Of a stretch of 64,000 bases of DNA, positions 1 through 64,000 are shown in pieces. Origin of the DNA: an uncultured Clostridia bacterium (GTDB taxonomy: Bacteria; Bacillota; Clostridia; Oscillospirales; Acutalibacteraceae); contig CANRNQ010000005.1 of NCBI GenBank assembly GCA_947632045.1, positions 27,484-91,483 on the forward strand. Reading direction: 5' to 3'. The notes beneath the pieces were generated by a model. The model was given only the letters and a program-made list of their open reading frames with translations. It searched no databases and was not told the DNA's origin. The position numbers were made by a program, and so were the translations under genes. The first letter of the stretch is position 1. Each line of letters starts with the position of its first letter.

Positions 1-707
1 ACCTCGTCGCCCTCGGAGCCAAGTCTGAGGATTCCGTCGTCGCTTGACGGCCTGCTGTTGCCCAGCGACGCGTTGCCGCTGTAATCCGTCTGATCATATT
101 CGCTTGACGGGGGATCTATATCAGAAACGCCGTCTGAACCGAAGGTGTATTTTACGCCGTCAAGTGTTCTTGATGTGTTTACTATATACTGGCCGTCCTC
201 ATAGTAGTAGCTGTCGCCGTTATAAAGAACCCAGCCTGTCGTCGGATAGCTTACGCCGTATATTTTAAACCATTCTACCCAGTTGAGGTCATACACCGAA
301 CCGTAGCACATATCGTAATATGAGCTTCTCGCGTCAACCTCAAGTCCGTTGCCAACATATACTCCAACGTGACCCGGCATATGAAGTCCAAGGCCATGGA
401 CCCTAGGAATGCCGTTTGAAACATATCCCCACTCGTCTGATGATGAAAGCATATCGGTTCTTATACCGCCTACGCCGTTATAAGAATAGATAAGACCTGA
501 GCAATCTACCGCGCCCGGGGTAACTCCGCCCCAAACATAATCCCATTGCTCGTTGTAAGCATTAAGGCAGTAGGCGCTAAGCCCTACACCCGTGCTTGTA
601 GCCGCAAATGCGGAAATCGTACCAACGGCAAAAAGCGAAAATAAAATTGCAACCGCAAGGAGCAAAGATATTACTGCCTTTCCCGTTTTCTGAAATGAAG
701 TCTGCAT
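1..707 (-). CDS. Secreted NlpC/P60-type cell-wall hydrolase with cell-wall-binding repeat and start of a peptidoglycan-binding domain (3' end runs off the window)
   Basis: Not in the ORF track; translated by hand from ATG at 707 (SD AGGAGG upstream): MQTSFQKTGKAVISLLLAV... signal peptide, YVWGG..VDCSGLI and PGHVGVYVGNG NlpC/P60 motifs, GWVLYNGDSYYY repeat, LRLGSEGDEV PG-binding start. Confidence 0.85.
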   Translation of the reverse strand, partial: MQTSFQKTGKAVISLLLAVAILFSLFAVGTISAFAATSTGVGLSAYCLNAYNEQWDYVWGGVTPGAVDCSGLIYSYNGVGGIRTDMLSSSDEWGYVSNGIPRVHGLGLHMPGHVGVYVGNGLEVDARSSYYDMCYGSVYDLNWVEWFKIYGVSYPTTGWVLYNGDSYYYEDGQYIVNTSRTLDGVKYTFGSDGVSDIDPPSSEYDQTDYSGNASLGNSRPSSDDGILRLGSEGDE

Positions 708-854
708 TTTAATTTTACCTCCTAAAATTTCTGAACAAATCAAAAAGTGCGTTTACATAATTTTCATTCGATTTGAAATTCCCACTACGTTTTTCCGTTT
801 TTGGCTTAGCGGCTCCAAAAGAACAGAAGAGAAAAACTGTAACAATTTGGTTAC

Positions 855-883
855 AGTGTAACACATAGCACAGAATAATTCAA
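855..883 (-). promoter_or_regulatory. Putative sigma-A promoter of the NlpC/P60 gene
   Basis: Minus strand TTGAAT-17 nt-TACACT with TGn extension. Confidence 0.5.
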
Positions 884-1485
884 GCGAATTTACAAAATAA
901 GGCAATGTGCACAATTTTTACTTTTTATTTTGTGGCTTTTATTGTTTAATACCAACTGTTGAATTACACCTTTGTCGGCAGAATTGGCTAAACTCCGCTT
1001 GTGTATCGCTTTTTTACCGGCAAGCAGCAACGGTTACATTGTTGTAATATATAACAACTGTTATACAGACAGTAAACCTTTGCTATACCGTTTTTTTAAT
1101 TTTTTTAAATTTTTTCTTCACTTTTTTCCTTGACACTCTGCGGCAAATGTTTTTCCTTTGTTACATTTGTTACTGTTTTTAAACCTTTAAAATCCCATTA
1201 TACTGCGGTCGCGCTTTAATTTATGCATATATATCGTATATCGAATCGACAAATACAGCCTCGCCGACAGTATATATACATTGCATTTTATATTCTTGGC
1301 TATTCAGGAAGGATTATACTCATATACTTTTATCTTCCTCTTCATGCATTTTTAGCTCTCGCCGTAGCTTTGCTCTCCTCTCTTTTCCTTTTATTTGCGC
1401 CTGCTTTTCATTTTATATTGATAAAGCGCCGCCGATATTGTAAAATATTATATGGAACTATTATCGCTTTAAAAGGAGAAAAAAT

Positions 1486-2427
1486 ATGACCACACTTTAT
1501 CTTGCCGTCCCCTGCTATAACGAGCAGGAGGTTCTGCCGGACACGACAAAAAAGCTGCTTGCAAAAATGCAGTCCCTTATCGACGGCGGAAAAATATCGC
1601 GGGACAGCAGAATTATGTATATTGACGACGGCTCCAAGGACAGAACCTGGAGCATAATCTCGGAGCTTCACGAAAAATACCCCCTTGTCGCGGGTCTTAA
1701 GCTATCGAGGAACAGAGGGCACCAAAACGCGCTTTACGGCGGGCTTATGGTCGCAAAGAGTCACGCCGACGCAGTAATATCCATTGACGCGGATCTGCAA
1801 GACGACATAAACGCCATAGATTTAATGCTTGAAAAATTTGAATCCGGCTGCGACATAGTTTACGGCGTGCGCAGCAAGCGCGCCACCGACTCGCTTTTTA
1901 AGCGCGCCACCGCGGAAGGCTTTTATAAATTTTTGAAATTCATGGGCGCTGAGGTAGTGTTTAATCACGCCGACTACCGGCTTATGAGCAAAAGGGCGAT
2001 AGACGAGCTTGAGCATTTCGGCGAAGTAAATCTTTTTTTGCGCGGTATAGTTCCCATGCTTGGCTTTCGCACAGACACCGTTGAATACGAAAGAGCCGAG
2101 CGTCTTGCCGGAAAGAGCAAATACCCGCTGAAAAAGATGCTCTCGCTCGCTTGGGAGGGCGTTACCTCTCTGAGTATAAAGCCGATACGCTTCATCACCG
2201 TTTTGGGCGCGGCGGTGTTTTTAGTCAGCATAATCATGCTTATATATTCGCTTATCTCTCATTTTATCGGCAACACTACCCTCGGCTGGACAAGCCTTAT
2301 CGTTTCAATATGGGCGATAGGCGGCTTACAGCTTCTGGCCATCGGCATAATAGGTGAGTATCTCGGCAAAATATACCTTGAAACAAAGCACCGGCCAAGA
2401 TTTATTGTAGATAAATTCTTAAAATGA
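1486..2427 (+). CDS. GT2 glycosyltransferase, DPM1/GtrB/YkoT-like, two C-terminal TM helices
   Basis: VPCYNE, IDDGSKD, SRNRGHQ, IDADLQD, DYRLMS motifs; hydrophobic C-terminus. Confidence 0.92.
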   Translation: MTTLYLAVPCYNEQEVLPDTTKKLLAKMQSLIDGGKISRDSRIMYIDDGSKDRTWSIISELHEKYPLVAGLKLSRNRGHQNALYGGLMVAKSHADAVISIDADLQDDINAIDLMLEKFESGCDIVYGVRSKRATDSLFKRATAEGFYKFLKFMGAEVVFNHADYRLMSKRAIDELEHFGEVNLFLRGIVPMLGFRTDTVEYERAERLAGKSKYPLKKMLSLAWEGVTSLSIKPIRFITVLGAAVFLVSIIMLIYSLISHFIGNTTLGWTSLIVSIWAIGGLQLLAIGIIGEYLGKIYLETKHRPRFIVDKFLK

Positions 2428-2454
2428 TAAGCTCATGCTAAGGAGGAAAATGAT

Positions 2455-2973
2455 ATGAAAAGCTTTACCGCTATTATTATATCGGCTGTTTTTTTAGCAT
2501 CTCTGCTTTGCTCCTGCTCGGGTAGTCAGAGCGACGCTCTCAACAGTTCGAAGATAAAGCCGAACCAAACGGCTATACAGCGCTATCCCGGGCTTGACGG
2601 GAAATACTACGCCGACGGCGATACAAAGGAGTCCGCGCGGGACAGTCTTATAAACAAGGTCGTGCCGGACATTCTGAAAAAGGAGATAACCGAGCACGAC
2701 GATATCGAGGTCACGCAGCTTGATATAAAATCGTCCCAGCTCACCTGCTTTGACCGCGGTGATGTTGCAAGGCTCACCCTCGAGGCCGCGCTGGACGGCG
2801 GAGAGCCGATTGAGCGCGTAGTTTTGGTATTTATTACAAGCGAGCGGCTTGAGCAGGGATATCGCAGTTATTTTTTAAGCTATCACAACATGGATCAAAC
2901 GGACGACATAAGCTCCGACGTTATGCTTGAAATGCTGAACGATTTTCTTGAGAAGAGCCATACGGGCGGCTGA
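2455..2973 (+). CDS. Hypothetical lipoprotein
   Basis: SD AGGAGG; signal peptide with LCSC lipobox. Confidence 0.7.
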   Translation: MKSFTAIIISAVFLASLLCSCSGSQSDALNSSKIKPNQTAIQRYPGLDGKYYADGDTKESARDSLINKVVPDILKKEITEHDDIEVTQLDIKSSQLTCFDRGDVARLTLEAALDGGEPIERVVLVFITSERLEQGYRSYFLSYHNMDQTDDISSDVMLEMLNDFLEKSHTGG

Positions 2974-3057
2974 GTTATATTTAATATTAAATTATATAAA
3001 AGGGGCGTGATTTCCGCTTGCGGAGGCTCGCCTCTTTTTCTGCGCTTTGGCGGCATA

Positions 3058-3240
3058 TCGGGCTCGGGCGGCGACCTGCGCGGCGCAGCCGCGCGGAAAA
3101 ACGCGGCGTAGGGAGCGCTGCATGCATTACATCTCCGCACTAAGCTCCAAGGCGCGCTTCGGATATTCGCCTCCGCCGCGCCGCGTTTTTCGGCAAATTT
3201 CCGCCGGAGGCGGAAATTTGCGGTCGCCGCCCGAGCCCGA
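3058..3240. repeat. Nested inverted-doublet palindromic element, copy 1 (REPIN/MITE-like)
   Basis: 19-bp perfect terminal IR TCGGGCTCGGGCGGCGACC / GGTCGCCGCCCGAGCCCGA; inner IR GAAAAACGCGGCG / CGCCGCGTTTTTC; two internal hairpins. Confidence 0.85.
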
Positions 3241-3395
3241 GCTAAACTCAGCGCCTAACCCTGCGGAAATTGATATACAATCTGTATTTCTTATACATTT
3301 AGTATTATTAAATAAATTTCTTTTTTCGCATAAATATGTTTTCCCACTTTATAAATAAGGTAAAATGTAAAGTAGAAATTTGTTGAGGTGAAAAA

Positions 3396-5804
3396 ATGGC
3401 TTTTTCTAAAGAGGAACTTTTAAAATTCAGAAAAAAAATAATGGAAAACGAAAACGCAGGAATGAACGATATGCAAAAAAAGGCTATCTTCAAGACAAAC
3501 GGTCCCCTGCTCATACTCGCGGGAGCCGGAAGCGGAAAAACCACCGTGCTTGTAAACAGAATAGCGAACCTGATAAGATACGGCGACGCATATAACAGCG
3601 ACTTCATACCCTATGACCTGACAGATGAAGAAATTTCAGAAATAGAGCGCTGTGCAAAAAGCGGGGCAAGCCCCGACGAGGCGCTCGTGCGCAGGCTGTC
3701 GTTCGGCGCGCCGCAGCCGTGGCAGATCCTTGCTATAACCTTTACAAACAAGGCGGCGGGCGAGCTCAAGGACAGGCTGTGCGCTAAAATACCCGAGGGC
3801 GGCGACGACATTTGGGCGGCGACCTTTCACTCTACCTGCTCGAGAATACTCCGCGTTTACGGCGACAGAATAGGCTACACGCACAGCTTCACAATATATG
3901 ACTCGGACGACCAGCGCAGGCTAATAAAGGATTGCATGAAATCTCTGAACATAGACGAAAAGATACTGCCTCACCGCACCGTGCTGAATAAAATATCGCA
4001 CGCGAAGGACAGTATGATCGACTCGGAGGAATACGCAAAGCGGGCTGGCAACGATAATCTTGAAATAACTGTGGCAAGGCTGTATACCCTATATGAGAAA
4101 CAGCTCAAAACCTCGGACGCGATGGATTTTGACGATCTGTTATTCAACACGGTAAAGCTTTTTGAAAAAAATCCCGACGTGCTCGAATACTATCAAAATC
4201 GCTTCAGGTACATAATGGTTGACGAATATCAGGACACGAGCAAGGTTCAATATAAATTCATAAGTATGCTCGCCGAGGCGCGCAAAAACATCTGCGTTGT
4301 GGGCGACGACGATCAAAGCATATATAAATTCCGAGGAGCGACCATAGAGAATATTCTCAGCTTTGAGGTATCATACCCGGACGCGGAGGTGATCCGTCTT
4401 GAGCAGAACTACCGCTCGACTCAGGTAATACTTGACGCTGCGAATAACGTGATAAAAAACAACAGAGAAAGAAAGGGCAAAACTCTCTGGACGGCAAACA
4501 AGGGCGGAAAGAAGATAATACAGCACAAGGCGGCGAACGAGCGCGACGAGGGCAGCTACATAGCTCAAAAAATATGCGAGCTCGTCGGCGAGGGCAGAAA
4601 ATTCTCGGACTTTGCAATACTTTACAGAATGAAGGCGCAGTCGAACTCGATAGAGCAGAGTCTGAGCAGAAACGCCATACCTTATCGTCTGATAGGCGGC
4701 CACCGTTTTTATGAAAGAGAGGAAATAAAGGATATCACGTCGTATCTGAGCTTCATATGTAATCCCTCCGACGACGTAAGGCTCAGGAGGATAATAAACA
4801 AGCCCAAGCGCGGAATAGGCGACTCGACTATAAATCGCGCTGCGGAAATGGCCGGTGCAGTCGGCACAAGCATATACGAAATTATAAGCCACTGCGACGA
4901 ATACACTTCTCTCAGCCGCTCAAGCGGCAAGCTGAAGGAATTTTGCGCACTTGCCGACCGTCTTATAAAGCTTGCCGCGGACAGAAGCCGCAGCATTGAG
5001 GAGATATATCACGCCGTGCTTGAAGCGACCGATTATATAAACTGGCTCAAGGTTGAAAAGGACGATCACGGGGAGAGGATAGAAAACATAAACGAGCTTT
5101 TAACGAGCATAATCAAGTACGAGCAGGATCACCCCGAGGACGGCAGCCTAAGCGGTTTTTTAGAGGAAATATCTCTCTTTACCGATACGGACAATTACGA
5201 CCAAAGCGCCGACTGTGTTGTGCTGATGACCCTGCACGCGGCGAAGGGGCTTGAGTTTCCGATAGTCTTTATCCCCGGCATGGAGGACGGTGTATTTCCG
5301 GGAACGCAGTCGATAATGAGCGAGTCTGAGATGCAGGAGGAACGTCGTCTTGCGTATGTTGGCATAACGCGCGCAAAGGAGGAGTTATATCTCGTAAACG
5401 CGAGGGAAAGAATGTTATTCGGTTCGACTCAACGCAACTGCCCATCAAGATTTTTAAACGAGATACCTGACGAGCTTTTGGAACACACTCAAAGCAGCTT
5501 CGGCGGATTCCCGTTCGGCAGCTCTTCCTTCGGCTCAAATCCGTTTGTCTTCTCGGGCGCTCGCGGCGGCTCCGGCGAAAAAAAGCCCGCCGCCTTTCCG
5601 AAGCCTAATATTCCGAAAAAGAATGTGCCTAACGGTTCCGGTCAAGTGTTCAGGCCCGGCGATAAGGTTAAGCACTCAGCCTTTGGCGAGGGTCTCGTAC
5701 TAAACGCCACTTCTATGGGAAACGATACCTTGCTTGAAATAGCCTTTGACTCCGTAGGCACAAAGGTCATAATGCAAAACTATGCCAAAATCACCAAGCT
5801 CTAA
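3396..5804 (+). CDS. pcrA: ATP-dependent DNA helicase PcrA/UvrD
   Basis: LAGAGSGKT, ITFTNKAA, VDEYQD, VGDDDQSIY, LEQNYRS, MTLHAAKGLEF, EERRLAYVGITRA; C-terminal Tudor-like GDKVKHSAFGEG. Confidence 0.95.
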   Translation: MAFSKEELLKFRKKIMENENAGMNDMQKKAIFKTNGPLLILAGAGSGKTTVLVNRIANLIRYGDAYNSDFIPYDLTDEEISEIERCAKSGASPDEALVRRLSFGAPQPWQILAITFTNKAAGELKDRLCAKIPEGGDDIWAATFHSTCSRILRVYGDRIGYTHSFTIYDSDDQRRLIKDCMKSLNIDEKILPHRTVLNKISHAKDSMIDSEEYAKRAGNDNLEITVARLYTLYEKQLKTSDAMDFDDLLFNTVKLFEKNPDVLEYYQNRFRYIMVDEYQDTSKVQYKFISMLAEARKNICVVGDDDQSIYKFRGATIENILSFEVSYPDAEVIRLEQNYRSTQVILDAANNVIKNNRERKGKTLWTANKGGKKIIQHKAANERDEGSYIAQKICELVGEGRKFSDFAILYRMKAQSNSIEQSLSRNAIPYRLIGGHRFYEREEIKDITSYLSFICNPSDDVRLRRIINKPKRGIGDSTINRAAEMAGAVGTSIYEIISHCDEYTSLSRSSGKLKEFCALADRLIKLAADRSRSIEEIYHAVLEATDYINWLKVEKDDHGERIENINELLTSIIKYEQDHPEDGSLSGFLEEISLFTDTDNYDQSADCVVLMTLHAAKGLEFPIVFIPGMEDGVFPGTQSIMSESEMQEERRLAYVGITRAKEELYLVNARERMLFGSTQRNCPSRFLNEIPDELLEHTQSSFGGFPFGSSSFGSNPFVFSGARGGSGEKKPAAFPKPNIPKKNVPNGSGQVFRPGDKVKHSAFGEGLVLNATSMGNDTLLEIAFDSVGTKVIMQNYAKITKL

Positions 5805-5852
5805 AAATTTTTTGCGGCTGCGGAGTCGCGGCCAAATAATATCTGTCAAAAC

Positions 5853-5896
5853 AAAAGGATTGCAAGGACGGTAAATTCAGTCCTGCAATCCTTTTT
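5853..5896. terminator. Bidirectional intrinsic terminator between pcrA and the convergent dockerin gene
   Basis: AAAAGGATTGCA...TGCAATCCTTTTT inverted repeat with A/T tracts on both sides. Confidence 0.75.
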
Positions 5897-5948
5897 ATTA
5901 TAAATTAAAATATAAAGTCAACAATTTTGTTTTTAACCGCTTTATATG

Positions 5949-8903
5949 TTACCCCGCAATCGGCAGAGTTTCATATCCGCGCCAACCCGCAATATGCCGC
6001 GTAATTATCATTCTATCCTTAGCGTTAACAATTCCGTCGCCGTTAAGATCCGCCGCCGCTTTATTTATCGCTGCATACCCCTGCCAGCCGGCTAAATATC
6101 GAGTAAGCGTCATTCTGTCTTTCGCGTCAACAACCTTGTCGCCGTTTATGTCGCCGGATATATAAGCCGGCTTAGATTCGCTCACTTCGCCACTGTTTTC
6201 ATCAATTTTGATACCGTTGATTTTACCTTCAATATCATTTATATTCTCTTTATCAAAACCGTAATCAACGATTGTGGGAGATTCAATATATCCATCAGCC
6301 TCTATTTTTAATTCATCATCTTCTTTATATAATTGGATATTTCCCGAAGCTGCACCGGTTATTTTGTAAAAGCCTTGATCGATAGGGTTTTGTAATGCTG
6401 CTTCAAACTCATAATTATTACCGCAAATTTGCACATCATTTTCGGTTATTTTTATACCATCTATATTTTCGGATTCTATTTCGTATCCGCCCTGTAAATT
6501 TTCACCAATTATGCCGCAGCCATCTTCTACATTTTCAAATTCAAAATATGAACTTTGGTCTATTGTGATCTTCCAATACAGTTTTTCTTCCGGATCACCT
6601 GATAATACACAATCATACACAGTCATGTTTCCGGTATAATCGTTTCCGTCATATTCCAAAAATTCACCTTTATCATTTATTAATTTGAACTTCTTATCAG
6701 CAGCAATATAAAAATACGTTTTATTGTTTGCTGCACTCAAATAATTAACGACGGATACACTATCCGAGTTGCCACCGTACAACTTATCAATATCGTATAC
6801 CTCTAATTTAGTCCAATAATCCTCTAATACTAATCCATTTGCATCAACAAAAGAAAACGAACTAAAATCCGAAGCAATTTTCATATGCTTATATATTGGA
6901 GTTGAATTGTCTCTGTATACATTTTCATCATAAATTTTAATATCATATCCTGTTTTTTCATTGTAATCATATCCGCAAACAACTACGCTATGACCGCTTT
7001 GATCTTTATTTCCTTTTTTATATTTATATGAAAAAACAAATGGTTTTCGTATTTCCTGAGATCGCCTTGCTTCCTCACATAATTGCTTTAAAAATTTTTT
7101 TAGTCTTTCTTCTTCTGTATTAATATGCCACCCGCCTTTTGATACTGAATAACTCTCATTGCCGTTTGCTGTTAATTGTGTTAATTGATAATATATTATA
7201 ATATCTTTAAATTTTGTTTTATCATTATTATATGGAGATCCCATTTCCCAATAATTGGAGGCCCCTTGATATATAGAATTACAGTCGATTTCCCCTTGGT
7301 TCGCATAACACATACTTAATGCAATTCCGTGGCAAACACCCTTTTCTTTTTCATCATGTAATTCGTTGCATATCATAAATGTATTGCTCCATGTGTTTAA
7401 GCTATCTTTATATAATTTTAATTTATATTTTGAATTAATTACTGTGTACGTCATTCCTTTATGCATAAACCTATTAGTATCTTCACCAATCACAAAATAA
7501 TTATCATCAAAATCGTTTTTATTATCCCACTCGCAAATAAAAATTTTATCATCGTTTTCCGTGCCGTTGCCAAAATTACCATCGTTCCATGTTCCGTCTG
7601 AAAACTTCCAATAGAACATGGCGTAATCTTCATCTCCGTTGCCGTTTTCATTATTCGGCTCAGCCTCATGCCAGTTCGTGTATGCAGTATCTTCACCGCT
7701 TACCCATTCCCAAACTCCCTCATTATCTTTATCAGTAAAGCCAAAGTAAGCGTTATCATATCCGCAGCTTTTCATATATTTAAAAAGAAAATCATTTTCT
7801 TCCTGCGATGAAATAGTTGCCAAATATCCACCCATATTCGAGCAATAAAGCATCGCATCATCCCATGACTGACAAACATCTTTAAATATTTTATAATAAT
7901 GGCCTTTATATTCTATACCTTTTGAAGGATTTACCGGAATTTCTATCGGATAATCCTTGAACTCGGTCGTGATATTATCGCCTTCTACGCCCCAAAGCTT
8001 CGTATCCTCGTCGTACCAAATCGTTACCGTTGTCGACTCATTGTTTGTGTAAAATATTTGGTCATTATTCATTCCGTCCGGATACCATATGACTCCGTCC
8101 ATTGTGATTTTGAACTTATAGCCGTTTACGTCGTTCTTCGGGAGGTTCTCATAAACCTTCTCATAGCGACCTGTAGCCTCGTTATAAATCATAAGGTTGT
8201 TGTCGTCTTCGGGATCAAAGCTTGAACCGCAAAATTCTGACGAACCTGCTACTCTGTATTTATGGCTTACCGATGTGACCGCGGAATCACTCTCCCAATT
8301 AACTTCATGGGTTGTCGGGTTGTAACTTACCTTTACGTCGTCCTGAGCGCTGATGTAACCTATCATGTTATCCTCAGGATATATATCGCCGTTATCCCAC
8401 TTGCCTTCTGTGCAGCTTGATACCTTAAACTGGAATGCAAACGGGTCATACTTGCTTGCGCCCTCGCCAACCTGCTTGAAGGTGATCTCATAAAGGCCTG
8501 TGACGTTGTTCCATGTCATCTTGTTGACCTCAGCGCCTGTTACCCAGTTTTCGCCGTTACAGAGATCTGCTACACCAACTACATACCAAGTTTCGCCCGA
8601 ATCAACAAATCCTGTCAAAGCCTCAGTCTTAGGCTCAGTTTTCTGCTCGGTCGGCAATTCGGTTTGAAGCTCTGTCTCGGGCTCTGTCAGAGGCTCGGTC
8701 GGCAATTCAGTCTGAAGCTCTGTCTCGGGCTCTGTCAGAGGCTCGGTATGCAATTCGGTCTGAGGTGCTGTCAGTGGGTTACCGAGCACGACTTCGATGT
8801 TCTCACCGTTTACGCTCGCATTCAGCGCAGAGGCTGAAAATACGCTAAACATCATCATTAATGACATTAACAATGCCATTAGCTTTCTAATTGTTTTTTT
8901 CAT
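5949..8903 (-). CDS. Large secreted modular protein: TEP repeats, two carbohydrate-binding-like (X25/CBM-type) modules, C-type lectin domain, putative papain-like Cys-His-Asp domain, C-terminal dockerin
   Basis: Start MKKTIRKL at 8903 with GGAGG SD; CTL motifs SWDDAMLYC..GGYLATISSQEEN, WHEAEPNN, WND, FICEW; GVCHG..GHSVVVCG..IYDEN; duplicated GDINGD/ADLNGDG dockerin loops. Confidence 0.8.
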   Translation of the reverse strand: MKKTIRKLMALLMSLMMMFSVFSASALNASVNGENIEVVLGNPLTAPQTELHTEPLTEPETELQTELPTEPLTEPETELQTELPTEQKTEPKTEALTGFVDSGETWYVVGVADLCNGENWVTGAEVNKMTWNNVTGLYEITFKQVGEGASKYDPFAFQFKVSSCTEGKWDNGDIYPEDNMIGYISAQDDVKVSYNPTTHEVNWESDSAVTSVSHKYRVAGSSEFCGSSFDPEDDNNLMIYNEATGRYEKVYENLPKNDVNGYKFKITMDGVIWYPDGMNNDQIFYTNNESTTVTIWYDEDTKLWGVEGDNITTEFKDYPIEIPVNPSKGIEYKGHYYKIFKDVCQSWDDAMLYCSNMGGYLATISSQEENDFLFKYMKSCGYDNAYFGFTDKDNEGVWEWVSGEDTAYTNWHEAEPNNENGNGDEDYAMFYWKFSDGTWNDGNFGNGTENDDKIFICEWDNKNDFDDNYFVIGEDTNRFMHKGMTYTVINSKYKLKLYKDSLNTWSNTFMICNELHDEKEKGVCHGIALSMCYANQGEIDCNSIYQGASNYWEMGSPYNNDKTKFKDIIIYYQLTQLTANGNESYSVSKGGWHINTEEERLKKFLKQLCEEARRSQEIRKPFVFSYKYKKGNKDQSGHSVVVCGYDYNEKTGYDIKIYDENVYRDNSTPIYKHMKIASDFSSFSFVDANGLVLEDYWTKLEVYDIDKLYGGNSDSVSVVNYLSAANNKTYFYIAADKKFKLINDKGEFLEYDGNDYTGNMTVYDCVLSGDPEEKLYWKITIDQSSYFEFENVEDGCGIIGENLQGGYEIESENIDGIKITENDVQICGNNYEFEAALQNPIDQGFYKITGAASGNIQLYKEDDELKIEADGYIESPTIVDYGFDKENINDIEGKINGIKIDENSGEVSESKPAYISGDINGDKVVDAKDRMTLTRYLAGWQGYAAINKAAADLNGDGIVNAKDRMIITRHIAGWRGYETLPIAG
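8625..8765 (-). repeat. Intragenic 48-bp tandem repeat encoding TEPLTEPETELQTELP
   Basis: About 2.5 copies visible in DNA and protein. Confidence 0.85.
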
Positions 8904-9104
8904 AGATTCTACCTCCTGTATATACAAGAACTATCATTGCTCTTGTATATCTTATGTTTTTAGTGGTATCTATAAATAAATATAGTACCGATTTTCAATA
9001 ATGTCAACATTTATAATGCTGTTATTTGGATTTTTTTACACAATATACGCCATACTCTTAAAATACACGCAATTTACTTGTTTGAGGCAGTCTCGTGATT
9101 GCCT

Positions 9105-10052
9105 CTATTTTTTCACATTTTCCTTATCTTCCTCTCCGTCCTCGTCCTCATTCTTATCCTCGTCTGCGTCTTTTGCCTTTTCGGCGCTCGCGGCAATCTT
9201 CATCTCGCCGCGCTTTTTGCCGAAGGCGTATATCGCCGCCGCCAAGCAAACCACACATATCGCGGCGACAAATCCGCATATGAACAGCGTGTTATTAGAC
9301 TGTGTATCGCTCGCAGAGCCAAGGCTCACGGCTTCGCCGGATTCGATAAGCGCCGAATGTGTGCCGTAGGAGTCATCGGAACCGGAAGCCGACTTTGACG
9401 ATTTCGACGACTTGCTTGAGCTTTTGCTCGACGATGATTTATCCTTAGAGCCTGATTTCGATGAGCTGCTCGACGAGGGCTTTTTGATTTCCTCTGCGCT
9501 CGCCTGTCCGACCTCGCCCGATATTTTCTCCTGAAGCTCCACCGTGTACTCAAAGCCGTAATCGCACGAAAGCCGCTTTTCATCGGTGCTCGCCGCCTGT
9601 TCTCCGTAAAGGCTCAAAAATGCTGTGCAAGGATTATCAAGAGCTTTGAATTTAACCTCGATTATTTCGCTGTCGCCTGCGGACGATATTCCCCTCGTGT
9701 TTAAATATACTATTTTTAAATTTCCGTTTTCGCAGTATTCCTCAATTTGACCGGCAGCACCCTCGCAAAGCGACACGGACGAAAACTCCATGACCGATGA
9801 ATCAAAGCAAAGCGTAAATATCATCGCCGCCAGGCGGCTGCCGCCGGAAACGGCTATTTTCGTCTTAAAGCTCTTGCCCGTCTGCACCCTGTTGTCCACG
9901 TGCAGCGAATAGCCTACATCTGCGGCAAGGCAATTTATTACGGAAAACAACATCAGAATGACCGCCGCCGCGAGCGCAGTCGCCCTCTTAAAATATAAAC
10001 GCCGTATATGGCGACTTTGCTTTATAATTTCTTTTAGGCATTGTTCTTTCAT
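9105..10052 (-). CDS. Membrane-anchored cohesin-like domain protein with Ser/Lys-rich linker and C-terminal TM helix
   Basis: Signal peptide; GKSFKTKIAV..LAAMIFTLCFDSSVMEFSSV..GNLKIVY..IIEVKFKAL cohesin-type beta-sandwich pattern; poly-Ser linker; TM helix then charged tail. Confidence 0.65.
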   Translation of the reverse strand: MKEQCLKEIIKQSRHIRRLYFKRATALAAAVILMLFSVINCLAADVGYSLHVDNRVQTGKSFKTKIAVSGGSRLAAMIFTLCFDSSVMEFSSVSLCEGAAGQIEEYCENGNLKIVYLNTRGISSAGDSEIIEVKFKALDNPCTAFLSLYGEQAASTDEKRLSCDYGFEYTVELQEKISGEVGQASAEEIKKPSSSSSSKSGSKDKSSSSKSSSKSSKSSKSASGSDDSYGTHSALIESGEAVSLGSASDTQSNNTLFICGFVAAICVVCLAAAIYAFGKKRGEMKIAASAEKAKDADEDKNEDEDGEEDKENVKK

Positions 10053-10195
10053 ATCTCACCCTCCCGCCTTTTTAATTTGATATTTGATATTTCATAATTG
10101 CCATAATTTTATTATATAAAACAAAACGCCGATTTCAATACCAAAGCATTAAAATCGACGGATTATTATTGAATAAATTACCGATCGGCTGCGCA

Positions 10196-10675
10196 TTACT
10201 CCGCTGCGGGCAGACCGAGCTCGGCAAGCTCCGCACGGAGGCGGCTCTTCATCTCCTTAAGCTCCGCAGAAGTCGGGCGGTTATCATCGGCGTACATCTT
10301 TTCCATCGGATACCACCAGACGGGGCCCTTGCCGTTGTTGCCGTAATTTTCGATGTCCCCCGTCCTGCGCGGATAGAGATGCCAGTGCAGGTGCGCATCG
10401 CCCATACCCAAAAGCTCATAGTTCATCTTCTCCGCTCCAAAGGCCCGACTTGTCGCCTGAGCCACAAGTACCATCTCCTCCATGAATTTCGCCCGCTCCT
10501 CCGGCTCGAGGTCAAAAAGCTCCGTTTTTCCCTCGTGGCGCTTATATAAAAACAGCGTGTACCCAAAAAAGTGCTGGTTGTCGCCCAAAACTACATAGCC
10601 CGTCTTTAGCTCCGCCACAAAATACGGGTTCGTTCCCGCCTTGATTTGTTCGATTCTGTCGCAAATTAAGCACAT
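10196..10675 (-). CDS. HIT family hydrolase
   Basis: MCLIC N-terminus and HLHWH histidine-triad motif. Confidence 0.9.
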   Translation of the reverse strand: MCLICDRIEQIKAGTNPYFVAELKTGYVVLGDNQHFFGYTLFLYKRHEGKTELFDLEPEERAKFMEEMVLVAQATSRAFGAEKMNYELLGMGDAHLHWHLYPRRTGDIENYGNNGKGPVWWYPMEKMYADDNRPTSAELKEMKSRLRAELAELGLPAAE

Positions 10676-10686
10676 ATTTTATCCTC

Positions 10687-10842
10687 CTATTTGAGCTTTG
10701 ACCTGCTGACGATGACTCGTAATGTTTCCTGTTTGCACTTCGAACAGCAGAGTGGATAGTTTTTGAGAACGGTATTCTCTCTAAGCCTGTCACAGATCTT
10801 TACCCTGCAATCAGAGCGGCGTATCCATTCAGTTGTTTCCAT
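10687..10842 (-). pseudogene. Degenerate cysteine-rich KTR domain protein (conjugative-transposon accessory gene remnant)
   Basis: Hand translation METTEWIRRSDCRVKICDRLRENTVLKNYPLCCSKCKQETL.. resembles EWxxCPxCxNKTRxxIREDTxLKNFPLxCPKCKQETL, with the first CPxC and KTR decayed. Confidence 0.65.
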
Positions 10843-10868
10843 AGGTATATCCTATATACTTCTTGCGA

Positions 10869-12008
10869 TTATTCCAACATAACACTTTTAAACGGTAGTT
10901 TCCTTATCCGCCGAGAATAGCCGTACATGGCAATTTCATAAGTGAGGATAAACAAGCCTAATGTGATTGCACTGGCCGTAAAATCGAAGTTATATTCGGG
11001 TACATTTTCCACATCAGCAAATACAATCGCTACCATGATTTTTAATAACGCATACTGATAGAGCGTACCGATTACAAATCCAATATAAGAAAACGGTCTA
11101 TAGCCTCCGAGGACCGCCTTGCTGCAATCACTATGTTTATAACCGAACACCCTCATCATAGCAATGGTTTTTGTGTTTCCTTTTATTACGCTGGAGAGCG
11201 ATAGAAATAAGGTCACAAAGGCGAGGATTAAGCCTATCGTCATTATCATGATTGCCATTGTTTCGCTCGAAAGCTCTTTCATGGACATTGACATCTGCAC
11301 CATAGCTGAGAAACAAAACGCCGAAAAAGCGATAAAGAACACAAGTGATTTTTTGCCTCTTACCGTACTCCTTGTTAATTCTTTCAGAAAAGGCATATCC
11401 TTTGTTCCCTTTTCGCTTACCTTTGTCTTATACTCACGCTTTTCCTTCAGCAAATCAATCACGGGTGTTTTAAGTCTGAAACAGGAATATATAACTGCTA
11501 AAGCCGCAAAGCTGATTGCAGGTACACCGACCAAAATAAATGCCAAAAGAGGGTGAAACTGCACCTTGATTTTTGGGAAAAGGTGTTCGGCATTTTGCAA
11601 TTCATAGAAACTCGGAAGATAGAGAAATGCCAGCACATATCCCAAAGCGCAGCCGACGAAAACACTTAATCCAAACACCCAAAAGTGCTTTGCGATTTTG
11701 GAGTTAGAATATCCGAGTGCTTTCAGTATTCCAAGCTCTTTGCCGTGCGTATCTATGTAGTTCTTGACATAAAACAGGAGCATAATGATGGATGTTATGG
11801 CTAAACAACCACCCGAAACGGCTGCAACGACCTTCCCCGTCGAAACTTGCGCCTGATACATCACCATGCCGACCTCCGTCGTGATTTCGCCTTTCAGCAC
11901 CGCGACGTCGATATTGTAACTCAGAAACAGCGTGCATACGAAAACAGCACAGCAAGCGATAATGGATATACCAATCAGTTTGAGCGCGTCTTTCATTCCT
12001 ACAACCAT
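10869..12008 (-). CDS. ABC transporter permease, FtsX-like
   Basis: Two ELGILKALGY / TIAMMRVFGY FtsX-type motifs; multiple TM segments. Confidence 0.85.
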   Translation of the reverse strand: MVVGMKDALKLIGISIIACCAVFVCTLFLSYNIDVAVLKGEITTEVGMVMYQAQVSTGKVVAAVSGGCLAITSIIMLLFYVKNYIDTHGKELGILKALGYSNSKIAKHFWVFGLSVFVGCALGYVLAFLYLPSFYELQNAEHLFPKIKVQFHPLLAFILVGVPAISFAALAVIYSCFRLKTPVIDLLKEKREYKTKVSEKGTKDMPFLKELTRSTVRGKKSLVFFIAFSAFCFSAMVQMSMSMKELSSETMAIMIMTIGLILAFVTLFLSLSSVIKGNTKTIAMMRVFGYKHSDCSKAVLGGYRPFSYIGFVIGTLYQYALLKIMVAIVFADVENVPEYNFDFTASAITLGLFILTYEIAMYGYSRRIRKLPFKSVMLE

Positions 12009-12012
12009 ACCA

Positions 12013-12705
12013 TCACCACCCGATCTCATAAGCGGTCTTTTGCTTTTCGTTAGTAGAAACCCCGGATATTTTCCCGCTGCTCATTTTTACGACTGTGTTC
12101 GCCATTTCTGCTATATTCTGATTGTGTGTCACCATCACAATGGTAAAGCCATATTCTTTATGCAGTTTGCAGATATAGTCAAGAACCTGTCGGCCTGTTT
12201 GTTCATCTAATGCGCCTGTCGGCTCGTCTAAAAACAGCACCTTTGGCTTTTTCGCAAGCGCACGGGCAACGGAAACTCTTTGCTGCTCACCGCCCGAAAG
12301 TTCGCTTGGATATTTCTTTGATTTATCTTCAAGTCCTACGGCGGTTATAATTTCCCTATATTCCCGATTGCCCGCAAGGTCAGCTCCCATTCGCACATTC
12401 TTTTCGACCGTCATATTCGGGAGCAGATAATACTGTTGGAAGATAAAACCGATATTGTCCTTGCGGAACTGTGTCAATTCTCCATCGGACAATTTTGTAA
12501 TATCGCTTGTTCCATATACAACGCTTCCGCTGTCGGGGCGTTCCAGTCCCGAAATTACATTCAAAAAGGTGGATTTACCCGACCCCGACGCACCTAAAAT
12601 AACGGTGAAATCTTTATCGGCAATTTGCAAGCTGATCCCTTTCAGCACTTGATTTCTATTTCCACCGGCTCCATAAGATTTTGTAATGTCTGATACTGTA
12701 ATCAT
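12013..12705 (-). CDS. ABC transporter ATP-binding protein (LolD/MacB-like)
   Basis: [27 protein letters not shown]. Confidence 0.95.
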
Positions 12706-12717
12706 GCTGTTTTGCTC

Positions 12718-13617
12718 CTATTCACGGATTCCTTTTCTCATTAAGTTGATCAGTATGTAAGCACCAATTAGGATTGCAACGGTTACACCGAGAATCAGAT
12801 ACATTAACGGAACTTCAACTTGATGTCCCCAAAAATACAGATTGCAGTCCATAGAATCTTTAATCTCATTTATCACTTCCATTGGAACGCCCTGTCTGTT
12901 CATCTCGGAAAGAGCGCCTTGCATCGCGTGGTTGCGGACAAGGGCTGTTCCGTATGTCCCGGGGAGGAAGGAGAGGAATTTTTGCAGTCCCGAGCCGAAA
13001 GAGGAGATAGGCATATATGCCCCGCAAATAAATCCGTATCCCGCGCTGATGATGGTACCGACTGCGGAAATTTGCCCTTGCGTTGATAAAAACAGGTTGA
13101 TGATCGAGGACAGCGCAGTTCCAAACAGGGCGAGCAGCATAACATCTAAAATCAGCTGAACAACGTCTGCCGCAGACATGTACCACCCCACAAAAGCCGC
13201 ATACGCAAGGCATATGCCAGTCGCCGCAAAGCAGATTATAAGTGTCGAGGCCAATGAGGCGATATAGTAGCTCATGGAAAGCAGGGAAGGACTGACGGGA
13301 GAGATTTTCAAGTCTTTAATCGTGCCGTTCGCCTTGTCCTGCACCATCAAAAAGTTGGAGCAGAATGCGACCGTCACGCTGGATACCGCAAGAATCGACG
13401 AAATCAGCTGCCCGCCCACAAGCCCATCAATAAGGTTGTCGGAAAGGTGAATGAATTCGGGCGAATTCGATGTAAAGCTGTCGCGATAGACATTCCCGAG
13501 AAAAGTCACATAAAGGACAAGCAGGATAGCCGGCGTGATTAAAGAAGTAAGGAACATTCCCCTGTCTTTGAAAAACAGTTTTATATTTCTCTTTATAAGA
13601 ACGGTCGCCGCACTCAT
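12718..13617 (-). CDS. ABC-2 type transporter permease
   Basis: Six TM segments; overlaps the stop of the upstream ATPase. Confidence 0.85.
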   Translation of the reverse strand: MSAATVLIKRNIKLFFKDRGMFLTSLITPAILLVLYVTFLGNVYRDSFTSNSPEFIHLSDNLIDGLVGGQLISSILAVSSVTVAFCSNFLMVQDKANGTIKDLKISPVSPSLLSMSYYIASLASTLIICFAATGICLAYAAFVGWYMSAADVVQLILDVMLLALFGTALSSIINLFLSTQGQISAVGTIISAGYGFICGAYMPISSFGSGLQKFLSFLPGTYGTALVRNHAMQGALSEMNRQGVPMEVINEIKDSMDCNLYFWGHQVEVPLMYLILGVTVAILIGAYILINLMRKGIRE

Positions 13618-14528
13618 TTTTCAGCACCTCCTATCAGTTTCTTCCCGGTAACGGCAAGAAAAACATCGTCCATTTTACCCTTTGTTATCTCATAATCATC
13701 GAACACGTCGGGATTTTTCATAATCAGTTCTGTTGCCGCTCTTGTATTTGGAACAAATAAGCGGTAAGCGTCTTTGATTGGCTCATATTCTGTTCCAAGA
13801 CTCTTTACCTCGGCTTCACTTGCCCCGTAGATCGTGATATAGTCCCCGGTATAGGCGTTTTTAAGCTCAAGCGGTGTTCCTTCCGCAGCAATCTTTCCGT
13901 TGTCAAGAATGATAACATAATCAGCCTCGGACGCTTCTTCCATATAGTGCGTAGTAAGGAATACGGTCATTTTCTCGTTTTTGCGAAGGTCGGATATTAC
14001 ATTCCATAGGTTTTTACGAGTTTGCGGATCAAGTCCCGTTGTGGGTTCGTCGAGAATAAGGATTTTAGGTCTATGAAATAACGCTCGGGCAATATCAATT
14101 CTTCTGCGCTGTCCTCCTGAGAGTTTTCCTACTGTCCGTTTTAATATGTCCTCAAATTCAAGCGTTTCAGAAAGTACAGAAAGTCTTTCCCGAAATGATT
14201 TTCCAACAATACCGTACAATGCAGCACGGCTCTCCAGGTTATCATAAACGGAAAGTGCCGAATCAAGGACGGAATTTTGAAAAACAACGCCAAGTTCCAG
14301 TTTAATGGTATTCAAATCATAATCGAGGCTATGACCGTCAATTAGAATGTCGCCGCTATCCTTTGATAGCTGACCGCACATAATGTTGATTGTAGTTGAT
14401 TTGCCTGCGCCGTTAATCCCAAGAAAAGCGAAAAGTTCGCCTTCCCGAACGCAAAAACTTAAATCCTGTACTGCTTTTACATCACTGAAACTTTTGCTCA
14501 AGCGATTGATTTGAATAATTTTTTTCAT
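13614..14528 (-). CDS. ABC-2 type ATP-binding protein
   Basis: GINGAGKST, LSGGQRRR, LILDEPTTGLDP, LTTHYMEEA. Confidence 0.95.
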   Translation of the reverse strand: MKKIIQINRLSKSFSDVKAVQDLSFCVREGELFAFLGINGAGKSTTINIMCGQLSKDSGDILIDGHSLDYDLNTIKLELGVVFQNSVLDSALSVYDNLESRAALYGIVGKSFRERLSVLSETLEFEDILKRTVGKLSGGQRRRIDIARALFHRPKILILDEPTTGLDPQTRKNLWNVISDLRKNEKMTVFLTTHYMEEASEADYVIILDNGKIAAEGTPLELKNAYTGDYITIYGASEAEVKSLGTEYEPIKDAYRLFVPNTRAATELIMKNPDVFDDYEITKGKMDDVFLAVTGKKLIGGAEK

Positions 14529-14561
14529 TTTTAATCTCCTTGTGCGGTATTTACACGATTG

Positions 14562-15137
14562 TTATGCTTTATCACTTTTGATTTCTTTCAGCAAACCTAC
14601 AAATACCTCGGTCATCATGCCGCTGATTTCCTCGGCGGTAAAGGAACACATATTTGTTGCACAAAGCACTGCTATCCCGTGGGTGTATATCCACAAATGC
14701 CGATAAAGGTTTTCAGCGTCTTTCTCACCAAGTCCATATCCGTTCTGAACGGACTGCAATATTTGCTCATAGCTTTCATCTATGATTGGGAGAATACCCG
14801 CAACAGGCGGCTTGTGCGGCTGTTCTGACATAAAGAGCAATTGAAACAGCTTTGGCTCTTTGATAGCAAATATGATGTACTGCGTACCTACGCCCTTAAA
14901 TGCCAATTTTTGATGCAGTCCGACTTGAATATACTCGGCATAGAGCGCTTTCGCCGCCTTTTGCATTTCTGCTTGTACTTCCTCCATATTTTCAAATACG
15001 GTAAAAATCGGTTTTGGCGATGAGCCCAGTTTTGTTCCGAGCGCCCGTGCCGTGAGAGCGTTTATTCCTTCTTCTCTTGTTAAATCCAAAGCGGCTTTTA
15101 TGATTTCTTCTCGTGTAAACTTGCATTTTGGCGGCAT
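14562..15137 (-). CDS. TetR/AcrR family regulator (WHG-type C-terminus)
   Basis: FTREEIIKAA..LTARALGTKLG N-terminal HTH; WIYTHG. Confidence 0.9.
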   Translation of the reverse strand: MPPKCKFTREEIIKAALDLTREEGINALTARALGTKLGSSPKPIFTVFENMEEVQAEMQKAAKALYAEYIQVGLHQKLAFKGVGTQYIIFAIKEPKLFQLLFMSEQPHKPPVAGILPIIDESYEQILQSVQNGYGLGEKDAENLYRHLWIYTHGIAVLCATNMCSFTAEEISGMMTEVFVGLLKEIKSDKA

Positions 15138-15156
15138 GGTCTATCCTCTCACAATC

Positions 15157-15216
15157 AGAAACTTATGTTTCGCAACATCTGTTTTTAATTATACCTGATA
15201 GAAAGGGAAAAGTCAA
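15157..15216 (-). promoter_or_regulatory. Sigma-A promoter and probable TetR operator
   Basis: TTGACT-17-TATAAT on the minus strand; tandem AAC-N4-GTT palindromes (GAAACTTATGTTTC, CAACATCTGTT) just downstream. Confidence 0.6.
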
Positions 15217-15270
15217 GAGAAACAGCGGAAGTTCCTGAAAAGTTTGTTTTCCGGACATATAGGCAAAATT

Positions 15271-15313
15271 AGAGCCGATAATCCGTGAGGTATCTCACAA
15301 AATCATCGGCTCT
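15271..15313. terminator. AGAGCCGAT...ATCGGCTCT hairpin of the type that follows Cys-rich KTR genes in conjugative elements
   Basis: Inverted repeat seen directly; family association is from recall. Confidence 0.5.
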
Positions 15314-15388
15314 GTGTTTGACACTTTGCGGATAGGGTATTCTGCTCGATAAATGAAGCCTTATCCCGGCTCCGCAAAAAATCCCCGA

Positions 15389-15884
15389 TTATTTTCTGAT
15401 TGCGGGAATCGCGATTCTCGCCCCAATTTTAGGGTCCGCCCCCAGATTGAGCGTCGGAGCAAGCTGATTTGCCAATCTGTATCCGTAGCGTTCAAAGTTG
15501 TAATTTTCAACCGCTTTCAGAACCTGTCCGATAACCTTTCCGAAATCATCGGGATTTTCATACGGCTCGCTTTGAAAGTAAAGCATGATACACTCCTGAA
15601 GCTTTGCGACCTTGTAGCCGTCAGGCAGAGGCTTTTCGTAGTCCGGCGGCACTTCAACGCCGGAGGCGATTTTACTTTCTCCCTCCACTTGAAGAAAATC
15701 GGGCAGCTCTATAAGCGCTTAAATACTCATAGAGAGTCATGTGTATATGCTTTTGGAAAAGTCTGTCAAGCTGTCGCCGGGAATACCCGACCGCACGGCA
15801 GACGCGCTCAATACCAAACTCTGCATCCGCGTGATGCGCTTTAATATACTCTTGCGCCAGAACCACCGCATTTACATCATTCAT
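15389..15884 (-). pseudogene. AraC-family regulator with effector-binding C-terminus, internally deleted/frameshifted
   Basis: 70-aa N-terminal AraC first-HTH fragment (AVGYSRRQLDRLF) overlaps a 99-aa C-terminal fragment in another frame; second HTH missing. Confidence 0.7.
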
Positions 15885-16003
15885 CTTGCACCCCTATTTA
15901 TCATAGCGCCAAACTCATTTCGTTTCTTGATATATATGGACAAGCTTCAATTTATTGCTCCGCTTTACTTCTTGCAAGCGGGAGTGAATTTATATTGTCG
16001 CTT

Positions 16004-16654
16004 TCAATACTCGGCATAATCCCGTATTTTCTCTATAACACCCAAATAATCATGCGCCGTGCCGCTAAAGTGTTCGGGGTCGATGGGATGATGAATGTTA
16101 TATAGGATTCCTGTTTTGCCGGTACGACCCAAATCATTTTCGTCAAGGTGGCGTTCATCTATATGCACCTTCACAATCTCAAGACACATCAGGACATAAT
16201 CGTCTCCCTCGGCTATCTCCTTTTCCCACTTGAACTTGCACTCAAGATTGATAAAGCATTCCTCTATTATCGGCGCGTTGACCATATCCGCCTTTACAGC
16301 GGTCATGCCTGCCAACGCAATCTCGTCATCGTCAAACTGATTATGCCGTATGGTAGCCATACACTTGTCGTAAAGTTCGGCGGACATGAAGTTGATAACC
16401 GCTTCCTTCGTTTCGTGAAGAGTTTGGTATAAATGTCCATATTTGCTGACAGCGGAAACGATGGCATAAAAGCCATTCGTGCCGCCCGTGAATGTAGTCC
16501 ATGACTGCATACAGGCATTCGTCAGTCCGTTGCTCTTGTAGGACGTGATTATAAGCAGCGGCGACGGAATCTGCACCACAAATTCCATCCAATGGAACCC
16601 GTACATTTCCATGCCGCTCATGGATTCCGGCAATGCGCTATACTCTTTTTTCAA
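16004..16654 (-). CDS. Flavin reductase-like FMN-binding protein
   Basis: PLLIITS..NAC, VNAPIIEECFINLEC motifs. Confidence 0.8.
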   Translation of the reverse strand: MKKEYSALPESMSGMEMYGFHWMEFVVQIPSPLLIITSYKSNGLTNACMQSWTTFTGGTNGFYAIVSAVSKYGHLYQTLHETKEAVINFMSAELYDKCMATIRHNQFDDDEIALAGMTAVKADMVNAPIIEECFINLECKFKWEKEIAEGDDYVLMCLEIVKVHIDERHLDENDLGRTGKTGILYNIHHPIDPEHFSGTAHDYLGVIEKIRDYAEY

Positions 16655-16742
16655 AATACAATTCCTCCGTATATTTTCGATTTTTCACTTTGATTTTCTT
16701 CCCGTCAAGCGGGAATTTTATTATGCGGAAATTTTTTTGCCC

Positions 16743-18077
16743 TCACGCCTTCAGCCGGTTCATCCATCCGCGGCGCTTGAAAACTACGAGGGAAACGGCA
16801 AAGCGTATGCACTCCTCCAGCGACAGGGTGAAATAGACAAGGGGGATCGGCCAGTGTAACACAAAAGCTGTCAAAAGCCCCAGCGGAACGCCGAAGACCC
16901 ATGTGCCCATCAGGTCTATGACCATGACATATGTCGTTTTCCCTCCGCTGCGCAGTATGCCGCTGCCGATAATCATATTCAGCACCTTAAAGGGCATAAC
17001 AGCGGCGTAGGCGGTGAGGATTTGAACCGTCAGCTCTCTTACGTCCGCATCCTCTTTAAAAACGCATACATACAGAGGGCTTATACAGAAAATCACCACG
17101 GACAACAGCACGGAGCCAAGCAAGCCGTAGAGCAGGAGCTTTTTCGACTCTCGGTAGGCATTCTCCCTGTCCCCGTCGCCAAGGCGCTTGCCAATTAGTA
17201 TAGCCGCCGCCTGACTTAAGCCGCACAACGCTCCTATTGCCAAGGACTGCACGGGATTTGTCAGCGTCATGGCGGCGCTGGCGTTTGTGCCTAAGTGTCC
17301 GTAAATGCCTGCGTACACGTTTTCGCCCAACACCCACATAAATTCACTTACCAAAAGCGGCAGAAGCATGGAAAGATACTGCCCCCATGCAAAGGAAGCC
17401 GCCGCGGTATTTTTTACTCTCTCACGATATTTAAGATACATTACGAGTATGAACAGAAGATAAACAAGCTGTGAAATAAGCGTTGCCAGCGCCGCACCGG
17501 TTACTCCGAGAGCCGGCGCGCCAAGATTCCCGAAAATCAGTATCCAGTTCAGTCCCGTGTTGACAGCCGCCGACGCGATACCGGCGTAGAGCGGGAGGGC
17601 GGCTTTTTCTATGCACCGCAGGTGAGTGGAAAGAATAGTGATTACTGCCGTTGGAAAGAAAGTGCCTGACACGATAAACAGATAACGCCCCGCCGCCTCC
17701 GCCACAGCAACGTCGTCGATATAAAGGCTCATGATTTGTTTCGGGGCTATGGCGCCTATCAGTGTGAACAGCGCGGCGAGCATAAGGCAAACCCGCAGGT
17801 TAAAAATTATACTTCTGCGCGTTTCGGCGGCATTTTTCTGTCCTATATACTGTGAGATCATTATTCCCGCCACAGCTCCCACTGCGGACACTACCACGTT
17901 GAATATCGAAGTAAATTTCCCTGCCAGTCCGACTGCGGCGACCTCCACGCCCCCAAGCTGACCTATCATCACCTGATCCACCACTCCGAAGGACGCTTGG
18001 AGCATTGATTGCAGCGCAACCGGCACAGCCAGCACAATGACATTTCGCAAAAAGCTCTCTCTCTTTGGTTTAATCAT
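16743..18077 (-). CDS. MATE family efflux transporter
   Basis: VDQVMIGQLG..AAVGLA, LIFGNLGAPALGVTGAALAT; about 12 TM. Confidence 0.92.
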   Translation of the reverse strand: MIKPKRESFLRNVIVLAVPVALQSMLQASFGVVDQVMIGQLGGVEVAAVGLAGKFTSIFNVVVSAVGAVAGIMISQYIGQKNAAETRRSIIFNLRVCLMLAALFTLIGAIAPKQIMSLYIDDVAVAEAAGRYLFIVSGTFFPTAVITILSTHLRCIEKAALPLYAGIASAAVNTGLNWILIFGNLGAPALGVTGAALATLISQLVYLLFILVMYLKYRERVKNTAAASFAWGQYLSMLLPLLVSEFMWVLGENVYAGIYGHLGTNASAAMTLTNPVQSLAIGALCGLSQAAAILIGKRLGDGDRENAYRESKKLLLYGLLGSVLLSVVIFCISPLYVCVFKEDADVRELTVQILTAYAAVMPFKVLNMIIGSGILRSGGKTTYVMVIDLMGTWVFGVPLGLLTAFVLHWPIPLVYFTLSLEECIRFAVSLVVFKRRGWMNRLKA

Positions 18078-18294
18078 TTTCTGTTCTCCTCAATCCATTT
18101 GACCGCGAAATCCACCAGCTCCCTTTGGCGCATAAAGGTAAGCGTACCGTTTCCGATAGCGCTTTAGCGACGAATCGGGTCAAGGCTTTTCCATGACTGA
18201 GCGGGCAGTTGACCATTATCGTCTGTCCTGTCCTCACACCAATCATTTTGAGCTTATCAAGAATATCCTTTTTAAGTAAAATTTTTCGTTCCAT
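18074..18294 (-). pseudogene. Aminoglycoside N(3)-acetyltransferase (AAC(3)/YokD family) remnant with large internal deletion
   Basis: N-terminus MERKILLKKDILDKLKMIGVRTGQTIMV and, in another frame, C-terminus IGNGTLTFMRQRELVDFAVKWIEENRK*; central region absent. Confidence 0.7.
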
Positions 18295-18443
18295 GTCAGC
18301 CTCCGCGATTATAAGAAATCCCTCTGTCAGTTTCAAGTATAACCGACAGCGGGATTCTTTTCAAAACTTAAATCCGTAAGCGCCGACAAAAACGCGGAGC
18401 TATTTTTGTTTAAAATATCAGCAAGACGGAGTCTGCAACCCGT

Positions 18444-19442
18444 TTAGACGGCTCTTGTGCTGTCGCGAATAACTAAAGACGTGGAAAGAGTGATAACAGG
18501 CTCCACCGGCTCTCCCGCACGAAATTTCCTTATCGCGTCCAGCGCCGCCCGCGCGCGCTCCGCATTGTCCTGACGGACAGAGGTCAAAGACGGGTAGACC
18601 ATGCCGCAAAGGGGCGTGTCGTCAAATCCGGCGACGGAGATCTCGCCCGGCACATCGACGCCGCTGCTTTGCAGAAAATGTATGAGGTCAACGGCGTAAT
18701 AGTCCGATACCGCAAAAACGGCGGAGAAGCTCCTAATCTGTGACAGATTCTCCCGATAGAAGGTCATTCGCTCCGCCTTGCGCATCGGTATCATCATAAA
18801 CTCGGCTCCGCTCCCGAAGCCCTCACGAAAGCCCCTCCAGCGCTCCATATCCATGTCAACGTCGTTGTCCGAAAGGCACAGAACACGCTTATGCCCGCAA
18901 AGGCGGAAATACTCGCCGAGCTGAAATCCCCCATGGCGGTCGTCTATGTTCACGGCACAGACGCGCTCCGCTATAACTCCGCAAGCGTCATATACCGCAA
19001 AGGGTATGCGGACATTCTCCCGCAGGCGCTTGTAATCCGCACCGCAAAAGCCGATCAACACAAGCCCCTCCAGGTTCCACATTGTGGCGAAGGAAATAAT
19101 TTCATCAATGGCGTTCACAGCCCTCACCATCATCTGTAATCCGCGTCCGGCCGTTTCCGCGCTGAGGGCGTTGAGCGCCGAGGCGATAAACGCGTCCTCC
19201 AGGACGTGAGATTCATATTTCTCGTGGGCATTAATGACAACTCCCACAATTTTCGCCGGGTTTTCCGCCAACAGCACCTCCGCCGCCCGCGGCAGATACC
19301 CCCGCTCCTCTAAAGCGCGGCGCACTCTGATTGCCGTTCGCTCCGACACCATTCCGGTCTTGCCGTGAAGCACATACGAAACCGCCGCCGTGCTGAGGCC
19401 CAGCTCATACGCAATATCCGAAAGCCGTACCTTTTCTTCCAT
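18444..19442 (-). CDS. LacI family transcriptional regulator
   Basis: LSDIAYELGLSTAAVSYVL HTH; VAGFDD..PSLTSVRQ. Confidence 0.92.
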   Translation of the reverse strand: MEEKVRLSDIAYELGLSTAAVSYVLHGKTGMVSERTAIRVRRALEERGYLPRAAEVLLAENPAKIVGVVINAHEKYESHVLEDAFIASALNALSAETAGRGLQMMVRAVNAIDEIISFATMWNLEGLVLIGFCGADYKRLRENVRIPFAVYDACGVIAERVCAVNIDDRHGGFQLGEYFRLCGHKRVLCLSDNDVDMDMERWRGFREGFGSGAEFMMIPMRKAERMTFYRENLSQIRSFSAVFAVSDYYAVDLIHFLQSSGVDVPGEISVAGFDDTPLCGMVYPSLTSVRQDNAERARAALDAIRKFRAGEPVEPVITLSTSLVIRDSTRAV

Positions 19443-19531
19443 TTCACACCTCCGAGCCCTGCGGCGAAACTTATGCCGCCGCAGCTTATCCGATTAACCG
19501 TATTTTTTGACGGCTTATACACAAAAACAAA

Positions 19532-19558
19532 AGGACGATTCTATCATTGAATCGTCCT
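19532..19558 (-). terminator. Terminator downstream of tRNA-Leu(GAG)
   Basis: AGGACGATTC-N7-GAATCGTCCT followed by a T-rich run on the minus strand. Confidence 0.7.
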
Positions 19559-19562
19559 GCTA

Positions 19563-19647
19563 TGGTGCGAGTGATGGGACTTGAACCCATACGTCGTGAA
19601 ACACACGCCCCTCAAACGTGCCTGTCTGCCTGTTCCAGCACACTCGC
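19563..19647 (-). tRNA. tRNA-Leu (anticodon GAG)
   Basis: GCGAGTG acceptor stem, anticodon loop TTGAGGG, long variable arm, GGTTCAAGTCC, encoded CCA. Confidence 0.95.
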
Positions 19648-19799
19648 ATATCTTTCGGTCAACGAGTGTTATTATATCAAAGCGGAATAATAAAGTCAAG
19701 TCCTTTTTTGATTTTTTTCTATTTTTTTACCTCTCGCCGCCTTGGCTGTATAAGCCGAAGAAAATACTCATAAAATAATTATATATATTAATTTTCGGG

Positions 19800-20165
19800 G
19801 TGATGGATTTGAAAAAGACTTCATTTTGGTTCCTTCCCGTCCTCGCTTTCACCTTACTTCTCTGCTCCTGCACGCAAAGGGCAATCGGCAGTCAGGCAGA
19901 CGAGCTGAGGGTAAACTCCTGGAGCGGAAGCGGCGAGTACAGCACGACGATACACCTTAGCTTTGACGGCACAAAGGCGAGCTTTGACATACATTCTATG
20001 GGTGGAGCCGACACAAGACTTTACGGCGACTGTCTGGTGGACGATCACACAATACTTCTCACCGACAGCCGCCTTAAAAAAAGCCTTGAGTTTGATTACG
20101 AGCTCAGCGGCGACGAGGTCAAGCTGAGCTACGACGGCGGCACGATAAATTTAAACAAGGACTGA
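19800..20165 (+). CDS. Hypothetical lipoprotein
   Basis: Signal peptide with LCSC lipobox. Confidence 0.7.
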   Translation: MMDLKKTSFWFLPVLAFTLLLCSCTQRAIGSQADELRVNSWSGSGEYSTTIHLSFDGTKASFDIHSMGGADTRLYGDCLVDDHTILLTDSRLKKSLEFDYELSGDEVKLSYDGGTINLNKD

Positions 20166-20342
20166 TCACTTTTTGTTCTCGATGCTCCAATCCCGCATTT
20201 CGTCCACTGCATCGTCCGACGGATGGGCTATTCTCGTATTTATATCCATAAAATAATGCTCAGCGCCGGACATCGTTTCCGTAAGCGGCGGCGTCTCGAA
20301 CCTCATTTTTTCAAGCTCCCAATCCTTTGGCTTTTTCTCCAT
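20166..20342 (-). CDS. Small DUF3787-like (spore-associated) protein, 58 aa
   Basis: Not in track; SD GAGGTG; MEKKPKDWELEK...TRIAHPSDDAVDEMRDWSIENKK* matches the PS.EAV.EA..W...N.K C-terminal pattern. Confidence 0.65.
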   Translation of the reverse strand: MEKKPKDWELEKMRFETPPLTETMSGAEHYFMDINTRIAHPSDDAVDEMRDWSIENKK

Positions 20343-20563
20343 ACTTTCACCACCTCGAAGGGCGGCGGCGGTTATTTTTGATATTTAACTGCGTCCGCCC
20401 TGTTAATAGCCTTGCCCCTGCCGCAGCTTTAAACCGAGGAAAATAATGATATTCGCCTCGCCCAAAATTTGTTTAAATCTTAACGCCGCAAAACAATCGC
20501 CGTATATTCGCTATTTACATTTTTGCTCCGATAATCTATAATAATGGGAGTGAATAGTAAAGG

Positions 20564-21694
20564 ATGATATTTTTGGTACAATTTGAAGAACTGCGCCTTG
20601 AGCTTGAAAGACTCAGACCGGATATAGACGACCTTGCCGACGCGCTCGGACTTAAAGCAATGGAATCGGAAATTCAGCAGCTTGAGCACAGAGCCGCCGA
20701 GCCGGGGTTTTGGGATAATATGGAAAGCTCGCAGAAGATACTCCAGCGCACGAGCGCTCTCAAGGGAAAGGTCGAGGCCTACAACGCGCTCGACTCGGCT
20801 TACGAGGACACTCTCGCGCTGATAGAGCTTGCCAACGAGGAGGAGGATCTGTCGCTGCTCGAGGAAGCTCGGCAGGAGGTTGATCGGGTTCGCGAAAGCC
20901 TTGAAGCGCAGCGGCTCTCGACCTTGCTCACGGGCGAATACGACGGAAAGAACGCAATACTCACCTTTCACGCAGGCTCCGGCGGAACCGAGGCTCAGGA
21001 CTGGGCCGAGATGCTTTACCGTATGTATAACCGCTGGGCGGAGCGCCATAATTTCAAGGTAAAGACGCTCGACTACCTCGACGGCGAGGAGGCAGGCTTA
21101 AAGAGCGCGACCATACTTGTCGAGGGTATAAACGCCTACGGCTACCTCAAAAGCGAATCGGGAGTTCACCGCCTTGTCAGGGTATCTCCGTTTGACTCCT
21201 CCGGCAGACGTCACACCTCGTTTGCCTCGCTCGAGGTCATGCCCGAAATAGACGATAATATAGAGATAGACATCAATCCCGAGGACATAAAAATGGACGT
21301 TTACCGCGCGAGCGGCGCAGGCGGCCAGAAGGTAAACAAGACCTCGTCGGCGGTGCGCCTCACCCACATACCCACCGGCATAGTTGTAGCCTGTCAGGTT
21401 GAGCGGAGCCAGCACCAGAACCGCGAGGTGGCCATGAAGATGCTCGCCTCGAAGCTCATGGAGATAAAGGAGAGGGAGCACCTCGACAAGATAGAGGACA
21501 TCAAGGGCGTTCAGAAGGAGATAACATGGGGCTCGCAGATACGCTCTTATGTATTTATGCCCTACACCCTCGTCAAGGACAACCGCACCTCGTTCGAGTC
21601 GAGCAATATAAACGCCGTTATGGACGGCGATATAGACGGCTTTATCAACGCCTACTTAAAGGCTCAGAGTCAGGGCGCTTTAAACGAGGGCTAA
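20564..21694 (+). CDS. prfB: Peptide chain release factor 2 (single frame; true start may be TTG 20573)
   Basis: SPF anticodon-mimic motif, GAGGQ, WGSQIRSYV. Confidence 0.97.
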   Translation: MIFLVQFEELRLELERLRPDIDDLADALGLKAMESEIQQLEHRAAEPGFWDNMESSQKILQRTSALKGKVEAYNALDSAYEDTLALIELANEEEDLSLLEEARQEVDRVRESLEAQRLSTLLTGEYDGKNAILTFHAGSGGTEAQDWAEMLYRMYNRWAERHNFKVKTLDYLDGEEAGLKSATILVEGINAYGYLKSESGVHRLVRVSPFDSSGRRHTSFASLEVMPEIDDNIEIDINPEDIKMDVYRASGAGGQKVNKTSSAVRLTHIPTGIVVACQVERSQHQNREVAMKMLASKLMEIKEREHLDKIEDIKGVQKEITWGSQIRSYVFMPYTLVKDNRTSFESSNINAVMDGDIDGFINAYLKAQSQGALNEG

Positions 21695-21911
21695 AAACAA
21701 CGCCCTGCGGAAATGCGTATGCACTGAGGAATTTCTCAGTCCGCCGACTTGTATGCTTCCGTTCATACAAAGCGCCGTTTGCGCTTTAGATCGCTTAATG
21801 CCTCCCGATGAAAGTCTATCCGCCCTTCGTTCAACCCGATATTTTTATCCTCCTCGAAATTTCCGGTGGTAATTTTAATTGATATAGTATACTATAATCT
21901 AAACATATTGC

Positions 21912-21961
21912 AAAAGCGACTGCAAGGATATCCCTTCGGATTCCCGGCAGTCGCTTTTTTT
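21912..21961 (-). terminator. ilvC terminator
   Basis: AAAAGCGACTGC...GCAGTCGCTTTT inverted repeat. Confidence 0.7.
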
Positions 21962-21993
21962 AGGCGTTTTTTACAGCCCTTTTATATTTTATA

Positions 21994-23022
<1,029 letters not shown>

Positions 23023-23154
23023 TTAAATAATATAGAATGTTATATGTGTTGCGAGGCGGAGCCTCGTAGCTTACCAACGTATGCGCGACGGCCGAACGCA
23101 CGACAAGCGTGCCTCCGCGGCGCTTTTTAACAGTCGTCTGAGAAAGCAGAGCTC

Positions 23155-23658
23155 TTATGAGCCGCTTTGCACGCTGACGCTCGAATTACCCTTTTCAATA
23201 GCAACCGTGCCGGTTCTGACTATCTCGCGAATACCGTAGGGTCTTAATAAATTCATAAGTATCTCCGTCTGCTCGGCTGTGTCGGAAAATTCGAGGGTTA
23301 TGGTTGAAACGGCTGCGTCTATGACCTTGGCGTGCATCATCTCGGCTATCTGAATAAGCTCCGGCCGCCTTGACGCGGTGCAGTTCACCTTTATCAGCGA
23401 CAACTCGCGGCTCAGATAGCTCCCGCTTTCAAAGGCCTTTACCTTGATAACGGGTATGAGCTTATTTAGCTGCTTTTCAAGCTGCTCCAAAACATAATCG
23501 TCGCCGTCGGCGACTATCGTTATCCTCGAAATATTCGGGTCTGCGGTCACTCCGACAGCCAGACTGTCGATGTTGAAGCCTCGCCTTGAGAACAGTCCGG
23601 ATATTTTACTCAAAACGCCGGCCTGATTTTCCACCAAAACCGATAATGTGTGCTTCAT
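23155..23658 (-). CDS. ilvN: Acetolactate synthase small subunit
   Basis: LSVLVEN..GVL..ISGLFSRRGFNIDSL ACT domain. Confidence 0.95.
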   Translation of the reverse strand: MKHTLSVLVENQAGVLSKISGLFSRRGFNIDSLAVGVTADPNISRITIVADGDDYVLEQLEKQLNKLIPVIKVKAFESGSYLSRELSLIKVNCTASRRPELIQIAEMMHAKVIDAAVSTITLEFSDTAEQTEILMNLLRPYGIREIVRTGTVAIEKGNSSVSVQSGS

Positions 23659-23673
23659 AATAAAATTCCTTTC

Positions 23674-25311
23674 CTAAATCGAGGGTGTGTCGGGGCTTAC
23701 GTTGCACACGAGCATAAACGAGCCGTCATGCTTTAGCATCTCGGCGGCTATTTTTTCGGCCTCTTCGTTGCTGCTCGCCATAACCGACGGAATGTGATAA
23801 GCCTGAGCTATCTTCATGAAATCGGGGGAGTTTTCGTCGAGAAAGGTCGCGCTGTATCTGCCACGATATAGATTCTTTTGCAGCTCTCTGACCATTCCGA
23901 GTCGGGTGTTGCGCATAACTATAATTTTGATGTTCAAATTATTCTGCGCTATCGTGCCAAGCTCGTTCATTCCCATCTGGAAGGAGCCGTCGCCGCAGAT
24001 AACGACGACCTCGCGCTCGGGGCGCGCAAATTTAGCGCCTATCGCTGCGGGAATGGAGTAGCCCATTGTACCCATGCCGCCGGTAGTCAGAAAGCGCCCC
24101 TCCTTTATGCGGAAGTTGTTTGCGCACCATATCTGATTTTGACCTACGTCTGCGACGAGTATCGCCTTTGACGGGAGCATATGTGAAAACTTCGCGACGA
24201 AGGACCTCGGCTCAACAAAGCCGTCGAACTCCTTCGGCAGGCGGAAAAGGTCCTTTTTCCAGCGCTCTATCGTGTCGTCCCACATCGGCGAAACGTGGTA
24301 TTCGCCGACAGCGTCGGCAAGACGTGACATTATGTCGCGCATATCGCCGACTATCGGGACGGTAGTTTTTATATTTTTGCCTATCTCGGCGGGGTCGATG
24401 TCGATGTGGATTATTTTTGATCTCTCCGATATCTGATCCGGCGCCGCGACGGCTCTGTCGCCGAGCCTTGCCCCGCACACTATTATAAGGTCGGATTCGT
24501 GTATCACCCTGTTAGCTACGCCCTTGCCGTGGCTTCCGAGCATACCGAGGTACAGCCTGTGCTCGGAGGGCATAACGCCGATTCCCATCATGGTCGACAC
24601 GACGGGTATGCCGGTGGTGACGGCGAAATCCACGAGCTTAAGCTTAACGCCCGAGGATAAAACGCCGCCGCCCGCCACAATAACGGGGCGTGAGGACGAG
24701 CGGATAAGCTCGGCCGCCTTCTTTATCTGCACCGAATGGCCCTTTATGTTGGGCTTATAGCCTATGATATTTGCCTTGCTCGGGTATTCAAAGCTCTCTA
24801 TCTCGTTTGTTTGCATATCTATCGGAATATCTATCAGCACGGGCCCCGGCCTGCCGGTCGAGGCGATATGGAACGCCTCCTTGAATATTCTCGGCAGATC
24901 CGCAGTGTTCTTGACAAGGTAGCTGTGCTTTACAAAGGGCTCGCAGGCTCCGGTTATGTCCGCCTCTTGAAAAACATCGCGCCCCAAAAGGTCGCTTCTG
25001 ACCTGTCCGGTTATCGCTATGATGGGGATAGAGTCGGTATATGCGGTGGCGATGCCGGTTATCATATTCGTAGCGCCCGGGCCGGAGGTCGCAACGCACA
25101 CCCCGGGCTTTCCACTTGAGCGGGCATAGCCGCTCGCCGCGTGGACTGCGTTTTGCTCCTGTCTGACAAGTATATGCTTTATGTCAGAGTCCAAAAGTCG
25201 GTCGTAAAACGGGCATATTGCCGCGCCCGGATAGCCGAAGATGACGGATACGCCTTCGCTTTCCAGACATTTTACCATTATTTCAGCTCCGCTTATCATT
25301 GTTTCCGTCAC
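23674..25311 (-). CDS. ilvB: Acetolactate synthase large subunit
   Basis: FGYPG, ATSGPGATN, DVGQNQ, GDGSFQM TPP motif. Confidence 0.95.
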   Translation of the reverse strand: MTETMISGAEIMVKCLESEGVSVIFGYPGAAICPFYDRLLDSDIKHILVRQEQNAVHAASGYARSSGKPGVCVATSGPGATNMITGIATAYTDSIPIIAITGQVRSDLLGRDVFQEADITGACEPFVKHSYLVKNTADLPRIFKEAFHIASTGRPGPVLIDIPIDMQTNEIESFEYPSKANIIGYKPNIKGHSVQIKKAAELIRSSSRPVIVAGGGVLSSGVKLKLVDFAVTTGIPVVSTMMGIGVMPSEHRLYLGMLGSHGKGVANRVIHESDLIIVCGARLGDRAVAAPDQISERSKIIHIDIDPAEIGKNIKTTVPIVGDMRDIMSRLADAVGEYHVSPMWDDTIERWKKDLFRLPKEFDGFVEPRSFVAKFSHMLPSKAILVADVGQNQIWCANNFRIKEGRFLTTGGMGTMGYSIPAAIGAKFARPEREVVVICGDGSFQMGMNELGTIAQNNLNIKIIVMRNTRLGMVRELQKNLYRGRYSATFLDENSPDFMKIAQAYHIPSVMASSNEEAEKIAAEMLKHDGSFMLVCNVSPDTPSI

Positions 25312-25540
25312 TCCGTTTCAATTCACAGACATTTAAATCCCGAGAGTCTGTCCTTAAGCCTTTTCTCGCCGAAACACTCTCAGGCTTTTAACTATCATTA
25401 TAGTATGATAGCGGCTCAAGGTCAAGTTTTTGTGAGCTTTTTCTTTATTTTGTGCCCTGTCAGCTCAGGCTGCAAGCCGCAGTTGTTTTTGTCGATATCG
25501 TAAAAGCGGTCGTTTTGCTTGATGCAAGCCAATATTAAAT

Positions 25541-25642
25541 CCGCAGCCGTGCCGCCTTGCGGCGGCGCGGCTGCGGTAGGCCGGAGCTTCGTCAAAATAT
25601 GTTTATCGACAAGCTGAGGACGCGGTCGCCGCGTCCTCAGCC
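25541..25642. repeat. REP-like GC-rich hairpins in the ilvB-secG spacer
   Basis: CCGCAGCCGTGCCGCC-TTGC-GGCGGCGCGGCTGCGG and GCTGAGGACGCGG-TCG-CCGCGTCCTCAGC. Confidence 0.65.
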
Positions 25643-25663
25643 AAAGCTCATTATTGATTTTGA

Positions 25664-25909
25664 TCAGAAAAATCTCGCTATCACATTCAGCGCAATAACA
25701 ACGAGGACAAACACAAGAGCAAAGAGCTTTGTCCAGCGCGAAAGGAACGCGTCAATAGAGCGAGCCTTGTTTTTCGAGAAGAATGTGTCGGCACCTCCGG
25801 TTACAACGCCGAGGCCCTGCTGATGGCCCTCCTGAAGAATGATAACAATGATTATCGCAACAGCAAACAGCAGAAGCACGCTGCCGAGAACATATTCCAA
25901 AACGCCCAT
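25664..25909 (-). CDS. secG: Preprotein translocase subunit SecG
   Basis: Two TM helices around LQEGHQQGLG.VTGGADTFF. Confidence 0.9.
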   Translation of the reverse strand: MGVLEYVLGSVLLLFAVAIIIVIILQEGHQQGLGVVTGGADTFFSKNKARSIDAFLSRWTKLFALVFVLVVIALNVIARFF

Positions 25910-26281
25910 AATTCTCTCCCTTTCAAAAAATGTAAAATCCTGCCGCAAAGCTGCCGACCTTAATCGAAAGCAAGTATTTTGGCGGCGGACATATCGGCAC
26001 AGAGCTTTAAGCGAGCCCGTCGAGTTCTGTCCCGATCAAAAACAGTTTTATAAATATAACTTAGTCATTTTATCATATCAAAGCACTTATTGCAAGTGAA
26101 AATTTAACTTTTTTAAATTTCTCCGACAAATTTATATACTCTGCATAATAAACCCGGGCTCAATTTGTGGCAGATTGCCGCAAATAACCTTGGGTAGAGC
26201 CAAATAAAAATTTAAAATATCCCTATATTGCCATGAAAATAAGCTTTCGCCCTTAGCGCAAATGCAAGAGCGGGGCGGTGC

Positions 26282-28021
26282 TCAGTCCTGGGTGAGCGAC
26301 GGCTTTACAAAAAGTGTTTTCTGGTTTTTGTAAATCACCATGCCGGGCTTTGCCCCCTGCGGCTTGCTGACATACTTTATAAGCGTGAAATCAACCGGCG
26401 CCTTGCCGCTCTCTCGCGCTCTGCTGTGGTATGCCGCAAGCTGAGCCGCGTACAAAATAGTCTCATCGTCCGGAGTCTCTCCGCAGGTCGATATCACCGT
26501 GTGAGCGCCGGGTATATCTTTGGCGTGAAACCACAGGTCATAATTTTTTGCCGTTTTCAGCGTAAGCCTGTCGTTTTGTATATTGTTTCTGCCGACATAT
26601 ATCTTGAGGCCGCTCTTTGACACAAATTCAAGCGGAGCAAGAGTGCCCTTAAGCTTTTGCCTCGCCCTTATTCTTTTTATATATCCTCCCTCGACCAGCT
26701 CCTGCTTTATTTCCGCGAGCTCGCGCTCGGTTTCGGCTCGCGAAAGGCTGTCAAACACCGAATCTATATATTTAAGCTCCTGCTGAGCCTTTTCTATCTC
26801 AAGCGCAAGGTATTGTCCGGCATTTTTCGCCCTGCGGTAATCCTTGTAATACTTTTGTGCGTTTTGCCCGGGCGTAAGAGCAGGATCAAGCTTTATCTTG
26901 AGCTTTGGCAGCGACTCGTCATAAAAGTTTTCAAGCACCACTTCCGTTTCGCCCTTTTTTATTCTGTAAAGATTTGCCTGTATGAGATCCCCGCTTATCC
27001 TCAGCTCTTCCCTGTCCTCGCTGTTTGCAAGCTCGATTTTTTGAGTATTTATCTTTCTTGTGAGTCTGTCTGTTATGTTGGACAGCTGCTTGAGCAAATC
27101 GTGACCCTTGACCCGCATTCGTTCGGCTTTGTCGCGCTCAAGGTAAAAGCTGTCCAAAAGCGCGCTGAAGCTGTCAAAGCGGAGCGTTTTTGCGCCGGTT
27201 CCGTATTGCAGAATATTCATAAAGGAAAAGTCGATGAGCCTTCCGTCGACGCTTTGAACCATGCACGCCGCGCCCTTGCCGTCGTTGATCTCGGCAAATG
27301 TTCTCTTCAAAAAAAACGCGAGTCTGCCGTAATGCTCATCGCTCATAGCGGCTGTATCAAGCGCTGCTCCGCGCCCTGTCAAATATTCAAGCTCACGGCA
27401 TACTATGGGCGAAAATCCCTGTACGGTCGAAAGCAGCGCTTTGTTCAAGGGGGACGCCCCCGAGGCTTTTATCCTGCTTATTATCTCCTCCGGAGTGCTC
27501 TCAAGGGGGTCGAGCTTGTTCTGCGGGGGAGGAAGCCGGTATTTCATGCCCGGCAGCACGAGTCGCTGAGACGACATTGAAATATCTACCCTTTTCAGCG
27601 CGTCTATTATATTTTCGTTTTCATCTATAAAAATCACATTGCTGTATTTGCCCATTATCTCCACTGCCAAAGACAGCTCGGCCTTGTCGCCGAGCTCGTC
27701 GACTGCGTCGAACACAAAGCGCAGCGCTCTTTCAAGCCCGTGCTGTCTTATCGCCGTCAGCCGCGCGCCCGTCAGCCGTTTTCGCAAGAGCATACACAGC
27801 ATTGGCGGCGTCTGAGGATTTTCCGGCGGATAGTCTGTTATATTGACTCTTGGCGAATTTGCCCTCGCCGACGTCAAGACCTTATACGATCCGCTCGCTC
27901 CTCTGAACGCTATCACTATTTCGTCGCGGTTTGGCTGAAAAATTTTTTCGACCCTCAGACCAACGAGCTTTTCCTCCATTTCAGCGGCCACATATTTTAA
28001 AAACGCTCCGTCAAGCGCCAT
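26282..28021 (-). CDS. rqcH: Rqc2/RqcH (FbpA, NFACT family) ribosome quality-control factor
   Basis: MALDG start, LLRKRL.GA, EIMGKYSN, VGRNN.QND, WFHAKDIPGAH. Confidence 0.9.
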   Translation of the reverse strand: MALDGAFLKYVAAEMEEKLVGLRVEKIFQPNRDEIVIAFRGASGSYKVLTSARANSPRVNITDYPPENPQTPPMLCMLLRKRLTGARLTAIRQHGLERALRFVFDAVDELGDKAELSLAVEIMGKYSNVIFIDENENIIDALKRVDISMSSQRLVLPGMKYRLPPPQNKLDPLESTPEEIISRIKASGASPLNKALLSTVQGFSPIVCRELEYLTGRGAALDTAAMSDEHYGRLAFFLKRTFAEINDGKGAACMVQSVDGRLIDFSFMNILQYGTGAKTLRFDSFSALLDSFYLERDKAERMRVKGHDLLKQLSNITDRLTRKINTQKIELANSEDREELRISGDLIQANLYRIKKGETEVVLENFYDESLPKLKIKLDPALTPGQNAQKYYKDYRRAKNAGQYLALEIEKAQQELKYIDSVFDSLSRAETERELAEIKQELVEGGYIKRIRARQKLKGTLAPLEFVSKSGLKIYVGRNNIQNDRLTLKTAKNYDLWFHAKDIPGAHTVISTCGETPDDETILYAAQLAAYHSRARESGKAPVDFTLIKYVSKPQGAKPGMVIYKNQKTLFVKPSLTQD

Positions 28022-28202
28022 CTTCCTTCCTCCCTTCGGGTGAATAATCGCTCGATTTTATTGATTTTATATTATGTTATTATATTTTTAACGCTTAGTC
28101 AAGCGAAGGCGGCTGCGGTCTTTACCGGAAAAATAAATTTTCATTCGTTTCAACACCTTGATTTTTCATTCAGCCTGTGGTAAAATAAGCTTGTTTATCC
28201 AC

Positions 28203-28290
28203 GCCGGTGTGGTGGAATAGGCAGACACAAGGGACTTAAAATCCCTCGGACGAATAATCCGTACCGGTTCAAGTCCGGTCACCGGCACCA
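28203..28290 (+). tRNA. tRNA-Leu (anticodon TAA)
   Basis: GCCGGTG acceptor stem, loop CTTAAAA, long variable arm, GGTTCAAGTCC, CCA; terminator hairpin follows. Confidence 0.95.
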
Positions 28291-28476
28291 AGGGGGCACA
28301 GAATATAATCTGTGCCTCTATTTGTTTATAAAGCTATTTTACATATATCTCGCCGAGCGCGGCCTTAACGGCTCGCGCGGCAAGCTGCCGCTTAACACAT
28401 TTTATTTGCGGAGAAAACGTCGCCGCACCGTATCAAAGCTTGTGCGAAGGGCGAAAATTTTAAAGGGGCGGGCCTA

Positions 28477-29751
28477 TTAGCCCTGCCCCTTTTGCATATT
28501 TTCCTTTGCCACCGCAAGCATAAGCTTTATTCTGTTTTCCTGATTGACCCTCGGCGCGCCGGGGTCGTAGTCTATCGCGACAATATTCGCTCTGTCGTCA
28601 ATGCTCTTTATCTTTCTTATCATGCCCTTGCCGCAAATATGATTGGGCAAGCATCCGAACGGCTGCGTGCAGACTATATTCGGGTATCCGGTTTCGGTCA
28701 GCTCGAGCATTTCCGCCGTCAAAAGCCAGCCCTCGCCCATCTTGCTGCCGTAGCCGATAACTCCCTTTACAAGGCTCTTTGTGTGACTGTATTTGCCCGG
28801 AGGGGTAAAGCCGTATTTCGCGGTGCATTTTATCATCATCGACTCCATCTTTTCAAGATAGTCGTACAATATTTTGACCACCTTGTACTTTATTCTGCTG
28901 CCGCCGTAAAGCTTTATATCCTCAAGGCGGTTATCCACCTTAAACAGGGCAAAGCCCATTATGCCGGGCACGCAGACCTCACAATCCTGCTCCGCCAAAA
29001 ACTGCTCTAAATTGTTGTTGCCAAGCGGGGCGTATTTTACATAAATTTCCCCGACGACGCCCACCTTTACCTTGGGAACGCGCTTAAGCTTTATCTCGCT
29101 GAAATCCTTAGATATTTTGTCGAGCAGAGCCTCCTGCTCCTTTGCTGCAAAGGCGCGGCCTTTTTTAAACATATCGGTAAGAGTATCGCTCCACCTTTTG
29201 ACAAGCGCCATGCTCTCGCCCTTGTTCACCTCGTACGGCTTTGTCTGATTGCTCAGGCACATCAGGGTATCGCCGTAAACAAGAGCTCCTATCAGCCTGC
29301 GTATCATTGGCAGAGTCAGGGTAAATCCGCTGTTCTTCTCAAGCCCCGAAAGGTTAAGCGAGATCACTGGCACAAACTCAAGCCCCGCCTTTACGAGAGC
29401 CTTTCTGAGCAGGTGAATATAATTTGACGCGCGGCAGCCGCCGCCGGTCTGTGTTATCATAAGCGCGGTCTTGTGCAGATCGTATTTTCCGCTTTGCAAG
29501 GCGTGTATAAACTGTCCTATAACGAGCAGCGCCGGATAGCAGGTGTCGTTATGGACATATTTCAGCCCGACCTGAGCGATCTCGGGGCCGCTCGTTTCAA
29601 GCAAAACGGTCTTATAGCCGTACATATCAAAGACGTTGCGCATAAGACGAAACTGTATCGACGCCATCATGGGAAGGAGAATGGTGTATTCGTCCTTCAT
29701 CTCCTTTGTAAAAAGGAGTCTGCCTGTTTTATCATATTCCAATTTAGCCAT
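28477..29751 (-). CDS. 2-hydroxyacyl-CoA dehydratase-like subunit
   Basis: DTCYPA, TGGGCRASNY, GEGWLL, QPFGCLPNH motifs. Confidence 0.85.
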   Translation of the reverse strand: MAKLEYDKTGRLLFTKEMKDEYTILLPMMASIQFRLMRNVFDMYGYKTVLLETSGPEIAQVGLKYVHNDTCYPALLVIGQFIHALQSGKYDLHKTALMITQTGGGCRASNYIHLLRKALVKAGLEFVPVISLNLSGLEKNSGFTLTLPMIRRLIGALVYGDTLMCLSNQTKPYEVNKGESMALVKRWSDTLTDMFKKGRAFAAKEQEALLDKISKDFSEIKLKRVPKVKVGVVGEIYVKYAPLGNNNLEQFLAEQDCEVCVPGIMGFALFKVDNRLEDIKLYGGSRIKYKVVKILYDYLEKMESMMIKCTAKYGFTPPGKYSHTKSLVKGVIGYGSKMGEGWLLTAEMLELTETGYPNIVCTQPFGCLPNHICGKGMIRKIKSIDDRANIVAIDYDPGAPRVNQENRIKLMLAVAKENMQKGQG

Positions 29752-29831
29752 ATAAACCACACCTCGAACCGCGTCAAATTCGCCGCCAAGCCGTCCGACG
29801 GCCAAAACGACTGCCTCTGAAAATATTTAAA

Positions 29832-32765
29832 TCAATTTCCTTTATTTTTAGCCGAGCGCTGCTCGTCAATAGCAGCCAAAAGGCTTCTTATTCTGATTTT
29901 TACAGCGCCGAGATTTGTTATCTCGTCTATCTTTATCTGTGTGTATATCTTTCCCTCTGACTCAAGTATGCCCCTGACCTCGTCGGTGGTTATCGCGTCG
30001 ACTCCGCAGCCGAAGGAAACCAGCTGCACAAGGTTCATATCGTCCCTGCCCGCTATGTATTTGGCGGCGGCGTAAAGCCTTGAGTGATATGTCCACTGGT
30101 TCAACACGGTGGTTGGGAATTTCTTTACTCCGGTGCTTATGGAGTCCTCGGACACTATCGCCACCCCAAAGCTCGCTATCAGCTTGTCAATGCCCTTGTT
30201 TATCTCGGGATCGACATGATAGGGTCTTCCGGCAAGCACCACTATATCCCTGCCCTCGCGCTCCGCCTGCTCCATTATCTCCCTGCCCCGGTTTCTTATG
30301 CTCTGCATATGAAGGTCATAGGATAAATAAGCCTTTTTGGCGGCGGCGACGACCTCCTTAAGGCTGATACCGTCGAAATATTTTTTCAGCATCTTATGCG
30401 CCTTTTTCGGGAAATCCTTTCTGCGGTGTATGCCAAGGTACTCCTTGATGAAGGTGACCTTTTTTATATCCTTCATATTCGCGGCGATAACCTCGGGATA
30501 ATACGCGACTACCGGACAGTTGTAGTGGTTGTCGCCGAGCCCCTCGTCAAGATTATATGAAAGACAGGGATAAAATATTGTGTCTATTCCGCTGTCTATA
30601 AGGGTCTGAATGTGACCGTGTATAAGCTTTGCGGGGTAACACACCGTGTCCGACGGTATTGTCTGCTGGCCCTTTGCGTACAGCTTTCTGTCGGACACGG
30701 GCGAGGCCACGACCTCAAAGCCGAGCTCGGTGAAAAATCCGTGCCAAAACGGCAAAAGCTCATACATATTAAGCCCCATGGGTATACCTATTTTTCCGCG
30801 TCCGCCCTGCTCCTTGCGCAGAGGCTTGTATTCCTCGAGGCGCTTGAGCTTGTAATCATATATGTTTAACGACTCGTCGGGAGAGCGCTTGGTTATAGGC
30901 CTCTCACAGCGGTTTCCGCCGATGAAGCGCCTGCCGTCGGCAAATTTGTTCACCGTAAGGCGGCAATTATTCGTGCAAAGTCCGCAGGATACCACCTGTA
31001 TCTCGTGTTTAAAGCTTCCGAGCTTTTCCCTATCGAGTATGGCGCTCTTTTCTCCCTTGTCGCGCGACATAGCGTAAAGCGCCGCTCCGTAAGCTCCCAT
31101 AAGCCCCGAAATAGCCGGGCGAACCACCTCTGTATTCATTTCCTTTTCAAAGGCACGCAGCACCGCGTCGTTCAAAAAGGTGCCGCCCTGCACCACTATT
31201 CTCCTGCCGAGCTCATTTGGCGACGAGGCTCTTATGACCTTATAAAGCGCGTTCTTGACAACGCTTATCGAAAGCCCCGCCGATATATCCTCTATGGTCG
31301 CGCCGTCCTTTTGAGCCTGCTTTACCGAGCTGTTCATAAACACCGTGCATCTTGAGCCGAGATCCACGGGCTGCTTCGCAAAAAGCCCCAGCTTTGAAAA
31401 ATCGCCTATTGAATATCCGAGCGCGTTTGCAAAGGTCTGTAAAAACGAGCCGCAGCCCGATGAGCAAGCCTCGTTCAAAAAGAGGTTGTCTATTGCTCCG
31501 CCGCGTATCTTAAAGCACTTGATATCCTGTCCGCCGATGTCTATTACAAACTCGACGTCCGGCATAAATTTTTTCGCCGCCGTAAAGTGGGCTATCGTTT
31601 CAACTACCCCATGGTCATAGCAAAACGCGTTTTTGATTATCTCCTCGCCGTAGCCCGTTACAGCCGACGAGGCTATGTCTATATTTGGAGCAGCCTCATA
31701 AAGCTCCTCCAAAAACGCCTTGATAAGCGGAACGGGGTTTCCGCTGTTAGGCTGATATTTTGAGTATAAAAGCTCGCCGTCCTCGCCGAGGACAACGCTC
31801 TTAACGGTCGTTGAGCCGGCGTCGGTGCCGATGTAGACCCTACCCTTGTAGCCCTTAAGCTCGCCCCTTTCAACGGCGGCGGCAGCGTGCCGCTTTGAAA
31901 AGCGCTCGTATTCCTCTTTGCTTTCAAACAGGGGCTTGTTAAAGGCAAAATTTCCGCTGCCGCTGTAATTCTTTATGGCGGCTATCGTCTTGTCGAAGTC
32001 TATGCTTTTCTCGGCGCATAGCGCGGCTCCGCAGGCAACAAAATACAGCGAATTTTCAGGGCATATACCCTTTGTTTTCAGCACCATGTCAAAGCGCCTG
32101 CGCAGCCTGCTCATAAAGGTGAGCGGCCCGCCCAAGTATACAACCCTTCCGGCTATCTCGCGCCCCTGCGCAAGGCCCGCCACAGTCTGGTTCACCACCG
32201 CGGCAAAAATGCTCTCGGCTATATCGCTTTTTCTCGCCCCCTGGTTTAAAAGCGGCTGTATATCCGTTTTTGCAAAAACCCCGCAGCGGCTCGCTATTGT
32301 ATAGGTCTTTTCGCTTTGAGAGGCAAGCTCATCCATCTGCTCGAGCGGCACGTTTAAAAGCGTTGCCATCTGGTCTATAAACGCTCCCGTTCCGCCGGCG
32401 CACGAGCCGTTCATTCTTACCTCCATTCCTCCTGTGAGAAAGAGTATCTTCGCGTCCTCGCCGCCGAGCTCGATTATTACGTCCGTTCCCGGAATAAAGG
32501 TATTTGCTGCGACCCTTGTCGCGTAGACCTCTTGAACGAAATCTATGCCGCATTTATCGGCAACGCCCATACCTGCCGAGCCGGAAATTGCAAGCAGAGC
32601 GTTTTTGGCTCCGTCCACCTCGTTTTTGACGCGCTCGAGTATCTCAGCGATTTTTTCCGTAATCTGAGAATAGTGCCTTTCATAGGTGCTGTATTTTATT
32701 TCATTTTTGTCGTCCAAAACAACGCATTTAACCGTTGTCGAGCCTATATCCAAGCCTATGCGCAA
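29832..32765 (-). CDS. CoA-substrate-specific enzyme activase (two BadF/BcrA ATPase domains + DUF2229)
   Basis: GLDIGSTT, CAGGTG, RCGVFA, DAGSTT, CSSGCG; TTG start after GGAGG. Confidence 0.9.
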   Translation of the reverse strand: MRIGLDIGSTTVKCVVLDDKNEIKYSTYERHYSQITEKIAEILERVKNEVDGAKNALLAISGSAGMGVADKCGIDFVQEVYATRVAANTFIPGTDVIIELGGEDAKILFLTGGMEVRMNGSCAGGTGAFIDQMATLLNVPLEQMDELASQSEKTYTIASRCGVFAKTDIQPLLNQGARKSDIAESIFAAVVNQTVAGLAQGREIAGRVVYLGGPLTFMSRLRRRFDMVLKTKGICPENSLYFVACGAALCAEKSIDFDKTIAAIKNYSGSGNFAFNKPLFESKEEYERFSKRHAAAAVERGELKGYKGRVYIGTDAGSTTVKSVVLGEDGELLYSKYQPNSGNPVPLIKAFLEELYEAAPNIDIASSAVTGYGEEIIKNAFCYDHGVVETIAHFTAAKKFMPDVEFVIDIGGQDIKCFKIRGGAIDNLFLNEACSSGCGSFLQTFANALGYSIGDFSKLGLFAKQPVDLGSRCTVFMNSSVKQAQKDGATIEDISAGLSISVVKNALYKVIRASSPNELGRRIVVQGGTFLNDAVLRAFEKEMNTEVVRPAISGLMGAYGAALYAMSRDKGEKSAILDREKLGSFKHEIQVVSCGLCTNNCRLTVNKFADGRRFIGGNRCERPITKRSPDESLNIYDYKLKRLEEYKPLRKEQGGRGKIGIPMGLNMYELLPFWHGFFTELGFEVVASPVSDRKLYAKGQQTIPSDTVCYPAKLIHGHIQTLIDSGIDTIFYPCLSYNLDEGLGDNHYNCPVVAYYPEVIAANMKDIKKVTFIKEYLGIHRRKDFPKKAHKMLKKYFDGISLKEVVAAAKKAYLSYDLHMQSIRNRGREIMEQAEREGRDIVVLAGRPYHVDPEINKGIDKLIASFGVAIVSEDSISTGVKKFPTTVLNQWTYHSRLYAAAKYIAGRDDMNLVQLVSFGCGVDAITTDEVRGILESEGKIYTQIKIDEITNLGAVKIRIRSLLAAIDEQRSAKNKGN

Positions 32766-33006
32766 GGGTAACCCTCCTAAAACAATTCGCTCTGTTGTCA
32801 ACATTTCAATATATCATTATATTATAATCGCCGGGTTTTTTAATTCCTTTAACGCAATTTGTGCCCTTGGTAAATGTTAATAATTTGCTAATGGTAACGT
32901 CGCACAAAAAGGCGAACCGCCCTGCCAGCGGTTCGCTCTGTTAAAAAATATTTTTCGTTGTGCCTTTAAGTGCCGAGAAGTGAGTTTAAATCGGCGCGCA
33001 AGCTTT

Positions 33007-34407
33007 TTAGCCCCTGCGCCACTTTATCCCCTGAGGAGTGTCTTCGACTATGATGTTCCTTGCGTTGAGCTCATCGCGGATAGCGTCCGCGGTAGCCCAG
33101 TCCTTTTCCATTCTCGCCTTGGTCCTTTTCTCTATAAGAGCCTCTATCTCGGCGTCCTCGCCGTCGACCGGCGCGCCGCTCTCGTCAGCTCCGCCAAGAA
33201 GCGACAGCGACAGCACCCTGTCAAGCTCGCCTATGATATAACGCTTTTCCGCGTCGTTCAGCTCGGCTTTTAGCACGTCGTACAAGACCGTTATCGCCTG
33301 AGCCGTGTTCAAATCATTGTTCATAGCCTCGTTGAACGAGTCTATATAAGGCTTGCACCTCTCCACCGAAACCTCGCCCGACTCCGAGAGGGCCGATATT
33401 CTGTTTATCAGCTTGCCGTAAGCCTTCGCCGTGTTGTCAAGGCTCTCAAAGCTGAACGTGAGCGGCTTGCGGTAATGCGACTGCAAGCAGAACATACGGT
33501 ACACGAGCGGGTTATATCCCTTTTCCTCGAGCAGAGATACCGTGAGAAAGCCGCCCTTTGACTTGCTCATCTTGCCCCTTGCGTCGTTAAGGTGCAGCAC
33601 ATGGAACCAGTATTTGCACCACGGGTGGCCGAGGTAAGCCTCGCTCTGCGCTATTTCGTTCGTATGGTGCGGAAAAGCGTTGTCAACGCCGCCGCAGTGT
33701 ATGTCGAGATATTCTCCGAGATTTTTTATTGAAATGGCCGAGCACTCTATGTGCCAGCCCGGGTACCCGCTGCCCCAGGGGCTATCCCATTTAAGCTCCT
33801 GATCCTCAAACTTAGACTTTGTGAACCACAGCACAAAGTCCGCCTTATTTCTTTTGTTTAAATCCTCTTCGACGCTTTCCCTTACTCCTACCGCAAGATC
33901 CTCTTCGTTTTGATTGCCGAACACATAGTAGCAGTCGAGCTTTGAGGTGTCAAAATACACATTGCCGCCCGCAATATAGGCGTATCCCTTATCAAGCAGA
34001 ACGCTTATCATCTCTATGAAGGAGTCTATACAGCCGGTCGCAGGCTCGATTATATCGGGTCTTTTTATATTGAGCTTGTCGCAGTCGTCAAAAAATGCGT
34101 CCGTATAGAATTTTGCTATCTCAAGCACCGTCTTGTGCTCTCTCTTTGCACCGGCGAGCATTTTATCTTCGCCCGTGTCGCCGTCGCTCGACAAATGTCC
34201 AACGTCCGTTATATTCATCGCCCTTGTAACGTCGTAGCCGATAAAACGGAGCTGCTTTTCGAGAACGTCCTCCATTATGTATGTGCGCAGGTTCCCTATG
34301 TGCGCATAATGGTACACCGTCGGCCCGCAGGTATACATCTTTACCTTGCCCTGCTCGTGCGGCACGAACTCCTGCTTTGTCTGTCCAAGCGTGTTATATA
34401 GCTGCAT
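33007..34407 (-). CDS. cysS: Cysteine--tRNA ligase
   Basis: [23 protein letters not shown]. Confidence 0.97.
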
Positions 34408-34490
34408 AATAAAGATCTTCCTCTCAATCCAAACTGTTTGTTTAATTTAGGCTCCGCACTGTAATAAATGGTTTAAAGCGGTTCGCCCAA

Positions 34491-35054
34491 TTATTTTATA
34501 AATGCTATGTTGTCCTTTATATATATCGCGCCGGAAACGACGGTCAGCACGACCGAGATCCATGTCACGACCTGAACGGTTATGTCTACTGCGGCGGCTC
34601 CGACAGCGCCGAGCGGCAAAGCGCTCAACAAATACTCAAGCAAAAGCGTTATTATTACAGCGGCTATCTGGCTTACGGTTTTCGCCTTGCCCCACATATT
34701 CGCGGCGACGACCTTTCCACCCGAGGCTGCGACAAGCCTTATCGATGTCACCGCAAATTCCCTGAACAAGACGATTATTATCGGAACGCAGCCGATATAG
34801 CCGAGCTGGACAAAGCAGAGGAAGGCCGATATCACGAGTATTTTATCCGCGAGGGGGTCTGCAAACTTGCCGAACGAGGTTATCTGGCCGTTTTTTCTCG
34901 CGAGCCTGCCGTCAAAATAATCCGTCAGCGAGGCGGCGCAGAAAATCACAGTCGCAATAAGAAGCCTGTGCGGAATAAAGTCGAGCAGAAGCGCCGCGAC
35001 TAAAAACGGCACGAGTATTATTCTTAATATTGTAAGCTTGTTTGGCGTGTTCAT
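34491..35054 (-). CDS. pgsA: CDP-diacylglycerol--glycerol-3-phosphate 3-phosphatidyltransferase
   Basis: PNKLT..R, DYFDG.LARK..FGKFADPLADK. Confidence 0.95.
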   Translation of the reverse strand: MNTPNKLTILRIILVPFLVAALLLDFIPHRLLIATVIFCAASLTDYFDGRLARKNGQITSFGKFADPLADKILVISAFLCFVQLGYIGCVPIIIVLFREFAVTSIRLVAASGGKVVAANMWGKAKTVSQIAAVIITLLLEYLLSALPLGAVGAAAVDITVQVVTWISVVLTVVSGAIYIKDNIAFIK

Positions 35055-35077
35055 TTGGCGTCACCGTTTTCTCTCTG

Positions 35078-36409
35078 TTATTGCTCCATTGTTCCTATCG
35101 GGTCGCAGCCGAGGCAGTCGTCTATCTTAACCTTGACAAACTCTCCCTCGCGCGGCTTTCGCCCGTCGGTCGTAAAAAAGACCTTGCCGTCAACGTCGGG
35201 AGAATCGGCGGCGCTCCTGCCGTAACAGCACTCCGCATAGCGGTCGTAGCCCTCAACGAGCACCTCTATCGTCTTCCCGATAAAGCTTCGGCTGTAATCG
35301 TACATTATACCCTGCTGCTGCTCCATTATTATGTCCTGACGGCGGATCTTAACGTCCTCGTCGATCTGGCCGTCCATCAGCGCGGCCGGAGTTCCCTCCT
35401 CGCGCGAATAGGCAAAGCAGCCGAGGCGCTCAAATTTCATTTCGTTCACAAAGTCAGAAAGCTCCTCAAAGTCGCTCTCGCTCTCGCCGGGAAATCCGGC
35501 TATGAGAGTCGTGCGCAAAACAACGCCCGGTATTCTGTCCCTTATTTTTTTGATGAGCGCTTCAAGCCACGTCCGGTCGCCGCGCCGGTTCATAGCCTTG
35601 AGCACTCCCGCGCTGCAATGCTGGAGCGGTATATCTATGTAATTAAGTATTTTATCATTTTCCGCGATAACGTCAAGCAAATCGTCTGTTATTCTGTCGG
35701 GATAGCAGTAAAGCAGCCTTATCCACTTTATCCCATCTATCTTTACAAGCTCCTTTAACAGCCTGTCAAGCGACGGCTTGCCGAATATATCCTCGCCGTA
35801 TCGCGTTGTGTCCTGAGCTATCACCACAAGCTCCTTGACTCCTCCTTGGGCGAGCTTCTTTGCCTCATCGACGATCGCGTCTATTTTTCTGCTGCGAAAG
35901 CGCCCTCTGATGCTCGGAATGGCACAGTATGAGCAGCGATTGTCACAGCCCTCGGAAATTTTCAGGTAGGCGCTGTAAAACGGGGTGCTTTGTATTCTTC
36001 CTCCCTCGAGCGGCAGGCAGAGCTTATCGGGAAAGGCCGTTTTCCTTTCTCCACTCAGCACCGCTTCAACCGTCCGCGCTATGTTCGCGTTGTCGCCTAT
36101 TCCGACCACAGCGTCCACCTCGTAAAGCTCCTTCATTACCTCCTCGCCGTATCTTTCGGCCAAGCAGCCGGTGACGATTATCGCCTTCAGCTTTCCCTCT
36201 TTTTTGAGCTGCGCAAGCTCGAGTATCTCGTCTATGCTCTCTTGCTTTGCCTGCTCTATAAAGCCGCAGGTGTTCACTATCGCAACGTCGGCAAGCGACG
36301 CTTCGTTCACTATCCGATAGCCCGCCTCGCGCAGGGTAAACAGCAGCATCTCCGCGTCGACCTGATTTTTCGCGCAGCCAAGGCTGACCATTCCTATCCT
36401 TGTCGGCAT
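35078..36409 (-). CDS. rimO: Ribosomal protein S12 methylthiotransferase
   Basis: SLGCAKN.VD, NTCGFI, EGCDNRCSYC radical-SAM motif, TRAM end; next to pgsA. Confidence 0.93.
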   Translation of the reverse strand: MPTRIGMVSLGCAKNQVDAEMLLFTLREAGYRIVNEASLADVAIVNTCGFIEQAKQESIDEILELAQLKKEGKLKAIIVTGCLAERYGEEVMKELYEVDAVVGIGDNANIARTVEAVLSGERKTAFPDKLCLPLEGGRIQSTPFYSAYLKISEGCDNRCSYCAIPSIRGRFRSRKIDAIVDEAKKLAQGGVKELVVIAQDTTRYGEDIFGKPSLDRLLKELVKIDGIKWIRLLYCYPDRITDDLLDVIAENDKILNYIDIPLQHCSAGVLKAMNRRGDRTWLEALIKKIRDRIPGVVLRTTLIAGFPGESESDFEELSDFVNEMKFERLGCFAYSREEGTPAALMDGQIDEDVKIRRQDIIMEQQQGIMYDYSRSFIGKTIEVLVEGYDRYAECCYGRSAADSPDVDGKVFFTTDGRKPREGEFVKVKIDDCLGCDPIGTMEQ

Positions 36410-36423
36410 TATAAGCGCCCTCC

Positions 36424-37035
36424 TTAATAATCCTCTTCGGCGTATTCCTCTAAAACGGACTGTATGTCGCTCCAGCGGTAGCCCATTCTTTGAAGCGCCG
36501 AAATCGTCTTTTTCAAGCCCTTTTCGTCGTTTAAATATCTCTCGTACTTCTTCTCAACAAGCGCGCGTATATTATCCCTCGGATCAAGCTCAAACTCGTC
36601 GAGCACCTCGTCGGCAAGGTCGCGGTCTATCCCCTTTTCAATCAGCTTTTGCCTTGCCGCCCTTATCGACAGCCTCTTTGTATTTATCAGCTTTTCCGCA
36701 TAATTGCGCGCAAAGCGCTCGTCGTCAACAAAGCCGAGCTCTACCATCTGTTCAACCGCATATTCCGCCGCCGACTCGCTCTGGGTGCGCCTTAGTCTTG
36801 AGAGCAGCTCCTTTTTCGAGTGATCCGAAAAGCCGAGCAGGTACAGCGCCTTTTCTTTTGCCCGGCGGCGCTCCGACTCGATTACAAGCTCGTGCAGCTC
36901 CTCGTCGCTAAGGCTCACTCCCTTGCGTATGCCCTCCTCTATAAGCGTTCTGCTGTCGAGAGTAAACGCGAGCTCGCCGTCTATGTAAAGGTCGCTTAGA
37001 TATTTTTTCTTTTTTACAACGCCTGTTACTATCAT
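36424..37035 (-). CDS. recX: Regulatory protein RecX
   Basis: GFVDDERFA, LIEKGI, LQRMGY; follows recA. Confidence 0.9.
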   Translation of the reverse strand: MIVTGVVKKKKYLSDLYIDGELAFTLDSRTLIEEGIRKGVSLSDEELHELVIESERRRAKEKALYLLGFSDHSKKELLSRLRRTQSESAAEYAVEQMVELGFVDDERFARNYAEKLINTKRLSIRAARQKLIEKGIDRDLADEVLDEFELDPRDNIRALVEKKYERYLNDEKGLKKTISALQRMGYRWSDIQSVLEEYAEEDY

Positions 37036-38258
37036 CAGTCTTCAACCAGAATATCTATATTTGCCTTTTTCGTGGATGCCGAATTTCCCTCGCCGGAGAA
37101 CCCTTGCCCTTCGGGCGTATCCTCAATCACGTCTTCAATCATCTCTTCCATCGTCTTGTAGGGATATTCTTCATCATCGTCGTCAGCGTCTGAGCCGCCA
37201 TTTTTCTTTGTCTTTGATTTTGACTTTTGCGGCCGCTTGTCGATTTTGCTTAAATTTTCGAGCAGCTTTTTCTCTATATTCTTTGAAAGCTCGATATCCT
37301 CCTCAAGGAGCTGCTTTACGTTGTCGCGCCCCTGGCCGAGCCTTGTGCCTTCAAAACTGAACCACGCGCCGCTCTTGTTTATAACGTCCGCCTCTGCCGC
37401 AAGGTCAAGAAGCTCGCCTGACCTTGATATGCCCTTGCCGTACATTATGTCAAACTCCGCCTCTTTGAACGGCGGGGCCACCTTATTCTTTACCACCTTG
37501 GCCTTTGTGCGCGAGCCTATTATTATGCCGCCGGATTTTAGAGCCTCTTTTTTGCGAATATCTATCCTCACCGACGAATAAAATTTCAGCGCTCTGCCGC
37601 CCGGGGTTACCTCCGGATTGCCATACACCACCCCGACCTTTTCACGGAGCTGGTTTATAAATATCGCAACGCAATTTGACTTTGATATAGCTCCGGCAAG
37701 CTTTCTCAGCGCCTGCGACATCAGCCTTGCCTGAACTCCGACGTGCGCGTCGCCCATATCGCCCTCTATTTCCTGCTTTGTAACGAGAGCCGCCACCGAG
37801 TCGAGCACTATAATGTCGATAGCGCCGGAGCGCACAAGCGCCTCGGTTATTTCAAGCGCCTGCTCGCCGGTGTCAGGCTGGGACACGAGCAGGGAGTCTA
37901 TATCGACCCCAAGCGCCTCGGCGTAAACTGGGTCGAGCGCGTGCTCCACGTCTATGAACGCTGCATTGCCGCCGTTTTTCTGACCCTCCGCTATACAGTG
38001 AAGCGAAAGGGTCGTCTTGCCGGACGACTCAGGCCCGAATATCTCTATTATCCTGCCCCTTGGCAGTCCGCCTATTCCCAGCGCTATATCGAGCGACAGG
38101 CTGCCTGTTGAGATGTGCTCAACATTTAACGAGTTGTTTTGGCCGAGTCGCATTATCGCGCCCTTGCCGTACTGCTTTTCAATTTGACTTAAAGCCGTTT
38201 CCAAGGCTTTTTGTTTTTTGTCTTCGCCCTTTACTTCTTGTTTTTTGCTTTCAGCCAT
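37035..38258 (-). CDS. recA: Recombinase RecA with long charged C-terminal tail
   Basis: [32 protein letters not shown]. Confidence 0.98.
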
Positions 38259-38348
38259 TGTAAAATACCTCCGATTATAATTATCCGATAAAGGCGGCCT
38301 TAAGCCACACCTGAGCGGTGGTTTTGGACGCCGTTTATTTGTAAGGTA

Positions 38349-38398
38349 ATTATACCTTATGCGGGTATAAAAATCAACAAACTTAGAACATCTTTTCG
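38349..38398 (-). promoter_or_regulatory. recA sigma-A promoter with adjacent LexA (Cheo) box
   Basis: TTGATT-17-TATAAT; CGAAAAGATGTTCT at 38385-38398 resembles CGAAC-N4-GTTC. Confidence 0.7.
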
Positions 38399-38432
38399 TT
38401 CTTAAGCAAGTTAAGAACGGTTTATCGGACAG

Positions 38433-39278
38433 TTATTTTTTGTATCCGTATATGCACCGTTTTATACCCTGAAAATCCGTTTTGCAGCCGATGTTATCAA
38501 GGCCGTTTTGCTTCATAAGATGTTTTACTTCGTCGTACTGTCCTTCGCCGAGCTCATAGCACAGCATACCGCCTCGCTTGAGCTTAGGCGCAAAGCCGTT
38601 TGTTATCGTTTTATAAAACAGATAACCGTCCTCTCCTCCGTCAAGCGCCGTTCTCGGCTCGTATTGCAGCTCCCTTTGCAGAGAGCTTATCACAGAGCTT
38701 TCGACATACGGCGGGTTTGAAATTATCAAATCAAGGGAATTGTCGGGGAATATATTAAAATCGCTCAGCACGTCCGCCCTTAGGGCTGTAACGTTTTTCG
38801 CGCCGTTGTGTATGATATTTTTTTCAAGATATGAATACGCCGCATCGTAAAGCTCGACCGCCGTCACCTCGCAGTCAAGCTCGCGCGCGAGCATTATCGC
38901 TATCGCTCCGGTGCCGGAGCAGAGGTCGGCTATTTTCAGACCTTTTCCGCCTTGCAGCCCCTCGATTGCAGCCGAAACAACGCAGGACGTGTCCTCGCGC
39001 GGTATCAGCACTCCCTCGCCCACATACAGTTCTATATCCATAAACTGCCATTTGCCGAGTATATATTGAAGCGGCTCGCCCTGCGCTCTTCTTTGCGCAA
39101 GGCTTAAAAGCCGCTCCTCACGGCTTTTGTCCGCCTGCTCTCCCCCGCGCATTATCAGTCCCGCGCGGTCGAGTGAAAACACGCTTTCAAAAAGACACAA
39201 CGCGTCAAAGGCAGGCGCGTCCGCACCCGCCCTTTCAAGTCCAGACTTGGTTTTTCTGTAAAGCTCGTTAAGCGTCAT
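38433..39278 (-). CDS. prmC: Release factor glutamine methyltransferase
   Basis: GEPLQYILG, VLIPR, DLCSGTG, SNPPY. Confidence 0.95.
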   Translation of the reverse strand: MTLNELYRKTKSGLERAGADAPAFDALCLFESVFSLDRAGLIMRGGEQADKSREERLLSLAQRRAQGEPLQYILGKWQFMDIELYVGEGVLIPREDTSCVVSAAIEGLQGGKGLKIADLCSGTGAIAIMLARELDCEVTAVELYDAAYSYLEKNIIHNGAKNVTALRADVLSDFNIFPDNSLDLIISNPPYVESSVISSLQRELQYEPRTALDGGEDGYLFYKTITNGFAPKLKRGGMLCYELGEGQYDEVKHLMKQNGLDNIGCKTDFQGIKRCIYGYKK

Positions 39279-40243
39279 TATTTCGTTACCAGATCCTCGC
39301 CGTTTTCCGGTATGACCGATTCCATCGCCTCTATCGCGACCTCGATCATCTTATCGTCCGGCTCTTTTGTCGTTATCCTCTGCGCCCAAAGTCCCGGCGC
39401 GGCTATGATTCTTGTCAGCTTATTGTCGTGCCTTCCGCACAGCTTTATCAGCTCGTACCCCACTCCGCAGGATATCGGCAGGAGGAGTATCTTTACCGCC
39501 GAACGCAGAAAGGGGTTTGCTATATGTATGAAAAGTCCGATTATTATTCCGACTATTATCATTATAACCATGAAGCTCGTTCCGCACCTCGGGTGGAAGC
39601 GTCTTTGCTTTCTCACGTTCTCGACCGTGAGCGGCAGCTCGTTTTCGTAGCAGAATATCGTCTTATGCTCCGCGCCGTGATACATAAACACCCTCTTCAT
39701 ATCTGACATTTGCGACACTACAACAATATACACAAGGAACAGCGCTATTCTCATAATTCCCTCTATGATGCTGCGCGCGAGCCAAGAGTCGTGAAACTGC
39801 GGCGAGATGTAGTTTGTAAGATCGAATATGGCGCTTGGCGCGACAAAGAACAGCAGTATTGCAAGGCCCACTCCCAAACCCGCCGCGAACGCCATCAATA
39901 TTTTCATAAATTTATCGCCGAGCTTTTCGTCTATCCATTTTTCGAGCCTTGACGGCTCCCCCTCTTCCTCCGGCACGCTCTCGATAGCCTTATCCGCCGA
40001 GAGCATCAGCGCCTTGTAGCTCAATCGCATTGAGTCGATCAGCCCGCCGAGACCTCTTATGAACGGCACCCGAAATATTTTATATTTCTGGGTAAGGCCG
40101 ACAAATTCAAGATCCTCCGTGTAGATCTCCTCGTCGCCCGTGCGAACGGCGACCGTTGTTTTTTTGGGGCCCCTCATCATTATTCCCTCTATAAGTGCGG
40201 AGCCGCCTATTGAGGTAATTCTTTTTGTATCGTATTTTGACAT
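39278..40243 (-). CDS. DUF1385 membrane protein
   Basis: GG.A.IEGIMMR, YHGAEHK, HPRCGTSF; typically next to prmC. Confidence 0.9.
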   Translation of the reverse strand: MSKYDTKRITSIGGSALIEGIMMRGPKKTTVAVRTGDEEIYTEDLEFVGLTQKYKIFRVPFIRGLGGLIDSMRLSYKALMLSADKAIESVPEEEGEPSRLEKWIDEKLGDKFMKILMAFAAGLGVGLAILLFFVAPSAIFDLTNYISPQFHDSWLARSIIEGIMRIALFLVYIVVVSQMSDMKRVFMYHGAEHKTIFCYENELPLTVENVRKQRRFHPRCGTSFMVIMIIVGIIIGLFIHIANPFLRSAVKILLLPISCGVGYELIKLCGRHDNKLTRIIAAPGLWAQRITTKEPDDKMIEVAIEAMESVIPENGEDLVTK

Positions 40244-40352
40244 ATTCTTTTCCTTCCCTAAAATATTTTAAATATAGGCGACCGTCGAAGGACGGTTTCC
40301 CTATGGCTTTGCGAAGGTCTTAACGGGACGGCCGAGCGCTCTGCGCGCATAC

Positions 40353-40536
40353 GGGGCGGCGACCAGGCGCGGCCGCAGGCCGCGCCGGAAAAAACGCGGC
40401 GGCGGGGCGAGTTTCACATTTGGCCCATTGCCTTATCAATCCTTTGCGCGCTGCCCTAAATTTATCGAGCCCCGGGGTCCGCCGCGTTTTTTGGGCAAAT
40501 TCCCGCCGCAGGCGGGAATTTGCAGGTCGCCGCCCC
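40353..40536. repeat. Nested inverted-doublet palindromic element, copy 2
   Basis: GGGGCGGCGACC / GGTCGCCGCCCC ends; AAAAAACGCGGCGG / CCGCCGCGTTTTTT inner IR; two GCA-loop hairpins. Confidence 0.85.
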
Positions 40537-40611
40537 AAGCTCAGCCTCCCGCTCAAAGCCCGAGGGAAACAAAAGCCTCGTCGCCGAACTCGGCCGTCCC
40601 CCCTCGCTTTC

Positions 40612-42069
40612 CTAAATCATGGGCGCCGCTCCGTCGTCCTCCTCCTTGAGCACGGGGAAAACAAGTATAACCGTCGTCCCCACACCCTCCGTGCTCTCGA
40701 TAGTGAGAGAACCGTTGTGAAGCTGCATTATCTCGTCGGCTACGGCAAGCCCTATGCCGCTGCCCCTTATCGTCTGATTTGCCTTGTAGAACTTTTCCTT
40801 TATCCTCGGCAAATGCTCGGCGGGAATCCCGCAGCCATTGTCGCTTATGGTGATCGTCACATTGTCCGCGTCGCTCGTAACCTGTATGCCGATAACGCCG
40901 CTCGACGGAGTGTATTTAAGCGCGTTGTCTATTATATTTATAAACACCTGCTTTATCCTGTTCTTGTCGCCCATAACAGGCGGGATAAAGTCCGGCTCGT
41001 CATAGAGCAGATGCTTGTTCTCACTCAGGGCGCGCTCCCTCAGCATATATATGGCCTCGTCAAGCTCGGCGAGCAGATCTATCTTGTCCATCATAAGCTG
41101 CATCCTGCCGTCCTGTATCCTCGAAAAGTCCAAAAGCTCCTCGACTATACCGGTCAGCCTCTCGGACTCGCCGACGATTACGCTCATGCCCTTGTTCATT
41201 ATCATAGGGTCATATGTGTCCACATCCCTCATGGTTTCCGCCCAGCCCTTTATCGCCGTGAGCGGCGTTCTGAGCTCGTGCGACACGGAGGATATAAAGT
41301 CGTTTTTCAGCTTTTCCGCCGCGGCAAGCTCATTAGCCATATAATTTATACTGTCGCTCAAATCGCCTATTTCGTCGTCGTACATCTTATCGACAGCCGT
41401 TTCAAAATCTCCCTCGGCTATCCGCCGCGCGGTCTTTGAAAGCTCCCTGACCGGCATAACGATAGAACGGATAAAATACGCGCCGGAATTTATAATAAAG
41501 TAAACTATGACGAGGGCGGCGAATATAATGGCGGAAACGGACACAAATATCTTCCTGTTCGCCGCCTCAAGCGATACTATATATCTTACCGCGCCTATCG
41601 TCTGCCCGCCTGTCGTTTCAATAACGCGCGTTACGGCCATAACGCTCTCTCCGCTGTTGAGCTTGCCGTTCCACACCGCGAACATATCGTCGCTTTCAAG
41701 CGCGCTTTCATAGTCGGGCATAGCCTCGTTTTCGTCCGGAAAAAAGCCCGTCGAGGTTATTATCACCTCTCCGTCCGAGTTGATAACAAGCAGCTCCATG
41801 AGCTCCTTGTCGGGAAAGGCGGCGACATAGCTGCGCGCCGTCTGTGCAAAGCTGTCGCCGTCGGCTGAGAGGTAGTACGTTCCAAAAAAATTCACAAGCT
41901 CGTTGCTGCGAACTGAAATAGTCTGCTGTATACCGTTGTAATAAAAGTTGCGTATTGCAAACGAAAGCGCGATAACGAGGAGTACAATGATAAATATGAA
42001 CACGCCTAAGGTGTTTACTATCCAACGCTTTGTTATACTGCCCTTGCGCCAGCTCTTAAGCCTTTTCAA
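40612..42069 (-). CDS. HAMP-domain sensor histidine kinase
   Basis: Two TM, HAMP, SHELRTPL, NALKY, DNGCGI, GSGIGL. Confidence 0.95.
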   Translation of the reverse strand: MKRLKSWRKGSITKRWIVNTLGVFIFIIVLLVIALSFAIRNFYYNGIQQTISVRSNELVNFFGTYYLSADGDSFAQTARSYVAAFPDKELMELLVINSDGEVIITSTGFFPDENEAMPDYESALESDDMFAVWNGKLNSGESVMAVTRVIETTGGQTIGAVRYIVSLEAANRKIFVSVSAIIFAALVIVYFIINSGAYFIRSIVMPVRELSKTARRIAEGDFETAVDKMYDDEIGDLSDSINYMANELAAAEKLKNDFISSVSHELRTPLTAIKGWAETMRDVDTYDPMIMNKGMSVIVGESERLTGIVEELLDFSRIQDGRMQLMMDKIDLLAELDEAIYMLRERALSENKHLLYDEPDFIPPVMGDKNRIKQVFINIIDNALKYTPSSGVIGIQVTSDADNVTITISDNGCGIPAEHLPRIKEKFYKANQTIRGSGIGLAVADEIMQLHNGSLTIESTEGVGTTVILVFPVLKEEDDGAAPMI

Positions 42070-42101
42070 TGCATCTCCCCCTCTCGCAATTTTAATAGTC
42101 C

Positions 42102-42833
42102 TTACTTTCCGCTTCTCTTGTTTTCAGCGTCCCATTTATAGCCAAGCCCCCACACTGTAACTATATATTTCGGGTTGCTCGGCTCGTCCTCTATCTTCAT
42201 TCTCAGCCTGCGTATATTAACGTCCACGATTTTTTCCTCGCCGACATAAGCCTCGCCCCAGACGTGGTTAAGAATATCGGTTCTGTCAAGAGCAACGCCC
42301 GGATTTGAGAAGAAGTATTCCATTATCTGAAATTCGACCTGAGTAAGCTCTATCATCTTGCCGTTTTTGAGTAGAGCGCGGTTGCGCAAATTCAATATGA
42401 AGTCGCCCGACTCAAGCTCCTCCTTGTAGCTCGCCTTATTTCTCTCCTGCGCGAGCATCACTCGGCGATGGAGAGAGTCCACCCTTGCGACAAGCTCCGA
42501 CGGGCTGAACGGCTTTGTGACATAGTCGTCGGCGCCGAGCATCAGCCCCGTTACCTTGTCCATTTCCTGAGTTTTCGCCGTAAGCATTATTATTCCTATG
42601 CCTCCGTTGCGGCTGCGAAGCTCCTTGCATACGGTAAAGCCGTCTATTCCGGGCATCATTATATCAAGAATGGCAACGTCGAAATCCCCGTTGTGCTCCT
42701 CGTATTTTTTCAGCGCCTCCTCGCCGCAGTCCGCCTCGACTACGCTGTAGCCCGCTCTCGTTAGATTTATAACTACAAAATCGCGAATGACCGCCTCGTC
42801 CTCACATACAAGTATCTTTTTCATTTGACCCAT
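42102..42833 (-). CDS. OmpR-family response regulator
   Basis: LDIMMP, GADDYVTKPF, IVTVWGLGY. Confidence 0.95.
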   Translation of the reverse strand: MGQMKKILVCEDEAVIRDFVVINLTRAGYSVVEADCGEEALKKYEEHNGDFDVAILDIMMPGIDGFTVCKELRSRNGGIGIIMLTAKTQEMDKVTGLMLGADDYVTKPFSPSELVARVDSLHRRVMLAQERNKASYKEELESGDFILNLRNRALLKNGKMIELTQVEFQIMEYFFSNPGVALDRTDILNHVWGEAYVGEEKIVDVNIRRLRMKIEDEPSNPKYIVTVWGLGYKWDAENKRSGK

Positions 42834-42857
42834 CCTCTCATATCACATGGCAAAAAA

Positions 42858-44264
42858 TTATTTATTATTTATCATCACAAAATAATCGGGTATCTTGTTC
42901 AGCGACATCGCTATACCCTTTGTGTTTTTTGTTTCGGCGGGGATATTCACCGCGTAAACGCTCTCGCCGTAATCGCCTATCTCTATATAATCCTTGCTCT
43001 GCGACGCCGTCCACTCCTGCGCCGTAAACACCTGGATAGTCAAAAGCCTGTCGCCAAGGCTGCCGCTTGGAGCCGAGCCGTCTGCGTCGTCGCTATCTTC
43101 GTCCTGCTTCTGCTCGTTCCACATATAAAACGTAATTGCGTTTCCAAGCCGAGATCCTCTCGCCGTAGTCCTGTCCTTCCATTCCGCCGGAATAATGAAG
43201 TAATAGCCAAGCTGCATATCCGTCACCGTTTCAAGTATGGGCGACAGCTCCCCTTTTTCCGGATCAAAGTGGTTCCAGGTCGTCTGAAAAGCCACAAGGT
43301 TAACGTTTTCGGCTGCATTGTGCGGCATAAGCGCCATCGTAGGTATCTCTATCAATCCGTCCGAATTAATGTCGGCGCACAAATTATCAAAGGAGCTTCT
43401 AATCGACGGATTATTCGCCATGCTGCTCATCTGGGTGTTAAGCGGATTTGCGAGGCTCGCCTTTTTCTTGTCCCAATATATAAACTGTGTTTCGCTCTGG
43501 TTGTTTACATTGATAGTGTCGGCGAAAACTCCCGCCTGATCCTTGGTCGCCCTGCCAAAGCTCAGATTGAGGTAGACGTTGGCGTAATTGCTCATAGCGA
43601 CCGAGGAGCGGGTGAATATCGTGTTTGTTTCGCTGTTGTACTGGAGCATCTTTGCGTTTGCGTCGGCGTTTTGATCGACGACCGAAAAAATCATTATGCT
43701 GTTTTTACCCTCGCCCGTCATATCCGCTATCAGAAATTGATTGAACGTGTCCTCCACCTTTAGCTCTGCCGTAGTCTTTTTGCCCACGACATAGGCGCCG
43801 AGGGTACACAAATTGCCCGAGCCGTTGTTCCAGCTTACAACCACCTCGTTTGTGCCGTCGCCTGTTATATCGCCTATCTCTACCTTATCCACCTCGCTGC
43901 TGCGACTTGTATAATCGCCCATATCTCTCCAATCGCCGGAGAAATTCTTTATCAAAAGTATATGCGCCGTTTCCTTGTTGCCCGAAGGCTTGTAAAAGAC
44001 TATCGCTTCCTCCGTTTTGTCGCCGTCGAGGTCCTCGTATATTATTGCGGAGCGGTAGCTTCCGTTTTGCGGATATTTCAGCGTGTAGTCGCCGCCCGCC
44101 TTATGCTCGATAATGCTCTGTATCTTCGCCTTGTCGCCCGTCGTCTTTGGCGGACGCAGCAGGTTCGAGTTGTCAAAGCCGCTCGAGGTACAGCCCGTAA
44201 GCATCAGCAGAGCAAGCGACAAGACAGCCGCAAGCGCTCTCAGCCTTTTATTGATCTTTTTCAT
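42858..44264 (-). CDS. Lipoprotein with DxDGD (FG-GAP/VCBS-like) repeats, co-oriented with the two-component system
   Basis: LTGC lipobox; DLDGD, DITGDG, DINSDG repeats. Confidence 0.75.
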   Translation of the reverse strand: MKKINKRLRALAAVLSLALLMLTGCTSSGFDNSNLLRPPKTTGDKAKIQSIIEHKAGGDYTLKYPQNGSYRSAIIYEDLDGDKTEEAIVFYKPSGNKETAHILLIKNFSGDWRDMGDYTSRSSEVDKVEIGDITGDGTNEVVVSWNNGSGNLCTLGAYVVGKKTTAELKVEDTFNQFLIADMTGEGKNSIMIFSVVDQNADANAKMLQYNSETNTIFTRSSVAMSNYANVYLNLSFGRATKDQAGVFADTINVNNQSETQFIYWDKKKASLANPLNTQMSSMANNPSIRSSFDNLCADINSDGLIEIPTMALMPHNAAENVNLVAFQTTWNHFDPEKGELSPILETVTDMQLGYYFIIPAEWKDRTTARGSRLGNAITFYMWNEQKQDEDSDDADGSAPSGSLGDRLLTIQVFTAQEWTASQSKDYIEIGDYGESVYAVNIPAETKNTKGIAMSLNKIPDYFVMINNK

Positions 44265-44329
44265 ATATCCGCCCCCTTTCCGGCAGCGCTTTATAACCTT
44301 TGCAGCGCCGCTTATAGCCGTCTTTTGAT

Positions 44330-45007
44330 TTACCTTTTATTTCTTGCGAAGCAGCAGTAGGTCGGTCTGCCCATTTCAGTAAACATCTTCTCATGCTCCG
44401 TCATATAATTCACAAAGCCGTCCGGCAGTCTGTCCTCCGGCTCGCCGTGCAGATCCTCGGACTTAAAAAATATTTCATAGCCGCAGAGGTCAAAGTACTC
44501 AAGACTCTCCCTGAAAAGCTCCTCGTCGTCCGTTTTAAAGCGTATCTCGCCGCCGTCGATTAGAAACTCCTTATACATATTCAGCTTTCGCGGAAATGTC
44601 AGTCTGCGCTTTTTGTGTTTTTCCCTTGGCCATGGATTGCAGAAGTTTATGTATATTCTCTCCACTCTGTCCTCCGGCCTCAGCACCCTGTCTATCTGCT
44701 CGACATTGTACGCCGCGAGTATCACGTTGTCCGCCTCTCGCCCCTTATCCTCAAACTGCTTTACTATCGTGCGCCTGGCCACTCCGAGCATATCGCTCTT
44801 TATATCTATCGCAAGGAAGTTTATATCGGGATTGTCGAACGCGCACTGTGCGACGAAGCTGCCCTTTCCGCAGCCCAGCTCAACATGGAGCGGCTGTTCC
44901 CTTTTAAATTCTCTTTTCCATTTTCCCGCGCTCGCCTCGGGCGATTTCGAATAAAATTCGCACCTGTCAAGCTCCGGCTGAGCCCATTTCTTTTTTCTTA
45001 TCCTCAT
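44330..45007 (-). CDS. trmB: tRNA (guanine-N7)-methyltransferase
   Basis: ELGCGKG, NFCNPWP..KH.KRRL, FKTD, TEHE. Confidence 0.93.
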   Translation of the reverse strand: MRIRKKKWAQPELDRCEFYSKSPEASAGKWKREFKREQPLHVELGCGKGSFVAQCAFDNPDINFLAIDIKSDMLGVARRTIVKQFEDKGREADNVILAAYNVEQIDRVLRPEDRVERIYINFCNPWPREKHKKRRLTFPRKLNMYKEFLIDGGEIRFKTDDEELFRESLEYFDLCGYEIFFKSEDLHGEPEDRLPDGFVNYMTEHEKMFTEMGRPTYCCFARNKR

Positions 45008-45259
45008 TCATTCCACCGTTTGCTTTTATCGCGCGTCGCTTTGCACCGGATAGTCGGCGCGTCGGCTATGCGCTCAGAACTTTAAATCACTTTATTATAT
45101 CAAAATATTTATGATATTTCAACGTGAGAAGAAATAATTAACAAATATTTTTAATTGTTGCCCTCGTCGAAGTTTTTTCATCTGAGCAAAGCAAACTGTA
45201 ACACATTTGCCGCCTGTAAATATAATGATAATGTAACCAACGAAAGGAGGAAAACGACA

Positions 45260-45379
45260 ATGTGTGGATTTGGCAATAACTGCTGCTCATGGATAATTCT
45301 TCTTGTTATTCTCTTCAGCTGCTGCGGTAACAACGGCGTAAGCGAAGCATCTAACAACGGTTGCGGCTGCGGCTGCTAA
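45260..45379 (+). CDS. Small Cys/Gly-rich membrane peptide (39 aa), probably spore-associated
   Basis: Strong SD AAAGGAGG; MCGFGNNCCSWIILLVILFSCCGNNGVSEASNNGCGCGC; own terminator. Confidence 0.75.
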   Translation: MCGFGNNCCSWIILLVILFSCCGNNGVSEASNNGCGCGC

Positions 45380-45392
45380 TAAAGCGGCCAAC

Positions 45393-45435
45393 AAAGGCGG
45401 CGGAGGGCTTTCCTCCGCCGCCTGCTTTATTTTTG
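45393..45435 (+). terminator. Terminator after the Cys-rich peptide gene
   Basis: AGGCGGCGGAGG-GCTTT-CCTCCGCCGCCT then a T-rich run. Confidence 0.75.
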
Positions 45436-45454
45436 GGCTGCGCCCTAAGACTGC

Positions 45455-46260
45455 TTTTGGGCTGCGCCCTAAAACTGCCGCTCGTTAACCGCAGCCATGC
45501 CGACTTGCGCCGTCACGGCTGCTACTTAAAATTATAGTTTATTTAGGGGGAGCTGGTGCTCCCCCTAAGACCCCCACCTTCCGCTCAAAGTATTGTTTTT
45601 GATTTTAACTATTTGCACCGCTTTAATGCTCCTCTCACTCACTCAAAGGTTTATTTTTAATTTAACTGTTTTCTCCGCTTTCTGCGACGGAATTAATTTA
45701 TTTTTGGCTTGCGCCCTAAAACTGCCGCTCGTTGACCGCAGCCACGCCGACTTGCGCCGTCACGGCTGCTACTTAAAATTATAGTTTATTTAGGGGGAGC
45801 TGGTGCTCCCCCTAAGACCCCCACCTTCCGCTCAAAGTATTGTTTTTGATTTTAACTATTTGCACCGCTTTAATGCTCCTCTCACTCACTCAAAGGTTTA
45901 TTTTTAATTTAACTGTTTTCTCCGCTTTCTGCGACGGAATTAATTTATTTTTGGCTTGCGCCCTAAAACTGCCGCTCGTTGACCGCAGCCACGCCGACTT
46001 GCGCCGTCACGGCTGCTACTTAAAATTATAGTTTATTTAGGGGGAGCTGGTGCTCCCCCTAAGACCCCCACCTTCCGCTCAAAGTATTGTTTTTGATTTT
46101 AACTATTTGCACCGCTTTAATGCTCCTCTCACTCACTCAAAGGTTTATTTTTGATTTAACTATTTGCGCCGCTTTAATGCTTCGCTTGCTTGCTAAAAAG
46201 TTTATTTTTTTGATTTGACTGTTTGCGCCGTTCACAATCTCCCGACTCTCTCAAAGGATT
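45455..46260. repeat. 247-bp tandem repeat (about 2.8 copies) with trailing ~57-bp degenerate sub-repeats
   Basis: GCGCCCTAAAACTGCCG recurs at 45464, 45711 and 45958; near-identical units to about 46152. Confidence 0.92.
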
Positions 46261-46521
46261 TTAGCAGCAGGGAGCGGAGATAAAAACAAATACTTGAGAG
46301 GGCGAGGGGGCAACGGGGGAGTGGATCTCCCCCGCATTATATCTAATATTAAGGCAGCAGCTTTACCGGCGGGGGTCGGCAAAGCTGCGGTCGGCGAGCC
46401 GCCAAAATAAAAACACCGCTTCGAGCTCTTGCGGTGCGGCTCCAAAAATGCAATAATATTATCAAGTCATATACGGACAAGCAACAAAAAGCCTTATCGA
46501 AGGCAAGGAGGCGGCAGCATA

Positions 46522-47019
46522 ATGGAAGTACATAACATTGACCCGGTGTGGGATAAAAATTCAAAAATACTTATATTGGGCTCGTTCCCATCGGTGAAAT
46601 CGAGGGAGGTTAAATTCTTTTACGGTCACCCGCAAAACAGATTTTGGCGAGTGCTGTCGAGTCTGACAGGCTCTCCAATTTCCGAAAGCACAGACGACAA
46701 AAAAAGACTTCTCCTTGATAACCGCATAGCCCTTTGGGACGTGATTTCAAGCTGCGAGATAACAGGCTCGAGCGACAGCTCGATCAAAAACGCCGTTCCG
46801 AACGACCTTACCCCTATTATACGCGGCAGCGATATAAAGCAGGTATTCACAAACGGGGGAACAGCCGACAGGCTGTATAAAAAATACTGCCTCGACAGTG
46901 TAAAAATACCGTCGCTAAAGCTCCCCTCGACAAGCCCCGCGAACGCTGCATACAGCCTTGAACGGCTTAAAGACGAGTGGAAAATTATCCTCTCCTTCAT
47001 CGGACAAAAGCCCGAATAA
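46522..47019 (+). CDS. DNA-deoxyinosine (hypoxanthine) glycosylase, UDG superfamily
   Basis: LILGSFPS..S, YGHPQNRFW, LWDV, LPSTSPAN. Confidence 0.88.
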   Translation: MEVHNIDPVWDKNSKILILGSFPSVKSREVKFFYGHPQNRFWRVLSSLTGSPISESTDDKKRLLLDNRIALWDVISSCEITGSSDSSIKNAVPNDLTPIIRGSDIKQVFTNGGTADRLYKKYCLDSVKIPSLKLPSTSPANAAYSLERLKDEWKIILSFIGQKPE

Positions 47020-47136
47020 GTGCCGCCGCAACCGCAGGTTGCGGGCACTGGAAGCTAGAATATATAGCGCGCATTTTGCCCGAATGATATAATTAGCGTA
47101 CAAAGCAAATCAAACCATATGCCCCGGGAGGATAAA

Positions 47137-47889
47137 ATGAATATTGAAACCGCGAATAAATTATTGCGATACAGAAAAATGCACTCTCTGTCGCAGGAAC
47201 AGCTTGCTGAAAAAATAGGAGTCAGTCGACAGGCAGTATCGAAATGGGAGAGGGCTGAAGCGTCGCCCGACACCGACAATCTTATTCTTTTGGCTAAAAT
47301 CTACGGAATAACTATAGACGAGCTCATTACCGGCAGTGAAAAAGCTAACAACGACGATATATCCGCTTCCGCCGGCAATACGGACGATGCGGGCAAACAA
47401 TCAAGCGGCAATGGCGCTTATATAAGCACAGGCATATCCTCCGGCGGTTCAAGGCTCAGCGCGGACAAGGGCGATATGCCTCTTGACGAAAACGTCGGGC
47501 AAGAAGTCCACGCCGATGAGTCCGTTCATACTTCCAACGGCGATAAACTAAGCCGCAAGAGGGGAAATAAAAAAAGCCTGTGGTACAGCCTTCCGTACCC
47601 GATATTCGCCCTTATTATCTTTCTCCTGTGGGGCTTTTTCGGCTTTGCCGGCGGTTTTTACCGCGCTTGGCTCATTTTTTTGACCGTACCGCTTTATTAC
47701 ACCTTGGCGGAGGCAATAATAAAAAGAAAGCCGAGCAAATTCTGTTACCCCGTTTTGGCTGTAATATTCTTTTTCGTTTGGGGATTCTGGGGAGGCTCTG
47801 TCGGCGGATTTTCCATATCCTGGATATTTTTCCTCACAATACCGATTTATTACTGCATATGCTCGGCACTCGAGGGTAACGCAAAATGA
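47137..47889 (+). CDS. XRE-family HTH regulator with C-terminal TM segments
   Basis: LSQEQLAEKIGVSRQAVSKWE; duplicated hydrophobic YP..W..FLT.P.YY hairpins. Confidence 0.85.
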   Translation: MNIETANKLLRYRKMHSLSQEQLAEKIGVSRQAVSKWERAEASPDTDNLILLAKIYGITIDELITGSEKANNDDISASAGNTDDAGKQSSGNGAYISTGISSGGSRLSADKGDMPLDENVGQEVHADESVHTSNGDKLSRKRGNKKSLWYSLPYPIFALIIFLLWGFFGFAGGFYRAWLIFLTVPLYYTLAEAIIKRKPSKFCYPVLAVIFFFVWGFWGGSVGGFSISWIFFLTIPIYYCICSALEGNAK

Positions 47890-48001
47890 CCTGCCGGAGC
47901 AATTTTTCTCCCCGAAGGGAAACTAAGTCCCTTTGACAAATGCCCGCAGCCGCGCCGCCTTGCAGCGCGACCGCAGGTATAGGAACAGCCCTTCGCTATT
48001 T

Positions 48002-48646
48002 TTATCCTCTGCTCTTGAAGTCCTTCTCGATTTTCTCGCTCCATCCGACCGGTATATTTGCAGACTTCCTTACGTTGTACACAGCCTCCGACACCGTATT
48101 GAACACTACGGCTGTACCCTCTCCATCGGCGCGGTAATTGACAGCGCGATTCGCCCCTATTCCAAAGCCCTTTGCAGTTTCCACGGAGTCGATATTCGCC
48201 CCGATAAAGAGGAACTCCCAGCCGTATTTCTCCTTTTGCCTTTCTATCATCCTTTTGACCTCGTCACTGCTGAAAATATGGCTCGAATTTTCAAGCCCGT
48301 CGGTCATTATTACGAATACCGTGTGCTCCGGCACATCCTCCGCCCTTGCGTACTTGTGTATGTTGGCTATGTGCTTTACAGCCCCGCCGATAGCGTCTAT
48401 CAGGGCCGTACTGCCGCGCACAACGTAATCCTTCGAAGTCATTTCTTCGATTTTTTCAAGTCTTACGCGGTCGTGCAGTACTATGCTCTCATGATCGAAA
48501 AGTATTGTCGACACATAACACTCGCCGTCCTGACTCCTCTGCTTTTTGATGAGCGAATTAAATCCGCCAATCGTGTCGCCCTCAAGCCCCGACATTGAAC
48601 CGCTTCTGTCCAAAATGAATACTAACTCCGTGATGTTGTTTTTCAT
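48002..48646 (-). CDS. vWA domain protein
   Basis: FILDRSGSM MIDAS, TALIDA, MTDG.EN.S. Confidence 0.9.
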   Translation of the reverse strand: MKNNITELVFILDRSGSMSGLEGDTIGGFNSLIKKQRSQDGECYVSTILFDHESIVLHDRVRLEKIEEMTSKDYVVRGSTALIDAIGGAVKHIANIHKYARAEDVPEHTVFVIMTDGLENSSHIFSSDEVKRMIERQKEKYGWEFLFIGANIDSVETAKGFGIGANRAVNYRADGEGTAVVFNTVSEAVYNVRKSANIPVGWSEKIEKDFKSRG

Positions 48647-48747
48647 ACATATTACCTCCTGAAAATAAAATGTGATCGCAGGCTTTTTTACCCTACGATC
48701 ACATTTTACATTTATTATAATTTATTTGGTCGCCTGAGAGGCGACAT

Positions 48748-49776
48748 TTACGCCCCGAGCAGGGGTTGGTCAAAGGCAAACAGCGCCTCGTTTATCTCAA
48801 AGACATTGTAATTCTCGTTCGTTATGAAGTATTCGATTATTATGTCGAATCTGCTGCTGTGCGACAGCGCAAAGCCCGCCTTCATAAGCATATCCTTCGC
48901 CTCCCCAAGCGGAAGCTCAAGGGCTATTGCAAAGGCTATCGCCGTCTGCTTGCTCGGTCTGTAAAGACGGTCGCCGCGTATTTTTGAGAACAGCTTGCGG
49001 TCGATGTTCGCCTTCTTGTAGCACTGAGCATCGGTCATTCCCTTTTCGTCTATCTTTCTCAGCAGCATTTCGGAAAAGCTCTCGTCCGTCTGCTTCAGCG
49101 CCTCCTCCAGCGAGAGCGCCTTTGTCGGCTTGGCCGGTCTGCGGAGCTGCGCGAGATTTGCCGCAGCAGGATATAAAATCTGGGTTTCGCCCAAGACCGC
49201 GCTTTCTCCGCTTTCGCCTCTGCCGGAAAATCTAAACTTGAAATTTGCATCGACATATTTATCGTCTATAAACGACGAGATATCCGCAAAGAGCTTTTCG
49301 CTTATGCGAAATGAGGATCTGTCAAACACGACTATATAAACGAGCATATCGTGCTCCGTCAGGAACTCCGTTATGCTGTCCACCGCAACTCTCAGCGCCT
49401 GCTCCTTAGGGTAGCCGTAAACGCCGGAGGAGATGAGCGGAAACGCGAGAGTTTCGCAGCCGTGCTCCAGTGCCGTCGTCAGGGAGTTTCTGTAACAGCT
49501 TTTAAGCAGCGCTTCTTCGTTGTTTTGTCCTCCGCGCCACACGGGGCCTACCGTATGGATAACATATTTGCACGGCAGATCGTAGGCTCCCGTCAGCTTT
49601 GCCTCTCCCGTTTTACAGCCTCCCAAAGTGCGGCATTCCTCGAGCAGTCCCGACCCCGCCGCCTCGTGAATGGCTCCGTCTACGCCTCCGCCGCCGAGCA
49701 GCGTGGGGTTCGCGGCGTTCACTATCGCGTCGCATTTCATTTTTGTTATATCGTTTCGCACGATTTGAACAGGCAT
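48748..49776 (-). CDS. Macrodomain (O-acetyl-ADP-ribose deacetylase-like) protein fused to a C-terminal HTH-like domain
   Basis: DIT, AIVNAAN..LLGGGGVDGAIH, VIHTVGP, FPLISSGVYGYP; C-terminal YKKANIDRKLFSKI..PSKQTAIAFAIAL. Confidence 0.88.
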   Translation of the reverse strand: MPVQIVRNDITKMKCDAIVNAANPTLLGGGGVDGAIHEAAGSGLLEECRTLGGCKTGEAKLTGAYDLPCKYVIHTVGPVWRGGQNNEEALLKSCYRNSLTTALEHGCETLAFPLISSGVYGYPKEQALRVAVDSITEFLTEHDMLVYIVVFDRSSFRISEKLFADISSFIDDKYVDANFKFRFSGRGESGESAVLGETQILYPAAANLAQLRRPAKPTKALSLEEALKQTDESFSEMLLRKIDEKGMTDAQCYKKANIDRKLFSKIRGDRLYRPSKQTAIAFAIALELPLGEAKDMLMKAGFALSHSSRFDIIIEYFITNENYNVFEINEALFAFDQPLLGA

Positions 49777-49841
49777 TGTAATTCCTCCTGAGAGTCGGGC
49801 TGCCGCGCGGCCCGTTTTTATTTTGTGCTTTGACAAAGCTC

Positions 49842-49987
49842 GTTCGGGCGGCGACCGCTTCGCTCCGCCCTGCGGGCGGAGCGAAGCAAAAAACGCGGCG
49901 GGAGGCTCCCCCGTAACAGAGGAAGGGCTCTGCCCTGCCGCGTTTTTTCGCCCGCGCCCGCGGGCGCGGGCGGGTCGCCGCCCGAAC
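49842..49987. repeat. Nested inverted-doublet palindromic element, copy 3 (opposite orientation)
   Basis: 15-bp IR GTTCGGGCGGCGACC / GGTCGCCGCCCGAAC; AAAAAACGCGGC / GCCGCGTTTTTT; two hairpins. Confidence 0.85.
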
Positions 49988-50050
49988 CCCTGTCACGCGC
50001 TCAACCCCGCCTAAACAAGGGCGCGGCAGCAATGGGCGCGATGCTCAAGC

Positions 50051-51094
50051 TCACTGAAACAGCTCGTCCCTATATTGTCTGCGCAAAAATCCGCCGATCT
50101 CCGCCCACGACTTTTTCGCTTCGGGTATGATGTCGCCTACCATTTGGAACATATGGAACATCCCGGGGTAGCGCGTGAGCACAGCGTCGTTCCCGCGCTT
50201 TCTCGTCTTTTCATATATCGTTATGGCGTCGCTTTCGAGCACCTCGTATGTACCTACCTGTATCAGCATAGGCGGAAAGCCGTCAAAATCACAGTGCACC
50301 GGACTCAAATACTTGTCGTGCGGATCGTGATCGCCTACATAGGAAAGTATAAACTCCGGATTATCTATGTAGCTGCCGTCAATAGCGCCCTTTTTTCTGC
50401 CGAACATCGGGTCGTTGTATATATTATAGCTGAAAGCTTCGCCCTCGCCGGCAAGGTCGCACCACGGCGACATACACACGATGGAGTTTGCCGTGGGTCT
50501 GTCCTGCTCTATAAGCATCTCGGTGAGAGCTATCGCAAGATTGGCTCCGGCGCTGTCCCCGAAAAGTATTATGTTTTCCGGCTTATAGCCCTTGCTCAAA
50601 AGCCATTCCCAGCCCGCTACTGCGTCCTCAAGAGCCGCCGGGTGCTTGTGCTCGGGGGCGATGCGGTAATCTATCGAGAAAACCGACGCTCCGCCGCTGA
50701 GCTTTGAAAGCTTTACAGCAACTCCCCTGTAACAGTCGTTAAACTTCATGAGGAAGGCTCCGCCGTGTATTTGATATATGACCCTCTCCTTGTGCTCGCT
50801 GTTGTTGTCAATCAGAAGCTCGGCGGGCAGAGAGCCGCCGATGTTGAACTTTTTCAGCCCGTAGCCCTTTGGCGTTTTCCACTTGGACGGCTTAAACGAT
50901 TCCTTCCTACCGTACTGCACAAGCCCGCCGTCGCGCATAGTCGGGGTGCGGCAGAGCATTCTCGTCGTTTCGGTCGCGATCGAGCCTATATTTGTCATAC
51001 CCTGCGGCTTCTTTGATTTGATAGCCATAAAAACTCCTGCAAAAAACGCGCCCACAAACGACATGATCGTCAAAAACTGTTTTAACTTTTCCAT
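50051..51094 (-). CDS. Alpha/beta hydrolase (HSL-family esterase)
   Basis: HGGAF, DYRIAPEH, GDSAG, GMFH. Confidence 0.9.
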   Translation of the reverse strand: MEKLKQFLTIMSFVGAFFAGVFMAIKSKKPQGMTNIGSIATETTRMLCRTPTMRDGGLVQYGRKESFKPSKWKTPKGYGLKKFNIGGSLPAELLIDNNSEHKERVIYQIHGGAFLMKFNDCYRGVAVKLSKLSGGASVFSIDYRIAPEHKHPAALEDAVAGWEWLLSKGYKPENIILFGDSAGANLAIALTEMLIEQDRPTANSIVCMSPWCDLAGEGEAFSYNIYNDPMFGRKKGAIDGSYIDNPEFILSYVGDHDPHDKYLSPVHCDFDGFPPMLIQVGTYEVLESDAITIYEKTRKRGNDAVLTRYPGMFHMFQMVGDIIPEAKKSWAEIGGFLRRQYRDELFQ

Positions 51095-51124
51095 TGCGTC
51101 CTCCGTTTCAATTTCTCCGGTTCC

Positions 51125-52849
51125 TTACTCGGCAAAGTCCATATATTTGCTGTAATGACCGGTCTGTCTTTCAAATTCGGCCTTGTCTATCGCATTGTTG
51201 TCCTGATAATATTTATTGTCGTCATCGTCCTCGGCATATTCCACGCGGTAATCGCTGCTGCTCTTTTCAAACTTTTCGCCGTCGTATTCGTAAAACGCAA
51301 ATTTCAGCGTTCCCTTTGCTCCCGAGCTGTAGCTGAAATTGTTTTCGCTTATGACTATTCTGTCGCTCGCGTTGTTGACGAATACCTGAATATCGGTTTC
51401 GCCGCTGCTGCTCGAATCGGAAAAGGCGGTAGTTCTCTCGACCTCGCCGTTTTTATCCTCGCAGATATCAAGCTGCACCTTCGCACCGCTCTTGTAGTAG
51501 AGCAGAAGCTCCTTTGTGCCGTCGCCGTCTATATCCGCGGTCATAGAGCCTTTGTAAGACAGGCTCGTCCCTCCGCTCGTAACCGGCTTGCCCTTCACCT
51601 CTCCGAGATATTTTGATAAAGCCGTGGAGCTTTCGCGCACGGTTATCACAGCGCGCGCAACCGCGTCGTCAAAGCCCTTCATAACTCCCGTCACTATGCA
51701 CGAGCCCGAGCGCACGCCCGTCACTATTCCGCTGTCGTTTACCTGAGCTATCTCCGGCTTATCGCTTTTCCATTCTATCCTGTCGAGGTACACGCTGTCA
51801 AGCTTGCAAGCGGGAGAAAGCTTGACAAATTTTCCCATAATGAGCGTTTCGCTGCGGTCTATTAGCTTTTCGTCAAGCTCTGAGCTGCCCCTTGTCATCG
51901 ACGAAAGGGTTTTCATATACGCGGCCTCCTCGGCCTTTTCTCCGTCGATTTTAAATTCGCCCTTTTCCGCCGTTTTAAGCTCGCTGTCCTTGTATTTGTA
52001 TACGTCCTCAAAATAATTTTTGTAGCTTACGCCGCCGTAGGTATATGTCGTGACGGTCACGTTTCTCGTGCGCGTCTTTTTCTTTTTGTCGCTCTTTACG
52101 GCAGTCGTCTTGATAAAGATATTCCCGCCGTCACCGAGCAAAAGCTCCTCCTCATAGCTGTCGTACTTTGCGCTGAACACCTCCGCATAGTCGCTGAAGT
52201 TCTTTATCTCATACGCGTTTCCGTATTGGTCGAGCGCAACTATGACGGAAAATTTATAACCTGACGCGCTTTCAAGCCGAAGCAAAAGCTCGGGAGCGCC
52301 GTCGCTGTTGAAGTCCTGTATCGCCGCCTTTTTGAGTGTGAGCATAACCGACGAGCCGCTGTCGTATTTTTCAAGTCGGCTGTCGGGTATTCTTATCAAA
52401 TAGCTGTTAAGCGTATTGATTTTTTCTATATCCTCGTCCGTCACCGTTATTTTCAGCACGGACTTTACATTTGAGTCCGCCGCCGTCGCGGTTATCTCGC
52501 ACTCGCCCATCGCGACCGCTTTTATCATTCCCTTGTCGTCCACGGACGCAACTCCCTCGTTCGAGCTCTGCCAGCTCAGCTTGGGCACGGGCGCGTTGGT
52601 CGGGGTGTATTTTACGGTGAGCTCCTCGCTGTCGCCCTTATTAAGGCTTTCCTTTCCGCTTATCGTCAGCGTTTTTATTTTTGCGGGTTCTGTTTCCGGC
52701 GGCTTTGTCGGCTGTGTTTCGGGCTCGGTTTCCGTCGTTCCAAAAAACGCAAGCTGAGAAACTATTGATGGATTAACGCACAAAACCGCCGCCGCTCCGC
52801 CTACAAGGAGCACAAGTATAAGGCAGAGAATTATCGCGGTTTTTTTCAT
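51125..52849 (-). CDS. Membrane-anchored/secreted protein with two Ig-like (Big_2) domains
   Basis: N-terminal TM; WQSSNEGVASVDDKG and WKSDKPEIAQVNDSG Big_2 motifs; DFNSDG/DIDGDG loops. Confidence 0.75.
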   Translation of the reverse strand: MKKTAIILCLILVLLVGGAAAVLCVNPSIVSQLAFFGTTETEPETQPTKPPETEPAKIKTLTISGKESLNKGDSEELTVKYTPTNAPVPKLSWQSSNEGVASVDDKGMIKAVAMGECEITATAADSNVKSVLKITVTDEDIEKINTLNSYLIRIPDSRLEKYDSGSSVMLTLKKAAIQDFNSDGAPELLLRLESASGYKFSVIVALDQYGNAYEIKNFSDYAEVFSAKYDSYEEELLLGDGGNIFIKTTAVKSDKKKKTRTRNVTVTTYTYGGVSYKNYFEDVYKYKDSELKTAEKGEFKIDGEKAEEAAYMKTLSSMTRGSSELDEKLIDRSETLIMGKFVKLSPACKLDSVYLDRIEWKSDKPEIAQVNDSGIVTGVRSGSCIVTGVMKGFDDAVARAVITVRESSTALSKYLGEVKGKPVTSGGTSLSYKGSMTADIDGDGTKELLLYYKSGAKVQLDICEDKNGEVERTTAFSDSSSSGETDIQVFVNNASDRIVISENNFSYSSGAKGTLKFAFYEYDGEKFEKSSSDYRVEYAEDDDDNKYYQDNNAIDKAEFERQTGHYSKYMDFAE

Positions 52850-53150
52850 ATATAAGCTACATTCCTTTCACTTTAAACGAGGGCGGGCGTTGTCTGAATA
52901 TATCTTGCCCTGCTTTTGCCGATTCTTTCACATTTAATATTATAAGGTAAGCCCGCCGCGAGGTCAACAGAAAACTCGACATTTAACAACAAATTCAAAT
53001 ACTCTCACAGCCTTAAAAGCTTGTTTTGCAAAAGCTTAAGTCCTTGCTCCGCAGCAGACGCTCGTTGCGGCCTTAGCTTGCAGCGCCAAGCGCGGCAAAA
53101 CAAAAAGGAGCCCGCAGGCTCCTAAATGTCTAATTAATTTTGACTTTCAA

Positions 53151-53339
53151 TCAAACGGCTCTCGTTACCTTACCTGAACGCAGGCAGCGGGTGCAAGCGT
53201 TTACACGCTTTGGCGTGCCGTTAACGATAGCTCTTACGCGCTGTACATTTGGCTTCCATGCTCTGTTTGAGCGCTTGTGTGAATGGGAAACCTTGATGCC
53301 AAAAGTAACACCTTTTCCGCAAATATCACATTTTGCCAT
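53151..53339 (-). CDS. rpmB: 50S ribosomal protein L28
   Basis: MAKCDICGK..VSHSH..R.WKPNVQ..CTRCLRS. Confidence 0.97.
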   Translation of the reverse strand: MAKCDICGKGVTFGIKVSHSHKRSNRAWKPNVQRVRAIVNGTPKRVNACTRCLRSGKVTRAV

Positions 53340-53525
53340 GTGTCCGCACCTCCTTGACACTTATATAGAGTTTATTTTTTATAATGCAACATTGATAATG
53401 ATAACAGATTTAAGCTTAAAATGCAAGTACTTTTTTAATTTTTTTGAATATCGCCATATCCGCGCTGCGCGCTCATGCTGTCGCGCAGCGTCACGTCGGT
53501 AAGCCGAGGATTTTAGGCTACGGCT

Positions 53526-55262
53526 TTAAACCCTGCAAATAGCGCAGCCGCCGCTCCTTAAGAGCCCGTTTTCGAGTCCGCGCGAGAATATGACCTCGCT
53601 GTATTCGATTTTCATCGGCTCGTCGTCCACGTTTGCTGCAACAAGCACGCTGCCATCCTTTATATATTTTATCTGTCTGTTATCCCCGCTGTCTATAAAT
53701 TTCATATCAAGGCTCTTTAGCTCCGGCGTTTCCTTGCGGGCCTTTATCAGTGCCTTTACCTGCGAAATAATTTCGTCGTGCTCCCCGTTGTCTATTTCGT
53801 CCCAGGGCATACAGCGGCGGCAGTCCGGGTCGTGTCCGCCGTCCATCATGATCTCTGTACCGTAATATATGCACGGGCTGCCGAAGAGCGTAAACAGCAA
53901 AGTAAGCTGCTGGAAAAACTTATCCTCGTCGTGACCGCAGCGATGATAGAGCCTCTCGGTATCATGTGAATCGAGCAGATTAAACATCACTTTAAGCGAC
54001 TGCTCCGGATACATTGTAAGGCATCTGTTGAGCTTCTGCTCAAGCTGCTTGGTCGTCTGCTGCTCGTCGAGCCAGAAGTCCGATACCGCCTCTCTCAGCG
54101 AATAGTTCATTATTGCGTCAAACTTGTCCCCTCTGAGCCACGGCGTGGAATCGTGCCATATTTCCGCAAGAAGATATATGTCGGGATTGACCGCCTTTAC
54201 CCTCCTGCGTATCAGCTTTAAAAACTCATGCGACACCTCGTTTGCAACGTCAAAGCGCAGTCCGTCTACCCCGAATTGACCTGTCCAATATTCGCAGACC
54301 TGCGCGAAATACTCCATGACCTCGGGGTTGTTTGTGTTGAGCTTTGGCATATACTGAACGAAGGCGAAGGAATAATATCTGCCGTCCCTCGTGTTCCCGT
54401 CGAGCATGACGGGGAACTTGTTTATCATGAACCAGTCCTTATATTTAGAGCTTTCGCCGTGCTTAACAACATCGACAAAGGGCTCGAAGAAAAAGCTCGA
54501 ATGATTCATAACCATATCAAGCATTATCCTTATGCCGAGCGAATGCGCCTTGTCGCAAAGCTCCTTGAAGTCCTCCTTTGTGCCGAAGTCATCGTCTATC
54601 TCGTAATAGTCGTCTATATTATACTTGTGGTCGGAGAGAGATTTAAATATAGGATTAAAGTATATAGCGTTTATGCCGAGGTCGTGCAGATATTCAAGCC
54701 TGTTTATAACGCCCCTGAGATTTCCTCCGTAGCGCAGGCTGAAGTTTACGCCCTTTATTTCCTCGTGCTTCCACGGCTTTATGCCCCTTTTTATCCCTCC
54801 TTCGCGCGCAAAACGCTCGGGGAATATCTGGTACCACACAGCGTCCTGAACCCAGTCGGGCGTTTCAAAAAGGTCGGCGCTGTTCATCCACGGAAAGCAA
54901 AAGCACTGCATTCTCCTGCCTTGAACGCCGATCCCCTCTTCGTTGTAAAATCCGTCCTCAAAATAGAAAACCTTCTCTTCGCCGTCCGACAGTGTGAAGT
55001 AATACATACATCTTTTATACGGCGGCACGACCCTTATAGACCACCAGAAATGATTTTCAAGCTCGAGCATTCCCGTCATTTTTTCGGTTTTTCCGCTCCA
55101 TTTTTCGCCTCCGCCCATAATGCCGGAATCGAACGGATCTCCCCACTGGATCTCCACTGTTTTTATATCCTTTCCCGTCATCAGTGCGATATATATTTCA
55201 TCGTCGTTAAGCTGATAGCACATATTGTCCTTTGCGGCGTGAAAAACAGCCTCTCTTTTCAT
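53526..55262 (-). CDS. GH13 neopullulanase/cyclomaltodextrinase
   Basis: YQIFPERF, DGLRFDVANE, AEIWH, SHD, DPDCRRCMPW. Confidence 0.92.
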   Translation of the reverse strand: MKREAVFHAAKDNMCYQLNDDEIYIALMTGKDIKTVEIQWGDPFDSGIMGGGEKWSGKTEKMTGMLELENHFWWSIRVVPPYKRCMYYFTLSDGEEKVFYFEDGFYNEEGIGVQGRRMQCFCFPWMNSADLFETPDWVQDAVWYQIFPERFAREGGIKRGIKPWKHEEIKGVNFSLRYGGNLRGVINRLEYLHDLGINAIYFNPIFKSLSDHKYNIDDYYEIDDDFGTKEDFKELCDKAHSLGIRIMLDMVMNHSSFFFEPFVDVVKHGESSKYKDWFMINKFPVMLDGNTRDGRYYSFAFVQYMPKLNTNNPEVMEYFAQVCEYWTGQFGVDGLRFDVANEVSHEFLKLIRRRVKAVNPDIYLLAEIWHDSTPWLRGDKFDAIMNYSLREAVSDFWLDEQQTTKQLEQKLNRCLTMYPEQSLKVMFNLLDSHDTERLYHRCGHDEDKFFQQLTLLFTLFGSPCIYYGTEIMMDGGHDPDCRRCMPWDEIDNGEHDEIISQVKALIKARKETPELKSLDMKFIDSGDNRQIKYIKDGSVLVAANVDDEPMKIEYSEVIFSRGLENGLLRSGGCAICRV

Positions 55263-55279
55263 AGCTTTGCCCCCGTGTT

Positions 55280-55810
55280 TTACGATTTTTTTCTTATATG
55301 TGTATTTGTCAGTATACCTATCGTGATTATTCCGCCTACTATTATAACTATCCACATCAACAGCCCATAACCGACATACTCAGTCGTTCCGGGCTTTGAG
55401 CTGTCGTCAATATTTTCCTCAACAGCATCGGTCTTCGGCTCCGTTTCCGCTTGTGAAACCGAGAACCAGTCGTACCAATTGCCGGATTCGGACGAGCTGT
55501 CCGCATATGTTTCGGGTTCGGGCTCAGGTTCGGGTGCTATCTCCGTTTCCGGCTCGGGGTAATATTCCGTTTCCGGCTCGTGCGACGTATCGTTTGAAGA
55601 GGTATCGTCCGGCGTATCATATCCCGACTCGCCGCCGTCCGACGAGTCGCCGTTTGAAATATCGTCTATAACGTCGCTCACGGTGCTGCTTACCCAGTCA
55701 TATATATCGTCAATATAATTGCCGTCCTCAGGAGCCGCAAGCGCAGTCACCGCCGACGCGGCGACGAGCGCCAAGCACATCAAAGCCGCAACAAAATTTC
55801 TGAGCTTCAT
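55280..55810 (-). CDS. Hypothetical exported acidic protein with C-terminal membrane anchor
   Basis: Signal peptide, D/E/S/P-rich body, TM helix and basic tail. Confidence 0.7.
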   Translation of the reverse strand: MKLRNFVAALMCLALVAASAVTALAAPEDGNYIDDIYDWVSSTVSDVIDDISNGDSSDGGESGYDTPDDTSSNDTSHEPETEYYPEPETEIAPEPEPEPETYADSSSESGNWYDWFSVSQAETEPKTDAVEENIDDSSKPGTTEYVGYGLLMWIVIIVGGIITIGILTNTHIRKKS

Positions 55811-56250
55811 TACTTTTCCTCCGCCTCGCAGTTCCTCCGCTGTACTCCGATATGCTCAGGAGCCTTTCCTGCGCAACTATTTAATCGGAGCAAGGCTTGA
55901 TAGGCTTGCTCTTGACAAAGCCCGCTCGACCGCAACCGTCGCAGCAGGCTCTTTCCAAACTTTTAAAGGGGCGTTGCAGCAGTCTGCGAGCGGGTTATTA
56001 CATATTAGATTATATCCGCAAGAAAGCCGGTTGTCCATAGCTAAAAAAAATTTAACAAATTAGATATTTTTAAGACTTCACTTTACCCTCGCGGCACGAC
56101 CGCCGTTTAAATATTTTTTATATTAAAGGGGAAACCGACGTTCCCCCTTTTAAGTCCCCGCTTATTTGCTCGAGGATATTATTTTGTTTTAAATATCAAG
56201 GCGCTCAAAAATCGCCGAGAAGCAAAAATATATTTTGACAAAACGTATTG

Positions 56251-57918
56251 TCAACCTTCATTTAAAAGTCCTATGCCAAGCTTTTGGACATTTATTGCAT
56301 CGGCAAGCGTTACCTCTCCGTCGCCGTCCATATCGGCGACATATTCCTTCACGTCGGGGTCGAGCGGAAACGCGCCTATGACGTTCTTCTGTATCATTAC
56401 AGCGTCGGCAAGAGTCAGCTCGCCGTCCTTGTCAGTATCGCCGCGCATTACGTTTGTAACAAGATTTATCGAAAAGTTGCCGCCTATGTTGTCGTCCGAA
56501 GACGCATAGTATTCGCTTAAGCTGTTGATTCCGCCGTATTCGCTGCTTCCGCTCGCAAAGAAGGAGCGGCCGTTTGCAGTTCGCGGAAGAAAGACGTATT
56601 TGTCGCTGAGGTTTGAAAGCCATTCGCAGCAGCCGAACGAAGCGTCGCCGTCGGGCGAGCTTATCCTTATTCCTATCGCGCCGGTCATCTCGGGTACTTT
56701 GAAATTATCGACCGCCGCGTCGTGAATACCGTTGTATTCTATTTGTCCGCTCGCAATCATCGTCCACTTGGCTCGGTCGTTTATTGGAACGCCGTCCGAT
56801 ACGGGAATGTAATATATCTCGTATTCCGAGCCTACTTTGTCGGTCTGAAATTCCACGTTGCTTATCACGGGCATGGCGCTCGTAAAATCAAACACGTTTA
56901 TGAATACTATGTCGGAAGGATCGTCTATGTTCGGGCTTTCCAGGCTCATATTGTATGTCGGGCCGAATTGGTCTATGTTTAAAAGGGAGTTGCAGGTGTG
57001 ATTTTTCAGTACGCCCTCAATGGCGTAGGCTCCGCCGAAATAGTCGCCCGCAAGGTAAAAGTCCTCGTACGATATCCAAATATAGTCGGCGTTGTTAAAG
57101 CCCTCGCCCCACGAATTTTTAACCAGCCATGCGCCGTCCTTCTCCGGACGATGCGACGTTAAAAAATTAAATTTGGAGTAGCTGTCGTCCCAGCCTACAA
57201 TAATGACGCCGTGACCGCCGACGTTTGCTTTGTCGACGCTCAGCTCCTCATTGCAGCAATAGGAATTGTTTTCGCGGTTAAAATAATCATTGTTCATGCT
57301 GAACGAGGTTGCGACGGCTCCGCACCTTATAACCTCCCTCTTTATTTCACTTTGATCTTTGCCCAAAATTGTCTTAACCGAGTCGGCGTAAAACAGGGGC
57401 TCGTATGTGTCAAGCTCCTCAAAGCTCGACCTATCGCTGCTCATATACGGAAGCTCGTTTTCAGTTATAACGCCGCAGTAGGCAAGGGCGCTCGGCAAGG
57501 CAACCATAGCTATGCCGTCATTGCGATAATCTCTCAGCCAGCCGTTTCCGTCGCTTCTGGTGGCGGCCCAATAGTTTAAATATTCCTCGGATAAATCATA
57601 CTCGCCGTATCCGTTTTTGAGCAGAAAGGATTCCATAGCGCCCAAGCCGGAAAAGAAGGCGCAGGTATTCCATGCTCCCTGATCCTTCGGCGGAGTAACA
57701 TATCCCAGCTCGACGCTGCTGTACGATGCCGGAAGCTCGGAATCCTCGTCGTTTGCAGCCGCGCTCGGCCTTGCCGAAGCCTTTGAGCTAACCGGAGAGA
57801 TTCCTCCCGTGTGAAAGCTCTTATTCACCTTTGCGGTATCTGTACCGACAGCGCTCGCGGAAACGAGCGGGCAGATTATCATCGCCGCTGCAAGCAGGGC
57901 GGAAATTATTTTTTTCAC
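56251..57918 (-). CDS. Secreted papain-family (C1A) cysteine peptidase with lectin-like domain and C-terminal dockerin
   Basis: DQG...C, DLSEE, GGHGVIIVGWDD, WLVKNSWG; GDTDKDG/ADMDGDG dockerin loops. Confidence 0.88.
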   Translation of the reverse strand: MKKIISALLAAAMIICPLVSASAVGTDTAKVNKSFHTGGISPVSSKASARPSAAANDEDSELPASYSSVELGYVTPPKDQGAWNTCAFFSGLGAMESFLLKNGYGEYDLSEEYLNYWAATRSDGNGWLRDYRNDGIAMVALPSALAYCGVITENELPYMSSDRSSFEELDTYEPLFYADSVKTILGKDQSEIKREVIRCGAVATSFSMNNDYFNRENNSYCCNEELSVDKANVGGHGVIIVGWDDSYSKFNFLTSHRPEKDGAWLVKNSWGEGFNNADYIWISYEDFYLAGDYFGGAYAIEGVLKNHTCNSLLNIDQFGPTYNMSLESPNIDDPSDIVFINVFDFTSAMPVISNVEFQTDKVGSEYEIYYIPVSDGVPINDRAKWTMIASGQIEYNGIHDAAVDNFKVPEMTGAIGIRISSPDGDASFGCCEWLSNLSDKYVFLPRTANGRSFFASGSSEYGGINSLSEYYASSDDNIGGNFSINLVTNVMRGDTDKDGELTLADAVMIQKNVIGAFPLDPDVKEYVADMDGDGEVTLADAINVQKLGIGLLNEG

Positions 57919-58010
57919 AACGCTTCACTCCTTAGAAAAAATTAAAGACTGCTTATAATTTATTTCAGAATAATTTTAGCATAATAAATATATTAAAGTC
58001 AATAAAGGAA

Positions 58011-58907
58011 GTGTTAACTTTGCAGATAAGAACAGACCTTGCAATGGAGGCGAGGGAGCTCGCCGGAGAGGACGCCTCGGGGGTAGAGGTCAGCAAAAAA
58101 GATTACGGCGACATAGCGATATCCTCTCTGATAATAAAGACCGAAGAGGCGGCGAAAAATATCGGCAAGGAGAAGGGCAGCTATATAACGGCGGAAATGA
58201 AAACCCTGACCGATGATTTTAAAGAAACCGACAAAAGACTTGAGATAATCGCAAGGGAAATAAGGGCGCTGCTGCCCGAGAAGGGGCTCGTGCTGGTGGC
58301 GGGGCTCGGCAACGAAAATATAACGCCCGACGCGCTCGGCCCAAAATCGGCCCGCGGTATCCTCGCGACAAGACACATCAGGGGCGAGCTGGCACGAAGC
58401 ACCGGCCTCGACAGGCTGAGGGCTGTGGCGGCGCTTGCAACGGGCGTTACGGGTCAAACCGGCATAGAAACCGGCGAGCTCATACTAAGCGTGTGCAACA
58501 GGATAAAGCCTGCGGCGGTAATAGTCATCGACGCCTTGGCGTCGCGCAGACTCGAGCGGCTCGGCTGTACGGTGCAGATCTCGGACGCGGGAATATCGCC
58601 GGGCGACGGGGTGGGCAACCACCGCGCGAGGATAAACCGGAGCACGGTAGGCGTTCCGGTAATATCAATAGGTATACCGACGGTCGTAGACGCGTTCACT
58701 CTCGCCGCCGATTTGCTGCTCGACAGCGACGACAACTCGGCTGAGCTGATAAAGCGCAGCGTTTATCCGAACGGCAGGAAAATGGTCGTCACGCCGGGCG
58801 AGATAGATCTGCTCGTCGAGAGGGGCGCAAGGCTCATATCAATGGCTGTAAATACGGCGCTTCAGCCGACGCTCGAAATTTCAGACCTCATTTCACTTGT
58901 GCATTAG
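58011..58907 (+). CDS. gpr: Spore germination protease GPR
   Basis: RTDLAME, GLGN..ITPDALGP, IDALAS, GIPTVVD. Confidence 0.93.
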   Translation: MLTLQIRTDLAMEARELAGEDASGVEVSKKDYGDIAISSLIIKTEEAAKNIGKEKGSYITAEMKTLTDDFKETDKRLEIIAREIRALLPEKGLVLVAGLGNENITPDALGPKSARGILATRHIRGELARSTGLDRLRAVAALATGVTGQTGIETGELILSVCNRIKPAAVIVIDALASRRLERLGCTVQISDAGISPGDGVGNHRARINRSTVGVPVISIGIPTVVDAFTLAADLLLDSDDNSAELIKRSVYPNGRKMVVTPGEIDLLVERGARLISMAVNTALQPTLEISDLISLVH

Positions 58908-58937
58908 TCATAAATTTAATATCGCATAGCATAATTA
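58908..58937 (+). promoter_or_regulatory. Putative sigma-E promoter of spoIIP
   Basis: TCATAAA-15 nt-CATAATTA resembles the SigE consensus. Confidence 0.45.
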
Positions 58938-58968
58938 TCGGTAAGAAGGAAAAAGAGGTTGTTGTGCG

Positions 58969-60111
58969 ATGAATAAAGATAAGGGGAGAAGAGCTGCCGC
59001 TATGCTCGTCGCGACGGCGGTGTTTTTTATGGCTGTTTACTGTACGTTAAGTCGCGTTTCCTCGTCGCTTATTGACCGAGAGAGCTTTTGTATGGCAGCG
59101 GCGGGGCTTGCCATGCCTGTGTCGGATTATGGCGGAGCAAATCGGGAGCAGACTGCCGAATTAATAAAAAATACCGCCGCGAAAAAGAGCGGCAGTTCAC
59201 AGACCCAAGCAGGTGCGGAAGACGAGATCGAGAAAAAAGCGGAAAAGGCAGCGGACAATGACGAAAAGGAAGACGAGAGCAAAAAGGAAGGCAAGCAGGA
59301 AACGGAGCCCGCGCCGGTAAAGGAATACGGCGGCGAGGCATACCCTGTGATAGAAACGCAGTATGGCGAGGCGGGAGAAATAACCATAAAAAACACGACC
59401 GATTTCGAGATAGACGTTGCCGAGGAGCTATCCTCGCCCCTCGGCTTTGAGGTCGAGGATACAGACGAGCCGCAGGTGCTTATAGTTCACACGCACACGA
59501 CGGAGGCATATCTACAAAGAGACGAGGGCGTTTACTATTCGGAATACACGGGCAGAAGCACCGACGACAGTGAAAACATAACCTCGGCGGGTCAGGCTAT
59601 GGCCGACAGCCTGAGCAAAAACGGCATAAAGGCTCTGCACTCGAGCGTACACCACGACGACCCAAGCTACAACGGCTCATACGACAGAAGCGCCCAAACC
59701 ATATACGATTACCTTGAAAAATACCCCTCGATAAAGGTTGTTATAGACTTTCACCGCGACTCCATAGGCTATGGCGGCGAGGACGGCAAGATGAAGCCGA
59801 CCTTTGAGGTAGACGGCAAAAAGGCGGCGCAGATAATGATAATGAGCGGCTACGACCCGTCGGGCGAATATGACTTTGCTCACTGGGAGGAAAATCTGCG
59901 GCTTGCGCTCAGGATACAAAACCGTGCGGAGCAGATGTACCCGGGAATGACAAGGCCGCTTTACTTCGGTGATTTTGCCTACAACATGAACATAAACTCG
60001 GGCTCTTTGCTCATCGAGGTCGGCACGGAGGTAAACACCCTCGACGAGGCGAGGTATACCGGCGAGCTTTTGGGAAATGTGCTGGCAAAGGTTTTAAAGG
60101 ACGAGATGTGA
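58969..60111 (+). CDS. spoIIP: Stage II sporulation protein P
   Basis: VLIVHTHTTEAY, IDFHRD, LLIEVG; follows gpr. Confidence 0.92.
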   Translation: MNKDKGRRAAAMLVATAVFFMAVYCTLSRVSSSLIDRESFCMAAAGLAMPVSDYGGANREQTAELIKNTAAKKSGSSQTQAGAEDEIEKKAEKAADNDEKEDESKKEGKQETEPAPVKEYGGEAYPVIETQYGEAGEITIKNTTDFEIDVAEELSSPLGFEVEDTDEPQVLIVHTHTTEAYLQRDEGVYYSEYTGRSTDDSENITSAGQAMADSLSKNGIKALHSSVHHDDPSYNGSYDRSAQTIYDYLEKYPSIKVVIDFHRDSIGYGGEDGKMKPTFEVDGKKAAQIMIMSGYDPSGEYDFAHWEENLRLALRIQNRAEQMYPGMTRPLYFGDFAYNMNINSGSLLIEVGTEVNTLDEARYTGELLGNVLAKVLKDEM

Positions 60112-60321
60112 GATTTTTTAAGCTTGCGGCTCATATTTTATTTCCCCTCGTGCTGAATCCTTGGCGAACTCAGTCCTCCGGCCAAGAATTTGTTTTTTTC
60201 TTTAAATTAAATTCGCGCCGAAAAAATAATTTATGCTTACAAGAGCTTGATCAAGCAAAGCTCTTTGAGCAGGAGCGCGGAGGCGAAGTATTAAAGCATA
60301 GACAAAATTAAATATCCTTAA

Positions 60322-60358
60322 AAAAACGCGCCAAGCTCACAGTGACTTGGCGCGTTTT
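60322..60358. terminator. Terminator between spoIIP and tRNA-Arg
   Basis: AAAACGCGCCAAG...CTTGGCGCGTTTT. Confidence 0.7.
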
Positions 60359-60434
60359 GGCCCGTCCGGAGGGATTTGAACCCCCGATCTCCGGAATCGG
60401 AATCCGTTGCATTATCCAGCTATGCTACGGGCGG
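60358..60434 (-). tRNA. tRNA-Arg (anticodon CCG)
   Basis: Cloverleaf with loop TTCCGAT, GGTTCAAATCC, CCA. Confidence 0.93.
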
Positions 60435-60507
60435 ATTTTTTATTAAGCTTTAAACCGGCGGCTTAAAAACGGCGGAGCTCTCAGCTCCGCCGCAAGCTAT
60501 GCCGTGA

Positions 60508-60849
60508 TCAGATCAGCTCTATAACAGCCATCTCAGCCGCGTCGCCTCTGCGAGGGCCAAGCTTTGTTATTCTTGTATAGCCGCCGTTTCTGTCGGTATA
60601 TTTCGGAGCAATCTCGTTAAAAAGCTTGTGTGTTACGTCTTCCTTTGTTACAAAGGACATCACCATACGCTTGTTGTGGAGATTGTTTTCCTTAGCTATC
60701 GTTATCATCTTCTCCGCCATAGAGCTTACCTCTTTAGCGCGAGTTACAGTAGTTTCAATTTTGCCGTTTTCAAACAGAAAGGTAACCAAGGCCCTGAGCA
60801 TCGCCGTTCTGTGGGCAGTCGTCCTTCCCAGTTTTCTCGTTCCTGGCAT
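60508..60849 (-). CDS. rplQ: 50S ribosomal protein L17
   Basis: RKLGRT..HR.AMLR, GGYTRI.K. Confidence 0.97.
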
Positions 60850-60884
60850 TGAAAGTCACTCCTTTGCTTAATTTTTTTAAAGGA

Positions 60885-61838
60885 TCATTCGTCGTCCTTC
60901 TGAAGACTGAAGCCAAGGCTTTGAAGCTTAAAGATCACCTCTTCAAGCGACTTTCTGCCGAGGTTCCTGACCTTCATCATGTCGTCCTCAGATTTATTTA
61001 TCAAGTCTTCTACCGTGTTGATTCCGGCGCGCTTCAGACAGTTGAACGAACGAACCGAAAGGTCGAGCTCTTCAATGGTCATTTCAAGAACCTTCTCCTT
61101 GCCCTTGTCGTCCTTTTCAACCATTATCTCTGTGCTGTGACCCTTGTCTGAGAGGTCAACAAAGAGATTAAGGTGCTCAGTGAGTACCTTTGCGGCAAGC
61201 GAAACCGCCTCCTGAGCGTTAATTACGCCGTTTGTCCATACATCAAGCGTGAGCTTGTCGTAGTCAGTGATCTGTCCCACGCGGGTGTTCTCGACCGTAT
61301 AATTCACCTTGAGAACAGGCGTGTAGATAGAGTCGATCGGAAGCACGCCGATCACGTTGTTTCCGGAGATCTGCTTATTGCGCTCGGCGGGAACATATCC
61401 TCTGCCCTTATCCAATGTTATTTCCATTATAAGCTTTGCGTCGTCCCCGAGAGAAGCAATATGCATATCCGGATTGAGGATCTCGACCTCGCTGTCGCAC
61501 TTTATCGAATCGGCGGTCACAACACACGGGCCCTCGGCGTTGATCTCGATAGTTTTTGGACCGTCGCAGTGGAGCTTTGCAGTTAAGCCCTTCATATTAA
61601 GCACGATTTCGGTTACATCCTCTTTAACGCCCGGGATCGTTGAAAATTCGTGGAGAACACCGTCAATTTTTATTGAGGTAACTGCCACACCCTCAAGGGA
61701 AGAAAGAAGAACTCTTCTCAAGCTGTTTCCGAGGGTATTGCCGAAGCCGCGCTCCAATGGCTCAACTACAAATTTGCCATATTTGCCGTCGGCGGATAAT
61801 TCTTCTATGTCTATTCTTGGCTTTTCAAATTCTATCAT
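60885..61838 (-). CDS. rpoA: RNA polymerase alpha subunit
   Basis: [35 protein letters not shown]. Confidence 0.98.
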
Positions 61839-61910
61839 CAGCGAATCTCCTCCCTATATTAGGCGGCAAAACGCCGCCCTGCGTTTGTGTGCATACGATT
61901 GTGAAAGGGA

Positions 61911-62504
61911 TTATTTGGAATACAACTCAACGATGAGATGCTCCTCTACCGGGAAGTCTATATCCTCTCTCTCAGGCATCGCAATAACCTTGCCGCTGAG
62001 ATCATTCTCTGATTTTTCAAGCCACTTGGGAAGGAGCGTGGACTCCGTTCCTATCTCCTTATAGCGCGTTGACGATTTGCTCTTTTCTTTTACGGCAATA
62101 ACGTCGCCCACCTTTACAAGATATGACGGAATATCAACCTTTTTGCCGTTTACTGTGAAATGCGCGTGATTTACAAGCTGTCTTGCCTCTCTTCTTGTTC
62201 TTGCAAAGCCGAGCCTGAACACTACGTTATCAAGTCTGCGCTCTATTGTTGTGAGAAGAACCTCGCCCGTTTTACCCTGCGACTTTTCCGCCTTCTCATA
62301 GTACATTCTGAACTGCTTTTCCATGATACCGTATATAAACTTTACCTTCTGCTTCTCTGTGAGCTGAAGGCTGTATTCGCTCTTTTTTCTTCTCATGTTT
62401 CCGCCGGGATTTCTGTTGGAAGTCTTTTTTGAATATCCCATTACCGCGGGAGAAATTCCAAGCGCTCTGCAACGCTTTGCAATAGGCTGCATATTTTTTG
62501 CCAT
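61911..62504 (-). CDS. rpsD: 30S ribosomal protein S4
   Basis: QL.EKQK, ERRLDNVVFRLG, IVELYSK. Confidence 0.97.
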   Translation of the reverse strand: MAKNMQPIAKRCRALGISPAVMGYSKKTSNRNPGGNMRRKKSEYSLQLTEKQKVKFIYGIMEKQFRMYYEKAEKSQGKTGEVLLTTIERRLDNVVFRLGFARTRREARQLVNHAHFTVNGKKVDIPSYLVKVGDVIAVKEKSKSSTRYKEIGTESTLLPKWLEKSENDLSGKVIAMPEREDIDFPVEEHLIVELYSK

Positions 62505-62530
62505 GGGTCATTTCCTCCTTTATCTTTTGA

Positions 62531-62932
62531 CTATACGCGTCTTCTCTTGGGAGGACGGCATCCGTTGTGCGGAATAGGCGTTACGTCTTTGATCATTGAA
62601 ACCTCAAGACCGGCTGACTGCAAGGCTCTTATAGCCGCCTCGCGACCTGCTCCGGGTCCCTTTACATAAACCTCTACGGACTTCATTCCGTGCTCCATAG
62701 CCGCCTTTGCGGCTGTTTCGGCAGCTGACTGAGCGGCAAACGGAGTTGACTTTCTTGAACCTCTGAAGCCAAGCTCGCCTGCGCTTGCCCATGAAACAGC
62801 GTTGCCCTGTACGTCTGATATAGTAACGATCGTATTGTTAAAAGTAGACTGAATGTGCGCTGCTCCGCGCTCGATGTTCTTTCTCTCGCGGCGGCGGCGT
62901 ACTGTGGTCTTTTTACCCTTCGGTGCTGCCAT
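62531..62932 (-). CDS. rpsK: 30S ribosomal protein S11
   Basis: [25 protein letters not shown]. Confidence 0.98.
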
Positions 62933-62951
62933 AGCTTAAAACCCTCCTTGC

Positions 62952-63320
62952 TTATTTCTTCTTATTGGCCATTGTCTTTCTCGGACCCTTGCGGGTGCGG
63001 GCGTTTGTCTTTGAGCGCTGACCCCTTACGGGAAGTCCCTTTCTGTGACGCACGCCGCGATAGCAGCCAATTTCAATAAGTCTTTTTATATCGAATGCGA
63101 CGTCGCGGCGAAGGTCGCCCTCCACGCGGCAGTTATGGTCGATATACTCTCTGAGTTTAGAAACATCATCTTCCGTTAAATCTCTGACACGAGTGTCGGG
63201 ATTTACCCCTGTTGCAGCAATTATGTCGCTTGCGGTCTTTCTGCCGATTCCGTAGATGTAGGTAAGACCTATCTCTATTCTTTTATCTCTCGGCAAGTCA
63301 ACACCAGATATACGAGCCAT
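62952..63320 (-). CDS. rpsM: 30S ribosomal protein S13
   Basis: [26 protein letters not shown]. Confidence 0.98.
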
Positions 63321-63369
63321 TTTGTTGCACCTCCATATAATTTAATTAGTTATTTTTCTTTTTAAGGCA

Positions 63370-63516
<147 letters not shown>

Positions 63517-63735
63517 TTATTTGCTTCTCCATGTTATGCGGCCTCTTGTGAGGTCGTAGGGAGACATCTCAACCGTTACCCTGTCGCCCGGCAAAATTCT
63601 GATGAAATTCATTCTCAGCTTGCCGGAAATGTGCGCGAGGATAACCTGACCGTTCGGCAGCTCGACCTTGAACTGCGCGTTCGGCAGAGCCTCCGTGACT
63701 GTGCCTTCAATTTCGATAACGTCCTGCTTTGACAT
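63517..63735 (-). CDS. infA: Translation initiation factor IF-1
   Basis: [19 protein letters not shown]. Confidence 0.98.
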
Positions 63736-63775
63736 AAAATTACCTCCTCATATCGCGCCTGTGGGCTTTTAGCCT

Positions 63776-64000
63776 TTAAAGCTCCGCCGAGTCCTCGTTA
63801 AAGGCTCTCAGCGCCGCCCTGAGCTGCTTGTTGGTATTCAATGATTCCTGCGGAATAACCGTGCTTGTGAGAAAAAGATGCTTTGGATTTTTCCTCTTGG
63901 GCAGCTCGAGCCGCCTCGTTCTGCCGTCGGCAATATAAGCATATTCATCGTCAAGCGAGATAACAACAAAAAATCCGTCTTTATCTCTGCCGCTTTTCGC
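63776..64000 (-). CDS. KOW-domain (L14e-like) RNA-binding protein, 5' end off window
   Basis: ..AKSGRDKDGFFVVI..YIADG..R.LELPKRKN.KHL; usual position upstream of infA. Confidence 0.85.
   Translation of the reverse strand, partial: AKSGRDKDGFFVVISLDDEYAYIADGRTRRLELPKRKNPKHLFLTSTVIPQESLNTNKQLRAALRAFNEDSAEL

Follow-up and report, generated by a model that had tools for sequence, protein, structure and literature searches.

What are the nested palindromes that recur between the genes of this Clostridia genome: mobile DNA elements, structured RNAs, or host sequences working at transcript ends? In the stretch of DNA analyzed here (64,000 nt, called the window below), an earlier note had recognized three of them, and all three were confirmed at their positions and with the proposed order of blocks. 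Each copy is an intergenic nested palindrome of about 230–275 nt. Its outermost part is a terminal stem, P0 (GGGCTGYCGCG), followed by loosely paired arms. Further inside, the near-invariant stem P1 (GGGCGGCGACC) closes three arms, namely two triloop hairpins and the stem P3 (A5CGCGGCGG), which is capped by a variable loop of about 36 nt; this loop occurs in two length classes, 34–44 nt and 71–80 nt, and in minimal copies P3 is a compact hairpin. The parts of the three copies in the window are as follows.

3010–3270, plus strand: copy 1, whole element; DNA fold of −96.7 kcal/mol, z −8.0, with 3010–3017 paired with 3263–3270 in the centroid
3010–3017, plus strand: copy 1, 5′ arm of the terminal stem P0, pairing with 3263–3270 (from the fold centroid and the P0 statistics of the family)
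3059–3076, plus strand: copy 1, 5′ arm of the closing stem P1, with GGGCGGCGACC, pairing with 3222–3239
3078–3094, plus strand: copy 1, short hairpin; 7-bp stem, GCA triloop, C-G closure
3096–3108, plus strand: copy 1, 5′ arm of the inner stem P3, with the A-run, pairing with 3179–3191
3109–3178, plus strand: copy 1, variable loop of P3 (the "spacer"); 70 nt, long class
3193–3221, plus strand: copy 1, long hairpin; 13-bp stem, GGA triloop
40325–40600, plus strand: copy 2, whole element; DNA fold of −92.2 kcal/mol, z −6.1
40353–40364, plus strand: copy 2, 5′ arm of P1, pairing with 40525–40536
40366–40386, plus strand: copy 2, short hairpin; 9-bp stem, GCA loop
40389–40402, plus strand: copy 2, 5′ arm of P3, pairing with 40479–40492; 76-nt loop at 40403–40478
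40495–40523, plus strand: copy 2, long hairpin; 13-bp stem, GCA loop, with a compensated T-A to C-G change relative to copy 1
49799–50030, minus strand: copy 3, whole element, of opposite polarity; DNA fold of −96 kcal/mol, z −8.6
49843–49856, plus strand: copy 3, P1 arm, pairing with 49973–49986
49857–49887, plus strand: copy 3, long-type hairpin; loop TGC on the plus strand, GCA on the minus strand
49888–49948, plus strand: copy 3, P3 stem (49888–49901 paired with 49934–49948) and 32-nt variable loop
49949–49972, plus strand: copy 3, short-type GC-rich hairpin

Compared with shuffled sequences, the folds of the window copies had z values of −6.1 to −8.6, and all consisted of a closing stem and three arms; 65 of 88 oriented copies of the family folded exactly as a closing stem with three hairpins. 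The folds thus support the four-way junction that had been proposed. The compensatory pair pointed out earlier, TTTCCGCC/GGCGGAAA versus TTCCCGCC/GGCGGGAA, is real. The polarity of the copies can be read from the covariance model R1, which gave 104.9 bits on the plus strand of copy 1 (the short-hairpin-first, GNA-loop strand) versus 44 on its minus strand, and 104.4 bits on the minus strand of copy 3 versus 82.6 on the plus strand. Copy 3 is indeed inverted: its long hairpin comes first, and the loop reads TGC. Throughout the family the triloops are biased to C(GNA)G on one strand, as had been noticed; such C-G-closed loops are very stable in DNA (PMC3201870).

The core blocks had been delimited correctly, but the elements are larger than assumed, the terminal stem lying about 48 nt beyond each GGGCGGCGACC block. 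P0 begins 48 nt outside P1 and comprises at least 8 bp in 64% of the copies versus 17% with swapped partners. In copy 2 (40325–40336 paired with 40589–40600) its sequence differs while complementarity is kept, and in copy 3 it is formed by 49799–49807 and 50022–50030. The sequence information falls to zero just past P0, so the elements have the terminal inverted repeats characteristic of a DDE-type MITE. The variable Y position of P0 is concordant between both arms in 72 of 72 copies, and no orthologue pair switches its P0 state; the concordance could reflect two founder subfamilies instead of repeated compensation. The outer arms of paralogues keep only a weak consensus, and the central loops share only short motifs. 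The orientation of the central loop relative to the hairpin order is 42:38, showing that the loop lies either way round.

The three copies belong to a much larger family, with about 150 copies in this 2.2-Mb genome (G000) and a similar number in one sister species (G002). The earlier note had named the existence of only these few copies, with no presence/absence polymorphism, as evidence against its reading; the three are real, and the family totals about 150. The assembly is fragmented and 87% complete, and repeats break its contigs. It contains 255 P1 motifs that form 112 exact pairs, or 152 elements when up to one mismatch per arm is allowed; the unpaired motifs are mostly one-mismatch copies, plus a few chance matches in genes and copies at contig ends. 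Within the window, GGGCGGCGACC with up to one mismatch occurs 11 times versus 1.4 expected (no shuffle reached 11) and AAAAACGCGGC 14 times versus 4.2 expected. The half-site pattern has 60 + 65 occurrences in the genome and none when read backwards. Every copy is intergenic, the four intergenic classes are represented roughly by their frequency, and the polarity of the elements is independent both of gene direction and of replication direction. These results bear out a dispersed intergenic family with a conserved structure, built as an inverted block-hairpin-block doublet.

The distribution of the family is narrow. Among 41 relatives, only this genome and a single congener carried it, in agreement with a scan of species-representative genomes. 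About ten diverged copies, with P1 and P3 altered yet complementary, are present in a third congener (G007), and one copy in G006. No true family match was found in the metagenome contigs searched, and no copies in 40 other genera of the host family, the Acutalibacteraceae. The two motif blocks, described earlier as invariant, are so within this expansion, but covary in a congener. Because the P1 motif served to ascertain the elements, its invariance among paralogues is in part a circular result; the comparison of orthologues and the search of the window with the covariance model are free of this circularity. With its filters off, that model retrieved from the 64-kb window the three intact copies only and no decayed ones.

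Such conserved folds could belong to structured RNA genes or cis-regulatory RNAs, for instance an sRNA, a ribozyme or a guide scaffold, in which the variable loop would provide specificity. Strong covariation and a conserved multi-helix junction would be expected of them, as would a unique segment of 34–44 nt within a constant scaffold. Indeed, in an alignment of 44 sequences 94.6% of the cells were paired, both sides had changed in 159 cells versus 39 in shuffles, and 21 pairs showed double changes. However, the changes at paired positions were nearly all Watson-Crick doubles with very few G-U intermediates, and the mismatch types lacked strand asymmetry. At gathering thresholds, Rfam matched nothing in the window except two tRNAs, so that the query proposed earlier returned no known family for the element; the best sub-threshold matches were generic hairpin models far under their cut-offs. 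Moreover, polarity is random relative to the genes, no conserved promoter or terminator was found, loops and the central segment occur flipped, and searches of the genome, of phages and of plasmids gave no matches to the variable segments. The family behaves as a DNA-level element and not as an RNA gene, because of the Watson-Crick double changes almost free of G-U, the flipping loops, the polarity unrelated to genes and replication, and the lack of an Rfam match. A family of structured RNA genes or cis-regulatory RNAs is highly improbable, though some role at the RNA level is conceivable.

The earlier note had instead regarded the family as active, non-autonomous, REPIN-like ssDNA transposons mobilized in trans by a RAYT/IS200-type HUH (Y1) enzyme encoded elsewhere in the genome. 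In agreement with this reading, conserved blocks lie beside hairpins in an inverted doublet with a variable spacer, the triloops are biased to C(GNA)G on one strand, and all spacers are unique, as in Pseudomonas REPINs (PMC3337134). Direct repeats of at least 3 bp at offsets 0–4 did not exceed the swapped-partner control in 72 copies, and the absence of a target-site duplication also fits a REPIN. The incompleteness of the genome counts in favor of an enzyme encoded elsewhere. However, PF01797 (Y1) had no match in this 87% complete genome, and the sister species has a single match, which belongs to an ordinary IS200 that is AT-rich and bears hairpins of its own; the family motif does not occur within 1.5 kb of it. 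A Y1/RAYT/IS200-type tnpA flanked by the motif, which the note had suggested looking for, was not found; across the congeners, the presence of Y1 does not track that of the elements. A search of this genome for TnpB yielded a 50-aa scrap only and one for IS110 nothing; for these three families, the statement that the window has no transposase was borne out, with no intact Y1, TnpB or IS110 match in the window or the genome. A replication-strand bias of insertion is likewise missing, and neither GTAG nor CGTC (the tag defined in PMC3733652) nor their complements occur in the conserved blocks. Membership in a REPIN/RAYT system is therefore not supported, for want of a cognate RAYT/Y1 gene and of the tag, although the architecture agrees. 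Derivation from IS200/IS605 (PATE type, TnpB guide-RNA scaffold) is not supported either, as no TnpA or TnpB gene sharing the ends was found and strand bias is absent. Of the features of a DDE-type MITE, the terminal inverted repeats are present but a target-site duplication is not.

Comparison with the sister species also speaks against present movement. At 20 of the 23 sites tested the element was filled in both species, and two more held deletion derivatives in this genome. The last was filled in the sister species only; this single presence/absence candidate, the yield of the filled-versus-empty comparison that had been suggested, is not a clean insertion, about 115 extra nt being different. 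Empty sites with mappable boundaries were not found, the sites of more distant congeners being too diverged to align; the spacer orthologous to that of copy 2 is 131 nt long and lacks the element in G007, compared with 363 nt here. There were no near-identical pairs of paralogues, and a congener (about 76% DNA identity) has one copy in common with this genome. As the sites are filled, paralogues are not near-identical and a copy is shared with a congener, the term "mobile" is carried only by copy number, intergenic spread and lineage restriction. We regard an active, trans-mobilized REPIN-like family as quite unlikely, and the REPIN analogy extends to the architecture, while neither membership in that system nor mobility at present is supported.

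Orthologous copies in the two sister species reveal which parts of the element are retained. In 21 orthologue pairs, mismatches amounted to 0.65% in P1, 0.7% in P3, 6.4% in the hairpins, 8.6% in the flanks and 14–16% in the arms, while the central loop had 13% mismatches plus 20% gaps. Conservation in P1 and P3 thus exceeds that in the flanks about tenfold. In the hairpin stems most changes are compensated pairs, and arms and central loop drift; a hand count in the orthologue listing gave about 11 compensated versus about 5 single changes in stem pairs, and 5 loop flips. Multi-base compensated patches and loop flips are what the mutational dynamics of palindromes might produce by themselves, template switching preserving the identity of the arms while none of the copies is under selection, and template switching in quasipalindromes is an established mechanism (PMC7202029). 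Yet arm correction preserves complementarity, not sequence, and does not account for 0.7% in P1/P3 versus 8.6% in the flanks. P1 and P3 are, in addition, near-identical across about 150 old paralogues whose arms and central loops have diverged, and the window has no decayed copies. Mutational dynamics alone are extremely improbable as the explanation.

The conservation of P1 and P3 would also be expected of a host-domesticated element at transcript ends, with P3, set within a very stable fold, as a terminator, insulator or 3′-end stabilizer in either orientation, as proposed for REP/BIME and BOX-type repeats. In sequence, P3 resembles a bidirectional terminator (A-run, GC stem, T-run) and is a compact hairpin in minimal copies, and Watson-Crick-only pairing allows both strands to fold. 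Elements start at a median of 33 nt past the upstream stop codon, and the median distance from core to gene is 82 nt for stops and 154 nt for starts. On the other hand, the P3 loop of 34–80 nt in most copies is outside the form of an intrinsic terminator. A terminator scan left P3 as a whole unflagged; what it marked in copy 3, on the minus strand, was a small hairpin within the P3 loop, with the P3 arm and its T-run next to it downstream. Of the 110 exact-P1 elements with a called gene on both sides, 18 lie between divergent genes, about the same rate as in the other intergenic classes, and genes before an element lack their own terminator-like hairpin in 18% of cases versus 23% of other genes, which is a weak test. 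A domesticated element with its main role at transcript ends appears unlikely.

Taken together, we favor, with moderate confidence, the view that the family is an old, now static, lineage-restricted amplification of REP/MITE type with a cloverleaf (four-way-junction) core, in which the junction is still constrained at each locus. That the copies arose by transposition-like copying is probable; that copying is still active is very doubtful. The amplification would have taken place in an ancestor common to both sister species, via a duplication-free mode of copying that probably recognizes a folded single strand or an extruded cruciform around the P1/P3 junction. The copying enzyme may be lost or unassembled, and copying would essentially have stopped. 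Since then, the stems may have stayed perfect partly by arm-against-arm correction (template switching in quasipalindromes), with purifying selection presumably acting on P1 and P3 at every locus. Such selection would most likely reflect the binding of a host factor to the junction, or a function of P3 (A-run/GC-stem/T-run) as a transcript-end insulator in either orientation.

Several known systems resemble this family. The REP/BIME/REPIN sequences with RAYT of Pseudomonas and Enterobacteria likewise have more than 100 intergenic copies, are inverted doublets of short palindromes with conserved flanks and a spacer unique to each copy, and fold as a whole into a long hairpin (PMC3116915, PMC3337134, PMC2817692). 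Further common features are the two orientations, the lack of a target duplication, long-term vertical inheritance, and A/T runs suggesting co-option at transcript ends. In contrast, the family described here has no associated RAYT or Y1 gene and no GTAG/CGTC tag, its unit exceeds theirs about threefold in length and includes a terminal stem that they lack, its hairpins branch from a four-way junction whereas those of REPINs lie within one linear hairpin, and its host is a lineage of gut Clostridia. MITE-like repeats with known transposition leave target duplications (for example, TTTAT for bcr1 and TA for Correia); the cloverleaf family showed none. The bcr1 (Bacillus cereus group), ERIC/IRU, Correia and BOX/RUP repeats are also small, non-coding, lineage-specific and intergenic, with terminal inverted repeats and predicted stable folds, and compensatory changes have been reported for some (PMC3184786, PMC2229807). 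None of them is known to have been described as a single stem that encloses three hairpins.

A closing stem with two small internal palindromes at the junction is found in the inverted terminal repeats of parvoviruses (AAV), where it is cut by the HUH protein Rep. Those repeats exist as "flip" and "flop" isomers, in which the orientation of the inner palindromes is reversed with respect to the outer stem, and their recognition depends on the stem sequence as well as on the folded shape. The cloverleaf family resembles them in its closing stem with inner palindromes at the junction and in its inverted inner parts, and may do so in its mode of recognition. The AAV repeat folds in a three-way T shape and lies at either end of a linear viral genome, whereas a four-way junction inside a bacterial chromosome, about 150 copies and no Rep-like gene were found here.

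Among the REP/MITE-type repeats known from bacteria, the family is a new structural variant, one that keeps its shape while its sequence changes. More tentatively, the cloverleaf repeats of gut Clostridia might represent an undescribed class of DNA elements, in which the junction-flanking stems (GGGCGGCGACC and A5CGCGGCGG) are sites for a putative structure- and sequence-specific protein. If this is true, that protein would be a new duplication-free transposition or recombination enzyme that shuffles or flips arms, or a factor organizing the chromosome, and each of the about 150 loci would be kept by selection and would not be junk.

The two motif blocks first spotted in three intergenic stretches of the window are present in all three, in the order claimed. 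At up to a single mismatch, GGGCGGCGACC has 11 matches in the window versus 1.4 expected, and AAAAACGCGGC occurs 14 times versus 4.2 expected; no shuffle reached either count. Throughout the G000 assembly (2.235 Mb in 57 contigs, 87% complete, 47.8% G+C), the half-site pattern gave 60 + 65 matches and the same pattern read backwards gave none, while the motif of P1, the stem that closes three arms, occurs 126 + 129 times. Exact inverted P1 pairs number 112, at separations of 88–182 nt, most commonly 130–139 nt. With up to one mismatch per arm, the count rises to 152 elements, a mean spacing of roughly 15 kb, so that the dispersed family proposed earlier extends far beyond the three window copies.

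P1 is an 11-bp motif, usually lengthened by a few variable yet complementary pairs. The arms that it closes comprise two hairpins, each typically ending in a triloop, one short (stem typically of 7 bp) and one long (stem typically of 13 bp), and between these the inner stem P3, in which an A-run and CGCGGCGG pair with the complement and a T-run. A variable loop of 34–44 nt, or of 71–80 nt in a minority of copies, caps P3. ViennaRNA folded 65 of 88 oriented copies into exactly a closing stem plus three hairpins, and another 20 with one additional small hairpin. Outside P1 lie outer arms with a weak consensus only and then the terminal stem P0 (consensus GGGCTGYCGCG), which begins 48 nt (46–51) beyond P1. 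In 64% of the copies P0 is 8 bp or longer, versus 17% when left and right flanks were paired across different copies, and sequence information drops to zero 1–2 bases beyond it. Thus, the core was delimited correctly in the earlier note, but the true element is larger and includes the outer arms and P0. Because P0 marks the outer ends, the spans of the window copies were widened as follows:

3010–3270, copy 1, full span, DNA fold z −8.0
40325–40600, copy 2, full span, DNA fold z −6.1
49799–50030, copy 3, full span, DNA fold z −8.6

With filters off, the covariance model of the family (R1) detected no copies in the window but these three, all intact; no decayed copy turned up. The window also holds an apparent array of non-coding tandem units of ~247 bp at 45358–46260. 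It gave only noise-level R1 scores (E 0.44–0.5), confined to 45358–45491, and therefore does not belong to the cloverleaf family.

Covariation was assessed in an alignment of 44 copies from G000 and its sister species G002, onto which structure was projected from single-sequence folds. In this alignment, 94.6% of cells are paired, both sides have changed in 21 of the 50 pairs, and double-change cells number 159 versus 39 in shuffles, whereas slid-partner controls collapse. The idea that structure is kept while sequence varies is supported by this excess. Nearly all changes at paired positions lead from one Watson-Crick pair to another, and G-U intermediates are rare; the few stem mismatches show no G-T versus A-C asymmetry between the strands. 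At the variable position of P0 (T or C), the two arms, ~230 nt apart, agree in 72 of 72 copies. No orthologue pair (the same site in G000 and G002) switches state at this position; therefore, the agreement may stem from descent from two founder subfamilies and need not mean that compensation recurred.

Such covariation could belong to an RNA gene or to a palindrome that acts as DNA. Gene context was scored after masking of spurious ORFs, since the GC-rich repeats create such ORFs and the unmasked context is misleading; with these removed, all copies are intergenic. Similar fractions of co-directional (5.2%), convergent (7.4%) and divergent (6.7%) spacers are occupied. The order of the long and short hairpins gives each element a polarity, which is related neither to the direction of the neighboring genes nor to the local leading strand as judged from gene-strand bias and GC skew, so there is no replication-strand bias. 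The arms share no conserved promoter or terminator consensus. In a simple comparison of very low power, aimed at elements that might stand in for terminators, genes followed by an element lacked terminator-like hairpins of their own no more often than other genes (18% versus 23%). The Rfam query envisaged in the earlier note yielded no family match, with no model near threshold in either gathering or permissive searches; the sole Rfam matches in the window were two tRNA genes:

28203–28287, + strand, tRNA gene (Rfam)
60361–60434, − strand, tRNA gene (Rfam)

The random polarity, the intergenic spread, the lack of a promoter or terminator consensus and of an Rfam match, and the Watson-Crick-only covariation argue for a DNA-level palindrome and not an RNA gene. 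The only strand asymmetry lies in the triloops. On the strand that carries the short hairpin first, the triloop is GNA in 47 and TNC in 5 copies for the long hairpin, and GNA in 54 and TNC in 22 for the short one. In DNA, d(GNA) triloops with a closing C-G pair have unusual stability (PMC3201870). Triloops flip between orthologues in 5 of 42 hairpins, and given such frequent flips, the GNA bias may reflect either selection or retained ancestry.

Site comparison between the sister species covered 23 G002 elements with both flanks on one G000 contig. The filled/empty polymorphism foreseen for a mobile family was not borne out: 20 of the 23 sites are filled in both species, and at the single site filled in G002 only, ~115 further bases differ as well. 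The remaining two sites carry deletion derivatives in G000, one a left-arm remnant and the other without P3 and one hairpin. At G000:C12:26514–26566, a minimal derivative consists of P1 closing a single hairpin; since L104, its orthologue in G002, is complete, the C12 copy has lost P3 and one hairpin by internal deletion, with P1 retained. The copy at G000:C5:10866–11031, which lies upstream of the window, 16.5 kb from its start, contains a 28-nt internal tandem duplication that spans one P3 arm and half of the hairpin beside it; its G002 orthologue (L046) lacks the duplication.

Across 21 parsed orthologue pairs, mismatches amount to 8.6% in the flanks, 14–16% in the outer arms and 6.4% in the hairpins, but only 0.65% in P1 and 0.7% in P3; the central loop shows 13% mismatches plus 20% gaps. 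Hairpin stems differ by ~11 compensated pairs versus ~5 uncompensated changes. Several of the compensated pairs lie side by side, as multi-base patches that change from one allele to another, and these alleles are found again in other family members. Spacer inversion was found in none of the 21 pairs; instead, in 3–4 pairs orthologous hairpins and flanks surround central loops that are unrelated. The loop has a weak consensus of its own, oriented 42 versus 38 relative to hairpin order. Paralogues share no similar loops except C28/C57, a probable assembly duplicate. Captured or CRISPR-like spacers were rejected, as the variable loops match no other G000 sequence beyond short family motifs.

Among 41 relatives, the exact family is confined to G000 and G002; the latter, probably the rabbit-gut MAG 'uncultured Clostridia bacterium Lapin-004__bin52', has 255 half-sites. 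Among the matches listed for species-representative genomes, the sister MAG is the only family-bearing genome. Two single Clostridia matches, each inside a gene, are chance, as is the one match in JGI metagenome contigs; the remaining single matches listed, from unrelated GC-rich genomes, were taken as chance from the source genome alone. No match came from GenBank phages or PLSDB plasmids, and R1 detected nothing in 40 further genera of the family Acutalibacteraceae. Its matches inside the genus are about ten diverged copies in the congener G007 and a single weak copy in G006. They keep the four-way architecture with P1 and P3 altered in complementary fashion, and in some a compact P3 hairpin replaces the long loop. 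One G007 copy is orthologous to G000 C3:96237, at a DNA identity of ~76% between the two genomes; therefore, the family predates the G000/G007 split. The element is absent from the orthologous spacers, those of G003 and G005 for window copy 1 and that of G007 for window copy 2, and these are too diverged to fix its boundaries. In G003, the spacer orthologous to that of copy 1 has an AT-richer imperfect palindrome (L132, G003:C11, ~3250–3330, − strand) that may represent a separate repeat family. A 700-nt spacer outside the window (G000:C21:31874–32583) is crowded with short GC-rich hairpins of another kind, which appear to form a second dispersed family unrelated to the first; the orthologous G007 position holds a cloverleaf copy instead.

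Mobilization in trans by a RAYT transposase, as for REPINs, was not borne out. PF01797 (Y1) has no match in G000 (87% complete), and in G002 it matches one ordinary IS200 with no family motifs nearby; it also has matches in element-free congeners. For PF07282 (TnpB), G000 has only a 50-aa fragment, and PF01548 (IS110) has no match in any element-bearing genome. Y1, TnpB and IS110 were rejected as partners, since their presence across congeners does not track the elements. No target-site duplication was found at any offset. At L127 (G002:C138), an IS200-type Y1 transposase gene (172 aa, 1417–1935) neighbors a DUF772 transposase fragment (1932–2321) and a fragment of a type I restriction specificity subunit (2570–3124); the DNA there is AT-rich and differs in this from the remainder of the genome.

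REP-type repeats are well studied in Proteobacteria and far less so in Firmicutes. REP, BIME and REPIN sequences are the closest described systems, sharing with this family the inverted doublet, copy-unique spacers, two orientations, A/T runs and long vertical persistence (PMC3337134). Neither the RAYT gene and sequence tag of REPIN/RAYT systems nor the target duplication of DDE-type MITEs was found, which sets the family apart from both. The literature searched contained no description of a branched repeat with one stem and three hairpins.

The family would have been amplified in the common ancestor of the two sister species, and its low-copy relative would be older still. The lack of duplications and the dependence on a folded shape liken it to single-strand HUH systems, although no HUH enzyme was linked to the family and nothing points to recent copying. 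Three layers of constraint persist: junction stems keep their sequence, hairpins their shape, and loops and outer arms neither. Arm-against-arm correction by template switching, an established property of quasipalindromes (PMC7202029), would account for the perfect stems, the patch-wise compensated changes and the loop flips. The retention of P1 and P3 sequence at ~150 old loci is beyond its reach and requires selection at each locus or a homogenizing enzyme. Candidate reasons are a predicted host factor that binds the junction, or an action of P3, with its A-run, GC stem and T-run, at transcript ends.

In practice, copies lie at the G000 contig ends C2:157735 and C12:27; therefore, the repeats break assemblies of this lineage, and left unmasked, they yield spurious ORFs of 83–163 aa. 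Because of its copy number and orthologous set, the family is unusually well suited to study: ~150 independent copies and their sister-species orthologues constitute a natural experiment that separates the three layers of constraint. It makes testable whether palindromes are kept by selection or by arm-against-arm correction, and whether a DNA junction is read by an unknown protein.
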